Positions 1 through 64,000 of a stretch of 64,000 bases of DNA are shown here, piece after piece. The notes below the pieces were generated by a model that was given only the letters and a program-made list of their open reading frames with translations, did no database searches and was not told where the DNA came from. The stretch is from Macrostomum hystrix (Eukaryota > Animalia > Platyhelminthes), in the NCBI GenBank assembly GCA_950097015.1, contig CATNEN010000011.1, positions 1,798,001 through 1,862,000 of the forward strand, read 5' to 3'. The translations under genes and the position numbers were made by a program. How positions within the stretch are numbered: position 1 is the stretch's first letter; every line of letters starts with the position of its first letter.

Positions 1-3000
1 AGGAAGTTCCCCATCGACGTCAACAACATGGCACAGTACCTCATCGAGATGGACAGCGACCAAATGACCATCAAGAAGGCCTCCGCCAAGACCGTCCACC
101 TGCTGGCTCCCTACAGCGAGTCTACCCACGGCAGCGAGAAGGTTTTCACCATGTAAGCATTTCTAGCTGTCGATACGTTGTTTCTGAAAGCTTATACTCA
201 CTTGTTTAGAAAATAATTTTTTTCCTTTTTTTATTTCTCCAGCCAGAAGATGCGCCTTCTGACCACCGAGGCCAGCGATAGCTCCGCCCCCATCGATGTC
301 AGCGGCCTGACTGAGCAGCCTGAGGGTCTGCGCCTGGTTTACCCGGAGGAGAGCAAGAATGTTGACCGCGAGGCTCTGAAGTCCAAGGTGATCGAGCTGT
401 TCGGCCAGCTGTTCAGCTCTGATCTGTCCGAGATTGACATGAAGGTGTACGAGAGCATCCTGCGCATCCTGCGCTTCCACCTGAAGAAGGAGGAGGACCT
501 GACCGCCATCGCCGAGGAGCTGAAGACCACCCGCGAGAAGCACCTGCAGGCTTTCATTCTGGACATCTGCCCCCAGATCGGCTCCCACGGCGCCGTCAAA
601 TTCCTGATGAAGGTCGTGAAGATGCTGGTCAAGATCACCACACCGGCCGAGTTTGTCACCAGCGCCAACCTCAACGTCTTCCACGCTTCCGTAATTTTCA
701 CCAAGCTGAGCATGATGGAGAAGATCCAGCTAAAGATGCTCCAGACTGTTTTCGAAGTCGTGAAGGACGAGGCCTTCCGCAGCAAGCTGATGAACCCGGA
801 GCGCATGCCGATCTACTCCACCGCCTGGCTGAGCATGGGCGCCATGGTGAACGTCTACTACGCCAAGCAGGGCGGTGTCGAGCCCTACATGCACCCGATC
901 AAGGAGAACGCCGACATGGTGCGCAAGTACCGCAACGCCCCGTGGGAGGTTCGAAAGGCTCACGCCGAAGACTCCGAGGAGTTCCGTCGCGAGTTTGTCC
1001 GCCTGGTCAAGGAGTGCCTCGACAAGACTGACTTCGCCCGCAACCTGGCCCTGAAAGTGACCAAGAACAGCGGTCTGTTCGAGCTGTACGAGAAGCTGTC
1101 CCCGATCATCCGCAAGAGGGACACCACTATGGTGACTGAGCGAGTCCAGGCCATCTACGCCACTCAGAACATGCTGCGCCGCAACACCCTCGTCCGCGTC
1201 ACCGCCCAGGATGCCAGGTCCGTCAGCCAGGAGGAGAAGTACATCCGCGACGACATCGAGCACACCCGCCACTTTGAGCAGATCACCGGCCAGATTCAGG
1301 CCGACCTGATCGCCTGCTTCCGCAACGTGCGTGAGGACCCGGAGGTTCGCATCGCTTGCTACCGCGTCCTGATGCAGTGCGAGAACGTTAAGCAGACCGT
1401 GCTCAACATGCTGATCCAGTCCATCCTTAGCGAGCCAACCCAGCAGGTGTACACCTACTGCGTGCAGCACATGAGCCAGATTGCCAAGAATTCGCTGCCC
1501 CGCTATAGCCGCGTCAGCCGAACCATCCGCTCCGCCCTCTCCATGGTGAAGCGCCGCCAGCCGCTCGACCTTGTCTACAGCCGCGTCTTCCACGGCCAGC
1601 TGTGGGACGAGCTGCACCAGATGGGCCTGACAGTTGAAACCGACATGATCGTGTCTGATAAGTCCTTCATCCCGCGCTGGACCCACATCCGTGTCGACCA
1701 TCAGGGAATAGGCCTTAACACCCCGCTGCTGGAGATTGGTCTGCGCACCCAGGGCCTGCAGGCCATGCTAGAGAAGGTGTTTGGCCCCCGCGGCATGCTC
1801 ACCAAGGCCGGCGGTGTGATGAAGCTGCTGAAGAGGGCTGCCCGCAGCCTGGATGCCACCACCTCCGACTCTGAGCTCCTGCAGATCCTGCCAAGGATCC
1901 TGAGGGAGGTGCCGAACATAGACCTGACTGTTTCTCTGATGGGCTACGACATCATCTACGTGAAGAGCAGCCGCGAGGTCGCGGATTACGTGATGAACAT
2001 GAAGAGGTCTCCGGTTAGCTTCGGCAAGTTCGTGGATGATTTGATCCGGCCATTCAATGGTCCGTTCACCATCAGCACCAACTTCGAGGTTCCGACCCCG
2101 GCTGGCACCATCCTGGATTTCAATTGCCTCCTGAACATCGTCTTCCAGCCCAGAACTACCATCATGCGAGACATTGCTGACAGCAAGGGCAAGATTGGCG
2201 CCGAATTCTTCCTGCCGCTGACCATCAAGGGATTCCGCAGGATCGGCAGCAACATGCACGTGCTGAACCACTACCACCAGTGGCTGACCACTGTCAAGGT
2301 CAACAAGAAAGTTTCGTACAAATTTACGGCCGAGGTTGACAAGACCAACCCGACGAGCATTATTTACAACGTTAAGCTGGCCGTCCCGACGGAGAAGGTC
2401 CCGATTGTGCAGTTCGAGAACAAGGCCTTCTCCACCGCCTCGGAGTCCGAGTTCACTGGCGGCAGGCTGTCGTTCACCACTCAGGAGATTGTCATAAAGC
2501 ACAGGAAGGTGGCCGACGAGAAGACCGTGAGCTACAGCCCAGTCTTCAGCAGGATCCTTGCTCCGTTTGGCTTCAAGATCCAGATCGATGGAAAGTACTT
2601 CTCTACTCGCCACCTGTACCAGGCCCCGTGCTCCCTATTCATGGGCCCGTCCGAGTACACCCTCAACATTTTGCCCAAGGATGAGACCGACAGTTCGAGG
2701 GCCACCGCCGTCAGCTCCAAGCTCGAGATCATCTACCCCACCGAGGAGTCTAAGAAGCTGCCTCAGATCAAGCTGCAGATTGATCAGGTCCTCTTGTCAA
2801 CGTCCTTTGTCAACGTCCTCTTGACCAGCGAGGAGAGCGAGACCGTCCAGCAGAAGCTGGTGGCTGCTAGCTTCATCCCGAAGGAGGATAACTCCGAGAA
2901 AATCACATTCGACTTCAACCTGCGCTGGTTCCTCAACCTACCGTCCAGCTTCCGCAGCACCGGCTACCAGCTGAAGACCAGGGGACAAATCGACCTGCCG

Positions 3001-5565
3001 GAGGATCTGAAGATGAAGCCGAGGAGCCTGCCGCTGAAGTCTGACGAGTGGTTCAGTGAGCGCGAGCTGAAGATGACCTTGAACATCAACGACGACGACA
3101 GGGAGATCGCCACAATTGAAATCAGCCAGTCGACCAACTCTGAGCTGAAGAAACTGCTGGTCGACTCTACGCTGCCCGAGGACAAGATGAAAAAGATGTT
3201 CCCTCGCCTGGCTGCCTGCCTGAACGAGTCCAAGAAGAGCGTCCGCGAGGAGCCGCTCAACGCCAACCCTCTGTACACACCGAGCTGCGTCCGCCAGTTC
3301 AAAAAGCTTAACAAGCTGAGCGAGACCAGGATTGAAATCACGAGGAACGTCGACTGGTTCTTGACCCCTAAGGGCAGCCCGATCGTGGACAAGATCGTTC
3401 AGAAGATCAAGGACTACCTCAGGCCGTACCTGGTTGACACCCTGATCCCCGTGACCACTGAGAACAAGCTTATCATCATCTCTCGCCCGTCTCCAGTTGA
3501 CATGCGTGTGCAACACCTCAACGTCACCTCCCCGAACAGGAAGTACATCTGGCGTTCGATCCAGCTGCCGTCCGTGCCCTTCTTTTGGGCTGGCGTGAAC
3601 CCGCTGATGACCGCTGCCCAGGACTACGTCAATGGTGGAGCTTCCAAGTGCAGCCTCCTTCACTCGCATGTGAGGACCTTCGACAATGTCATCTACTCCA
3701 TCCCGAAGGATCTGTTCAACAGCATCGCTGAGAACCAGTGCCCGTTGCTGCTGGCCAAGGACTGCTCTGAGAGGAAGGAGTTCCAGGTCCTGACCCACAT
3801 CAAGAGCGGCAAGAAGTACATCACCATCCACCTGAACGTCGACAGCAGCAGGCCATTCATCATCGAGGTCAGCAAGCCGGTCAGCATTGATGAGAAGAAG
3901 GCCACCATAAAGGTTAACGACCGTGAGCTGGAGCACAGTGCTGAGCCCAAGGAGGAGACTGAGATCTTGAGGCGCAAGATCAGCACCGAGAAGAGCGAGG
4001 TGACCATTACCATCTCCAAGTACCAGTTCGCTGACAACATCATGTACAAGATCAAGAGCGATGAGCACAAGGTCGAGATCCTGGTTGGCGGCCCCAAGCT
4101 GCGCAAGGTTGAGATCCGCGTCTCCCCGTTCTACCGCAACAAGGTTTGCGGTCTGTGCGGCGACTACAACGCCGAGAAGTACCAGGAGTTCAAGGCGCCC
4201 AACTACCACCAGGTTGTTGCCTCCCCGAGGAAGATGGTTGAGCAGTACGTTCTACCCATCTCTGAGAGCTGCCGGATGAACCAGGAGACTGAGGAGCAGT
4301 ACAACCCGGAGACCAGCATGTACCTGCCCAACAAGATCTGGTACAAGTCTTTCGACCTCCCAAAGAGACGCCAGAGCTGCCAGATCAAGGACAACAAGAT
4401 GGTCAAGACCTTCAGGCATGCCGAGTTCGAGATGATGTTCCCGGCTCTGAAACAGATCGATCACGACACTGACTGCGCCGTCAAGCTGGCAGTCGCCAAG
4501 ATCGAGGACCAGCGCATCCGAATTTACCTGCAGGCTAGCCAGAGCAAGGTCACCATCCAGGTCGGCTCCTTCAAGCAGATCCTGACCACCACCTCCACGA
4601 CCCTGAATGAGCTGTCCAGCGACTCCCTGCCCGCCGGTCTGACCGCCAACATCGATGCCAAGCAGCGGATGGTGAAGTTCGAGATCAGCAAGGCTGACAA
4701 CCGCGCCACCGTGAAGATCACCGAGGACAAGCGCATCATCATCAAGGCCAGTCAGATCTCCGAGAGCGAGGACGCCATCTGCGAGCTGACGCACCCGTCC
4801 GAGGTCGAGTCTGAAGGCAACCAGGCCTACGAGACCATCAAAAAATTCACCAACGCCGACGAGAGCAGCGTCTGCCGCGACCAACTGAAGTTGAAGATCA
4901 ACCAGTGCCAGATCGAGGGTGACAAGGTTATGCCTTTCTACAGCTCCATCGACTACCACAGACGCGAGGTGCGCTTCTTGAATGATGACCTCAAGAGCCG
5001 CCTGGCCGACAGCAAGACCCCCATCGTCCTGAGCGCTGACCAAATCGGCGAAGACAGCTCGATCGCCCACAGCGTCCAGCTGGTGTACTCGCGTGAGAGC
5101 GGCAAGCTGGTCCGCCAGATCCTGCTGAAGAAAAACCAGCAGACCCTGATGAAGGTCACCGTGCCCGAGGACAGCACCAACCGCGTCACTTACAGCAAGA
5201 ACGGCGCCCAGGAAACTGCCGTTGCCACCACCAGCCAAACTGTCGAAATCGATGGCGACTTTGAGCTGACCATCAGCCCCGAGCGCGTCAAGGTTTCGCA
5301 CAAGAGGAACCTGTACGAGGTCGAGGTCTCTAAGATGAGCGGTGACGAGCCCGAGGTGAAGATCCTGCGCCCCTACGCTCACTCTTCCTACCAGTCCACC
5401 GGTCTCTGCCAGGTGAACAAGCTGCCCGAGGTCCAGAACTACTGGTCCAACCCGCAGGCCGTGCTCAGCACCATGATGCAGACCTGCCTGAACTCGCTGG
5501 ACCAGTCGGCCCCGATTCTCAGCGAGGAGGAGATCAGCAAGGTCAACGGGCTGATTGAAAACTAA
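1..5565 (+). CDS. Vtg: Vitellogenin-like large lipid transfer protein (LLTP), 5'-partial. Exons 1-152 and 243-5565; lipoprotein N-terminal helical domain, DUF1943-like region, vWD plus two degenerate vWD-like repeats
   Basis: Frame 1 is open from base 1 to a GTAAG donor at 153; TTTCTCCAG acceptor at 242 rejoins in frame (at|c cag aag atg). 1771-aa ORF with strong GC3 codon bias. LLTP motifs EVRIACYRVLMQC, QVYTYCVQHM, YSRVF, SFIPR; vWD motifs CSLLHSHVRTFDN, CPLLLAKDCS, KVCGLCGDYN. Symbol is family-level. Confidence 0.88.
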
Positions 5566-6449
5566 TGTATTAGTTTCTTGCTTACGGACAAACTGCTTTA
5601 ACGATGCACGCACATTTCTTTTCCTGACAACGACTTGATTCGCCCCTCACTCATGTCTTGTGCCTATTATTATTATATAGCTTGCGAAGCATTGCTGTGC
5701 CGGTACATCATCGATAGACTCAAAGTTTCTAGTTCTTGAGCCACGGCTGGTAATAGTCACTGCAACTGATCGTTCAAAAGCACCATTATCTAGATTTTCT
5801 ATGTCTCAAATCTAAATTTATATATCTGCCAATTGAAACAAAAATATCTGAAGAATTAAAGCTCAAATCAGGAATATAAACTAAGCTTTTGCATTCAGTT
5901 GCATCAACTTAACAGCCTAAAAAGTAGAATTTGTACCAGCCGATTTTGCCATACTTTTCACAGATAGATTGAACTATTATCACGCGCTGTCACGGCCCGC
6001 ACTAACTATAGGTATGCTCCTGTCTCTTATACAAAATATAATTTCAGAGTTTAGACTGCATAAATATCTAACAAAACTCAAAGCGCCCTTTTTTATTAAA
6101 GCTAATAACTAAAGCAACGGGTATACTCGATCGTATCTACACAAAACATGAAATCAATACAAAAGTTACATTTTACATTAGAAAAACGAACTTTGAGCGT
6201 GTAAGGGGAATAGGGACTTTTCTATTTGACTAATTTGGCTAATAATCGAGTCGTTGTACTACCAATTGTACCAGTAAGGCGGCGCCTGAAACAAAATAGT
6301 TTAATAATAATAAATTTGAGAACTTAACCGAGCAAATCATATATATCACTTAATGACACAATATGACGTGGAAATCATTGACGAGATGTCACTATACGTT
6401 ATAGAAATGTCAATAGAAAGAGCTGAAGCTTATACGTGTGTCTGCCTGT

Positions 6450-6718
6450 CTTCAGCTATACTGAGCTGTGCTCAAAGGGAGTTTTATCCACGGCTCATCC
6501 AGTTCCTCCGGGTGACAAGATGATCGAGCCACGTTCTTCCCTGCGGAGGACAACGCTGCAGGACAGACTGGCGGGCCACCCTGACCGGCCCCGCGCCCTC
6601 GCCTGTCTGCGGGCTCCGAAAAAATTCCCAATCTCCTGTCCACAGGGGTTAGCTGTATGGCTGACCCTCGCCTCCCCGCTGTGTCCATGGACAACCCTGC
6701 AGGTAAGTCAAGTAAGTC
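6450..6718 (+). mobile_element. 3'-terminal fragment of a non-LTR retrotransposon related to the copy at 55016-56139
   Basis: Encodes LIQFLRVTR (cf. [10 protein letters not shown] in the 55-kb copy); shares cgcctccccgct...ccctgcag(g/c)taagtcaag and the (AAGTC)n-like tail. Confidence 0.7.
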
Positions 6719-6849
6719 GATGGAATTTTTAAAGGAAGCGGTTTAACACGTCTTCCTCTCCTATGTCGCAGTTTACGCTATAAGCCAGTATTATTAGACA
6801 GGAAGGGGTGCTACCATACGCTCGAAATTTCAAGACACCGAAAAGCATT

Positions 6850-7430
6850 TTTTTTCATAAGGTCGAAACTTCACAAGCTCGAAATTTCACAACGTCGAAA
6901 CTTCACAAAGTCCAAAACTAAAATAGCAGCTACCTTCACTAGGTCGAAACTACATAAGCTCGAAATTTTACAAGCTTGAAATTTCACAACGTCGAATTAT
7001 CACAACGTCAAAACTTTATAAGCCCGAAATTTTATAACGTCAAAAGTGAGTAGAAATCCGCAGATTACTTAAATTACTTCAAGTATTTTTATTAAACAGA
7101 CTTTCCTCTGGTTTCCTTCATGTTTTGTTATTGTTTTTTGTGAATTTTCGAGCTTATGAAGTTTCGACCTAGAGAAGGTAGCTGCTATTTTAGTTTTCGA
7201 CGTTGTGAAGGTTCGACCTTATGAAAATTCTAGCTTATGCAGGGCAGTCCCTTGCTTGAGTTTTCGACCTTATGAATTTTCGACCTTATGAAATTAGCTG
7301 CTTTTCGAGTTTTTGATGTTGTGAAATTTCGACCTTGTGAACTTTCGACCTTGTGAACTTTCGACCTTGTGAACTTTCGACCTTGTGAAGAAAGGTGCTT
7401 TCGACGTTGTGAAATTTCTAGTTTGTGAAA
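6850..7430. repeat. Inverted pair of ~17-bp tandem arrays (gtcgaaacttcacaa-type) with ~75-bp inverted arms; MITE/foldback-like
   Basis: 6890-6965 (gtcgaaacttcacaa...aaaactaaaatagcagctaccttcactaggtcgaaactacataagctcgaaa) is the reverse complement of 7141-7220. Confidence 0.75.
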
Positions 7431-10400
7431 CCCCCCCCCACAGGAAGAATGAAATTTCTTATAAAAAGAAGGGTAGAACGACGCTAGAAAGCAGTGCACC
7501 ATATTGAATTCTAAAGGTTTTAGAACAGCAGGTTTTGACTGATGCGGCTACAACTGAATTGCATGGATCGCTGACAAATATTCTGCTCAGGCTGGTTGAA
7601 ATCGGCTTGTAGACACGAAGCGGTAAGGAGTGTCCTCTTCTTAATGACAGAATCTGATTAATCTGTCTTCTTGAAGGTACGCTAATCGGCACTGGAGCAG
7701 ACTGAACTCAGCCAACACACGCAGGATATGTGGGGAGGGCTGCAGCTCCTCCCAATGCACAGAACTTAAGAAACCAAAAAATGTGACCCGTATTGATCAG
7801 CGGGTCAGAAAGCCCAGCAGTACGGCATGCAGACTTTGGAGTTCACACTGAAAGACGATCGAAAGGCCAAATAATTAGATAGGCTAGATAAGAGCGGCCT
7901 CGCTCTCAACCTCCAGGTACCACCAACTTCCCCATGGTCTGGTTCGGTCTTTGTTTTCAAGGAATAAACTGATAAACAGAAAAAAATTAACGAATAAATG
8001 TGTTTGTCTTCTTCATTTTCAAGCTCCATGCAGTTGCATGGTTCTTATAAAGAAATGTGAACCCATAATTAAAAAGATTGGGTAGCAAATTATCAACTTC
8101 ATGACTTCGGAGTCTGGGATAGGGTGCAAAAACGTTAAAAATAATTCTTTGGCCAGTGCAAGATAAAGAAACGAGTATGACGTCAACAGACAGGTGTTTT
8201 AATATTATAATTATCAAGGTACAACACGTCTTGTACCTGAACCTGAGGTACTTTGTACCTGAAGAAGATGAAAATCTAAAAAAACTTGGGTATATTTTTA
8301 AACGTAGCTCGTATTTCCAAAATGCATTTTAATAACGATGATCTTTCATATAAATTTAGTATACATCTAATTTGAAACTGGTTACTAAAAAATCGCTTCG
8401 CAGTCCCTTTGTTGCTTGCTCATTTTTCTCTAAGTTTTCCAAATTTTTACTCCAATGAACAATGAGAGCGTACAAATAAAAAAATGCAATAGAAACTTTG
8501 AGTCTGCCTATACGTAACTGACGTCAGGCATTTTCTTAGCTCATCTCTGAGCTTCAAGCTTGAGATTAAAAACCATAAAAGCAATGAAAGCACAACAAGG
8601 CACTAACAGCAAAATTACAAACAGCATATAACTGCGCGACGCATCTCTGAGCAGGCATCTAAACAACCTGTAGAAATATTAATTTAATTGTTCAGTAACT
8701 CATTGAAAATTTCTCATCAGCTGCGACGGAATTGATACTCTAAACTGAGGTTCGCTTTATTGCTTCGCCGGAGGTTTTTTGTCTGTATTTTTGACAGCTT
8801 TAAGATTAAGAGCTGTCACGTTAGCTGCATACTGTATGAGTAGATGTCAAAAATAGCAGTTTCAAATCGTGCATTCAAGTTTGGCAAAATTGACTTCAAT
8901 TTTGGCAGCACAATAAACTGACTGAAAAACTGTAAAAAAAACAAAAACTGTCCCGAGGACGTGCTGAGCTACGAACCCCGCTGCCTCACAAATTTGCAAT
9001 AACATTGACCACTGATGGTTTTTAATGATTTCAACAGTAACAGTGTCAGTGACCGTGCTTTGTTCTTAAATCTAGCTTTCTAGCTCGTTTGTTACAGTTT
9101 GCCATTCAGTTTATTGCGTTACCAAAATTATAGACACTTTTGCCAAAGCTGAATCAAGGACCACTAGAAGAAGAAGGACGGGACACTTCGTTTCTTGGAA
9201 AAAAATTTTGAAGGCTGATTTTCAAGAAACGAGATAGGAACTTTTCACGGTTTTTCACATTTTATTATTGCGAGAATTATTTAGAATTTTTTTATTTACT
9301 CATCAGTAGGCCAAGCTATAGGCTTATCTTATGTCTGATTGGTTGCTAGTCTGTTTTAAGATTGTGATTAAAGCGGTCTTTAAGAGTTTAGCTTTAGACC
9401 GCTGGTTTGAACTACTTGGCCATTTCAGTTGAGGGTCATTGAATGCCCCGTCATAGAAGGTGTTGGAAAAAGGCGTTATTTGCTGTTCAGATTTTCATGT
9501 CAAAGTTATAGAAGTCCAAGGTGGCAATCGACCTTAATTGTGACAAGCTGAAGCCCTACGATTTTCATTAATTTTTCTGCTACTTATTTCAGGCCTTCAG
9601 ATTCGCCACGTTTCACATGTGTCGCGACTTTCGTCTTGCCTTCTGTCCTCTATTCACTCTTTCGTTCTCTGCACTTTTCTTGTTTACATCGTCCAGTTCA
9701 ATCTAGTTCTTTCTCTCTCGTTATCTCTGCGGCTGATCTCTCATTCTCTACCCTTTCTTTCTTTCCTCCTCTCTGATTGGTCCGCCGCTCACGTTCTAGC
9801 CTCCTCTCCTACTCTCAGTCGCGCACTCTTGTTATCGTACCGCCAACCCCCCTTCCTTATCGCTCTGTTAAACTTAAATATATTTTGACTCTCGGCCTGG
9901 ATTGGCTCACAGCCGTAAAGACGGTCTTTTACTGCGAGGACTCAATTTGTAGCATAAGAAATCAAGACAACATGAAAGTACATTCACAACAAAATCCGTT
10001 TCGAATCCTGAATCTCACCGCCCGCCCTTCTGTCGACCGAACACCAAATTCCTGCCATTATATTTGTTTATATAGTTTCACTCCTTAATTTCACATTTTT
10101 AGACCAAGAAGCAGTTCTGATTTAGCCCGAAGTCTTTTGCGGAATATGATCTACTATATTTGTGTACAACAAAGAGCGACCGTCTCGTCTGGTGCGAACG
10201 CCTGCAGAGTTCATCCATAATCTAGCTCGTTCAAAAATAGAACTATCGCTGCCTCAAAGTAAGAAATGTAAGTTTTGCATAATTTTTTACGGCCAAATCA
10301 TTTTGATGACTGAGCATAGATTACATAACGATGGTTTCCTGCCATCCTGTATAATAAATGAGCCATTGCGCAACTATTGTGTAATATCACCCGCCCCACC

Positions 10401-11511
10401 TCCCCTATTAACATTACACTGTACGACGTCGGGCCAATAATTGAGCGCGGCAGGGCTCGGTTGTACACTGCACAGGGTCAAGGCTCGGTCAGCGGAGACT
10501 TTCCATCCGCGCGTGATGCGTGAATTCTCCCCTGTATATTCCAATCGGTTTTTCTCCCAAAAAGCCAGACCTCTCGGGCCCCCTTTGCGACGTCTCCGCC
10601 ACGCCAAGTCTTCGTCCGTTCCGACTTGCTCAGACGCGCCTGTCCCTCGATCTTCGTCGCACATTTAAACTGGATCCCCTATCCCCCTACTAGTCCCCGT
10701 GCTACAGCTTTGCCTCAAACAATCTTATCTCTCCTTCCCCAAGGTTATCCCCATTCCTCAAGTCCCCAATCCCTGATTTATTAATTAAACGCCCCATTCC
10801 CACACACTGATTCGTCACGGCAAGCTTTCGCCCCTGAAGAACAACGACAGCCGACCTTGCGCCCATGCAGACGCCTGACCCTGCAGTACAGCCGACAACC
10901 GAGTCCAGCTGCATCTGGTTGAGCCCGACTCAAGGTGTTTGCTATTCCATCTTTTGACCGCATTGAGCAGCATAATTTCCCCCATGATTTTCCATTTCCA
11001 TTCTTCAATAATAAATTTCAATACTAAAGTAGTACGCGCGTACACGAAACTCCTAGAATTAGGCTAGAATTAGAGTAGACAAGACAATGGCCGGGGTCTT
11101 GGCTAATCAGACCACAAAGTCGGACCAGCTACCAACCATCACTAGGGCGGGTGCCTCTGGTAAGTTAGGGAGTAATGCGTCCACACCTTTAAGATCAGCA
11201 GTTACAGCAGTTATATCAATACGATTTCATAAATAAGTACTGCTGGGGTGGACTTATGGAATGGTCTATCAGCAATGGTCAATAAACGACAAGACCGTCG
11301 ATTTTTACGATTATCATTTAATAAAACAGTTTATAATTTATTATAAATACGACAGCGTTATATTGATGTTTATAAAGAAACAATCCTTAATTTAATTAAA
11401 ATTCAAAAGGACAGTGCGTTTTACATTAGTAGGCCTATTTTTAAAATACATTTTAGTTCCATGTTGCTGCACCCGTGTTGACAGAGATAGGGTCTAAGAA
11501 ACGGTAATCGG

Positions 11512-11880
11512 ACATGCGCGACGGTCGGCTAATAGGCAACTCCGAACATGTTCTTTGTTCCGAGAACATGTTCTTTTTGATTTATAAGGCTTCGTATTGT
11601 AATATATATATATGTAGCTACATGCTGAATGCGCCGTTGAGAGAAAACTATATTGCTGGCTAATATGTACGTTAAGTGCTGGTGAACTAGGATATTACTA
11701 GACATAGTATGGTTTAACTCTGTCTTGTTTGTTGACCTCATGCCAAGGAAGGCATAGTTTTTTCTTCACCTGGCGGTATTTAATATACATTAAGTAGCCT
11801 TATTGATTTAAAAGAACATGTTCTCGGAACAAAGAACATGTGAACTCGGAGTTGCCTATTAGGCGACCGTCGCGCATGTT
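11512..11880. mobile_element. MITE-like element with ~80-bp terminal inverted repeats
   Basis: 11512-11591 is the near-perfect reverse complement of 11796-11880 (acatgcgcgacggtcg.ctaataggcaactccga...acatgttctttgttccgagaacatgttcttt); AT-rich non-coding interior. Confidence 0.7.
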
Positions 11881-12856
11881 CGATGTAGCCTAAGAGTCGT
11901 CAACACGGCCGGTTAGATTGTTAGGGTACGGTTGTTATCAGAAAACAAAAATCAGAAAATATTGCATAAGAGAGATATACCCAATTCTATAGAGAAATTA
12001 CACCTAAAATGACTTGTCCTGTTTAATGCAAAATAATGTAGTAATTCTTATTAATGACTTTTTATCTTAGGGCCTACTGTTTTTTACATATTTTACACAA
12101 TAAGAGCCGACTGTGGTGGTTATCCTAAGCAAGGGTAAAAGACATGTAATTGGAGGAAGTCAATTGCAAAAGAAAATTCATCAAACTGTGCTATCACCCC
12201 AGGGTTTGAAGATTGCCATGATGCACCTTATGCCACCTTATGATTGCCATGATCTGCAGTACCTAAAAACTTATTCCAAAAATGGTTTTAGTGTTAGGGC
12301 TAAGAATTTTATTGTTAATGAAACAAATTTCATCAGACAACTAAATATTGCTGATCAATTATCTGTCTGTCAGAGTTATATTTTAGTCTACTGCCTGAAT
12401 ACCTAAACCAATTATTTCAAAATGCAAACTTGCTTCATTTATAGGAAAATTTTGAGACTGACTCTCTTTGCTTTGAAAAAAAATGTTATGAGAACAAGCT
12501 TTTAAAAGCTATTTTAAAAAGTTAATTTTTTTGAATAGGGTCAAATATGCATGCTCCAATGCAATTAAAATTGTTACACTCAAGCATATACCTCAGTAGC
12601 ATTAAGCTGAGTTTTATCAGATGTAAGTTACTTGTGTTATTTTGCCCCAATGGGGCTCCTGGTGTACAGACCGGATGTCTCAGAATGTATTCAAGCTCAG
12701 ATTGACTATTTTTGTATTTAGCAAGAATTCAAATTCTTTGATTCACAATCAGGGAAAGTAATAACTGACAAAATGGGTTTTCGTTTTTGTTTGCTTTTAC
12801 AAGACATGTGTTTTGTCCTTCTGCATTACACAAGATTTTTTTGTTTGAACAGTAGT

Positions 12857-12888
12857 GCCCCCCAAGAGGGGGGGGCTTAGTGTGCTAG
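12857..12888 (+). mobile_element. Helitron-like 3' terminus (hairpin plus CTAG|T)
   Basis: gcccccc-aaga-gggggggc hairpin, 8 nt spacer, CTAG followed by T. No Rep/Hel ORF and no 5' TC end identified. Confidence 0.4.
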
Positions 12889-12948
12889 TCAATATTCTAA
12901 ATTTCGTTTAGCAAGTTCAAATCTTTTAACCCATTTTTCAGCTTTTCG

Positions 12949-15900
12949 ATGGCAGTGTCTAACCGTGTTTGTGGCTTCAAAGTTGGCAATCCATCTGACA
13001 TCCCGGCACGATTCAAATGCTGCCGGTGCTTACATGTGCTACGATCACCTGTACAAGGCGACTGTGGTCACAGGTACTGCCAGGATGCAATAAAAAGTGA
13101 TGGCTTCGCTTGCATAGCCTGCCAAAATGAAGGCGAAAGTGAAATACCGCAACTAAGCCGAGATTCAGTTTATCCTGACACTGCAATGCAGCGTGAAATT
13201 AGTAAGTACAAATTTCAATGTCCATGGACACCTTGTCCTAAAAAAATGATGCTGTCAGACCTGGTGCAACACGTTGAGTTAGATTGTGAGCACAGAGAAA
13301 TATGTTGCGATCAGTGTGAGCTGCTGATACCAGCCAGCAGTATGGCAGAGCACAGCAACAGCCAGTGTCCTAAGCGAAGCTACGAATGCCAATCCTGCAA
13401 AATCAAGGTGCCATTCAACACACTCGAACAACATTTGAATAGCGAATGCATTGGCAGCACCGAGCAGTGCCGGTCCTGTTTGGCCAGAGTTCGCGACACG
13501 GACGAAGCCAGGCTTGAGCACGCAAAGAATGACTGTCCTGTAGGCTGGATAAATGGTCAGGCTTGTCCATTCGGCTGCGGTGTGGTAGAAGATGCCGAAG
13601 CTCACAGGACTGACTGCTTAGCGATGCATGTTGACCGGCAGCTGGCCAAGCTGCGCGGTGGCTCACATTTTGATGGACAACAAGCTGGAGATTCTGGCGC
13701 CACAGCGTTAGAGGTCAGCACTTTAATAATAGCAATAAGTGCAGGAGGTCTCCGGGCAATGGCACATCATTTGGTGACACTAGACCCGCAGCCGGCGAGG
13801 AGGCAATTCTGCTTATTTCGCTGACTCCAGTGCACAAGCGCGCGCGGGCACACACACATCGTCAGGCAGTGTACACTTTCACTGTGCCCTGGAGGTTGGC
13901 CCTCAAAGGGCGTAATTTGCACGACAAGCTCCCAAGCCTTCTCTCCACAGCTGCGCCCCAATTTAATGCGGCCTCCCCGTGGAATCGAACTCAGGGACCT
14001 TGGTGCAAGAGGCAAACGCGTTAACCGCTCTGCTACTGACCCCTCCCCTCCCAGGTCAGCGCATTGGTCCAACAGCTACTTAGGAACCAATCTGAAATTA
14101 AACAGATTTTCTCAATCCAATCCACTTTGTCTAGGCTCCCGTTGAAGAGGAAAACTACGAGGCTCACGTTCTATTAGTAGAGGGAATTCTTGGCACAGCT
14201 GAGCTTGTCTGCAACCTGAACGAGTTCGGCCATCCCGGCCAACCGAAGCCGGCAGGCCGCAACACCTCTGCTCAGAAAGCTTTCTTTGATCGATGGATAT
14301 TCGCGGGTAAAGCAGCGCAACAATTGGACAAAGAGCGGAACATGATGGACCAGAAGCTGTCTGTTGCTTATCGAGCGATGGAGCCACTGACGTCTGCCAT
14401 GACCAGACAGTATGAGGAACTCAGCTCTGCCGACTCTGTCTATAAAGAGTTGCTTTGCGCAATGTCACTCAAGGTCATAATTCACTTACTGATCATAGTT
14501 GGAGTTGTTAAAAAAAGATGCCATTAAAATGCTAATTTTAGTTTAGACTTAAATTGGGAAATAAAATAGTTTCCAAATATTGGTTCACTGGACACGGAAG
14601 AGATAAGACACGGTTAGAGATAAGACACGGGTAGAGATGAGACCGAGCAGAGAGAAACCATGGGAGAGTTAAGACGAGGGATGAGGCACGGAAGAGATAA
14701 TATATGAGATAGATAGGACAGGGCAGAGATAAGCGAAACCACGGGAGAGATAAGACGGGGATGAGACACGGGAGAGATGAGACACGGGAGAGATAAGACA
14801 CGGAAGAGATGAGACACGGGAGAGATAAGACACGGGAGAGATAAGACATGGAAGAGATCAGACACGGGAGAGATAAGACACGTGAAGTGATAAGACACGG
14901 GGAGAGATTAGACACGGGGAGAGATTAGACACGGAAGAGATGAGACACGTGAAGAGAGATAAGACACGGGGAGAGATGAGACATAGGAGAGATAATATAT
15001 GATATAGATGAGACAGGGCAGAGAGAAATCACGGGAGAGATAAGACCGGGGAGAGATAAGACACGGTTAGAGATAAGACACAGGGAGAGATAAGACACGG
15101 GTAGAGATGAGACCGAGCAGAGAGAAACCATGGGAGAGATAAGACGAGGGATGAGGCACGGAAGAGATAATATATGAGATAGATAGGACAGGGCAGAGAT
15201 AAGCGAAACCACGGGAGAGATAAGACGGGGATGAGACACGGGAGAGATGAGACACGGGAGAGATAAGACACGGGAGAGATGAGACACGGAAGAGATGAGA
15301 CACGGGAGAGATAAGACACGGGAGAGATAAGACACGGAAGAGATGAGACACGGGAGAGATAAGACATGGAAGAGATCAGACACGGGAGAGATAAGATACG
15401 GAGAGAGATAAGACACGGGGAGATATGAGACATAGAAGAGATAAGATATGATATAGATGAGACAGGGCAGAGAGAAATCACGGGAGAGATAAGACCGGGG
15501 AGAGACTAGACACAGGAGATGAGACACAAAATATATGAGACCTTGTTCGCTTTTCCAGGAAGTGCGAATATGCGACCTGGAACGCAGCATCTCATTGCAA
15601 GAGCTGGGCAGCACCGATGGCACTCTGGTTTGGAAGATCTCTTTTTATAAAGAGAGGATCAGCAACACAGAGTACGAGCCCGTTCTCTTCTCACCTGCTC
15701 TGCTCACCGATAAGTTTGGGTGAGAGTTATTTTTGTTTATCTATGCTATCAAAGGAGGGGGTTGTGAGTGGCTGAGTGGTTAAAACGCGATTGACAAAAA
15801 TCCCAGAGCCCTACAGATTCAACCCTAAAAGCGCAGTGAGAGCGTAAGCTGCCTGATGAGGAGAAGAAATTCAGGGGCAGATGTACACACCTGTGTGAGT

Positions 15901-16361
15901 GTTTGCTCAGGGGTCTGTGGTGGAAGGGACAGAATTGCCTCCTCGCTGGCTGCGGGACACTGTCAGTATAGAATATGCCATATCGTGCCTTTAACGCGCG
16001 TTTCCTCAGTTACAAGCTCACTGGAGTGATCTACCTGAATGGCCAAGGGTCCGGTCGCGACACTCACCTCAGCGTGTTCGCTCGCATCAACAAAGGCCCC
16101 TACGATGGCGCCCTTCCGTGGCCTTTGAAACAGAAAGTGATTTTCACTCTGCTAAGCCAGACTTCGCCAAGCGAGCATTTAGTCAAGACGGTCGAGCCAG
16201 ACAGTAGCTCGCAGTTCCAGCGGCCCTTCCAGCCAATGGGCCAGCCGTTTGGCATTGAGAAATTCTATCCGAAAGACGACCTAGAGTCCAAGGGCTACCT
16301 GAAGGACGACACTCTGTTTGTTAAAATTCAAGTGGCCAAACCGGCGCTGCGAAATTTTTAG
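12949..16361 (+). CDS. TRAF: TNF receptor-associated factor (RING-like, TRAF zinc fingers, coiled coil, MATH). Exons 12949-13713, ~14183-14473, 15559-15719, 16010-16361; ~522 aa
   Basis: CCRCLHVLRSPVQGDCGHRYC RING-like start; CxxxC/H TRAF fingers; DGTLVWKI, FSPA, G|YKL, YLNGQGSGRDTHLSVF, YDGALPWP, FQRP, GYLKDDTLF MATH motifs. Junction phases are consistent (total 1569 nt). The exon-2 acceptor is the least certain. Symbol is family-level. Confidence 0.92.
13742..14040 (-). mobile_element. tRNA-derived SINE, family A
   Basis: Minus strand begins tcagtagcagagcggttaacgcg...gttcgattcc (A and B boxes); body recurs at 25715, 30245, 38588, 41241, 47735 and 49922. Confidence 0.8.
14590..15530. repeat. 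Purine-rich minisatellite (gagagat[a/g]agacacgg-type) with higher-order duplication, TRAF intron 2
   Basis: Direct tandem repetition; blocks at ~14600-14880 recur at ~15085-15380. Confidence 0.9.
15765..15970 (+). mobile_element. Diverged family-A SINE copy in TRAF intron 3
   Basis: tRNA-like start (gtggctgagtggttaaaacgcg) and shared body gcagatgtacacacctgtgtg...cagaattgcctcctcgctggctgcggg. Confidence 0.6.
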
Positions 16362-18260
16362 GCTGGCACCTCGCATTTTTTAAAAAGCATTTTTTTCGAA
16401 GGCAATTATTATTATTTATATTTATATTTTACATTACTATTGTGCAGTTAGACTTGTTTAGTTTTAAACTGCACTTAAAAGAAGCATTTCTTATGGATTT
16501 TAAATTAATCTAAAGGTTAGTTGCATTTTGTATGTTAAATATTTTTCCACATGAAGGACAGAAATTGAACACCAAAAAATTAGGAATTAGGAAAAATTCT
16601 ATAAAAAACCAGACTGCACAATGGTACCGTACCGTTACTTATATTATATATTATACATATATTTCATATTTTTTAAAACTGGTTTTCAAATCACCCAGCA
16701 TTTACAAATTCAGTTACTTATTTAGCTTCTTTGCAAAAATTATTTTTCTTATCGTTTTTATATAGAAAAGCTATTTATATAAAATTACTTTCTATATATA
16801 TATAATTTTTACATTCTTTTTTTATTTTTACACTGAATAGTAAAGCTTGCATTTCACTGGCATTTTTTTGCTTTACAAAGGACTTAAACTGACTTTTTGC
16901 ATAAACATTTTTATGTCTATCTTGTCTGCCATGCCTTTTTATAATAGCCAGTTACGAAATGCATTTTTTGCTATTCAAAAGTGGGCTTTCGAAAATCATG
17001 CATTTAATTAGTGCGATAAAAATAGCATTGAAATCAATTTAAAATGCCTCATCTTATGGCTTTTGTATGCAGTTAAGCTATAAGGGCATTTTATTTTGTT
17101 TTTTTTCAGTGGCTATTCCGGTGCCGGTCATCGGTAACAACTTCTTTTTTGTTTGCGATTCAAGTGAACTCTATATGACCGACTAAAACTAGTTTACATT
17201 ATATGGTAATAATTATGGTAAAGTTATAAATTACGTTTAGCAAATGCACATTGAATAAATTTTAAGAGGCTGCTAATTTATTGATTTATTAAAGTGGAAA
17301 GTTTTATTTCGCATGGAAATTGCAAACCTGGACCCAAAAGGCACCAAATTCGCACTGATCACTTCGAATATGCGACTCGTATTTCCCATACATTATCTCT
17401 CCTACGTCTCGTCTCTCCCTTGTCTCATCACTCCTGCCGCATCTTTTCCCTATATCACATCTGTCCTGTCTCATCACTCTCCCGTTTTGTCTCTCCCCGT
17501 CACTTAGCTGTCCATTTTCTCATCTCTCCTGTCTCATCTCGCCCCAATAACTCCGTGACTAATTTCTAATTGACTTTTGCACATAACACTGGTAGCCTAG
17601 CTTGACCTTCCGCGCGTAAAACAGCTTTGACTTTATTAATACAGTTCAGAGATTCATAAAACTGGCACTTTTACTGGAAAGTAGAAAAAGTTGTCGTAGA
17701 AAAAGTTGCTCGCGCGTACATAGTAGACATTTTTCACCAACTGATAACGTTTTGCCAGCACTGCTTTTTCACCAGATTCAAGTTTTCAAAATAGTTTCAA
17801 AGAGTTTCAAAAATAGATAAAGCCGGTCGACTAAAATTTTAAATTGAAGATCTTGTTAATTTAGTTAATGCCTTAAACCAGATTTGTACTCTTTAGTTTC
17901 ACAAAAGCAACAACGTATTGAAATTTAAATGATAATTATTATATTAGGTTAGCATAAAATTGTTAAAAATCGCGCTTTAAAGTCGCTACCTTTTTAAATC
18001 ATTGAATAATATTTGCTACATTAACTGGTACTTTTAGTTACTGTTTAGTTACAATAATGAATATATTGAATTTGGTTAACGAAGGTCTTTTTAACGATCC
18101 CTCAGTAATAAAAAATACAGAAAAAAAATCGAAGTAACAATTTTCTATTAACTGTTCCAAAAAAACTTTTTTAGATTTGTATTTTTCCTTAAAATTTGTT
18201 TTTACCAGCACCGTCGCAAAAGAAAAAGACATTCCCCCCAAAGTTACAACTCTGCCTCGC

Positions 18261-21200
18261 TCAGCCAGAGGACCGCAGTACGACAGTATGTCCTCGACTG
18301 CTAATCGGTGCAGACTTTTCTAGCCTTGGCTCACTGCCAGCTGTGCATAGGCCGCAGGTGCGTTGACATGCCGTGCTCACAAACGATGTGCCGCACTGGC
18401 CTTTGCGTTTGAGCAGTAGGCAGCGACGCAGCGACATGATGTTTCGACAGGCTGCGGGTTGGTACATTGTATGTATCGATAATTTGCGAAGCCTGTGCGA
18501 AAAACCACTGCACTTAAACTCGTAAAACAAAATTTTTGACGCTTTGACGCTTTTTGTGTTTGCGAAATGCGTATTTTTAGTCAAGCACACAAAACAACTT
18601 GTGTTTCACCCCCGCGGGCTATTGCTCCAAAGATCGACGGAAATGAGTCACATTGCTTATTTTCAGCGCACAAATATGTTTACGAAATTGTGTATAGAGT
18701 TTGCAGCAACGAGCAAATATAGCTATATTTTAGTAGCTATATATTAAGACCTTTAAATTGGATTTTACATTTTCCCAGATCAACAAACGCAGCTGCATTA
18801 TATCATTCACAGTGCAGGATGAAGTCTTGTACACTCACAGGCTTTGGCCTTCTTGGTGTGGCATAGTTCGCATGTCTCCCGGCACATCTTCAGCATGGTG
18901 TACGGATTGCTGGCGCAATGGCCGGCAGCTCGCCAGCGCTGGCATTTGTCAGCTGGTGCGTCATCCTTGCATAGGAGCTCCGGGAACTCTGACCAAGGAG
19001 ATAGGGTGGTTGTCGCAAATTTGGTTTGGGGTAGTGAAACTCTGACCAAGGAGATGGGGTGGTTGTCACAATTGGTTTAGAGTAGTGAAACTCTGACCAA
19101 GGAGATAGGGTGGTTGTCGCAAATTTGGTTTGGGGTAGTGAAACTCTGACCAAGGAGATGGGGTGGTTGTCACAATTGGTTTAGAGTAGTGAAACTCTGA
19201 CCAAGGAGATAGGGTGGTTGTCGCAAATTTGGTTTGGGGTAGTGAAACTCTGACCAAGGAGATGGGGTGGTTGTCACAATTGGTTTAGAGTAGTGAAACT
19301 CTGACCAAGGAGATGGGGTGGTTGTCGCAAATTTGGTTTAGGGTAGTGAAACTCTGACCAAGGAGATGGGGTGGTTGTCACAAATTTGGTTTAGGGGAAT
19401 CAAACTCTGACCAAGGAGATGGGGTGGTTGTCGCAAATTTGGTTTGGGGTAGTGAAACTCTGACCAAGGAGATGGGGTGGTTGTCGCAAATTTGGTTTAG
19501 GGTAGTGAAACTCTGACCAAGGAGATGGGGTGGTTGTCGCAAATTTGGTTTAGGGTAGTGAAACTCTGACCAAGGAGATGGGGTGGTTGTCACAATTGGT
19601 TTGGGGGAGTCAAACTGACCGACGTCTCAAGAAAGGCGAAGAACTCACTCTTCACGCACTGACACATCTCCGGCTTGACACACTTTCTGCCGTCCAGTAC
19701 CAGGCCCTTGCGACAGGCGCAGCCCTCTCTGATTGGCAGGTGGTAGCAGCTGGATTTGGTGCCGAAGAAGAGGTTCTCGCAGGATCGCGGACATGGATGC
19801 ATGTTGGTGGTGTACACCTTGTCTCTGTCGCATTGCTTTGCTGTGGATGTGATGTCAAATTAGGGATGTGAAAAATAACTGAATACGTAAACATGTTTTG
19901 GCATTCGGTTTTTTCTTGATAATTTGGTGTCGTAGGAGCAAAATTTTGGTGGTACAAATACTAGCTTATACTCCTAAGATATCATTTGTAGATATCAACG
20001 TCTCTAAATTCTTGCGATGAGGTGCTGCTTACGAGCGTATTGTCACAAAATTCTAAGATCAAGGACTAGTAAGCTACTTAAATATGGTTGCGTGATCACT
20101 CACGGCAGAAGGTCTTTGTTCGCCAGCGCGCGCCTGGAAAGCCGGCTTCGGCGCACTGCTCGGCCAGGTCTTTGTGCGCCTCACAGACGGCCCGCCGCAT
20201 CTCGGCCGGCTTCAGCCGATTGACGCAGGCGTCGTTTCGACAGTCGTTGGTCAGAGCCAGTGCCGGCACGCGGCCGCTAGCGATGCACCGGCCGAACGGG
20301 CCGCGTGGATCGCTCAGTCGACGGCACAGGGCGCGCGCCCGAGGAATCCAGGCATTGCTGCAGGCGCTCGAAGCGCTCAACACTGGAGCATTTTTGCACC
20401 TGTGCGGGAGGTGGGTTATCGATGCGAATGAAAGGAAATGAAATGTGTCAATGAAAATATAAAGACCGGCTATAGAGTGCACCATAAGACACAATTGATG
20501 ACCGGTTTGAATGTCTATGGTAAAAGTACAAATTTCTTGATCAAGCTGTGATAGTGGAAATTATATATGGATTGAGCCAGGCGATATAGGCTTTGGCCAT
20601 AGATATTCCAAAAACGAAACACATAGACAATACATATAAGATACCCAAATAGGCCAAAGTCCAAAGCCGTTTTAGGCCATAGACAACGATTTCAAAAGGA
20701 GGTTATACTATGTAATTAATTGCCGCTTGGCTCGGCCCATAGACTATTGTTTAACAATTTGATGAATACACCAATGAGACAGGGCCAAGCGGGGAATAAA
20801 CGACTGCGAAATACAGGAATAGTAAAAGCTATAAAAAGTTCAGTCACAGTAAAAATAGAAATGGCTGACTAAAAAGGAACCTAGACTTCTAAGCTTTCCG
20901 TGAAAGCTAAAAATAGAATGTTCGTTTCTCTGTGCACTTTAATCTAAATGTCGACATGTGCGTTTCTTGGGTAACAAATAAAAGCTTTCATCGTACTAGC
21001 GGACCAGCAAAGTACCTTTTTCCGGGCTTATCAGAATCATCTGGCACCCTGAAGCTGTTGCCAACCAAGTTATCCCTCTCAAAGTGCTCCTGCTTGGCGA
21101 TCACATTGACGCCCTCCCTAGTCATGTAGTCGTCATTCTGCTTGCCGTTGCAGTTGCCGCAGAGGCCGATCATGCGACCGGCGTATTCTTTGCCAACCTC

Positions 21201-24200
21201 AACGTAGCCGGTGTAGCGACCGTCGAATGCCGCTGTGAAGCGACAATTAGTGGCAACAAACTGAACGTAGGAGCCGGAGTAGAAGATGCGAACACCGCCC
21301 GAGCTGTAGGGCAGGCTAGTGATTTTGCCGTCAATCTGATGGTTTTAATATTGCCAGTGTAGCTTTGACATCGAAGGTCCCAATCAAGATGTACCCTTGA
21401 AATCTGTTAAGATTTATTGATAAAACGCTTCTGTCCAATCAATAGTCTAGATTTACTGATAAGACGCGTTTGTCCAATCAAACGTCTAGATTTATTGATA
21501 AAACGCTTCTGTCCAATCAATAGTCTAGATTTACTGATAAGACGCGTTTGTCCTATCAAACGTCTAGATTTATTGATAAGACGCGTTTGTCCAATCAAAC
21601 GTCTAGATTTACTGATAAGACGCGTTTGTCCTATCAAACGTCTAGATTTATTGATAAGACGCGTTTGTCCAATCAAACGTCTAGATTTATTGATAAGACG
21701 CGTTTGTCCAATCAAACGTCTAGATTTATTGATAAGACGCGTTTGTCCTATCAAACGTCTAGATTTATTGATAAGACGCGTTTGTCCTATCAAACGTCTA
21801 GATTTATTGATAAGACGCGTTTGTCCAATCAAACGTCTAGATTTATTGATAAGACGCGTTTGTCCTATCAAACGTCTAGATTTATTGATAAGACGCGTTT
21901 GTCCTATCAAACGTCTAGATTTATTGATAAGACGCGTTTGTCCTATCAAACGTCTAGATTTATTGATAAGACGCGTTTGTCCAATCAAACGTCTAGATTT
22001 ATAGATAAGAGGCTTTTGTCCAATCAAACGTCTAAATTTATTGATAAGACGCGTTTGTCCAATCAAACGTCTAGATTTATAGATAAGAGGCTTTTGTCCA
22101 ATCAAACGTCTAAGTTTATTGATAAGACGCGTTTGTCCAATCAAACGTCTAGATTTATAGATAAGAGACTTCTGTCCTATCACAGGTCTTGATTTATTGA
22201 TGTGAAAAAGCTTCTTTAAAATGATAAATTAAAATTATTTATTATTACCCTGAATTCTCTCACGACTCATATGGGTATGCAGGTAGTAGGTTATGGAAAT
22301 GATCAACAGAAGTGCACAGGGTCTCACCAGCAGTCGTTTGTGCTGATGCAGTCTGAAGGTGTGTCCAAGCATTCTTACATCCAGAAGCCTGACATAAGTG
22401 TAGTTCTTATTATCGCCGTGGTGTTCATTTTTCACCTGAACCTCGAACGCGCACGGGTCGGCCGAGTTTCTCAGCTTGGTCAGAGTGTACTTGCACTCGC
22501 CTTGAAAGTGCAGCGGCACTCCGTCGTACATTAGAAAGTGAGGATCGCCGAGGGCGTCGCAACGGCACGCTAAAAAATATTTGCGATACGGGTCTGAAAG
22601 AATCTGCGGTACATCAAAGAATCTGGAGAGAAGTCGGCACATCAAAGAATCTGGAGAGAAGTCGGCACATCAAAGAATCTGGAGAGAAATCGGCACATCA
22701 AAGAATCTGAAGAGAAGTTGGCACATCAAAGAATCTGGAGAGAAATCGGCACATCAAAGAATCTGAAGAGAAGTCGGCACATCAAAGAATCTGGAGAGAA
22801 GTCGGCACATCAAAGAATCTGGAGAGAAGTTGGCACATCAAAAAATCTGGAGAGAAATCGGCTCATCAAAGAGTCTGGAGAGAAGTCGGTACATCAAAGA
22901 ATCTGGAGAGAAATCGGCACATCAAAGAATCTGGAGAGAAGTCGGCACATCAAAGAATCTAGAGAGAAGTCGGCACATCAAAGAATCTGGAGAGAAGTCG
23001 GCATGTGATGTGTTGGCACATCAAAGACACTAGGTTGATATCGGCACATCAAAGAAACTTCATTGATTTCGGCACATCAAAGAAACTACGTTGATGCAGG
23101 CACATCAAAGAAATTAGGTTGATGTCGGCACATCAAAGAAACTTCATTGATTTCGGCACATCAAAGAATCTGGAGAGAAGTCGGCACATCAAAGAATCTT
23201 GAGAGAAGTCGGCACATCAAAGAATCTAGAGAGAAGTCGGCATGTGATGTATTGGCACATCAAAGACACTAGGTTGATATCGGCACGTCAAAGAAACTTC
23301 ATTGATTTCGGCACATCAAAGAAACTACGTTGATGCAGGCACATCAAAGAAATTAGGTTGATGTCGGCACATCAAAGAAACTTCATTGATTTCGGCACAT
23401 CAAAGAATCTGGAGAGAAGTCGGCACATCAAAGAATCTTGAGAGAAGTCGGCACATCAAAGAATCTAGAGAGAAGTCGGCATGTGATGTATTGGCACATC
23501 AAAGAAACTACGTTGATGTCGGCACATCAAAGAAATTAGGTTGATGTCGGCACATCAAAGAAACTAGGTTGATGTCGGCAGATCAGATAATGTCGGAAGA
23601 TTTGGGCTTATCAGAGAATATCAGAGAATACTTATCTGGCCATAATTATGAGATAAGGCAAAAATTTTTCACAGACTAAAAAACTTACTCTTTCTTTCAG
23701 CGCACACTTCGGTGTCCACATCAGTCATTTGGCGACAGTTGCCGAGCCGATCCTTGATATAGTAGATTGTTACCACCTTCTGCTTTCCAGCTACGCACGG
23801 CTTTTCAACCGTTTTAGGTTTAGGGCATCCTGTTTGCGGCGAAAAAGGTAGAAAAAACTACTTATCTTGAAAAACAATATGTTTTTCATACCACAAAAAT
23901 GTAAAGTTTTCTTTAATAGACACAATCTACTCACTGCAGGGCTTCACAACACGACGTCTTTTGAGCTTGCAGACGCAGCGTTCCAGCCGGTGCTCGAGAT
24001 ACTCGTATACTCGCTTGTTGCCGATGCACTTTCGACGCAGCACTCGCTTGTTAGCCGGGCAAGCTAATAAATATTAGCAATTTTGTTTTGTTTATCACTG
24101 GCCAATAAAGTGTGACGCCATTTTTTTTCCGACAAAATTCAATGTAGTTAAATATACAATTAGATGCTAGCACTTCTAGCTTATTAGTCGGCACACGTTG

Positions 24201-27200
24201 CTAAAAATAGCTTAGTGTACATACATGTTGCTAAAAATAGCTTTGTGTACATACTATGTTGCTAAAATTAGCTTTGTGTACATACTATATTGCTAAAAAT
24301 AGCTTTGTGTACATACTGTGTTGCTAAAAATAGCTTTGTGTGTACATGTTGCTAGAAATAGCTTTGTGCACAATGATACTAAAATTTATTTCTAGGCATG
24401 TTGCTAAAAATTACTTTCCGCGAATTTCGCTAAACGTTTTACTTTGCGAAGGGCTCCTTAACGGTCACCTCTTCAGAATTTCCTATCCTGAATATTCTAA
24501 AATTTTCTTCTGAAAGCATTCAAAGATTAGGAAAATGTTTAGTTACTAAAAATAATTTAAATTCTCACAGATCCTGTTTCGGTGATGACTCCTGGAACGG
24601 TGACAACGGTTCCCGCTGAGCTTGTAGCTGGTTCGGATTGTTTGGATTTTATTTTCCACGCATCGGCGCTTCACTCTGGGCTTGGGGCAGGCTGCGATCA
24701 ACATAAGCGTTTGTGTAGATTTAGTGTCTTATAATCAAAAGGACAGATGCAAATATAATAGTGAGAAATCGAATGGGAAAGACAAACTAAATGGTAGAAT
24801 ATAAGTATAAGAAATAGCAGATTTTAAGTAGGGGATCTCGAGTTCACTCGTTGATTAAACCTGCTCCAATCGGGTCAGATGTGCAGCCGACTGCACAGCC
24901 GCTGCTATTGCGTGGCGCAACTGAAGGCTGCGTACAGCTGTTCAGTCCTTGGACTGTGGGGACGCCACACCCAACTTCATGCAGTTACCCCAGCTGATGC
25001 TGGTACCCATTTAACAACTGGCTGAACTGAAGCAATGCAGAGTTAATTGTCTTGCTAACTGACACAAATTGTTCAAGTGGAGCCGGGAATCGAACCACCG
25101 ACTTTCAAGTCGGAATTCCGACGCTGTAACCACTGGGCTACAGTCCCCGCTCGAGGGGTAGAATTAGAGTGGGTAGAATTAGAGTGGGTAGAATTAAGAG
25201 GGTAGAATTAGAGAGGGTAGAATTAGAGTGGGTAGAATTAGAGTGGGTAGAATTAAGAGGGTAGAATTAGAGTGGGTAGAATTAAGAGGGTAGAATTAGA
25301 GAGGGTAGAATTAGAGTGGGTAGAATTAGAGTGGGTAGAATTAGAGTGGGTAGAATTAGAGTGGGTAGAATTAGAGTGGGTAGAAACAGGAAGGTAGAAT
25401 TGGAGAGAAAGAGCAGCCACTAACCGCATCGAATCTTCTTTGTTGAGACTTTCTTGCGGCACTGACAGTTGACCAGCTCCTCGTGCTCATAGAAGATGCT
25501 CTGATAGCCGTCGCTGCGGCAGACGCCTTTCGTCTTCTTCTTGAGAATCTTGCACTCTGCGAGATTCAATTAAAAAAATTATAAATTTTTGCAGGAGGGT
25601 TGTGGCACTTGCACATCATTTGGAGACAGCAGACCCGCAGACAGCGTGTAGGCAATTCTGTAGGCCCGTTTCTGTTGGCTTTGAAACACGCACGCACACA
25701 GGTGTGTACATCTGCCCTGACTTTCTCATCATCAGGCAGTGTACACATTCACTGAGCATTGGAGGTTGGCCCTCAAGGGCGTATATTGAACGACAAGCCT
25801 TCTCTCCGCGGCTGCGCCCAAATGAATGTGGCCTCGCCGCGGAATCGAGCTCAGGACCTTGGTGCGATACGCGAACGCGTTAGACCACACTACGAGATAA
25901 GATCTGTTGGTGTTTTTTACTCGAACAAAAGTACAAACATTTCAAGATACAGCTGTTAAAAGTACACTAGAGCAAGAAGACAGAAGTTCCCTGCCAAATC
26001 ACGGTATTAATCTATTTCTTATGAAAGTCAAGCAGCAGATAAGCAAAGCCTACTGGGTTTCTCCTTAGTAATTCTCGATCTGCGAATGCACTCCTTAGGT
26101 GTCAGAGTATAAGTAACATAGGTTGACACAACGTAGTTATTGATGCACTCCCTGGCTCTGTAGTCCTTCGGGCAGGAGCATCGCTCTCTGCGAACTTTCA
26201 CCTGTCTGACGCATTTGCAGTCGCTGGCCCTGTAACTGACCAGCTTCACCTTGCGGTAGCCGTCATCGCCGCATGGAGATCGGTCTGGCTTCTCCTTCTC
26301 ATAGCAGACTGCAGATTTTTGAGATTATTGAATTAAGGTTAGTTCGTTCGGTGTTCGGTGTGGGTTCTGCTTATGGCGTGGGTTCTGCTTATGGCGTGGG
26401 TTCTGCTTATGGCGTGGGTTCTGTCTATGGGATGGGTTCTGTTTATGGGATGGGTTCTGCTTATGGCGTGGGTTCTGTTTATGGGATGGGTTCTGTTTAT
26501 CTGGTGGGTTCTGTTTACGGGATGGGTTCTGTTTACGGGATGGGTTCTGTTTACGGGATGGGTTCTGTTTACGGGATGGGTTCTGTTTACGGGATGGGTT
26601 CTTATACGGGATGGGTTCTGTTTACGGGATGGGTTCTGTTTACGGGATGGGTTCTGTTTACGGGATGGGTTCTGTTTATCCGGTGGGTTCTGTTTATGGG
26701 ATGCGTTCTGTTTATGGGATGGGTTCTGTTTATGGGATGGGTTCTGTTTATCGGGCGGGTTCTGTTTATGGGAGGGGCTCTGTTTATGGGATAAGTTCTG
26801 TCTATGGGATGGGTTCTGTTTATCCGGTGGGTTCTGTTTATGGGATGGGTTGCGTTTATCCGATGGGTTCTGTTTATCGGGTGGGTTCTGTTTATGGGAT
26901 GGGTTCTGTCTATGGATTGGGTTCTGTCTATGGAATGGGTTCTGTTTATGGGGTGGGTTCTGTTTATGGGGTGGGTTCTGTTTATCGGATAGGTTCTGTT
27001 TATGGGATGAGTTCTGTCTATGGGATAGGTTCTGTCTATAGGATAGGTTCTGTCTATGGGATGGGTTCTGTCTATGGGATGGGTTCTGTTTACGGGATGG
27101 GTTCTGTTTATCCGGTGGGTTCTGTTTATGGGATGCGTTCTGTTTATGGGATGGGTTCTGTTTATGGGGTGGGTTCTGTTTATCGGATAGGTTCTGTTTA

Positions 27201-30200
27201 TGGGATGAGTTCTGTCTATGGGATAGGTTCTGTCTATAGGATAGGTTCTGTCTATGGGATGGGTTCTGTCTATGGGATGGGTTCTGTTTACGGGATGGGT
27301 TCTGTTTATCCGGTGGGTTCTGTTTATGGGATGCGTTCTGTTTATGGGATGGGTTCTGTTTATCGGGCGGGTTCTGTTTATGGGAGGGGCTCTGTTTATG
27401 GGATAAGTTCTGTCTATGGGATGGGTTCTGTTTATCCGGTGGGTTCTGTTTATGGGATGGGTTGCGTTTATCCGATGGGTTCTGTTTATCGGGTGGGTTC
27501 TGTTTATGGGATGGGTTCTGTCTATGGAATGGGTTCTGTTTATGGGGTGGGTTCTGTTTATCGGGCGGGTTCTGTTTATGGGAGGGGCTCTGTTTATGGG
27601 ATAAGTTCTGTCTATGGGATGGGTTCTGTTTATCCGGTGGGTTCTGTTTATGGGATGGGTTGCGTTTATCCGATGGGTTCTGTTTATCGGGTGGGTTCTG
27701 TTTATGGGATGGGTTCTGTCTATGGAATGGGTTCTGTTTATGGGGTGGGTTCTGTTTATGGGGTGGGTTCTGTTTATCGGATAGGTTCTGTTTATGGGAT
27801 GAGTTCTGTCTATGGGATAGGTTCTGTCTATGGGATGGGTTCTGTTTATTGGATGGGTTCTGTCTATGGAATGGGTTCTGTCTATGGAATGGGTTCTGTC
27901 TATGGAATGGGTTCTGTCTATGGAATGGGTTCTGTTTATGGTATGGGTTCTGTCTATGCGATGGGTTCTGTCTATGGGATGGGTTCTGTCTATGGAATGG
28001 GTTCTGTTTATGGGGTGGGTTCTGTTTATGTGTTTTCTTTTCGTAGGCAAAGTTCTGTTCATATTCTCTTCGGCAAAAGATTCCTTATCTGAAAGTGTCA
28101 TTTCTAAGAAAAGTTTAACAAGTATACGAAGCAAATTTGTACAGCATAGCCTGAACCCAAGTTAAAAAAGCCATAAGGCTTATCTTAGCTTAGGCCTTAG
28201 CAAATAGTGTCAGAACTATTTTTGTATTTACGAGCTACATTACGCTTTATCTGCGAGACGTATTTATGTTTAGTTATACTGCACACAGTTTATCAGCTAA
28301 ATTTATAAATATTTTATAACTCTACTTAAAACTTCGAATAAATTAAGTAATTATGCTGCGCAGATTGTGCATGCTAGCCTAATAAGACTAAGAAAGTACA
28401 CGTACCAACTTTCTTGGACACAATCTGCTCATCTTTCAGGCAGCTGTTGCCCCGAAGCGTGTACATTGTGCGCAGTACACGAACCAGGTTGTCCCGATGA
28501 CACGAGATCTTCTTCGAAGATTTTGGACAGCCTGGAAATGTCATATCAGAGAAGCAGAAAAACTGTTTGACAAGCTAAAAAACTAAGCGATGACGGCACT
28601 GTTAGCAGTAGAAAGAACACTGGGATATTTCAAATACCCACAATTCACACAAAAATAGGCTTTCGTTTTTGACTGTTTTCGATTGATTAAATTGTAATTT
28701 TGTTATATTTCTGAACCAATATGAATTTGCCATATTGGTTTACACAGAGCGTAAATCGGACATTCGGTTTGGGAGCTGTAGTGAAGTAGGCAGAGGCTCT
28801 TTCTATTGTTAAATATAAGTTTTAACAGGACTTAGTCAAAAGTGCAACTTACGGCACCGCTTTTTCTCGATTTTGACATTCTTGCGACACCTGCAATGCT
28901 TCTGGTAGCGCGTCACCGTGGTGATGCGCTTGAAGTCGTCTTCGCGACACTTGGTTGACCTCACCTGGCGACCCACCGGGCAGCCGGGAGACTTGACAAG
29001 GTTGCGGACGTGCCTAGTGCAAACCCGCTTGCCCCGACCGGCATCCTGCAGTCGGTAGCGAGTCTGCCGAGTCACCAGACGCTCAGAGCGGCAGGTCGTC
29101 TCACTGTGACTCTTGGGACAGCCTGCAACCGGATATTAGGACAACGCAAACTCTAGTTCAACCGTACTCTAGTTCGCTCGTACTCGAGTTCACTTGTACT
29201 CTAGTTCGCTCGTACTCGAGTTCACTCGTACTCTAGTTCGCTCGTACTCGAGTTCACTTGTACTCTAGTTCGCTCGTACTCGAGTTCGCTCGTACTCGAG
29301 TTCACTTGTACTCTAGTTCACTCGTACTCTAGTTCACTGTTTTTGTCATTATTTATTCCGGCCGGTTGACTCGCTCCGGGGGCGGCGGGTCACGGTCTCG
29401 ATCTCACGCAGGAAAGAAAGAACACGCGGGCCGTTGGTAGTGAGGACGGCAAGAATCGGGTTATTGCCCAGGTGCCGGCGGCGGGCGGCGGCGTGGGATG
29501 GCAGTCAATGAGCAGGCGCTGAGCGTCCTCCACCGCTTGCCCTCAGACTCTAGTTAGCTCGTACTCTAGGTTGCTCGTAATCGAGTGCGCTCGTACTCTA
29601 GTTCACTCGTACTCTAGTTCACTCGAACTCTAGTTCACTCGTACTCTTGTTCACTCGTACTCTAGCTCTCTTACTATAGTTCCCTCACACTGAGCTCTCT
29701 CATGCTCTACTTCTCCAAAACCAAATTGTGATCAAATTAAATGTACTCACGACACAATTCGCTGGATTTTCTTTGCACCCGGACGCATTTGCAGTTGCGC
29801 AGGCGGTAACTAACGAAGGTCACCTCTCTGTAGCCATTGCGCTTGCAGGGGCCGCGAATCGGCTTACGACTTGAGACGCAGACTGTTAAATTTCGTGAAT
29901 TATTAAAACTGTAATTATGATTACTGTAACTATAACCGTATAGTCGTGTTAGACGGAGCAACGTCGCTATTAGACAGTACAACTATATATTTTAAGATAA
30001 GAGTTTTTTTAAGAGCAAGAGCCACAATAGACGACTGTGGATGGTAAAAAGCAGAAAAGTGCCGACTTTAAAAAAAAAAAATATTTTTTGATTAAATTTA
30101 TTTGATGATCAACGAGATGTGCTGTGGAATATTTTGACATCTGTTAACAGGGTCGTTAGCAGTCATTTAACTACATCCTCCAACATTCTTTTACTGCATG

Positions 30201-33200
30201 TGACAGATATAACAACAATAAACATTATAGCAATGCGCTCGTAATTGCAGGAGGGCTGCGGGCAATGGCACATCATTTGGTGACACTAGACCCGCGACTC
30301 CTGAGCACACACGCACTCAGATACTGAACGCAGGCACACGCTCACACAGGTGTGTACATATGCCCTGACTTTCTCATCGTCAGGCAGTGTGCACTCACTG
30401 TGCCTTGGAGGTTGGCCCTAAAGGGCGTAAATTGCGCGACAAGCCCCCAAGTCTTCTCTCCGCGGCTGCGCCCCAAATGAATTTTACCTCGCGGCGGAAT
30501 TGAGCTCAGGAACCTTGGTGCGAGAGGCAAACACGTTAGACCGCTTTGCCACCGACCACCGCATGTGACAGACACAGAGTGACAAAATTCGCAAGTTTAT
30601 CTCGCTCACCGATTTTCTTCTCCCTCCGACGCACCTTTCTCTGACAGGTGCCTCTAACCAGTCTCCAGGTGGTGGTGCTGACCACTCTCCTAGCGTCGTC
30701 GATGCAAACAACTCGCGTTGAGTTCTTCGGACAGCCTGTGCTCAGAAAAAAAAACGAACAGGTGTAATTAAATATCTAACGATAAATACGTTAGTACATA
30801 AAGCGAAATAAAATTACAATAAATTAACTCACAGCATTTAACGCTGGTAATGTCGATTCTTTTTCGACACCGACAATTTCTGGTGTAACTGTTGACCCTG
30901 GTGACTTTCTGGTTGCATCTGGCGTCGCACTTTGTTCGGCTCACCTTTGTGCCGTTCTTGCACTCTGAGTTGAAAATGGCTTGTCGATTTTTAGTCTCAC
31001 AATGCTACAATGATCTCCCCCGGTGACCCCAACAAATAGCTAATTATGGGGCAAACGATCGGGCAAATTGTCACCTAATTTAGGTAGCAACTTATCCCTT
31101 TAGGTTGCAAGTTATCCCCTCAGGTTGCAAGTTATCCCCTTAGGTTGCAAGTTATCCCCTTAGGTTGAAACTTATCCCCTTAGGTTGCAACTTATCCCCT
31201 TAGGTTGTAACTTTTCCCCTAAGGTTGTAACTTTTCCCCTTAGGTTGCAACTTATCCCCTCAAGTTGAAACTTATCCCCTTAGGTTGAAACTTATCCCCC
31301 TAGGTTGTAACTTTTCCCCTTAGGTTGCAACTTATCCCCTCAAGTTGAAACTTATCCCCTTAGGTTGAAACTTACCCCCTTAGGTTGCAAGTTATCCCCT
31401 TAGGTTGCAACTTATCCCCTTAGGTTGCAAGTTATCCCCTTAGGTTGCAACTTATCCCCTTAGGTTGCAAGTTTTCCCCTCAAGTTGAAACTTATCCCCT
31501 CAAGTTGAAACTTATCCCCTTAGGTTGAAACTTATCCCCCTAGGTTGTAACTTTTCCCCTTAGGTTGCAACTTATCCCCTCAAGTTGAAACTTATCCCCT
31601 TAGGTTGAAACTTATCCCCCTAGGTTGTAACTTTTCCCCTTAGGTTGCAACTTATCCCCTCAAGTTGAAACTTATCTCCTTAGGTTGAAACTTATCCCCC
31701 TAGGTTGTAACTTTTCCCCTTAGGTTGCAACTTATCCCCTCAAGTTGAAACTTATCCCCTTAGGTTGAAACTTACCCCCTTAGGTTGCAACTTATCCCCT
31801 CAAGTTGAAACTTATCCCCTCAAGTTGAAACTTACCCCCTTAGGTTGAAACTTACCCCCTTAGGTTGAAACTTATCCCCTTAGGTTGAAACTTATCTCCT
31901 TAGGTTGCAAATTATCCCCTCAAGTTGAAACTTATCCCCTTAGGTTGCAACTTATCCCCTTAGGTTGAAACTTACCCCCTTAGGTTGAAACTTATCTCCT
32001 TAGGTTGCAAATTATCCCCTCAAGTTGAAACTTATCCCCTTAGGTTGCAACTTATCCCCTCAAGTTGAAACTTACCCCCTTAGGTTGAAACTTATCTCCT
32101 TAGGTTGCAACTTATCCCCTCAAGTTGAAACTTACCCCCTTAGGTTGAAACTTATCTCCTTAGGTTGCAACTTATCCCCTCAAGTTGAAACTTATCCCCT
32201 CAAGTTGAAACTTATCCCCTTAGGTTGCAACTTATCCCCTCAAGTTGAAACTTATCCCCCTTAGGTTGAAACTTACCCCCTTAGGTTGCAACTTATCCCC
32301 TCAAGTTGAAACTTATCCCCCTTAGGTTGAAACTTACCCCCTTAGGTTGCAACTTATCCCCCTAGGTTGTAACTTTACCCCTTAGGTTGTAACTTTTCCC
32401 CTTAGGTTGTAACTTATACCCTTAGGTTGAAGATTATCCCCTTAGGTTCCCCTATGTAGAATATAATCCCCTAATTCGAAGCAACCTTGAAAACAACTCA
32501 GGACAAAGTGTGCCATCGCAAGCCCCTGTCCACTTACTGATCTTCGTCTTTGACACCTGCTTGTTCCTGTGACAGCGTTCGCTCCTAAGCTTGTAACTAA
32601 CTGTGGCTCGCTCTTTGACTGTGTGCCGCAGACATCGAGTGGAAATGATGGGATCAGGACAGCCTGAAAAATATTTCAGGGAAGACATTTTTCAAGTCTA
32701 TATTCCTGAAATCTGACGACTTGAATAGAATAATCGACTAAGAATTAAAAAAAAAAATAACTTACGACACAAGACACGTCTGTGCCTAACCCGTTTAACA
32801 CACTTGCAGTTTCGCTTGTCGTATGACACCTTGGTGACAACTTTGGTGTTGTCTGCTTTGCAATCGGACTCAGATATCGATGTCTTCGGACAGTCTGTGA
32901 CAGGGAATCGTGGAGTTTTAAGAGTTTTTAACAAGTTCTAGTCTATTTAACGATCTCCGATCTTGAGCACACACCCGTTGGCTTTTTCTCCACCTTCTTA
33001 GTCTTGATGCACTGCTGGCCCCTGAGTGTCTGGCTGACTGTCACGGTGATGAGAACATTGCGGCGGCATTCGACAGTTTGAGCCGGCTTTGGACAAGCTG
33101 GAATGAAGATAATGCATATTAGAATAGGATCATGTGATTATAATAAGACAAAATATCATTACAACTTAAATAAAGCCTTCTTTGGGAGTTGTAGTTTAGT

Positions 33201-36200
33201 GGGGTTGTTGCTAAGTGGGGTTGTTTCTTAGTGGGGCTGTTGCTTAGTGGGCGTTGTATCCTAGCGGGGGTTGTTGCTTAGTGGGCGTTGTATCCTAGCG
33301 GGGGTTGTTGCTTAGTGGGCGTTGTATCCTAGCGGGGGTTGTTGCCTAGTGACAGGGTTGTAGCCTAGTGACAGGGTTGTAGCCTAGTGACAGGGTTGTA
33401 GCCTAGTGACAGGGTTGTAGCCTAGTGACAGGGTTGTAGCCTAGTAACAGGGTTGTAGCCTAGTGACAGGGTTGTAGCCTAGTGACAGGGTTGTAGCCTA
33501 GTGACAGGGTTGTAGCCTAGTGACAGGGTTGTAGCCTAGTAACAGGGTTGTAGCCTAGTGACAGGGTTGTAGCCTAGTGACAGGGTTGTAGCCTAGTGAC
33601 AGGGTTGTAGCCTAGTGACAGGGTTGTAGCCTAGTGACAGGGTTGTAGCCTAGTGACAGGGTTGTAGCCAATTGATGGGGTTGTAGCCTAGTGACAGGGT
33701 TGTAGCCTAGTGATGGGGTTGTAGCCTAGTGACAGGGTTGTAGCCTAGTGACAGGGTTTTAGCCTAGTAACAGGGTTGTAGCCTAGTGACAGGGTTGTAG
33801 CCTAGTGACAGGGTTGTAGCCTAGTGACAGGGTTGTAGCCTAGTGACAGGGTTGTAGCCTAGTGACAGGGTTGTAGCCTAGTGACAGGGTTGTAGCCTAG
33901 TGACAGGGTTGTAGCCTAGTGACAGGGTTGTAGCCAATTGATGGGGTTGTAGCCTAGTGACAGGGTTGTAGCCTAGTGATGGGGTTGTAGCCTAGTGACA
34001 GGGTTGTAGCCTAGTGACAGGGTTTTAGCCTAGTAACAGGGTTGTAGCCTAGTGACAGGGTTTTAGCCTAGTGACAGGGTTGTAGCCTAGTGACAGGGTT
34101 GTAGCCTAGTGACAGGGTTGTAGCCTAGTGACAGGGTTGTAGCCTAGTGACAGGGTTGTAGCCTAGTGACAGGGTTTTAGCCTAGTGACAGGGTTGTAGC
34201 CTAGTGACAGGGTTGTAGCCAATTGATGGGGTTGTAGCCTAGTGACAGGGTTGTAGCCTAGTGATGGGGTTGTAGCCTAGTGACAGGGTTGTAGCCTAGT
34301 GACAGGGTTTTAGCCTAGTAACAGGGTTGTAGCCTAGTGACAGGGTTTTAGCCTAGTGACAGGGTTGTAGCCTAGTGACAGGGTTGTAGCCTAGTGACAG
34401 GGTTGTAGCCTAGTGACAGGGTTGTAGCCTAGTGACAGGGTTGTAGCCTAGTGATGGGATTGTAGCCTAGTGAGGCAATTGTAGCCTTTTGTTAGGGCGT
34501 TGGGCTAACGACTTGAAGGTCAGGGGTTTGATTCCCGACTCCACTGAAACAATTTGTGTCCTTTAGCAAGACACTTAACTCTGCATTGCTTCAGTTCACC
34601 CAGCTGTTAAATTGGTACCAGCATTAGCCGGTGTAATTGAAGGTGGGTGTGGCGTCCCCCCAGTCCATGGACTGAACAGCTGTACGCAGCCTTCAGATGC
34701 GCCGCGCAATAGCAGCAGCTGTGCTGTCGGCTGCACAGCTGGCCCGATTTGGGCAGATAAAAATCAACTATAATTATTGTCTTTATTCAATAATAATAAT
34801 TGATTACACCTGCCCCAATCGGGTTAGATGTGCAGTCGACAGCACAGCCGCAGCTGTTGCGCGGCGCATCTGAAGGCTGCGTACAGCTGTTCAGTCCATG
34901 GACTGGGGGGACGCCACACCCACCTTCAATTACACCGGCTGATGCTGGTACCCATTTAACAGCTGGGTGAACTGAAGCAATGCAGAGTTAAGTGTCTTGC
35001 TAAAGGACACAAATTGCTCTTGTAGAGTCGGGAATCGAACCCCCGACCTTCAAGTCGTTAGTCCGACGCCCTAACCACTAGGCTACAACCTCTTTATTCA
35101 AAAACCACTCATAAGTAGATCATCGCTCACCACATCGCCGACTCATTTTGACCTTCTTGACCAGGCAGGCGTAGCGGCTCTGCGGTGCTGGCAGCAGCAC
35201 CACCCTACCAATTGTCAGCTCGGTAGTCTGAAAGCCGGTGCCCAGATTGCAGGGCCCGGCTATCAGCGGCGCCATGATTGGCTTGCAGAGCTTGCGCTCA
35301 GTTGTCTCAGCGGGGCACACCGTGCTCCGATCGCACCGATTCTGGCGAACATTCAGACGGTACGTGGTGACGCACTTCCGGTTCCATTTCAGCTTCCGGT
35401 CAGGTTTCAATTCCACCTTGGTCTTTGGACAGCCTGCGAGTATTGATTTTAGTTAGAGGTGAGTTGCAACCCTGACTTATTGTCTCTTCAGGAGCTATCA
35501 GTTCAGGTCTTCAGGAGCTATCAGTTCAGGTTCTTCAGGAGCTATCAGTTCAGGTTCTTCAGGAGCTATCAGTTCAGGTTCTTCAGGAGCTATCAGTTCA
35601 GGTTCTTCAGGAGCTATCAGTTCAGATTATTCAGGAGCTATCAGTTCAGGTTCTTCAGGAGCTATCAGTTCAGGTTCTTCAGGAGCTATCAGTTCAGGTT
35701 CTTCAGGAGCTATCAGTTCAGGTTCTTCAGGAGCTATCAGTTCAGATTATTCAGGAGCTATCAGTTCAGGTTCTTCAGGAGCTATCAGTTCAGGTTCTTC
35801 AGGAGCTATCAGTTCAGGTTCTTCAGGAGCTATCAGTTCAGATTATTCAGGAGCTATCAGTTCAGATCTTCAGGAGCTATCCGTTCAGGTCTTCAGGAGC
35901 TATCCGTTCAGGTCTTCAGGAGAGCTACCAGTTCTGGTTCTTCAGGAGCTATCAGTTCAGGTCTTCAGGAGCTATCCGTTCAGGTCTTCAGGAGAGCTAC
36001 CAGTTCAGATTATTCAGGAGCTATCAGTTCAGATTATTCAGGAGCTATTAGTTCAGATTATTCAGGAGCTATCAGTTCAGATTATTCAGGAGCTATCAGT
36101 TCAGATTATTCAGGAGCTATCAGTACAGATTATTCAGGAGCTATCAGTTCAGATTATTCAGGAGCTATCAGTACAGATTATTCAGGAGCTATCCATTCAG

Positions 36201-39200
36201 ATTATTCAGGAGCTATCAGTTCAGATTGTTCAGGAGCTATCAGTTCAGATTATTCAGGAGCTATCCGTTCAGGTCTTCAGGAGCTATCCGTTCAGATTGT
36301 TCAGGAGCGATCAGTTCAGATTGTTCAGGAGCTATCAGTTCAGATTGTTCAGGAGCTATCAGTTCAGATTATTCAGGAGCTATTAGTTCAGATTATTCAG
36401 GAGCTATCAGTTCAGATTGTTCAGGAGCTATCAGTTCAGATTATTCAGGAGCTATCAGTACAGATTATTCAGGAGCTATCCATTCAGATTATTCAGGAGC
36501 TATCAGTTCAGATTGTTCAGGAGCTATCAGTTCAGATTATTCAGGAGCTATCCGTTCAGGTCTTCAGGAGCTATCCGTTCAGATTGTTCAGGAGCGATCA
36601 GTTCAGATTGTTCAGGAGCTATCAGTTCAGATTGTTCAGGAGCTATCAGTTCAGATTATTCAGGAGCTATTAGTTCAGATTGTTCAGGAGCTATTAGTTC
36701 AGATTGTTCAGGAGCTATCAGTTCAGATTATTCAGGAGCTATCAGTTCAGATTGTTCAGGAGCTATCAGTTCAGATTGTTCAGGAGCTATCAGTTCAGAT
36801 TATTCAGGAGCTATTAGTTCAGATTATTCAGGAGCTATTAGTTCAGATTATTCAGGAGCTATTTGTTCAGGTCTTCAGGAGCTATCAGTTCAGGTTCTTC
36901 AGGAGCTATCCGTTCAGGTCTTCAGGAGCTATCCTTTCAGGTTCTTCAGGAGCTATCCGTTCAGGTCTTCAGGAGCTATCCGTTCAGGTCTTCAGGAGCT
37001 ATCCGTTCAGGTCTTCAGGAGCTATCCGTTCAGGTCTTCAGGAGCTATCCGTTCAGATTATTCAGGAGCTATCTGTTCAGGTCTTCAGGAGCTATCAGTT
37101 CAGGTTCTTCAGGAGCTATCCGTTCAGGTCTTCAGGAGCTATCCGTTCAGGTTCTTCAGGAGCTATCCATTCAGGTCTTCAGGAGCTATCCGTTCAGGTC
37201 TTCAGGAGCTATCCGTTCAGGTCTTCAGGAGCTATCCGTTCAGATTATTCAGGAGCTATCCGTTCAGTTCTTCAGGAGCTATCAGTTCAGGTTCTTCAGG
37301 AGCTATCCGTTCAGGTCTTCAGGAGCTATCTGTTCAGGTCTTCAGGAGCTATTAGTTCAGATTATTCAGGAGCTATCCGTTCAGGTCTTCAGGAGCTATC
37401 TGTTCAGGTCTTCAGGAGCTATCAGTTCAGGTTCTTCAGGAGCTATCAGTTCAGATTATTCAGGAGCTATTAGTTCAGATTGTTCAGGAGCTATCAGTTC
37501 AGATTATTCAGGAGCTATTAGTTCAGATTATTCAGGAGCTATCAGTTCAGATTATTCAGGAGCTATCAGTTCAGATTATTCAGGAGCTATTAGTTCAGAT
37601 TATTCAGGAGCTATCCGTTCAGGTCTTCAGGAGCTATCCGTTCAGGTCTTCAGGAGCTATCAGTTCAGATTATTCAGGAGCTATTAGTTCAGATTATTCA
37701 GGAGCTATCCGTTCAGATTATTCAGGAGCTATTAGTTCAGATTATTCAGGAGCTATCCGTTCAGGTCTTCAGGAGCTATCCGTTCAGGTCTTCAGGGACT
37801 ATCAGTTCAGATTATTCAGGAGCTATCAGTTCAGATTGTTCAGGAGCTATCAGTTCAGATTGTTCAGGAGCTATTAGTTCAGATTGTTCAGGAGCTATCA
37901 GTTCAGATTATTCAGGAGCTATCAGTTCAGATTGTTCAGGAGCTATCAGTTCAGATTGTTCAGGAGCTATCAGTTCAGATTATTCAGGAGCTATTAGTTC
38001 AGATTATTCAGGAGCTATTAGTTCAGATTATTCAGGAGCTATTTGTTCAGGTCTTCAGGAGCTATCAGTTCAGGTTCTTCAGGAGCTATCCGTTCAGGTC
38101 TTCAGGAGCTATCCTTTCAGGTTCTTCAGGAGCTATCCGTTCAGGTCTTCAGGAGCTATCCGTTCAGGTCTTCAGGAGCTATCCGTTCAGATTATTCAGG
38201 AGCTATCTGTTCAGGTCTTCAGGAGCTATCAGTTCAGGTTCTTCAGGAGCTATCCGTTCAGGTCTTCAGGAGCTATCCTTTCAGGTTCTTCAGGAGCTAT
38301 CCGTTCAGGTCTTCAGGAGCTATCCGTTCAGATTATTCAGGAGCTATCCGTTCAGATTATTCAGGAGCTATTAGTTCAGATTATTCAGGAGCTATCCGTT
38401 CAGGTCTTCAGGAGCTATCCGTTCAGGTCTTCAGGGACTATCCGTTCAGGTCTTCAGGAGCTATCAGTTCAGATTGTTCAGGAGCTATCAGTTCAGATTG
38501 TTCAGGAGCTATCAGTTCAGATTATTCAGGTGCTATCAGTTCAAGTGCTTTATCGAGAGTGGACACTGCCCATGGCGATTAGAAGGTCAGGACTGATGTA
38601 CATACATGTGTGAGTACGGTGCCAACGATTGCTCAGGGATAAGCGGAATGGGCAGAATTGCCTCCTAGCTGGCTGCGGGTCAACTGTCTTTTAAATATGA
38701 TGTGCCACCGCCCACAGCCCGTCAAGCATGAGCGTATATTAAAATGAATATTATTGCTGGGAATTAATCATACGGCAAACAATCCTTCGCTTTCGATGCC
38801 TATTGACGCAGGCGCAGTTCACCAGGATCTGGTAGGTCTCTGTGACAGTCTGGTAGCCTCGCTTGCCGCAGCGGCTTCTGTGGAACTTCCTGTTCGGCTG
38901 GCAGTCTAGCTTGCGATTGGGAGAAATGGCTTGTGGAATGAGGAACTGAATTTTCCTTATTCCCTCTATTCCTCTCTCCCCTTCTGTCTATTCCTCTCTC
39001 TCTCCTTATCTCTTGCTATCTCTCCTTCTTTCTATTCCTCTCTCTCCTTCTCTCTATTCCTCTCTCTCCTTCTCTCTCTCCTTCTCTCTATTCCTCTCTC
39101 TCCCTCCTTCTTTCTATTCCTCTCTCTCCTTCTCTCTATTCCTCTCTCTCCTTCTCTCTATTTCTCTCTCTTCTTATCTCTATTTCTCTCTCTCTCCTTC

Positions 39201-42200
39201 TCTCTATTCCTCTCCCTCCCTCCTTCTTTCTATTCCTCTCTCCTTCTCTCTATTCCTCTCTCTCCTTTTCTCTATTCCTCTCTTTCCATCTCTCTATTTC
39301 TCACTCTCATGCTCTCTATTCCTCTCTCTTACTCCATATTCCTCCTTCTTATCCTACTTCATGTTTCCCCCTTAGTTACATATTAATATCATTTCCGTTA
39401 AGATTATACTCAAAAGCACAGTCAAAAACGGCACTCACTGATTTTTAATTTTGTGGTGTCAACGGTCTGTTTGCATCGAGTGGCACCGTCGGTAAACCGG
39501 TGCTCTCGAATCACAAATCGCTGTTTGTCGTTTTCGCAACGTTTAATTCGATAATTTAGTAAACGGCAGTCTGCAAGCACAGTATACACCAAAATTAGTC
39601 ATCAACACACTAAATGAGTCATCAACACACTAAATGAGTCATCGACACACTTAATGAGTCATCGACACACTAAATGAGTCATCAACACACTAAATTAGTC
39701 ATCAACACACTAAATTAGTCATCAACACACTAAATGAGTCATCAACACACTAAATTAGTCATCAACACACTAAATGAGTCATCAACACACTAAATGAGTC
39801 ATCAACACACTAAATTAGTCATCGACACACTAAATGAGTCATCAACACACTAAATGAGTCATCAACACACTAAATGAGTCATCAACACACTAAATGAGTC
39901 ATCGACACACTAAATGAGTCATCAACACACTAAATTAGTCATCAACACACTAAACTAGTCATCGACACACTAAATGAGTCATCAACACACTAAATGAGTC
40001 ATCGACACACTAAATGAGTCATCGACACACTAAATGAGTCATCAAAATACTAAATGAGTCATCAACACACTAAATGAGTCATCAACACACTAAATGAGTC
40101 ATCAACACACTAAATTAGTCATCAACACACTAAATTAGTCATCAACACACTAAATTAGTCATCAACACACTAAATTAGTCATCAACACACTAAATGAGTC
40201 ATCAACACACTATATTGGTTATCAACACACTAAATGAGTCATCAACACACTAAATTAGTCATCAACACACTAAATGAGTCATCAACACACTATATTGGTT
40301 ATCAACACACTAAATGAGTCATCAACACACTAAATTAGTCATCAACACACTAAATGAGTCATCAACACACTATATTGGTTATCAACACACTAAATGAGTC
40401 ATCAACACACTAAATTAGTCATCAACACACTAAATGAGTCATCAACACACTAAATTGGTCATCGACACACTAAATGAGTCATCAACACACTAAATGAGTC
40501 ATCAACACACTAAATTGGTCATCAACACACTAAATGAGTCATCAACACACTAAATGAGTCATCAACACACTAAATTAGTCATCAACACACTAAATGAGTC
40601 ATCAACACACTAAATTGGTCATCGACACACTAAATGAGTCATCAACACACTATATTGGTTATCGACACACTAAATGAGTCATCAACACACTAAATGAGTC
40701 ATCAACACACTAAATGAGTCATCAACACACTAAATTGGTCATCGACACACTAAATGAGTCATCAACACACTAAATGAGTCATCAACACACTAAATTGGTC
40801 ATCAACACACTAAATGAGTCATCAACACACTAAATGAGTCATCAACACACTAAATTAGTCATCAACACACTAAATGAGTCATCAACACACTAAATTGGTC
40901 ATCGACACACTAAATGAGTCATCAACACACTATATTGGTTATCGACACACTAAATAAGTGATCAGAACACTAAATTAGGCATTAGCTGACAAAATTAGTT
41001 ACTGGAATATATAAGTTTTTTTATAATTGGGTTTCTAAGAAAGTTCTCACCGCACGGAATTTTCTTAACGCGAGTCCGTTTCACACAGTTGCAGTTTATT
41101 GTCTGGTGCTTCACGTAGGTGATGAGTCTCTGACCAGAAAAACTTCCTTTTTTGGCGCCTCGACATCTGCCATAGATTGGTGTTTCCTCTTCCAGGCAGT
41201 CTGGAAAAAAAAGTTTTTTGTTGTGAAAGGGGAAGAGTTTAACGTTTAACGTGTTTGCCTCTCGCACTAAGATCCTGAGCTCGATTCCGGTGGCGAGGTC
41301 ACATTTATTTCGGGGCGCAGCCGCGTAGAGAAGGCTTGGGGGCCAACCTCCAAGTGCCTGCGTACAGTATCTGTGTGCGTGTGTGCTCAGGAGTCAGCGA
41401 AATGGGCAGAACTGCCTCCTCGCTGGCTGCGGGTCTAGTGTCACCAAATGATGTGCCATTGCCCGCAGCCCTCTAGCAATTATTATTGTAATTATTATTA
41501 TTCTAAATGTGATTTATTAGGAATTTGGAATTAGATTCAGGTTTCAGACACTTTAGTTTTAGTATCGAAGTTTTAGATACAAAACTACGGTTTAAATACG
41601 AAATTTTGGTTTTAAATTCTAAAGTGAGGTTTTAGATACTTGAATTAGGTTCAGTGCTGGGCGCGTTAATCGTTACTAGTTACCGATTTGATAACGATCG
41701 TTACTTTTTCTGCAACGTTACTTTTTCCCGTTACCACGGGCTGGTAACGAGTCGTTACCAACACTGGGCATTTCCCAACACTGTAAAATGTTTTTAATTG
41801 TCTGTTTCTTATTTTCTACTTACTAGTATAAAAAATAGTCAAATTTATATAATTAGCAACTATATATTTTTGATTTCTTTGTTTTAAATTGATAGCATGT
41901 TGCATTCATTTTGATTTGAGGTTTTCTGTTTTTGTAGCGAAATGTTTATTGATCAATCCATAGACTGACTATAGTATGTTAATTTAATCTGAAGCCAATA
42001 TTTGTCATCAATCATCGATATCAAACCCAAAATGGTCAAGATCAGTGAGAGTGATAATGAGAGCAAAGTCTAAAAAAGTGGACGATGTTGGAGAAATGAG
42101 TAATGATTGATAAACAAAGCTACACGTATTAATAACGGTGTTACGTAAAAAATAGCTGATTTATAGAAAAAGTGAAAAAACGGAAAGTAACGATTAAAAG

Positions 42201-45200
42201 TAACGACCGTTACTATTTTTCGTTACTCAATTTTTCCGTTCCCAATTGGTCAGTAACGATCGTTACCGTAATCGCCGTTATCTTTTGGTAACGCACTCAA
42301 CACTCTTTGTGTTTTGAATCCAAAAAATTGGTTTTCGGATACTAAAATTAGGTTTTCCGATACTACGAGCTAAAATTAGGTTTTCGGATACTAAAATTAG
42401 GTTTTCGGATACTAAAATTAGGTTTTCGGATTCTCTATGTCGGTTGCACTTTTAGTGACGGAAGGCAAACGAAGAAGGAAGACGAATTAGATTTCAATTC
42501 GATCAGTCGAGTTACTCACAGACTGGACTTCGTTCGTAGCTGACAGATCGCTTGCACACGCCTCTAATGAGTAAGTGCGACACCTGAACCACTTCCTGCG
42601 AGCGATGCTTCACGCATCTTCGCCGCGTAGTGGGCTTTGGACAGCCTAAGAATGTACGTCACACAAGGTACTCGTCGGCACTTTGATTTAATATAGTGAT
42701 ATATGATGTATATATATATATTGTGATAAACATGCTTTGAGTTGAGGATAACTAACTATACGTGGAGAGTTGGGGATAATTATACATAGAGAGTTAGGGA
42801 TAATTATACTTGTACATAGAGAGTTTGGGATAATTATACATAGAGAGTTGGGGATAATTATACATAAAGAGTTGGGGATAATTATACATAGAGAGTTGGG
42901 GATAATTATACATAAAGAGTTGGGGATAATTATACATAGAGAGTTGGGGATAATTATACATAGAGAGTTGGGGATAATTATACATAGAAAGTTGGGGATA
43001 ATTGTACTTCGAGAGTTGGGGATAATTATACATAGAGATTTGGGGTAATAGTACATAGAGAGTTGGGGATAATTATACATAGAAAGTTGGGGTAATAGTA
43101 CATAGAGAGTTAGGGATAATTATACATAGAGAGTTGGGGATAATTATACATAGAGGGTTGGGGATAATTATACATAGAGAGTTGGGGTAATTATACATAG
43201 AGAGTTGGGGATAATTATACATAGAGAGTAGGGGATAATTATACATAAAGAGTTGGGGATAATTATACATAGAGAGTTGGGGATAATTATACATAGAGAG
43301 TTGGGGATAATTATACATAGAGAGTTGGGGATAATTATACTTGTACATAGAGAGTTGGGGATAATTATTCATAGAGAGTTGTGGATAATTATACATAGAG
43401 AGTTGGGGATAATTATACATAGAAAATTGGGGATAATTGTACTTCGAGAGTTGGGGATAATTATGCGTCGAGAGTTGTGGATTGTATTTCGAAAGTTGGG
43501 ATCTCTAAATGGAGCACAGCAGAGTAGAACTCACGACAGCGCCTTGGAACCTGCTTCACGCGCTGATGACAGACACAGTTGCGCAGGGTGTGATGCACCC
43601 AGGTGTCGACTCTGACGCCGTTGCGGCCGCAACGACCACGGCGATAAAGCGGACTAGACTGACACTCTAAAAGAGGCATCGGAAGATGGAGTTGGCTGAT
43701 TACCTATTAAGAATATTTTCTATCTAAGATAATATGTAAAAAAAACTAAAAAGTAACGACAAAAAAGTTGATAAAATGTAAAATATCGATGGATTAGTTG
43801 ATTAAGAAACCAAAAAGTAACAATTTAGAAATTGAAAGAAACGAACTAGCAGCAATAAACATTTAAAATAAATAACAAAATAAAAGTGACTATAAAATAA
43901 AGATCTGACAGTTGTTTTAGAAGCATAAAAATAACGATTTAACAAACTTCTAATTAAACAACTGATTGTCACTTGAGAAACTTAAAGCAATGACTTGACA
44001 ATCAAGGAACCTTCAAAGTAATGATTAGGCAGACGATTAAAATTATCAAAAAAAACGAACTGATTTAGGAACTAAAAAGTGAAAGTTTAAGTTAAAATAA
44101 TTATGTGTAGAAAAAAAAGCAGCAACGATACGTAAATCGTTAAAAAAAGTAACGCAACAGTGATAGGATCACTCACTATTCGGAATGACCTTCTCGTCCT
44201 CTTCAGCCAAGCAAAGTCCATCTTTGAGTTTGTATCGGGTTGAGTAGACAGTCTCAATCTGGTCGGCTGAGCAGGCTCGCTTCACCACCGGCCTGGGGCA
44301 GCCGCAGACTTCGCTGCTTCTCTTAACCAGCGACTTGCAGGCGCAGCTTCGTCGGCGAGTTTCTCGCACCGTCACCGAGCGCTTGTTCTTCAAGCATTTG
44401 CCCCGCTTTACTTCAAACCTTCTGGGACAGTCTGGTTCGGACAGAAGTTAAGAAAAGGTAACGAAATTCTCGTTTTTTATAAGTAACGGAAGCGTCTTTA
44501 ACGAGATTTGAACAGAAGCACTTACGAACTCTCCTAGTAGTCTTGCATGAGTGACCGATGCACTGGCCGTCTTTCAGTGTGTATTTTACCTGCGACTGTA
44601 CCAGAACTCCGCGAATGCACCTGCTGCTTGTGCTGCTCTTCGGACAGGCTGAGGAAAAAAGGAATTTTTCTTATTTTTGCGACTTTGAGCCATAATTCTC
44701 ACCTAGAAGGTTAGAATTATTATGTTAATTAACACTCCCACGATAAATTCACAATAAAATCCAGCCGATCACCATCTATAAAATACATATATAATAAATG
44801 CACCAACCAATGCACTAAAAATGTACATACACTCTGACCAACCCCACTCCCTAATGTACATCCACTCTAGCCAACCCCACTACCAGATGTACATCCACTC
44901 TAACAAACCCCACTCCCAGATGTACATAAACTCTAACAAACCCCACTACCAGATGTACATACACTCTAACAAACCCCACTACCAGATGTACATACACTCT
45001 AGCCAACCTCACTCCCCAATGTACTTATACACTCTGACCAACCCCACTCCCTAATGTACATCCACTCTGGCCACCCCCCACTCCAAATGTACATCCACTA
45101 TAACCAACCCCAAAACCTTATTTACTTTATGTCAGGCCAAAATGCGTGCTTACCGCATCTCACCAGACGATTGTACACCCGCTTAAGGCATTTACAATTG

Positions 45201-48200
45201 TACGGATAATAATTCGCGTAGGTCTTTGTGCGCCAACCCTTGACACAGTCCGACAGCTTCACCGTGTTGGCGCCGCATTCTGGATAAGCGAGTAGTGAAA
45301 ACTGTTTGCTAGGTATCTATCTACCTGACTTCAAGCGCTACTCCATGTCACTCACTGATTCGCACAACAGATGTAGTTCGCTTCAGCAGACACCTGCCAT
45401 CCACCAGGTGCTGCACAAACTGGTGCCTGTAGATTCGATTGCCGCGACATTCTTGCTCCAATCGGGATTTCTCGCAGCCTAAAAAAATGTTTGCCTTGTA
45501 GATTTTTTGTGCTTTTAATATCATTACTGAAAAATTGGCGACAGTAGACCTTAAGAACAAATACTCACGACATCGTTCGCGCTGTGAGATGACCCGGGTG
45601 ACGCATACGCAATCTTGGGCCTCCTCGATTAGCTGGCGAACTACCCGGTACCCGTCTGACTGACAGCTTGACACTCGGCTGTGCAGCTGACCGCGACACT
45701 CTAAATAAACACAATGAGTCGCGAATCAATCACAAATCAATCAAATAAAATATAATTACTGTTTGATTACTTGTTGGCTTCTTGTGCACTTTAACGCTGC
45801 GCTTGCAGCTCGACTTGGCAGCGTCTAATTTGTGACTGACAGCTGTCACTGTCCACACATTGTCGTCGCACTCTTCAATTGTGTAATCCTTGCCGCAGCC
45901 TGTTAAATAAGCAAACATGATGAAGCTTTTGCATACCCTGAAGTTATCTCACTGTGCACCACAGCCGCCTCACTCAGCACTGAGCAGTAACCACTCCAGT
46001 TCACACCTAAAACAACCACCTCACGTCGCACTATGCAAAAGCAACCACCTCACGCCGCACTATGCACAAACAACCACCTCACGCCGCACTATGCACAAAC
46101 AACCACCTCACGCCGCACCAGGCAAAAACAATCACGTCACGCCAGACTACACACGAACAACCACCTCACACCACACTACACACGAACAGCCACCTGACGC
46201 CCCATCATACACAACCAACTCACTTTCAAAAGCCAAAGCAACTAAAAATATTCAGTTAGTTGGCAGGCACAGCTCCCCTCACCGCACTTCTCGTAGGTGA
46301 TGCGCCTCCGTTTGACGCAAGAGCAGCCTCGTCTCTCCTGTCTGTACAGAATCACGCGCCGATAGCCATTGAAAGCGCAGGAGCTTTTCACCGGTGGGTA
46401 CCTCTTGTTGCAAACTGGCGTTTGAGTTGGTTGAGTCTTCATCTGCATTGTACTCGTAGTTCATCAATTTGGAATAGGAAAAACTAGTTAAAAAAGCGGA
46501 AACTCACCAACCGGCTTCTTCGTGACATTGATCTTCTCTTTGCAACGACCACTGCGCAGTTGAAAGCTTCGCAGCATGGAATGCAGCACGCTGCCCCGGC
46601 AGTAGCTACTGCGCTGCGGTTTAGGACAGCCTGAAGCGGGAAACAAAGTGTCATGCTGCGAAGACACCTCAGCATAAAAAAGGTACCTGAGCGGCCGAAA
46701 AAAACTCACAGCACTTCACGGTTCTCTTTCGCACAGGTCGAACGCACTGGCAGTTGCGAACTTCTGACCAGCTTCGAGTCACAATTTGAGTGCAGTCGGC
46801 CCGACAGCTGGAGCGAGATTTTATGCGAAGCTTGGGACACACTGAAAATGGTACGTTCATTACTTTAAAATATAAACTGGCTTAAGTAGCTCGTATATCA
46901 ATCGCATTTTGCCACTGACATTTCCCCAACACTCCCAGATACCAACCCCCTCACTCCCTGCCCATCAAACCCACCACCTCACTCCCTGCCCCTCAAACCC
47001 ACCACCTCACTCCCTGCCCCTCAAACCCACCACCTCACTCCCTGCCCCTCAAACCCACCACCTCACTCCCTGCCCCTCAAACCCACCACCTCACTCCCTG
47101 CCCCTCAAACCCACCACCTCACTCCCTGCCCCTCAAACCCACCACCTCACTCCCTGCCCCTCAAACCCACAACCTCACTCCCCGTCCATCCAACCTCCAA
47201 AAATAGTCACTCACAGATTGGAATTCGCTTCACTCGAGTCTCAACTTTACAAGAATTTTTTTTCAATCGATAAATGGTGCTGATTTGCATCTTGACAGCT
47301 CCGTCACATCTTAGGCGCACTTTCGTCTTGGGACAGGCTGTGGAATTAGAAATATATAATTTTAAACTCTACGAAAATCTAAGTCAGGGATAAGAAAGAA
47401 GGCTTACCACATCGTACTCGAAATCGTCTAGTTCTAGTTTTACATCGGCAATTTATATAATTGGTTTTTAACTCCGTGACGGTCATGTACTGGCCGCGAC
47501 ATGTGCCAGGCTTCCTTCGCACACCAACAGTGCAGTCCGGTTTCAATGACACCTGCTTGGTGTAGGCGGTGCAAGCGAAGTCGACAACCTTTTCGCCGGT
47601 TTCAATTCGGTAGAGGCTGTTGTCGATGCACTGGATCCGCTGGGCTGGCTTCTCGCAGTCTGTGGGCGGTGAGTTTTTCTAAGACACATCAGTTTTTTTA
47701 GATAAACCCGTCACGGAGTCACTGTACTTTGACGGTTGGCTCTCAAGGGCGTAATTGAACGACAAGCCAGGCCCCCAAGCCTTCTCTCCGCGGAATCGAG
47801 CTCAGAACCCTCGTTACCGCTTAGCCAAAAAATAACAGGTAGGATAAAGGTGCGACACAATGCACTCACCCGGAGTGCACCTCTTTCTGGTGCTGAGTTT
47901 TCTTCGCTGACAGACGCAGTCGTCCAAATACACCGTGAGACTGTTCTCAGTGCGCCAGCCACTGCGATCGCATTTTGTCTTGGTGTATTGTGTGCCAATG
48001 GGGCAGTGGCGGTCTACATTAGGAGAAAAAAACGTTCGAGTTAATTTAGTTGTCAATTTTTAGGAGGGGAGAACAGTTCGGAAAATGATATGGAGAGGAC
48101 AGTGAGAAATGGTGTGGGACAATGAAAGTGAGTGAAGGAGAGGGAGAGAAGTGTGAAGGAGAGTAAGAGAATGATAATTTGAGGAAATTGTGAGGAGAGT

Positions 48201-51200
48201 GTAAAAAGGAGAGTGTAAGAAGGAACGAGAACGAGAGGGAGAGAAAGAGAGGGAGAGAAGTGTGAAGGAGAGTGTGAGAAGGAGAGATGGAGAGTGTGAG
48301 AAAAAGAGTATGAGAAGGAGAGTGTGAGAAGGAGAGTGAGAAGGAGAGTGTGAGAAGGAGAGTGTGAGAAGGAGAGTGTGAGAAGGAGAGTGTGAGAAGG
48401 AGAGTGTGAGAAGGAGAGTATGAGAAGGAGAGTGTGAGAAGGAGAGTGAGAAGGAGAGTGTAAGAAGGAGAGTGTGAGAGGGAGAGAAGGAGAGTGTGAG
48501 AAGGAGAGATGGAGAGTGTGAGAAAAAGAGTATGAGAAGGAGAGTGTGAGAAGGATAGTGTAAGAAGGAGAGTGTGAGAGGGAGAGAAGGAGAGTGTGAG
48601 AAGGATAGTGTAAGAAGGAGAGTGTGAGAGGGAGAGAAGGAGAGTGTGAGAAGGAGAGATGGAGAGTGTGAGAGGGAGAGAAGGAGAGTGTGAGAAGGAG
48701 AGATGGAGAGTGTGAGAGGGAGAGAAGGAGAGTGTGAGAAAAAGAGTATGAGAAGGAGAGTGTGAGAAAAAGAGTATGAGAAGGAGAGTGTGAGAAGGAG
48801 AGTGAGAAGGAGAGTGTGAGAAGGAGAGTGTGAGAAGGAGAGTGTGGGAAGGAGAGTGAGAAGGAGAGTGTGAGAAGGAGAGTGTGAAAAGGAGAGAAGC
48901 AGAGTGTGAGAAGGAGACTGAGAAGGAGAGTGTGAGAAGGAGAGTGTGAGAAGGAGAGTGTGAGAAGGAGAGTGAGAAGGAGAGTGTGAGAAGGAGAGTG
49001 TGAGAAGGAGAGGAAGCAGAGTGTGAGAAGGAGAGATGGAGAGTGTGAGAGGGAGAGAAGCAGAGTGTGAGAGTGTGAGAAGGAGAGTGTGAGAAGGAGA
49101 GAAGCAGAGTGTGAGAGGGAGAGAAGCAGAGTGTGAGAGGGAGAGAAGGAGAGTGTGAGAAAAAGAATATGAGAAGGAGAGTGTGAGAAGGAGAGTGAGA
49201 AGGAGAGTGTGAGAAGGAGAGTGTGAGAAGGAGAGTGTGAGAAGGAGAGTGAGAAGGAGAGTGTGAGAAGGAGAGTGTGAGAAGGAGAGAAGCAGATTGT
49301 GAGAAGGAGAGATGGAGAGTGTGAGAGCGAGAGAAGCAGAGTGTGAGAGGGAGAGAAGGAGAGTGTGAGAAAAAGAGTATGAGAAGGAGAGTGTGAGAAG
49401 GTGAGGAGGAGAGTATGAGAAGGATTGGTGGCAGCAACTAGTCCTCACCAGCCCTAGTCCTGGTCACTCGCTTCCGTTTCACGCAGCCGTCGCCCTCGTA
49501 GGTAATGGTGGTGAGGTAGAGAATCCTACCGGAGATGCAGTGCCGCACGTGTCTAGTCTTTGGACAAGTGACCGCCACGGTAGGAGCCTCATCTGGTTAA
49601 AGGGGCGAATCAATCAAGATTACAGGCGTAAATTATGCATGCAATAATTTGGGATAAAGACTTATTTAATAACTAAACTTTTCGGCAAATACTCGTTCAT
49701 TCGTAACCAGAAGCATTTGTCTTTTTCAACCTCAAAAAAGTTAGAACAGCTACTCGATGCCATGTCACATCATTTCGCACACCAAGCAGTAGAGAATGAC
49801 AGGAGAACCAGAATGAACCAAACCAGTGACACAGTGAACAGCGGTGTTGTCATTGTGAAGTTTCTGTGTAAATTTTCATTCCATTTTGTATATTTTAGCA
49901 ATTACTAAATAGTTTTGTTACTCGATCCGCAGCCAGCGAGGTGGCAATTCACGCACTCAGATACCGCACACAGGCACACACTCACACAGGTGTGTACATC
50001 TGCTCATCGTCTGAGCATTGGAGGTTGGCCCTCAAGGAAGTAAATTTGCACAAGGCCCCAAGCCTTCTCTCCGCGGCTGCGCCCCAAATGAATGTGGCCT
50101 CGCCGCGGAATCGAGCTCAAGGACCTTGGTGCTAGAGGCAAACTGCCTTAAGTTCAGTGATCCCCTAATTTCCTATTGTTATACTAATGTTGTTTTCTTA
50201 GAATTAGTTAATAAGGTGACTAAAATAAGCAGTGCTGCAGTAGCAATTATTTTAAGGAAAATAATTCTGCTCGTGTTTTGTGTACAAACTTGACTCTGAG
50301 GCGGCGGTGGCAGCTGGTTTGATTTTAGTCGACGTCATCTGATTTGCTGCGTCGCCCAGTAATTCGTCCATGCTGACGCCCAGGTAGCCTGCGAGGGCAG
50401 CAGTCATTTTCTGGTCCCATGGCAATCTTGCAATAGTTTTGTATTCTCGCGATAACTTTATATTTCTATAGGGCGACTCAAATGAGCCAGACACTTAATT
50501 CCCAATTGCTCCATTTTACCAAGCTGTAAAATCAGTACCAGCATCAGCTGGGGTAGATAGCTAGGTCTAAGCGGTTTCTTTGCAAGAAAAATCAAGAGCC
50601 TCATATGCATCCCCTATGTGGTTTCTTAATAAGGACTAAAACTTCAAGAGCCTCATTGAACCACAAAACGATTCCATTACAAGAATTAAACTTCAAGAGC
50701 CCCATTACACACGCCAAATTATTCCTGAACAGGAACTTAAACTTCAAGAGCCTCATATCGCAAGCCAAATGATTATTAAACAATAAATTAATCTTCTAGA
50801 GCCTCATATCGCAAACCAAATGATTCCTAAATTATAAATTAAACTTCAAGAGCCTCATATCGCAAGCCAAATGAAACATTAAGAGCTTCATTACCACACG
50901 CCAATTGATTCCTGAACAAAAAATGTTACTTCAAGAGCCTTATTATCATTCCTGAACAAGAAATGAAACTGCAAGAGCCTTATTATCATTCCTGAACAAG
51001 AAATGAAACTTCAAGAGCCTGATTATCATTCCTGAACAAGAAATGAAACTTCAAGAGCCTGATTATCATTCCTGAACAAGAAATGAAACTTCAAGAGCCT
51101 GATTATCATTCCTGAACAAAAAATGGAACTTCAAGAGCCTCATTATCGCACGCCAAATGATTCCTGAACAAGAAATGAAACTTCAAGAGCCTGATTATCA

Positions 51201-51661
51201 TTCCTGAACAAGAAATGAAACTTCAAGAGCCTGATTATCATTCCTGAACAAGAAATGAAACTTCAAGAGCCTGATTATCATTCCTGAACAAGAAATGAAA
51301 CTGCAAGAGCCTTATTATCATTCCTGAACAAGAAATGAAACTTCAAGAGCCTGATTATCATTCCTGAACAAGAAATGAAACTTCAAGAGCCTGATTATCA
51401 TTCCTGAACAAGAAATGAAACTTCAAGAGCCTGATTATCTTTCCTGAACAAAAAATGGAACTTCAAGAGCCTCATTATCGCACGCCAAATGATTCCTGAA
51501 CAAGAAATGAAACTTCAAGAGACTCAAGGCTACTAGACGAAGCTATCTAAAAGATCAGCATACAATTAATAATGACGAACTCACTCACCATCGGCAGCTA
51601 CTGAAGCTGAGCAATACAACAAAATGGCAACTATAAGCACAGCTATTCCTACAGACCGCAT
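18261..51661 (-). CDS. Large secreted Cys/Arg/Lys-rich modular protein (~2106 aa, 39 exons): signal peptide, 37 alternating Cys modules, vWD, C8, TIL, 2x ShKT; mucin/adhesive-like
   Basis: Hand-spliced exons, all GT-AG: 51661-51589 (MRSVGIAVLIVAILLYCSASVAAD signal peptide), 49592-49449, 48013-47870, 47659-47408, 47337-47215, 46841-46710, 46630-46508, 46414-46283, 45899-45771, 45700-45569, 45478-45356, 45279-45154, 44648-44526, 44431-44177, 43666-43535, 42645-42520, 41200-41051, 39570-39439, 38905-38774, 35433-35131, 33097-32975, 32894-32766, 32663-32538, 30964-30833, 30735-30610, 29882-29751, 29122-28853, 28531-28406, 26308-26054, 25556-25425, 24691-24569, 24063-23935, 23829-23689, then vWD 22569-22328 and 21335-21016 (CDALGDPHFLMYDG...FQGECKY, MIGLCGNCNG), C8 20399-20104, TIL 19840-19649, ShK 18988-18839 and 18451-18261. 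The sum is 6321 nt with an uninterrupted frame. Confidence 0.88.
18982..19615. repeat. 51/53-bp minisatellite, 12 units, each containing a copy of the ShK1 exon splice acceptor
   Basis: ctctgaccaaggagat starts at 18987, 19040, 19091, 19144, 19195, 19248, 19299, 19352, 19405, 19458, 19511, 19564. Confidence 0.92.
21410..22195. repeat. 39-bp minisatellite (tttattgataagacgcgtttgtccaatcaaacgtctaga), ~20 units
   Basis: Direct tandem repetition inside the vWD intron. Confidence 0.95.
22585..23590. repeat. 28-bp minisatellite (tcggcacatcaaagaatctggagagaag) with a second unit type and higher-order duplication
   Basis: Direct tandem repetition. Confidence 0.92.
24195..24380. repeat. ~31-bp short tandem array (gttgctaaaaatagctttgtgtacatac)
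   Basis: About 6 units visible. Confidence 0.8.
24861..25141 (-). mobile_element. tRNA-derived SINE, family B
   Basis: Minus strand tgtagcccagtggttacagcg...ggttcgattcccg (A/B boxes), then body gcaagacaattaactctgcattgcttcagttca..cagttgttaaatgggtaccagc. The body resembles the conserved central domain of widespread metazoan SINE superfamilies (recalled, not searched). Copies at 34478, 34809 and 57652. Confidence 0.82.
25155..25385. repeat. 15-bp minisatellite (gggtagaattagagt)
   Basis: Direct tandem repetition adjoining the SINE head. Confidence 0.9.
25715..25885 (-). mobile_element. Family-A SINE, partial
   Basis: Shares tggaggttggccctcaagggcg...ggaatcgagctcaggaccttggtgc with the 13742 copy. 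Confidence 0.72.
26345..28030. repeat. 18-bp minisatellite (gggttctgtttatgggat), ~90 units
   Basis: Direct tandem repetition; generates spurious ORFs on both strands. Confidence 0.95.
29150..29670. repeat. 16-bp minisatellite (gtactctagttcactc) split by a LINE fragment
   Basis: Units on both sides of the 29335-29546 insertion. Confidence 0.85.
29335..29546 (-). mobile_element. Short 3' fragment of a non-LTR retrotransposon (degenerate C-terminal zinc-knuckle region)
   Basis: Minus strand reads VEDAQRLLIDC, then after a frameshift RRHLGNNPILAVLTTNGPRVLSFLREI, matching the pattern [11 protein letters not shown]...YLGPNPDL...VRYLRAT of the 55-kb LINE; aataaataatgacaaaaac tail; actctagtt on both sides. 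Confidence 0.55.
30245..30560 (-). mobile_element. Family-A SINE, near full length
   Basis: gagggctgcgggcaatggcacatcatttggtgacactagacccgc...ggaattgagctcaggaaccttggtgcgagaggcaaacacgttagaccgc. Confidence 0.8.
31085..32450. repeat. 20-bp minisatellite (aacttatccccttaggttg[a/c]), ~68 units
   Basis: Exact 20-bp periodicity visible in the columns. Confidence 0.95.
33190..34475. repeat. 19-bp minisatellite (gggttgtagcctagtgaca), ~59 units plus degenerate lead-in; unit matches the family-B SINE 5' end
   Basis: Direct tandem repetition running into the SINE at 34478. Confidence 0.92.
34478..34756 (+). mobile_element. Family-B SINE (plus copy, damaged A box)
   Basis: ttgtagcctttt gttagggcgttgggctaacgacttgaagg...gtttgattcccgactcc...gcaagacacttaactctgcattgcttcagttcacccagctgttaaattggtaccagc. 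Confidence 0.85.
34809..35090 (-). mobile_element. Family-B SINE (minus copy), tail-to-tail with the 34478 copy
   Basis: Reverse complement begins aggttgtagcctagtggttagggcgtcggactaacgacttgaaggtcgggggttcgattcccg. Confidence 0.85.
35480..38545. repeat. 23/24-bp minisatellite (ttcaggagctatc[a/c]gttcag[atta/gtc]), ~3 kb
   Basis: Direct tandem repetition with variant blocks. Confidence 0.95.
38588..38722 (+). mobile_element. Family-A SINE 3' fragment
   Basis: gggcagaattgcctcctagctggctgcgggt...aaatatgatgtgccaccgcccacagccc. Confidence 0.65.
38955..39350. repeat. CT-rich low-complexity repeat (ttctctctattcctctctctcc)
   Basis: Polypyrimidine tandem units. Confidence 0.9.
39590..40975. repeat. 20-bp minisatellite (atcaacacactaaatgagtc), ~68 units
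   Basis: Exact 20-bp periodicity. Confidence 0.95.
41241..41500 (+). mobile_element. Family-A SINE with (ATT)n tail
   Basis: gtttgcctctcgcactaagatcctgagctcgattcc head; gtgtcaccaaatgatgtgccattgcccgcagccctc, then aattattattg tail. Confidence 0.8.
41652..42305. mobile_element. Non-autonomous hAT-like element with subterminal GTAACG/CGTTAC motifs
   Basis: Ends cagtgctgggcgcgtta ... taacgcactcaacact are imperfect inverted repeats, with clustered cgttac/gtaacg near both ends. No 8-bp TSD seen. Confidence 0.5.
42765..43490. repeat. 24-bp minisatellite (atacatagagagttggggataatt)
   Basis: Direct tandem repetition. Confidence 0.93.
44820..45110. repeat. ~33-bp tandem array (atgtacatccactctaacaaaccccactaccag)
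   Basis: About 8 units. Confidence 0.85.
46005..46200. repeat. ~29-bp degenerate tandem array (aacaaccacctcacgccgcactatgcaca)
   Basis: About 6 units. Confidence 0.75.
46945..47180. repeat. 28-bp minisatellite (cctcactccctgcccctcaaacccacca)
   Basis: About 8 units. Confidence 0.9.
48110..49430. repeat. GA-rich ~14-bp repeat (gagaaggagagtgt)
   Basis: Polypurine tandem units; spurious S/H/L/T ORFs on the minus strand. Confidence 0.92.
49922..50148 (-). mobile_element. Family-A SINE
   Basis: ccgcagccagcgaggtggcaattc...tggaggttggccctcaagg...ggaatcgagctcaaggaccttggtgctagaggcaaac. Confidence 0.78.
50630..51510. repeat. ~40-bp minisatellite (cttcaagagcctgattatcattcctgaacaagaaatgaaa)
   Basis: Direct tandem repetition in the first intron of the modular gene. 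Confidence 0.9.
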
Positions 51662-52287
51662 GTTCTCAGTTGCAGTCAAACTTAACGCGTATGTGAATTC
51701 CTACACTATCTTGAACAACGTGTCTACGAATTTTAACGTTACTAGCTCGAATGCATACCGTTAATATATTAATTTTTCCAGAAGCAAACGTGTTTTCAAC
51801 CCACCAAGTAGCTGCATGCTTCATTGAAGTGAACCTCTAGAATAATTGAGCTCCGATCTACAAGTTGGCTGCAAGGTCTGCTCAAACTGGGAATTCTGCG
51901 ACAGCTGCATTGCAGGAGTTTAGTTTAGTCTTCGGCGAAGGATAAGGATAAGTGTCATCACAGCGTTGAGCTCTCCGCTTTAACAGTCTATACTGGGATA
52001 AACTTAACAGCTCATTGCTAGTAAAACGAAAAATTTCGGAGTGATATTTGGGACTGAAATGCCTCCACTGGCGGAACTCTTAGCTGTCACTCAAATAGTC
52101 AATAGTGCAAATGTTTTCTTAGTCCAAGACTCCAAGAAGTGTAGTTTCTTACGCGCGTAAGTATATTTGAAAAAACTATGCAAGAAAATGTTTTTTGACA
52201 TTGTAATGCGAGATGCAATTTAATTTTACTTTTATCAAAGCATGATATTTTCGGTCAATAGGTGACATTGTGACGTGGAGAAATACC

Positions 52288-53428
52288 TTGAAGGAACAGT
52301 GGTTACTGAAGACCTGAAGGAACAGTGGTTACTGAAGACCTGAAGGAACAGTGGTTACTGAAGACCTGAAGGAACAGTGGTTACTGAAGACCTGAAGGAA
52401 CAGTGGTTACTGAAGACCTGAAGGAACAGTGGTTACTGAAGACCTGAAGGAACAGTGGTTACTGAAGACCTGAAGGAACAGTGGTTACTAAAGTCCTGAA
52501 GGAACAGTGGTTACTAAAGTCCTGAAGGAACAGTGGTTACTGAAGTCCTGAAGGAACTGAAGACCTGAAGGAACAGTGGTTACTAAAGTCCTGAAGGAAC
52601 AGTGGTTACTAAAGTCCTGAAGGAACAGTGGTTACTAAAGTCCTGAAGGAACATTGGTTACTGAAGTCCTGAAGGAACAGTGGTTACTGAAGACCTGAAG
52701 GAACAGTGGTTACTGAGGTGTCTGAAGGAACAGTGGTTACTGAAGTCCTGAAGGAACAGTGGTTACTGAAGACCTGAAGGAACAGTGGTTACTGAAGTCC
52801 TGAAGGAACAGTGGTTACTAAAGTCCTGAAGGAACAGTGGTTACTGAAGTCCTGAAGGAACAGTGGTTACTGAAGTCCTGAAGGAACAGTGGTTACTGAG
52901 GCCTTTGAAGGAACAGTGGTTACTGAAGCCCCTGAACAGTGGAACAGTGGAACAGTGGTTACTGAAGCCCCTGAACAGTGGAACAGTGGGACAGTGGTTA
53001 CTGAAGCCCTGAGGAACAGTGGTTACTAAAGTCCTGAAGGTACAGTGGTTACTAAAGCCCTGAAGGAACAGTGGATACTAAAGTCCTGAAGGAACAGTGG
53101 TTACTAAAGTACTGAAGGAACAGTGGTTACTGAAGCATCTTAAGGAAATGTGGTTACTGAGGCGTCTGAAGGAACAGTGGTTACTGAAGCCCTGAGGAAC
53201 AGTGGTTGCTGAAGCCTCTGAAGGAACAGTGGTTACTGAAGCCCTGAGGAACAGTGGTTGCTGAAGCCTCTGAAGGAACAGTGGTTACTGAAGCCTCTTA
53301 AGGAAACGTGGTTACTGAGGTGTCTGAAGGAACAGTGGTTACTGAAACCCTGAAGGAACAGTGGTTACTGAAGCCCTGAAGGAACAGTGGTTACTGAAGC
53401 CTCTGAAGGAACAGTGGTCGCTGAAGAC
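52288..53428. repeat. 25-27-bp minisatellite (ctgaaggaacagtggttactgaag[a/t/c]c)
   Basis: Direct tandem repetition; bounded by splice-like sites on the minus strand (see findings). Confidence 0.92.
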
Positions 53429-54009
53429 CTGCAAAATAATGCAAGAAGAAATCAATTAAAAAACGTGAAAATCTTAAAATTGTATTTGATTTTGTTTAAA
53501 ACAAAAGGTATGATAGATACATAGGTTAGATTAGAAATATATATATTTATATCATCTTAGATGACAAATTAAAACATTAATATAATTTCGCTAGTTTTAA
53601 TAGCTAGTACAGGAATCTATTAAACAAGAAAATTATTCAATCTATATATAGAAATGCAACAAAATACTGCAACATAAGCATAAGCATAAACAAAACTCGT
53701 CCCATTATGCTAAATAATAGTATAATCCCTGCTTTTAAGTTGCAATATATAATATGTCTGTACACATGACATTACTGAGAGCGGACAGCGAAGATAAGTC
53801 ATGATTTTTTTAAACAAAAGAAACGAAATTGACCACTAAAAATAGAAATTTTTATTAATTTTTAATTATTTAACTATTTATTAATTTTTTAAAACTAAAA
53901 ATATGTCTGTCAAACAAATCATGGCACAAGAAAAAAATTATACACACAACCATAGAATCAACAGTAGCTGAAATTGACAAAATTAACAAAAAGAGGAGAG
54001 AGAGAGAAG

Positions 54010-54480
54010 GGGTAGAGACACGGGTAGACACATGGGTATTGGGTAGAGACAGGGGTAGAGACACGGGTAGAGACGGGTAGAGACAGGTCTAGAAGACAGG
54101 TGGGGTAGAGACAGGTGGGGTGGAGACAGGTGGGGTAGAGACAGGTGGGGTAGAGACAGGTGGGGTAGAGACGGGTGGGGTAGAGACAGGTGGGGTAGAG
54201 ACAGGTGGGGTGGAGACAGGTGGGGTAGAGACAGGTGGGGTGGAGACAGGTGGGGTAGAGACAGGTGGGGTAGAGACAGGTGGGGTGGAGACAGGTGGGG
54301 TAGAGACAGGTGGGGTAGAGACGGGTGGGGTAGAGACGGGTGGGGTAGAGACAGGTGGGGTAGAGACAGGTGGGGTAGAGACAGGTGGGGTAGAGACGGG
54401 TGGGGTAGAGACAGGTGGGGTAGAGACGGGTGGGGTAGAGACCGGTGTAGAGACGGGTAGAGACAGGTCTAGAAGACAGG
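54010..54480. repeat. 15-bp G-rich minisatellite (ggggtagagacaggt)
   Basis: Direct tandem repetition. Confidence 0.92.
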
Positions 54481-54490
54481 TGGGTGGAGA

Positions 54491-57400
54491 TTAGCCCAGC
54501 CTGGGTGCGGGTGGGGTTCTGAGGGCCCAGTTGGGCAGGCCACCAGGCGCGAATCGGGTGCTGAGCACAGCGGGGTGTCGCAGGCACTTGTCCAGTTGAG
54601 TCCTCTGCTTGACGGTTGCAAAGCGAGTCAGGAAGGCTTCGTCCAGTCGTCGCTTCATCTGGCGCACCCGATCGGACTGCCAGGCCAGGTCCCGAACTCG
54701 AAGGACCTCATCTTCGTCTTCCTCGTCTGACGAGGTCAGATCCCGGGTGAGCACAACTCGATACTGCTCAAGCTCTTCGGCGCTTAAATTTGATAGAAGA
54801 GCTTCGAAAGCCTTTTGACGGCGGCCCAGCTTCTGAGAAGGGAAATTATTTTATATTTAACCCAGTGTCTCCTCCCACTCTACCCCAGTGTCTTCTCCCA
54901 CTCTACCCCAGTGTCTCCTCCCACTCTACCCCAGTGTCTTCTCCCACTCTACCCCAGTGTCTCCTCCCACTCTACCCAAGTGTCTTCTCCCACTCTACCC
55001 CAGTGTCTTCTCCCACGGAATTCTCTCCGACGGAATCCCGTCGACGCTGTGCCCACCGCAAAAATTCAAAACCAGCATTCCGCCTCGCCAGGAAGTACGT
55101 GACCACGGCCAACCCCGTGAAATTCACTGCTTCACCGACGGATCGCAAATCAACTCGGTCTCTGGTTTCGGCTACTGCATTATGTCCGGAGGGAAAACTG
55201 TGGCGACCTTCTCCCAGCACACCGGCATAAACTCTACTGTTTTCCAGAACGAAGTTCTGGCCATCAGCTCCTGCGCCCTGGAGCTGATCTACCAAAACGT
55301 CCATGGAGCAGAAATCTTCCTCCACTCGGACAGCCAGGCGGCGATCCATGCCCTTGGACGCACGCACACCTGCTCGCGCACAGTCCTTGACTGCGTCGCG
55401 CAACTCAACCGCTTAGGGACCCACAACAAGGTGTCCCTAAGGTGGATTCCAGGGCACTCTGGCCACCCTGGTAACGAATTGGCCGACAGCCTCGCCAAGG
55501 CCGGTTCGACGGGTTCGCTTTTTGGCCCCGTGCCTGCGGTCTCCACCCCTACCGCCGTCGTCAACACTCGGATTAACCAGTGGGTGACCTCAAAGCACAA
55601 GGACAGATGGATCAATACCGCCGATTGTCGGCAGTCTCGCGCTGCTGTCCCTTGTCCCTCCACTGCCCTTCGCAAAGCCTTGCTTGGACTGAACCGCAAG
55701 GACATCAGGGCAGTCACCATGGCCCTCTCTGGCCATGGCTGTTTCGCCAGGCACCGCTTCCTGCAAGGCAAAATCCGCAGTGAGGAATGCCCCTTCTGCC
55801 TCTCCTATGTTGAGGATGCAGAGCATTTTATTTGCGACTGCCCCGCCTTCACTCAGGACCGGCTCACCTATCTCGGCCCAAACCCGGATCTCCCCGACGT
55901 TTTCAGGCCTGAGAACATCTGCCAGCTCGTCCGATACCTGAGGGCCACCGGGCGAGCAACCCTCCACCTCCTGGACACTCCGGAGGAGGACCGCGCTGCG
56001 GACGCCGGCACCACCGGATCCCCCTGCGCGACACCGCAGCTCTAGTTGCCCGTGGTCGCCAGGGGCTAGCGGAATGGGCGGCAACGCCTCCCCGCTGCAT
56101 CCGGAAGATGCCCCCTGCAGCTAAGTCAAGTTAAGTCAAGTCTTCTCCCACTCTACCCCAATCTCCCCCCACACTCCACCCAGATCCCAACACTCTACCC
56201 CAATCTCCCCCCACACTCCACCCAGATCCCCAACACTCTACCCCAATCTCACCCACACTCTACCCTAATCTCTTCCACACTCCATCCCAGTCTCCCTCAC
56301 AGTACACCCCATACAAAGTGTCTCACCGCTTTCTGTCGTTTGCCCTTGCGCCACATTGGCCTATTGCGCAAGCAGAATGACTGCATAGATCGAAACTCAT
56401 GGTTGCAAGCGGCTGAAATTAAAGGGATATCTTAAAAAAGAATTATTTTTAATTCCTACTGAGAATTTAAAGAATGACTCACATAGCCAAAGATCTTTAT
56501 CGGATTGAAAATCTGCGCTTTGCTGCGCTTGCGCGATAACATTCTGAGCTACGGTCCGATTGGCCAAATCATTCCAGCTGCAGATTGCGAATAATAATAC
56601 TCGTAATTTGTTCATACGCGACTAAACTACTGACTCAATAGTAGTATAATTAATTATCTAATGAAAATGACTTACGATTTCGAGAAGTCAAATAAATGCG
56701 GCCCGCTGCCACGCAATACTTTGTAGGCCTCTTTAATTGCGCTCTGCAAAGATAATTATAAATTTACTTACTCAAAGACAGCTAAAATCATATTTTGTAA
56801 TCGCAATGTCCACTACCTTCTTATAACAATATAACTGAGGCAGTGAATAATTAGGACACTTTTTCATTTTGAATTCCCGCCACTTTTTCTCACGCGCTAG
56901 CTATTTGTCGTAACGCAGCACTCTTTGTTCATTGAATGCGCACTCAAGCGAAGAAGAATATAATGCGATCTTTACCCGTTAACACTGGTTAACCTTGTTA
57001 CCCATGTTGGACCTGCTTTACGTTCTATACGTTCTCAACGTTTTGCTCAACGAAATATAAGCGATTCCACTTCCTACCTCTTTCCCTGTTTCGATATTAA
57101 AATAAATCGAGTTCTTTAGTGATTTTCCTAAATAGGAGAAAACAATTTGCCTTCCCAAGATACCTTTGCCTTCCCAATCCTCTCCCAAAGATATCTCGTC
57201 GGCCTTCTTTACCCGAAGTCACCCTATTATATGATCCCTTTGAAATCCCAAATATAAAGTCGTAAAACCCCATCTAAAAATCCACCTGAAGTCTATCTGA
57301 AGTCCACCTAAAGTTCCCTAAATACCCCCCCTGAAGTCCCAAAACTCGCCTTTATCCCCCTAATTAAACTGTACTAATTCCGGACCCCATAGAGGAAAGT

Positions 57401-59333
57401 AAGTGAGATTGCGAAGGACGTTCACCAGGCAACTTCGATCCATCCTGATACGCCCCACGGACTGTGTGGCCCAGATCAGTGACCTAAGCCCTCGTGCCAG
57501 CAGCAGTAAATTCCGCTCCCATTGTTAGTAGCTAGTGTCTTGCCGCTCGGGCATTAGCGCTACCGCTAATCCACAAAATCCACAACCCCATTCTTGAAAT
57601 CTTAATCCTGAATCTCGTTCGATAATTAAAATCCCTAATAAATCCCTAAATCCCTGAAGGCTGCATACGGCTGTTCAGTCCATGGACTGGGGGGACGCCA
57701 CACCCACCCTCAATTACCCCAGCTAATGCTGGAATCTAGCTCGTATTTAACAGCTGGGTGAACAGCTGGGTGAACTGAAGCAATGCAGAGCTAAGTGTCT
57801 TGCTAAAGGACACAAATTGTTCCAGTGGAGTCGGGAATCGAACCCCCGACCTTCAAGTCGTGAGTCCGACGCTCTAACCACTAGGCTACAACCTCCTACA
57901 ACAGTATATATCAAGACTCCCTTAAACAAAAAATGGTCAAAATCCTCACCCTTAGGTAACTGGTACCGCCAACACTGATCCCATCCCGGTGAGACTGCTC
58001 AACGCAGCCGGATCCTCCACCAGCAGTCAGATTGCTCAGCAGGTCTCTGCCCTGCCCTGCCACTAGGGAGCAAGCCGGGCTTTGAAGGGCTTGTTGCTCA
58101 ACGCGATCTGTTGCCTCTGCCTCGAGTAATTCATCGTCGTCTTCCAGATCGATGACAACTGGCTGCTCTAAAGAAGGTTGGTTATCCGCAGCGACCCGAC
58201 TGACCGCGGTGGACATTGCGGCGGACAGCAATGGCGGAGAGTCGACGGACTCAACACCTTAAGATGGATGAGATAAATTGGTGTCATTTTGGATAATCAC
58301 TGAAGATTATCAATGAGGATTATAAACAATAATTATCACCTAGGATTATAATAAAAAATGTCACTTGAGATTATCATTGAGATTATTAGTGACGAATATC
58401 CCAGAGGATTGTCATCCTGGATTATCACAGGGGATTATCCATGAGGATTATAAGTAAGGATTATCACTGAGTTTTATCTATGAGAAATACCACTGAGAAT
58501 TATCACAGAGGGTTATCACTAAAGATTATGACTGAGGATTATCAGAGGATTATCCCTGGAGATTATCATCAAAGAAAATCATTGAGGATTATCATTAAGG
58601 ATAATAATTTAGGATTATCATCAAGGATAATCATTGAGGATTATCATTAGGGATAATAATTTAGGATTATCATCAAGGATAATCATTGAGGATTATCATT
58701 AAGGATAAGCATTGAAGATTATCACAGAAAAACATTGTCACTGATGCTTATCATTGAGGATTATCAATACCAAATATGATTGATTATAATCACTAAGGAT
58801 TATCAATGCCAAATATGATTGATAATAATCACTAAGGATTATCACCTCAACCCACCAGAAAAGAGTCGCTTCTCTCCTCCTGACTGGGGTCTTCCTTCAT
58901 CAACACAATCATTGCCATTAGCTCCGTCCTGATGCTGACGTTGCTGCCCGCTGAATGGCTTCGGCAACCCGTTATCGCCGCGTTCGTCAACCATAGAAGG
59001 CGTCAGCTCCATCTCCAGCTTCACCCCGAAGCTGGCGTGATTTGAAGTCGAAGAAATGTGCCGCCGTTTCACTGGCGGTTGCGGCGTCGCCTCTCTGGCG
59101 AAATTCTCCGCAGCCGCAGTCTGAGTCTGCAGCCGGCTTTGGAGTTCCGCGGCGCAGGGTCTCATTGCGGCGATGAGTTGGACATGCAAGTCCGCTGTCA
59201 GCCGCATAGCTCCCAGCAGTTCGTCCATGGACATGCTGTCAAGGAGCATGCCAGCGTTTAGCAGGGTGGATTCAAACAGTGTCAGCGGCGAGAACGGCAA
59301 CTGGCTAAACGATGCAGCGGCCACTGCCGCCAT
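54491..59333 (-). CDS. C14orf93-like domain protein (~458 aa). Exons 59333-58856, 58257-57950, 56743-56676, 56577-56483, 56412-56327, 54832-54491
   Basis: All junctions GT-AG and phase-compatible (1377 nt). C-terminus ...[15 protein letters not shown]...ACNHEF...KLGRRQKAF...[39 protein letters not shown]...STRFAP follows the pattern I recall for the human C14orf93 C-terminal domain (RR..., EELMSDEED, V..P.FR...L...LD). Not search-verified. Confidence 0.7.
54860..56290. repeat. 23-bp C-rich minisatellite (ctctaccccagtgtcttctccca) interrupted by a LINE
   Basis: Units at 54860-55015 resume at 56140-56290. Confidence 0.85.
55016..56139 (+). mobile_element. 5'-truncated non-LTR retrotransposon (I/Loa/R1-group-like): RNase H, C-terminal CCHC knuckle, 3' UTR and (AAGTC)n tail
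   Basis: CFTDGS...VFQNE...SDSQAA...[19 protein letters not shown] RNase HI motifs; CPFC...[11 protein letters not shown]; gtcttctccca duplicated on both sides (55005-55015 and 56140-56150). Confidence 0.9.
57652..57895 (-). mobile_element. Family-B SINE
   Basis: Near-identical to the 34809 copy; ends ctaaccactaggctacaacct. Confidence 0.85.
58290..58840. repeat. Degenerate ~13-bp repeat (gaggattatcatt)
   Basis: Recurrent ggattatca motif filling intron 1 of the C14orf93-like gene. Confidence 0.8.
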
Positions 59334-59490
59334 TGCGCTTTAGTTGTTTTCAAACTCGATTAGAAATGAAAATGACTACTTCACTAGTTGCTTTTATTCC
59401 TTGCGACTGAAATTGTAAGAACATTGTAAGTAACGGTTCTAATAATACGTGCGTCAACGGCGATTCAAGCTTCAATTCCTACTGTGATTC

Positions 59491-61293
59491 TACGTAGGGT
59501 GTCCCAGAAATAGCGGGAAAAAATCGAGGCACAGGCAAACTGGTGAAACATAGTTTATTGAAACTCACGTCACTGATGAATAAACATTCAGCAGTTCTAA
59601 CGCTTTTTTAATCAAGTAAACATGTCAATTCATTAAAAAGTTATGGCTAAAATTAGAACAAGGGGTAAGGGTTAGAGTTACACCAAATCAAGGCCAGCGG
59701 AATCGGTCACGCAGCATCGCCATCGCCGTCGACTGAAGACTTTTCGACGAAGTCCCCACTTAGCTCGCAGCACTTAGTCCATCGCGTGAGAAGCGCATTG
59801 ATGGCATCTGCATAAGCTCGACGCGGAATTTCGTGCAGCAGAACCCGCCTGACTTCTCATTCCAAGTTGTCGCGATGGTCGAAGATGCTTAAAGAAACCC
59901 CGCAGGTGCTTCTTTAACTGAGGGAAAATTGCGTAGTCGCAAGGAGCCAAGTCTGGTGAGTAGGGCAGGTGCGCAAGCAGATCAAGTTCGTTGAGTTCTT
60001 TGATACGATCAAGCGTTTTCTTGGCCGTGCGAGGTCGAGCGTTGCCGTGCAACAGGAGGTGAGGCTTCATCGCAGTCTTGCACTTGTTGCGGATGTCTGA
60101 TTTCAGCTTAGTCAGCGTCTCCGTGTACCGGTCCGAGTTAATCGTGCTGTTAAGCTCAAGGAAGTCGATGGTCTGGGGACCTTTTTGATCGAAGAAAAGG
60201 GTCAACATGATCTTCTTGCAGTGCTGGTCTCGCTTTGCCTTCACAGGTGGATCTGAACCCTTCAACGCCCACGCCTTGCTTTCCTGCTTGGTCTCAGGGT
60301 CAAAGTGTGGTATCCAGGTTTCATCGCCGGTCACCAGATAGGGTCGGAAACTCCCATCCACAACATCACGCACCAGCTCAAGATTCTCCCTGCAGGACTT
60401 CATTCTTACAGTTTTTATTTCTTCTGTCAACAAACGGGGCACCCATCTCGCCGTCAGTTTCACAATACCAAGATCCACAGACAAGATCCGATGAATTGAA
60501 GTTTTTGGACTTTCCAGTCGATCCGCCAACTCTTTTGCAGTCAAACGGGGATTTGCCTGTACGATTTCCTTCACCCTTCCTTCACCATCAGTGCCTTTGT
60601 TGATGGAGAGATCGGACGGCCAAGGTTGGCTGTGTCATCGGCAACGTCTGTTCGCCCATGACTGAACTCTTCAAGCCAGCGATAGACAGCACTCATCAAG
60701 ATGGCACTCACTCGGTGGATTTCAGTCAGCTGGCTTACAATTTCACTGCCTCGCTTGCCCAATTTCCATTGAGAGTACACGAACTGGCGCTGACCTTCTT
60801 TGGACGAAACGCTAAGCATTGAACGATTGAACAAGGGAAAATGAAAAAAAATCCAAACTCAACAGCGGCGTCCTGTCGAGGCGCACAAAATGTCGATATT
60901 CGCGATGTCTCGAGCTTGCTGACGTTGGTGCCACGGGTATTTCTTGCGTCAGCTTCTGCTTCTTTTGATTCTGGTGCTCACGCTTCTCTGCTCGTCTGTT
61001 GCCTTTTTCTGCTTCTGTTCACTGATGCTTCTGCTCATTTTCTTCTGTCGCAAAAATTTTGTCTCAGGACAAACTTAGGTTGGGGCCTTGACTTGGTGAA
61101 ACTCTACCCCTTACCCCTTGTTCTAATTTTAGTTATAACTTTTTAATGAATTGAAATATTTACTTGATTCAAAAAGCCTTTGAACTGCTGAATGTTTATT
61201 TATCAGTGACCTGAGTTTCAATAAAATATGTTTCACCAGTTTGCCTGTGCATCGATTTTTCCAGCTACGAGTATTTCTGGGACACCTCTCGTA
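59491..61293 (-). mobile_element. Defective mariner (Tc1/mariner) DNA transposon with ~200-bp TIRs and TA TSDs
   Basis: TIRs 59493-59695 and 61085-61291 (ta|cgtagggtgtcccagaaa vs tttctgggacacctctcg|ta). Transposase split between ORFs 60571-60834 (HTH) and 59774-60574: WVPRLL, TGDETW, HGNARP (catalytic D to G), YSPDLAPCDY. Confidence 0.92.
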
Positions 61294-61700
61294 GTTCCGA
61301 TTCCTACTGCGATTCTAGTTCCGATTCCTACTGCGATTCTAGTTCCGATTCCTACTGCGATTCTAGTTCCGATTCCTACTGCGATTCTAGTTCCGATTCC
61401 TACTGCGATTCTAGTTCCGATTCCTACTGCGATTCTAGTTCCGATTCCTACTGCGATTCTAGTTCCGATTCCTACTGCGATTCTAGTTCCGATTCCTACT
61501 GCGATTCTAGTTCCGATTCCTACTGCGATTCTAGTTCCGATTCCTACTGCGATTCTAGTTCCGATTCCTACTGCGATTCTAGTTCCGATTCCTACTGCGA
61601 TTCTAGCTTCGATTCCTACTGCGATTCTAGTTCCGATTCCTACTGCGATTCTAGTTCCGATTCCTACTGCGATTCTAGCTTCGATTCCTACTGCATCTCT
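61294..61700. repeat. 24-bp minisatellite (gttccgattcctactgcgattcta) abutting the mariner end
   Basis: About 16 units starting at the TA after the right TIR. Confidence 0.93.
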
Positions 61701-62089
61701 AGCTTCGATTCCAACAGATTTTTGCTTCGATTCCTACTGCGATTTTAGCTTCGATTCCATATTCGATCCGATTGCAATTCGATAACTGGTAGCTAATTAT
61801 GTTTATTTTCATTTAGTTGAACATTTTGTTGCTTTCATGACATCAAATTAGGATTTTTACCTCAAAAGTTCAAAACACAGTTATAAAATTATTAGAAAAA
61901 TATACAAGAACAGGTAACTACAAAACTGAAGCAGAGTGGACAGAAGTGTTTATTGCAGCTTTGTAGCAAAAACAAATGAAAATATTTGATAAGCGAGTAC
62001 ATAAATGAGACATGAATTTAGATCAGCTGGTAATTATTAAGAACAAAGAATTATGATTTAAACTATTCTTACAACATTTACAACAAAAA

Positions 62090-62325
62090 GATCCCAATAC
62101 GACTTAAGATCCCCATAGGACTCTAGATCCCAATAGGACTCAAGATCCCAATAGGACTCAAGATCCCGATAGGACTCAGGATCCCAATAGGCCTCAAGTT
62201 TCCAATAGGACTCAAGATCCCAATAGGACTCAAGATCCCGATAGGACTCAAGATCCCAATAGGACTCAAGATCCCGATAGGACTCAGGATCCCAATAGGC
62301 CTCAAGTTTCCAATAGGACTCAAGC
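62090..62325. repeat. 18-bp minisatellite (ataggactcaagatccca)
   Basis: Direct tandem repetition. Confidence 0.9.
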
Positions 62326-62427
62326 TTAGAAATTGGGCTTAAAAAACAGAACGAATGATATTGCACACGAACAAGTTCCAATATTAGCCACTCGAACATA
62401 GAGCAGTTAAAAATGACCTACTGTTGC

Positions 62428-64000
62428 TCAGCTGGTTAAACCTGTTTGCTCAGGCTGTTTAACTGCCCATCTCTGATTATCTGCAATAGCAGTGGGAGCA
62501 GGTCTGCTAGAGAACACAACAGGTTCTCTACGAGGCATCGCTTCCACTTGACCCGTCTCGACAGCCGTCGCTGACGCAGCAGCTTCATCCAGACGATTCT
62601 TCAGCTGACGAAGCTCTTCAGTCTCCCAAGCCAGGGTTCGAACTCTGAAATACGTCTGTTGCTGCTGCTGCTCATCGGATACAACTCCCTCACTTTCGGC
62701 GTTAACTTCATCGTCGGAACTAGTGTAGTCGCGGTTGAGAACGGCTGATTCGATTTTCAATCGGGTAGCATTGTCCAGCTGGGATTTGATTGATTCATAG
62801 GCCCGTTGACGACGGTTGAGCTTCTGCAGGATGGGATATTCTAGTGTGACAATCAATTGCAATTATGGGATATTCTAGTGTGACAATCAATCACAACTAT
62901 GGGATATTCTAGTTTGACAATCAATCACAAATATGACAATGAGATGACTGAGGTTACATAAGAATGGTGTGGGGTATTAGAATGGTGTGGGGTATTAGAA
63001 TGGGTGTGGGGTATTAGAATGAGTGTGGGGTATTAGAATGGGTGTGGGGTATTAGAATGGTGTGGGGTATTAGAATGAATGTGGGGTATTAGAATGGGTG
63101 AGGGGTATTAGAATGGTGTGGGGTATTAAAATGGGTGTGGGGTATTAGAATGGGTGAGGGGTATTAGAATGGGTGTGGGGTATTAGAATGGGCGTGGGGT
63201 ATTAGAATGAGTGTGGGGTATTAGAATGGGTGTGGGGTATTAGAATGGTGTGGGGTATTAGAATGGGTGTGGGGTATTAGAATGAGTGTGGGGTATTAGA
63301 ATGGGCGTGGGGTATTAGAATGAGTGTGGGGTATTAGAATGAGTGTGGGGTATTAGAATGGTGTGGGGTATTAGAATGGGCGTGGGGTATTAGAATGGGT
63401 GTGGGGTATTAGAATGGGCGTGGGGTATTAGAATGAGTGTGGGGTATTAGAATGGGTGTGGGGTATTAGAATGGTGTGGGGTATTAGAATGGGTGTGGGG
63501 TATTAGAATGGTGTGGGGTATTAGAATGGGTGTGGGGTATTAGAATGAGTGTGGGGTATTAGAATGGGTGTGGGGTATTAGAATGGTGTGGGGTATTAGA
63601 ATGGGTGTGGGGTATTAGAATGGGTGAGGGGTATTAGAATGGTGTGGGGTATTAAAATGGGTGTGGGGTATTAGAATGGATGAGGGGTATTAGAATGGGT
63701 GTGGGGTATTAGAATGGGTGTGGGGTATTAGAATGAGTGTGGGGTATTAGAATGGGTGTGGGGTATTAGAATGGTGTGGGGTATTAGAATGAATGTGGGG
63801 TATTAGAATGGTGTGGGGTATTAGAATGGGTGTGGGGTATTAGAATGGGTGTGGGGTATTAGAATGGGTGTGGGGTATTAGAATGGTGTGGGGTATTAGA
63901 ATGGTGTGGGGTATTAGAATGGGTGTGGGGTATTAGAATGGGCGTGGGATATTTGCTGTTTGGGCAGCACTCACGGACTGCAGTCTAATCAGAGCAGAAA
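62428..64000 (-). CDS. 3' end of a second C14orf93-like paralogue (exon fragment 64000-63975, last exon 62823-62428); 5'-partial
   Basis: catcctgcag|KLNRRQRAY...LNRDYTSSDDE...FRVRTLAWETEELRQLKNRLDEA...SSRPAP...WA aligns by eye with the last exon of the 54491 gene and has the same phase-0 intron position; tcc|gtgagt donor at 63974. Confidence 0.68.
62960..63950. repeat. 18/19-bp G-rich minisatellite (gaatgggtgtggggtatta)
   Basis: Direct tandem repetition. Confidence 0.95.

What the first reader, a model, noticed from the sequence alone, without database searches (positions are those of the whole stretch)
18261..51661. Hidden 33-kb, 39-exon gene for a polycationic disulfide-module protein ending in vWD-C8-TIL-ShK-ShK
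Seen: ~40 tiny GC-rich islands between minisatellites splice into one 2106-aa ORF. It has a signal peptide, ~1600 aa of short Arg/Lys-rich Cys modules (CPK..C...Y..C / C..C..G.R...C.C...C), a mucin-type D assembly (vWD, C8, TIL) and two ShKT domains. Established: vWD-C8-TIL mediates polymerisation in gel mucins, vWF and several invertebrate glue proteins; ShKT domains occur in toxins and secreted mucosal proteins. Inference: a secreted glue, mucus or rhabdite-type fibre whose rod is a chain of small disulfide-bonded, positively charged beads, with the polymerisation unit at the C-terminus. I do not recognise the bead module as a named family (at most a distant, Trp-less TSP1-like pattern). A relationship to flatworm adhesive proteins is possible but untested.
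Basis: partly seen in the sequence, partly recalled or inferred. Interest (0 to 1): 0.85.

Follow-up and report, generated by a model that had tools for sequence, protein, structure and literature searches.

The report
Flatworm giant basic bead-chain protein
This flatworm (Macrostomum) gene is real and expressed: 39 small exons make a 2106-residue, strongly positively charged secreted protein built from about 37 small disulfide-held beads of a kind found only in flatworms, ending in a mucin-type assembly unit; what it does in the animal is still untested.

Summary
Transcript-like contigs from four public runs of one study join exons 3-15 at all 12 predicted junctions with no mismatches and read on into exons 2 and 16.

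- **Tail:** Pfam confirms VWD, C8, TIL and ShK; the second ShK scores below the cut-off.
- **Rod:** 1610 aa, 9.5% Cys, 26% Lys+Arg, net charge +296. Modules A (C-x8-C-x18-C) and B (C-x10-C-x17-C-x-C-x10-C) alternate strictly.
- **Module identity:** no consistent Pfam family, no PDB sequence match, and no solved fold at Z 5 or more. AlphaFold2 models it at pLDDT 96.8 as three-stranded beta-meanders.
- **Not hidden in the genus:** M. lignano has an annotated, uncharacterised orthologue (PAA78532.1, 2136 aa, 80% identical, collinear, every Cys conserved).
- **Family range:** every source-named hit carrying the module is a flatworm protein. These include giant VWA proteins of Schistosoma, Echinococcus, Clonorchis and Taenia.
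- **Not Mlig-ap1 or Mlig-ap2.**

The glue or fibre function and polymerisation remain inference. It is a new variant of a known kind.

The parts
51589..51661 (-). Exon 1: start codon and signal peptide (n-region MRS, hydrophobic core, small residues before the predicted cut); ends in phase 1
   Evidence: Sequence read; model. The join to exon 2 was not seen directly.
50290..50388 (-). Possible extra cassette exon (33 aa, phase 1-1, AG/GT); not part of the 39-exon model
   Evidence: Its start (GYLGVSMDELLGDA) is conserved in the M. lignano model A0A1I8IWZ4 (P0001) but absent from PAA78532.1. Unresolved.
49449..49592 (-). Exon 2: first A module
   Evidence: Model. The loose end at 48014 reads into its 3' end.
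47870..48013 (-). Exon 3: B module
   Evidence: Joint 47659/47870 and contig pieces.
47408..47659 (-). Exon 4: fused A+B unit
   Evidence: Both junctions.
47215..47337 (-). Exon 5: A module
   Evidence: Both junctions.
46710..46841 (-). Exon 6: B module variant with 7 Cys
   Evidence: Both junctions; Cys spacing.
46508..46630 (-). Exon 7: A module
   Evidence: Both junctions.
46283..46414 (-). Exon 8: B module
   Evidence: Both junctions.
45771..45899 (-). Exon 9: A module
   Evidence: Both junctions.
45569..45700 (-). Exon 10: B module
   Evidence: Both junctions. The 90-nt intron after it is stop-free in frame but is spliced out.
45356..45478 (-). Exon 11: A module
   Evidence: Both junctions.
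45154..45279 (-). Exon 12: B module
   Evidence: Both junctions.
44526..44648 (-). Exon 13: A module (4 Cys)
   Evidence: Both junctions.
44177..44431 (-). Exon 14: fused B+A
   Evidence: Both junctions.
43535..43666 (-). Exon 15: B module
   Evidence: Joint 43666/44177. The loose end at 43534 reads into exon 16.
42520..42645 (-). Exon 16: A module
   Evidence: The loose end reads CPKPTTRRRC. Model; orthologue alignment.
41051..41200 (-). Exon 17: B module with a longer loop
   Evidence: Model; gap-free alignment to P0031.
39439..39570 (-). Exon 18: A module
38774..38905 (-). Exon 19: B module
35131..35433 (-). Exon 20: irregular 8-Cys unit in mid-rod (spacing 18-12-5-9-11-27-10)
   Evidence: Conserved in P0031.
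32975..33097 (-). Exon 21: A module
32766..32894 (-). Exon 22: B module
32538..32663 (-). Exon 23: A module
30833..30964 (-). Exon 24: B module variant with 7 Cys
30610..30735 (-). Exon 25: A module
29751..29882 (-). Exon 26: B module
   Evidence: Acceptor refined.
28853..29122 (-). Exon 27: fused A+B unit, the unit that was folded
   Evidence: AlphaFold2 pLDDT 96.8. Single copy in the genome.
28406..28531 (-). Exon 28: A module
26054..26308 (-). Exon 29: fused B+A
25425..25556 (-). Exon 30: B module
24569..24691 (-). Exon 31: A module
23935..24063 (-). Exon 32: B module
23689..23829 (-). Exon 33: last A module; it carries its own fourth Cys
22328..22569 (-). Exon 34: first part of VWD
   Evidence: Pfam VWD 2.5e-08 on the exon-34 stretch as first drawn (22379-22591). 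Boundaries refined against P0031.
21016..21335 (-). Exon 35: second part of VWD
   Evidence: Pfam VWD 1e-13.
20104..20399 (-). Exon 36: C8 domain
   Evidence: Pfam C8 9.6e-10.
19649..19840 (-). Exon 37: TIL domain
   Evidence: Pfam TIL 2.5e-08.
18839..18988 (-). Exon 38: first ShKT domain
   Evidence: Pfam ShK 22.1 bits, cut-off 20.9.
18261..18451 (-). Exon 39: second ShKT-like domain, short tail and stop codon
   Evidence: Pfam ShK 17 bits, below the 20.9 cut-off; the six-Cys spacing 8-8-8-3-2 is present.

Best explanation
The gene encodes a secreted extracellular structural protein of a Macrostomum flatworm.

Shown:
- A signal peptide.
- A 1610-aa rod of strictly alternating A and B modules (about 19 A and 18 B, plus one irregular unit). 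It has 9.5% Cys, 26% Lys+Arg and a net charge of about +296.
- One C-terminal VWD-C8-TIL assembly and two ShKT-type domains.
- The mRNA is made and spliced as predicted, at least over exons 2-16.

Predicted: each module of about 42 residues is a flat three-stranded beta-meander, and successive modules follow one another in a defined way.

Inferred:
- Each bead is stapled by two disulfides. The 8 Cys of a unit split 4+4, because the last A module, which has no B after it, carries its own fourth Cys.
- The result would be a stiff, protease-resistant, polycationic filament.
- I think it is packed in gland granules and released as a cohesive or adhesive fibre.
- The fibre would stick electrostatically to polyanions such as sulfated or sialylated glycans, biofilm-coated substrate and the glycocalyx.
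- The D assembly would link chains covalently.

This is the design principle of the flatworm cohesive protein Mlig-ap1. Here the low-complexity Lys/Arg stretches are replaced by a folded bead chain.
For: - Gene model and phases.
- Twelve junctions plus two loose ends in transcript contigs. There is no retrocopy, since exon 27 matches one genomic place only.
- Signal peptide read directly.
- Pfam VWD, C8, TIL and ShK.
- Composition and charge.
- All 153 rod Cys and 37 tail Cys, and 385 of 416 basic residues, are conserved in the 80%-identical M. lignano orthologue.
- AlphaFold2 on one unit gave pLDDT 96.8, pTM 0.65 and six strands. On two units it gave pLDDT 96.8 and pTM 0.67.
- The only whole-unit shape resemblances are to elongated bacterial G5/SasG-type single-layer beta rods, and they are weak (Z 3.6, TM 0.4-0.54).
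- In M. lignano, positive charge on Mlig-ap1 plus a vWD-C8-TIL is the published cohesive mechanism: PMC6410801.
- Weak lead: a different M. lignano protein of 2784 aa and pI 10.1 is in the footprint mass-spectrometry data. Its best match is the Echinococcus member of this family and it has a peptide with the C-x-C-P-K-P junction motif.
Against: - There are no data on where the gene is expressed.
- Tryptic peptides of the orthologue's tail were not found in the part of the footprint and tail mass-spectrometry supplements that is held. Those files are truncated and the rod is nearly untryptic.
- There is only one D assembly and it sits at the C-terminus. VWF and gel mucins polymerise through N-terminal D1-D2-D'D3 and a C-terminal CTCK, which is absent here. 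Many single D assemblies do not polymerise.
- The homodimer prediction gave no answer.
- Relatives with the same beads occur in endoparasites that lack duo-gland adhesion. The bead chain as such therefore has a more general role.
- Ser+Thr is only 13% and there are four N-glycosylation sequons, so it is not a mucin.
Confidence: 0.5

Rival explanations
1. It is an internal extracellular-matrix protein, of basement membrane or parenchymal matrix, and not an exocrine glue. The bead chain would be a flatworm-specific matrix rod, and this gene a Macrostomum variant that swapped VWA/PAN for VWD-C8-TIL.
For: The same A/B bead arrays make up giant proteins of 3,600-5,500 aa with a VWA domain. These occur in Schistosoma, Echinococcus (annotated 'Collagen alpha-3(VI) chain'), Clonorchis, Taenia, Sparganum and Calicophoron. 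Those animals have no duo-gland adhesive organs. All family members are basic, as expected of proteins that bind matrix glycosaminoglycans.
Against: VWD-C8-TIL plus ShKT tails are typical of exocrine and mucosal products (my knowledge of these families, not tested here). The paralogue family is expanded in Macrostomum, with at least five more TIL-ShK-ShK tails. That fits secretory products better than a core matrix component. No localisation data exist either way.
Confidence: 0.25
2. It is a reproductive secretion: egg-shell or egg cement, female antrum lining, or a seminal-fluid scaffold. It would not be part of locomotory adhesion or mucus.
For: Macrostomum has cement, shell and prostate glands that make abundant secreted proteins (PMC4490696 and PMC5977470, listed). 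A disulfide-rich, protease-resistant polycation would suit a permanent egg glue.
Against: No expression data. At 80% identity with every Cys conserved between two Macrostomum species, it does not look like the fast-evolving reproductive genes described for the genus (PMC7336406, title and abstract only).
Confidence: 0.15
3. The 39-exon model wrongly joins two neighbouring genes: a bead-array gene (exons 1-33) and a separate VWD-C8-TIL-ShK-ShK gene (exons 34-39).
For: At four other loci of this genome a TIL-ShK-ShK tail lies next to a bead-array gene. Some M. lignano models have the tail domains before an array (P0046, P0047). The junction between exons 33 and 34 was not seen in reads.
Against: - Exon 33 ends and exon 34 starts in phase 1. 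There is no stop after the array and no start or signal peptide for the tail.
- M. lignano PAA78532.1 has the same join and aligns without a gap.
- One contig of 6395 nt has 4201 nt after exon 15, and the model needs 4178 nt to the stop.
Confidence: 0.05
4. It is a defensive product: an antimicrobial polycation, or a carrier that releases ShK-type channel-blocking peptides.
For: Extreme positive charge and two ShKT-type domains.
Against: - The protein is very large and has a rigidly conserved Cys scaffold.
- ShKT domains are common non-toxic tails of secreted proteins (my knowledge).
- No Lys-Tyr pair of the kind described for the sea-anemone toxin is seen between the third and fourth Cys (read; not a functional test).
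- No dibasic processing sites flank the ShK domains in any particular way.
Confidence: 0.05

Closest known systems
Macrostomum lignano PAA78532.1 / A0A267FZY8 (hypothetical protein BOX15_Mlig022069g3, 2136 aa)
   Same: It is the orthologue. It is 79.8% identical over 2105 aligned residues with no internal gaps. It has the same order of A/B modules, the same irregular middle unit and the same VWD-C8-TIL-ShK-ShK tail, and every Cys is conserved.
   Different: It comes from another species and its N- and C-terminal ends differ. It is uncharacterised: I found no paper that names it.
Mlig-ap1, the cohesive protein of the M. lignano duo-gland adhesive (Wunderer et al. 2019, PMC6410801); also Tmed-ap1/ap3 and Mile-ap1/ap3
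   Same: A secreted flatworm protein that combines very high Lys/Arg content with one vWD-C8-TIL assembly and many Cys. In the published model the positive charge provides cohesion and is countered by a polyanion at release.
   Different: In Mlig-ap1 the basic regions are Cys-free low-complexity repeats. It also carries a C-type lectin domain and 17 EGF modules, and none of these is present here. Here the charge sits on folded disulfide beads, and two ShKT domains follow the D assembly. It is neither an orthologue nor a member.
Giant VWA-domain proteins of parasitic flatworms (e.g. Schistosoma mansoni 'putative von Willebrand factor type A domain-containing protein' 4717 aa; Echinococcus granulosus 'Collagen alpha-3(VI) chain' 5275 aa; Clonorchis, Taenia, Sparganum, Calicophoron) and M. 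lignano A0A1I8GF89 (3793 aa)
   Same: They are built largely from the same A/B bead units (E-values 1e-151 to 1e-87 against the M. lignano 3793-aa member; profile hits). They are basic and 7.5-10% Cys. ShKT is seen at or near the C-terminal end in at least the Calicophoron and M. lignano members.
   Different: They carry VWA, and some carry PAN/apple, in place of VWD-C8-TIL. They are twice as long and are encoded in much larger exons in this genome (a 1873-aa open frame at C38). None is characterised.
Gel-forming mucins and von Willebrand factor (D-assembly polymers)
   Same: The VWD-C8-TIL order of a D assembly; a secreted, Cys-rich, very long protein.
   Different: There is only one D assembly and it is C-terminal. 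There is no PTS mucin domain, no CTCK knot and no VWC.
Bacterial G5-E rods (Staphylococcus aureus SasG, PDB 5dbl; G5 domain 6oh1)
   Same: The predicted shape is similar: long single-layer three-stranded beta sheets laid end to end to make a thin rod (VIA Z 3.6 over 86 residues; ESM Atlas G5 clusters at TM 0.40-0.46).
   Different: There is no sequence relationship. The bacterial rods have no disulfides. The scores lie in the range of chance arrangements. This is an analogy only.

Membership tests
D assembly (VWD-C8-TIL) proteins | VWD, C8 and TIL domains in that order | tested here: met
   Pfam: VWD 2.5e-08 and 1e-13 on exons 34 and 35, C8 9.6e-10, TIL 2.5e-08. VWD scores 1.1e-26 on the whole orthologue.
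Gel-forming mucin / VWF polymer | N-terminal D1-D2-D'D3 array | tested here: not met
   There is one D assembly only, at residues about 1644-1995 of 2106.
Gel-forming mucin / VWF polymer | C-terminal cystine-knot (CTCK) dimerisation domain | tested here: not met
   No CTCK hit. The C-terminus is ShK-ShK.
Gel-forming mucin / VWF polymer | Central Pro/Thr/Ser-rich O-glycosylated domain | tested here: not met
   Ser+Thr is 13.4% of the whole protein, Pro is 4% of the rod, and there are four N-x-S/T sequons.
Gel-forming mucin / VWF polymer | Disulfide-linked multimers | tested here: inconclusive
   The homodimer prediction of the D assembly scored 0.01 and the verdict was 'no answer'. This needs non-reducing gels.
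Mlig-ap1-type flatworm cohesive protein | C-type lectin domain and EGF array around the D assembly | tested here: not met
   Pfam finds neither in the exons nor in the orthologue. The architecture of ap1 is taken from PMC6410801.
Mlig-ap1-type flatworm cohesive protein | Cys-free low-complexity Lys/Arg repeat regions | tested here: not met
   The basic residues lie inside regular 8-Cys units.
Mlig-ap1-type flatworm cohesive protein | Expression in adhesive gland cells and presence in footprints | not testable with these tools
   No expression-site data. Peptides were not found in the truncated supplements.
ShKT domain | Six Cys with ShK spacing and a Pfam ShK match | tested here: met
   The first copy scores 22.1 bits (cut-off 20.9) with spacing 8-8-10-3-2. 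The second copy scores 17 bits, below the cut-off, with spacing 8-8-8-3-2.
Thrombospondin type 1 repeat (TSP1/TSR) | W-x-x-W layer, C-S-x-T-C-G motif and a Pfam TSP_1 match | tested here: not met
   Trp is 0.4% of the rod. There was no TSP_1 hit in 78 units at E up to 0.1. No TSR structure is among the top rows of the fold searches, apart from a pleiotrophin domain at Z 3.4.
Flatworm A/B bead family (undescribed; defined here) | Unit C-x8-C-x18-C-x12-C-x10-C-x17-C-x-C-x10-C repeated in tandem, joined by C-x-C-P | tested here: met
   There are 17 regular units in the model and in the orthologue. Eight Cys columns are invariant in 78 units from 12 proteins. Profile hits at E up to 0.001 number 30 among 1.84 billion representatives, and every hit that carries an organism name is a flatworm protein.

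The most novel reading that the evidence does not exclude
The A/B bead would be a previously undescribed, flatworm-restricted protein fold: a two-disulfide, three-stranded beta-meander of about 42 residues. In tandem it would build rigid polycationic nanorods, a eukaryotic disulfide-stapled counterpart of bacterial SasG-type rods. Flatworms would use it for their secreted fibres and glues (this gene) and for giant matrix or surface proteins in Schistosoma, Echinococcus and other parasites. That would make it both a new biomaterial module and a flatworm-specific structural target.
Probability: 0.3. Interest if true: 0.7.

Novelty: new variant of a known kind. Interest (0 to 1): 0.5.

Why it matters
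Three reasons.

1. **Bioadhesion.** It adds a structurally different polycation to the short list of molecules that could explain flatworm adhesion and mucus. Only ap1, ap2 and ap3-type proteins have been characterised so far. Here the charge sits on a folded, disulfide-stapled rod instead of a floppy low-complexity chain, and that idea can be tested in biomimetic glues.

2. **An unannotated domain family.** The bead has no consistent Pfam match, no solved structure and no recognisable relative outside flatworms. Yet it makes up most of several 2,000-5,500-residue proteins in every flatworm group sampled, including major human and livestock parasites. There these proteins are labelled 'hypothetical' or mislabelled 'collagen VI'. 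A family definition would correct those annotations and point to a flatworm-specific extracellular structure.

3. **Gene structure.** One module per phase-1 exon, embedded in minisatellite-filled introns, is a clean example of exon shuffling or duplication. Paralogues of the same family are encoded in huge single exons instead.

Tried and rejected
- **First exon chain.** It over-called 61 exons. I fixed this with learned splice-site matrices and a higher exon penalty.
- **Boundary corrections.** Exons 10/11 and 26 were corrected by reading the DNA. Exon 34 was corrected against the orthologue.
- **Single-exon search of the own genome.** It found only the exon itself. The modules are too diverged for pairwise search, so a profile was needed.
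- **Fold searches.** Foldseek against the PDB gave a best E of 0.6. VIA-align wide on one and two units gave best Z of 4.7 and 4.6, matching only generic 40-residue meanders. The ESM Atlas search by shape gave TM up to 0.54, mostly G5 proteins and unnamed bacterial proteins. The search by features gave a best score of 0.79, which means nothing.
- **PDB sequence search with a 78-unit profile:** 0 hits at E up to 10.
- **Pfam on 78 units:** only scattered single chance hits.
- **Complex prediction on two copies of the D assembly:** no answer, and no evidence either way.
- **Paper searches.** Searches for the orthologue's accession numbers found nothing. Searches for Macrostomum with ShK, vWD or gland terms found no description of this protein.
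- **Mass-spectrometry supplements of PMC6410801.** Orthologue peptides were not found, but the files are truncated.
- **Mlig-ap2.** I asked whether its 255-aa repeat (3 x 85) is made of these units. I could not check, because the repeat alignments are images.
- **Cystine-knot reading.** I considered it because UniRef labels some M. lignano fragments CTCK or PDGF_2. I rejected it: there is no C-x-G-x-C motif and no knot-like match in the fold searches.
- **A versus B.** Profile comparison aligns them in register over 39 columns but only at 31% probability, so a common origin is suggested and not shown.
Full report
**1. Is the gene there?**

The Cys-rich open segments between 18 kb and 52 kb all lie on the minus strand.

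It scored codon usage learned from the Cys-rich segments, used splice-site matrices learned in a first pass, and enforced reading-phase bookkeeping. I corrected four boundaries by reading the DNA. The result:

- 39 exons spanning 51661..18261, with 38 introns that are all GT-AG.
- Exons 2-33 are all phase 1-1 and 123-303 nt long.
- Exons have 54% GC and introns 42%.
- The long introns hold about 20 minisatellite arrays.

**2. Is it expressed and spliced that way?**

Four public runs of one 2020 study hold 35% of the sampled words of 43450-48040. Exons make up 42% of that stretch.

Their contigs (4238, 6395, 4238 and 2309 nt) lie on the exons only. They skip all 12 introns between exons 3 and 15 at exactly the predicted bases, with no mismatch and CT..AC ends on the + strand. 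Loose ends at 48014 and 43534 read on into the end of exon 2 and the start of exon 16.

Exon 27 matches one place only in the 220-Mb assembly, so a processed DNA copy does not explain the joined form.

The 6395-nt contig has 4201 nt after exon 15, and the model needs 4178 nt to reach the stop. This fits a transcript that runs through the VWD tail, but it is arithmetic and not a direct observation. Junctions 16-39 were not seen directly.

**3. The orthologue**

A B+A profile made from three stop-free stretches (two fused B+A exons, and exons 10-11 read through their stop-free intron) was scored against 1.84 billion representative proteins. It found 30 proteins at E up to 0.001.

The best cluster contains M. 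lignano PAA78532.1, a 'hypothetical protein' of 2136 aa. It aligns to the model over 2105 residues at 79.8% identity with no internal gap, so every exon junction is bridged. All 153 rod Cys, all 37 tail Cys and 385 of 416 basic residues are conserved.

The window therefore comes from a Macrostomum species other than, or well diverged from, M. lignano. Earlier scan notes also name the genus. The gene is annotated in the genus, but I found no paper on it.

**4. Anatomy**

- **Exon 1** encodes a typical signal peptide.
- **The rod** alternates A modules (C-x8-C-x18-C, usually starting C-P-K) with B modules (C-x10-C-x17-C-x-C-x10-C). It starts and ends with A. Consecutive units are joined by C-x-C-P. 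One irregular 8-Cys unit (exon 20) sits in the middle.
- **Fused exons** exist in both orders, A+B in exons 4 and 27 and B+A in exons 14 and 29.
- **The last A module**, which has no B after it, carries its own fourth Cys. This suggests that the first Cys of each B exon belongs structurally to the preceding A bead, which would give 4+4 Cys per unit. That partition is inference.
- **Rod composition:** 14.6% Arg, 11.1% Lys, 9.5% Cys, 0.4% Trp, net charge about +296 and pI about 10.2.
- **The tail:** VWD (two exons), C8, TIL and ShK by Pfam. A second ShK-like domain scores just below the cut-off.

**5. What is the bead?**

- Pfam finds nothing consistent in four fused exons, in 78 units from 12 proteins, or in two whole relatives.
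- A 78-unit profile finds no PDB sequence at E up to 10.
- AlphaFold2 with that alignment models one unit at pLDDT 96.8 and pTM 0.65 as six strands, three per module. Two units give pLDDT 96.8 and pTM 0.67.
- Foldseek finds no PDB match (best E 0.6).
- An exhaustive structural alignment to 48,161 chains gives nothing at Z 5 or more. Nearly all rows cover one 40-residue meander.
- The few whole-unit resemblances are to SasG and G5-type bacterial rods and lie at chance level (Z 3.6; TM 0.4-0.54).
- A and B align to each other in register but weakly.

The bead is therefore an undescribed small module. The claim of a new fold must stay cautious, because three-stranded meanders are generic and I did not have the model coordinates.

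**6. The family**

Every hit that carries an organism name is from a flatworm. The named hits are:

- Several M. lignano paralogues.
- Giant VWA proteins of Schistosoma mansoni, S. japonicum, Clonorchis, Echinococcus (mislabelled collagen VI), Taenia, Hydatigera, Sparganum, Calicophoron and Echinostoma.
- Fragments from Dibothriocephalus, Dicrocoelium, Opisthorchis and the monogenean Cichlidogyrus.

All the members I checked are basic.

In this genome, further bead arrays lie on contigs C1, C27, C38 and C39, some in very large exons. At least five more TIL-ShK-ShK tails, 39-56% identical to this one, lie beside four of them or elsewhere on C11.

**7. Function**

Nothing here shows where the protein is made. 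The anatomy points to an extracellular, covalently stabilised, polyanion-binding fibre: a signal peptide, a disulfide bead chain, very high positive charge, a D assembly and ShKT domains.

The closest functional parallel is Mlig-ap1, whose positive charge gives cohesion and is neutralised at release (PMC6410801). The architecture differs, however. There is no C-type lectin, no EGF array and no low-complexity KR region, so the protein is not a member of that family.

Parasite relatives with VWA keep an internal-matrix role open.

One weak lead: a different M. lignano protein in the published footprint proteome best matches the Echinococcus member of this family and contains the C-x-C-P-K-P junction motif. 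It was not among the proteins I held.

The homodimer test of the D assembly gave no answer.

**8. Verdict**

The gene itself is an uncharacterised but annotated Macrostomum gene. The lasting value is the definition of a flatworm-restricted bead module that also builds giant proteins in major parasites.

Noticed in passing
window 50290-50388 (-): A 99-nt, phase 1-1, AG/GT-flanked stretch between exons 1 and 2. Its first 14 residues are conserved in one M. lignano gene model (A0A1I8IWZ4) but skipped in another (PAA78532.1). It may be a cassette exon that adds a 33-aa acidic or neutral linker after the signal peptide.
   Followed up: partly
window 250-5565 (+): A single 1771-aa open frame for a vitellogenin/apolipophorin-like large lipid transfer protein, with a VWD-type CGLCG motif near its end. 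Near-identical tryptic peptides of the M. lignano counterpart appear in the footprint mass-spectrometry supplement of PMC6410801.
   Followed up: partly
window 12949-13824 and 15975-16361 (+): Open frames that read like a TRAF-type protein: RING and TRAF zinc fingers, then a MATH domain in a later exon. This was judged by eye only, with no domain search.
   Followed up: no
window 18985-19616: A 53-nt minisatellite (12 copies) fills the intron before exon 38 and ends 3 nt inside exon 38, so the acceptor of exon 38 lies in its last copy. The scan holds a separate note on it (s1-337300).
   Followed up: partly
G000 C39:20125000-20154000 (L015, L016, L021); C1:14826000-14846620 (L013, L019); C27:1-31272 (L014, L017); C38:28931120-28953999 (L012): At four other loci a TIL-ShK-ShK tail (39-50% identical to this gene's) sits next to a long bead-array gene that ends in ShK and, by eye, PAN/apple-like sequence. 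This looks like a recurring gene pair or a tandem family. The bead arrays there are encoded in exons of up to 1873 codons, unlike the one-module exons here.
   Followed up: partly
window 45479-45568 (-), intron 10: A 90-nt intron that is stop-free and in frame. If retained it would insert 30 residues between a B and an A module. The contigs show it spliced out.
   Followed up: yes
Proteins P0054 (Echinococcus granulosus) and P0055 (Schistosoma mansoni): Giant parasite proteins annotated 'Collagen alpha-3(VI) chain' or 'VWA domain-containing' match the M. lignano bead-array protein over 36-67% of its length. By sequence, the collagen label looks like an annotation error.
   Followed up: partly
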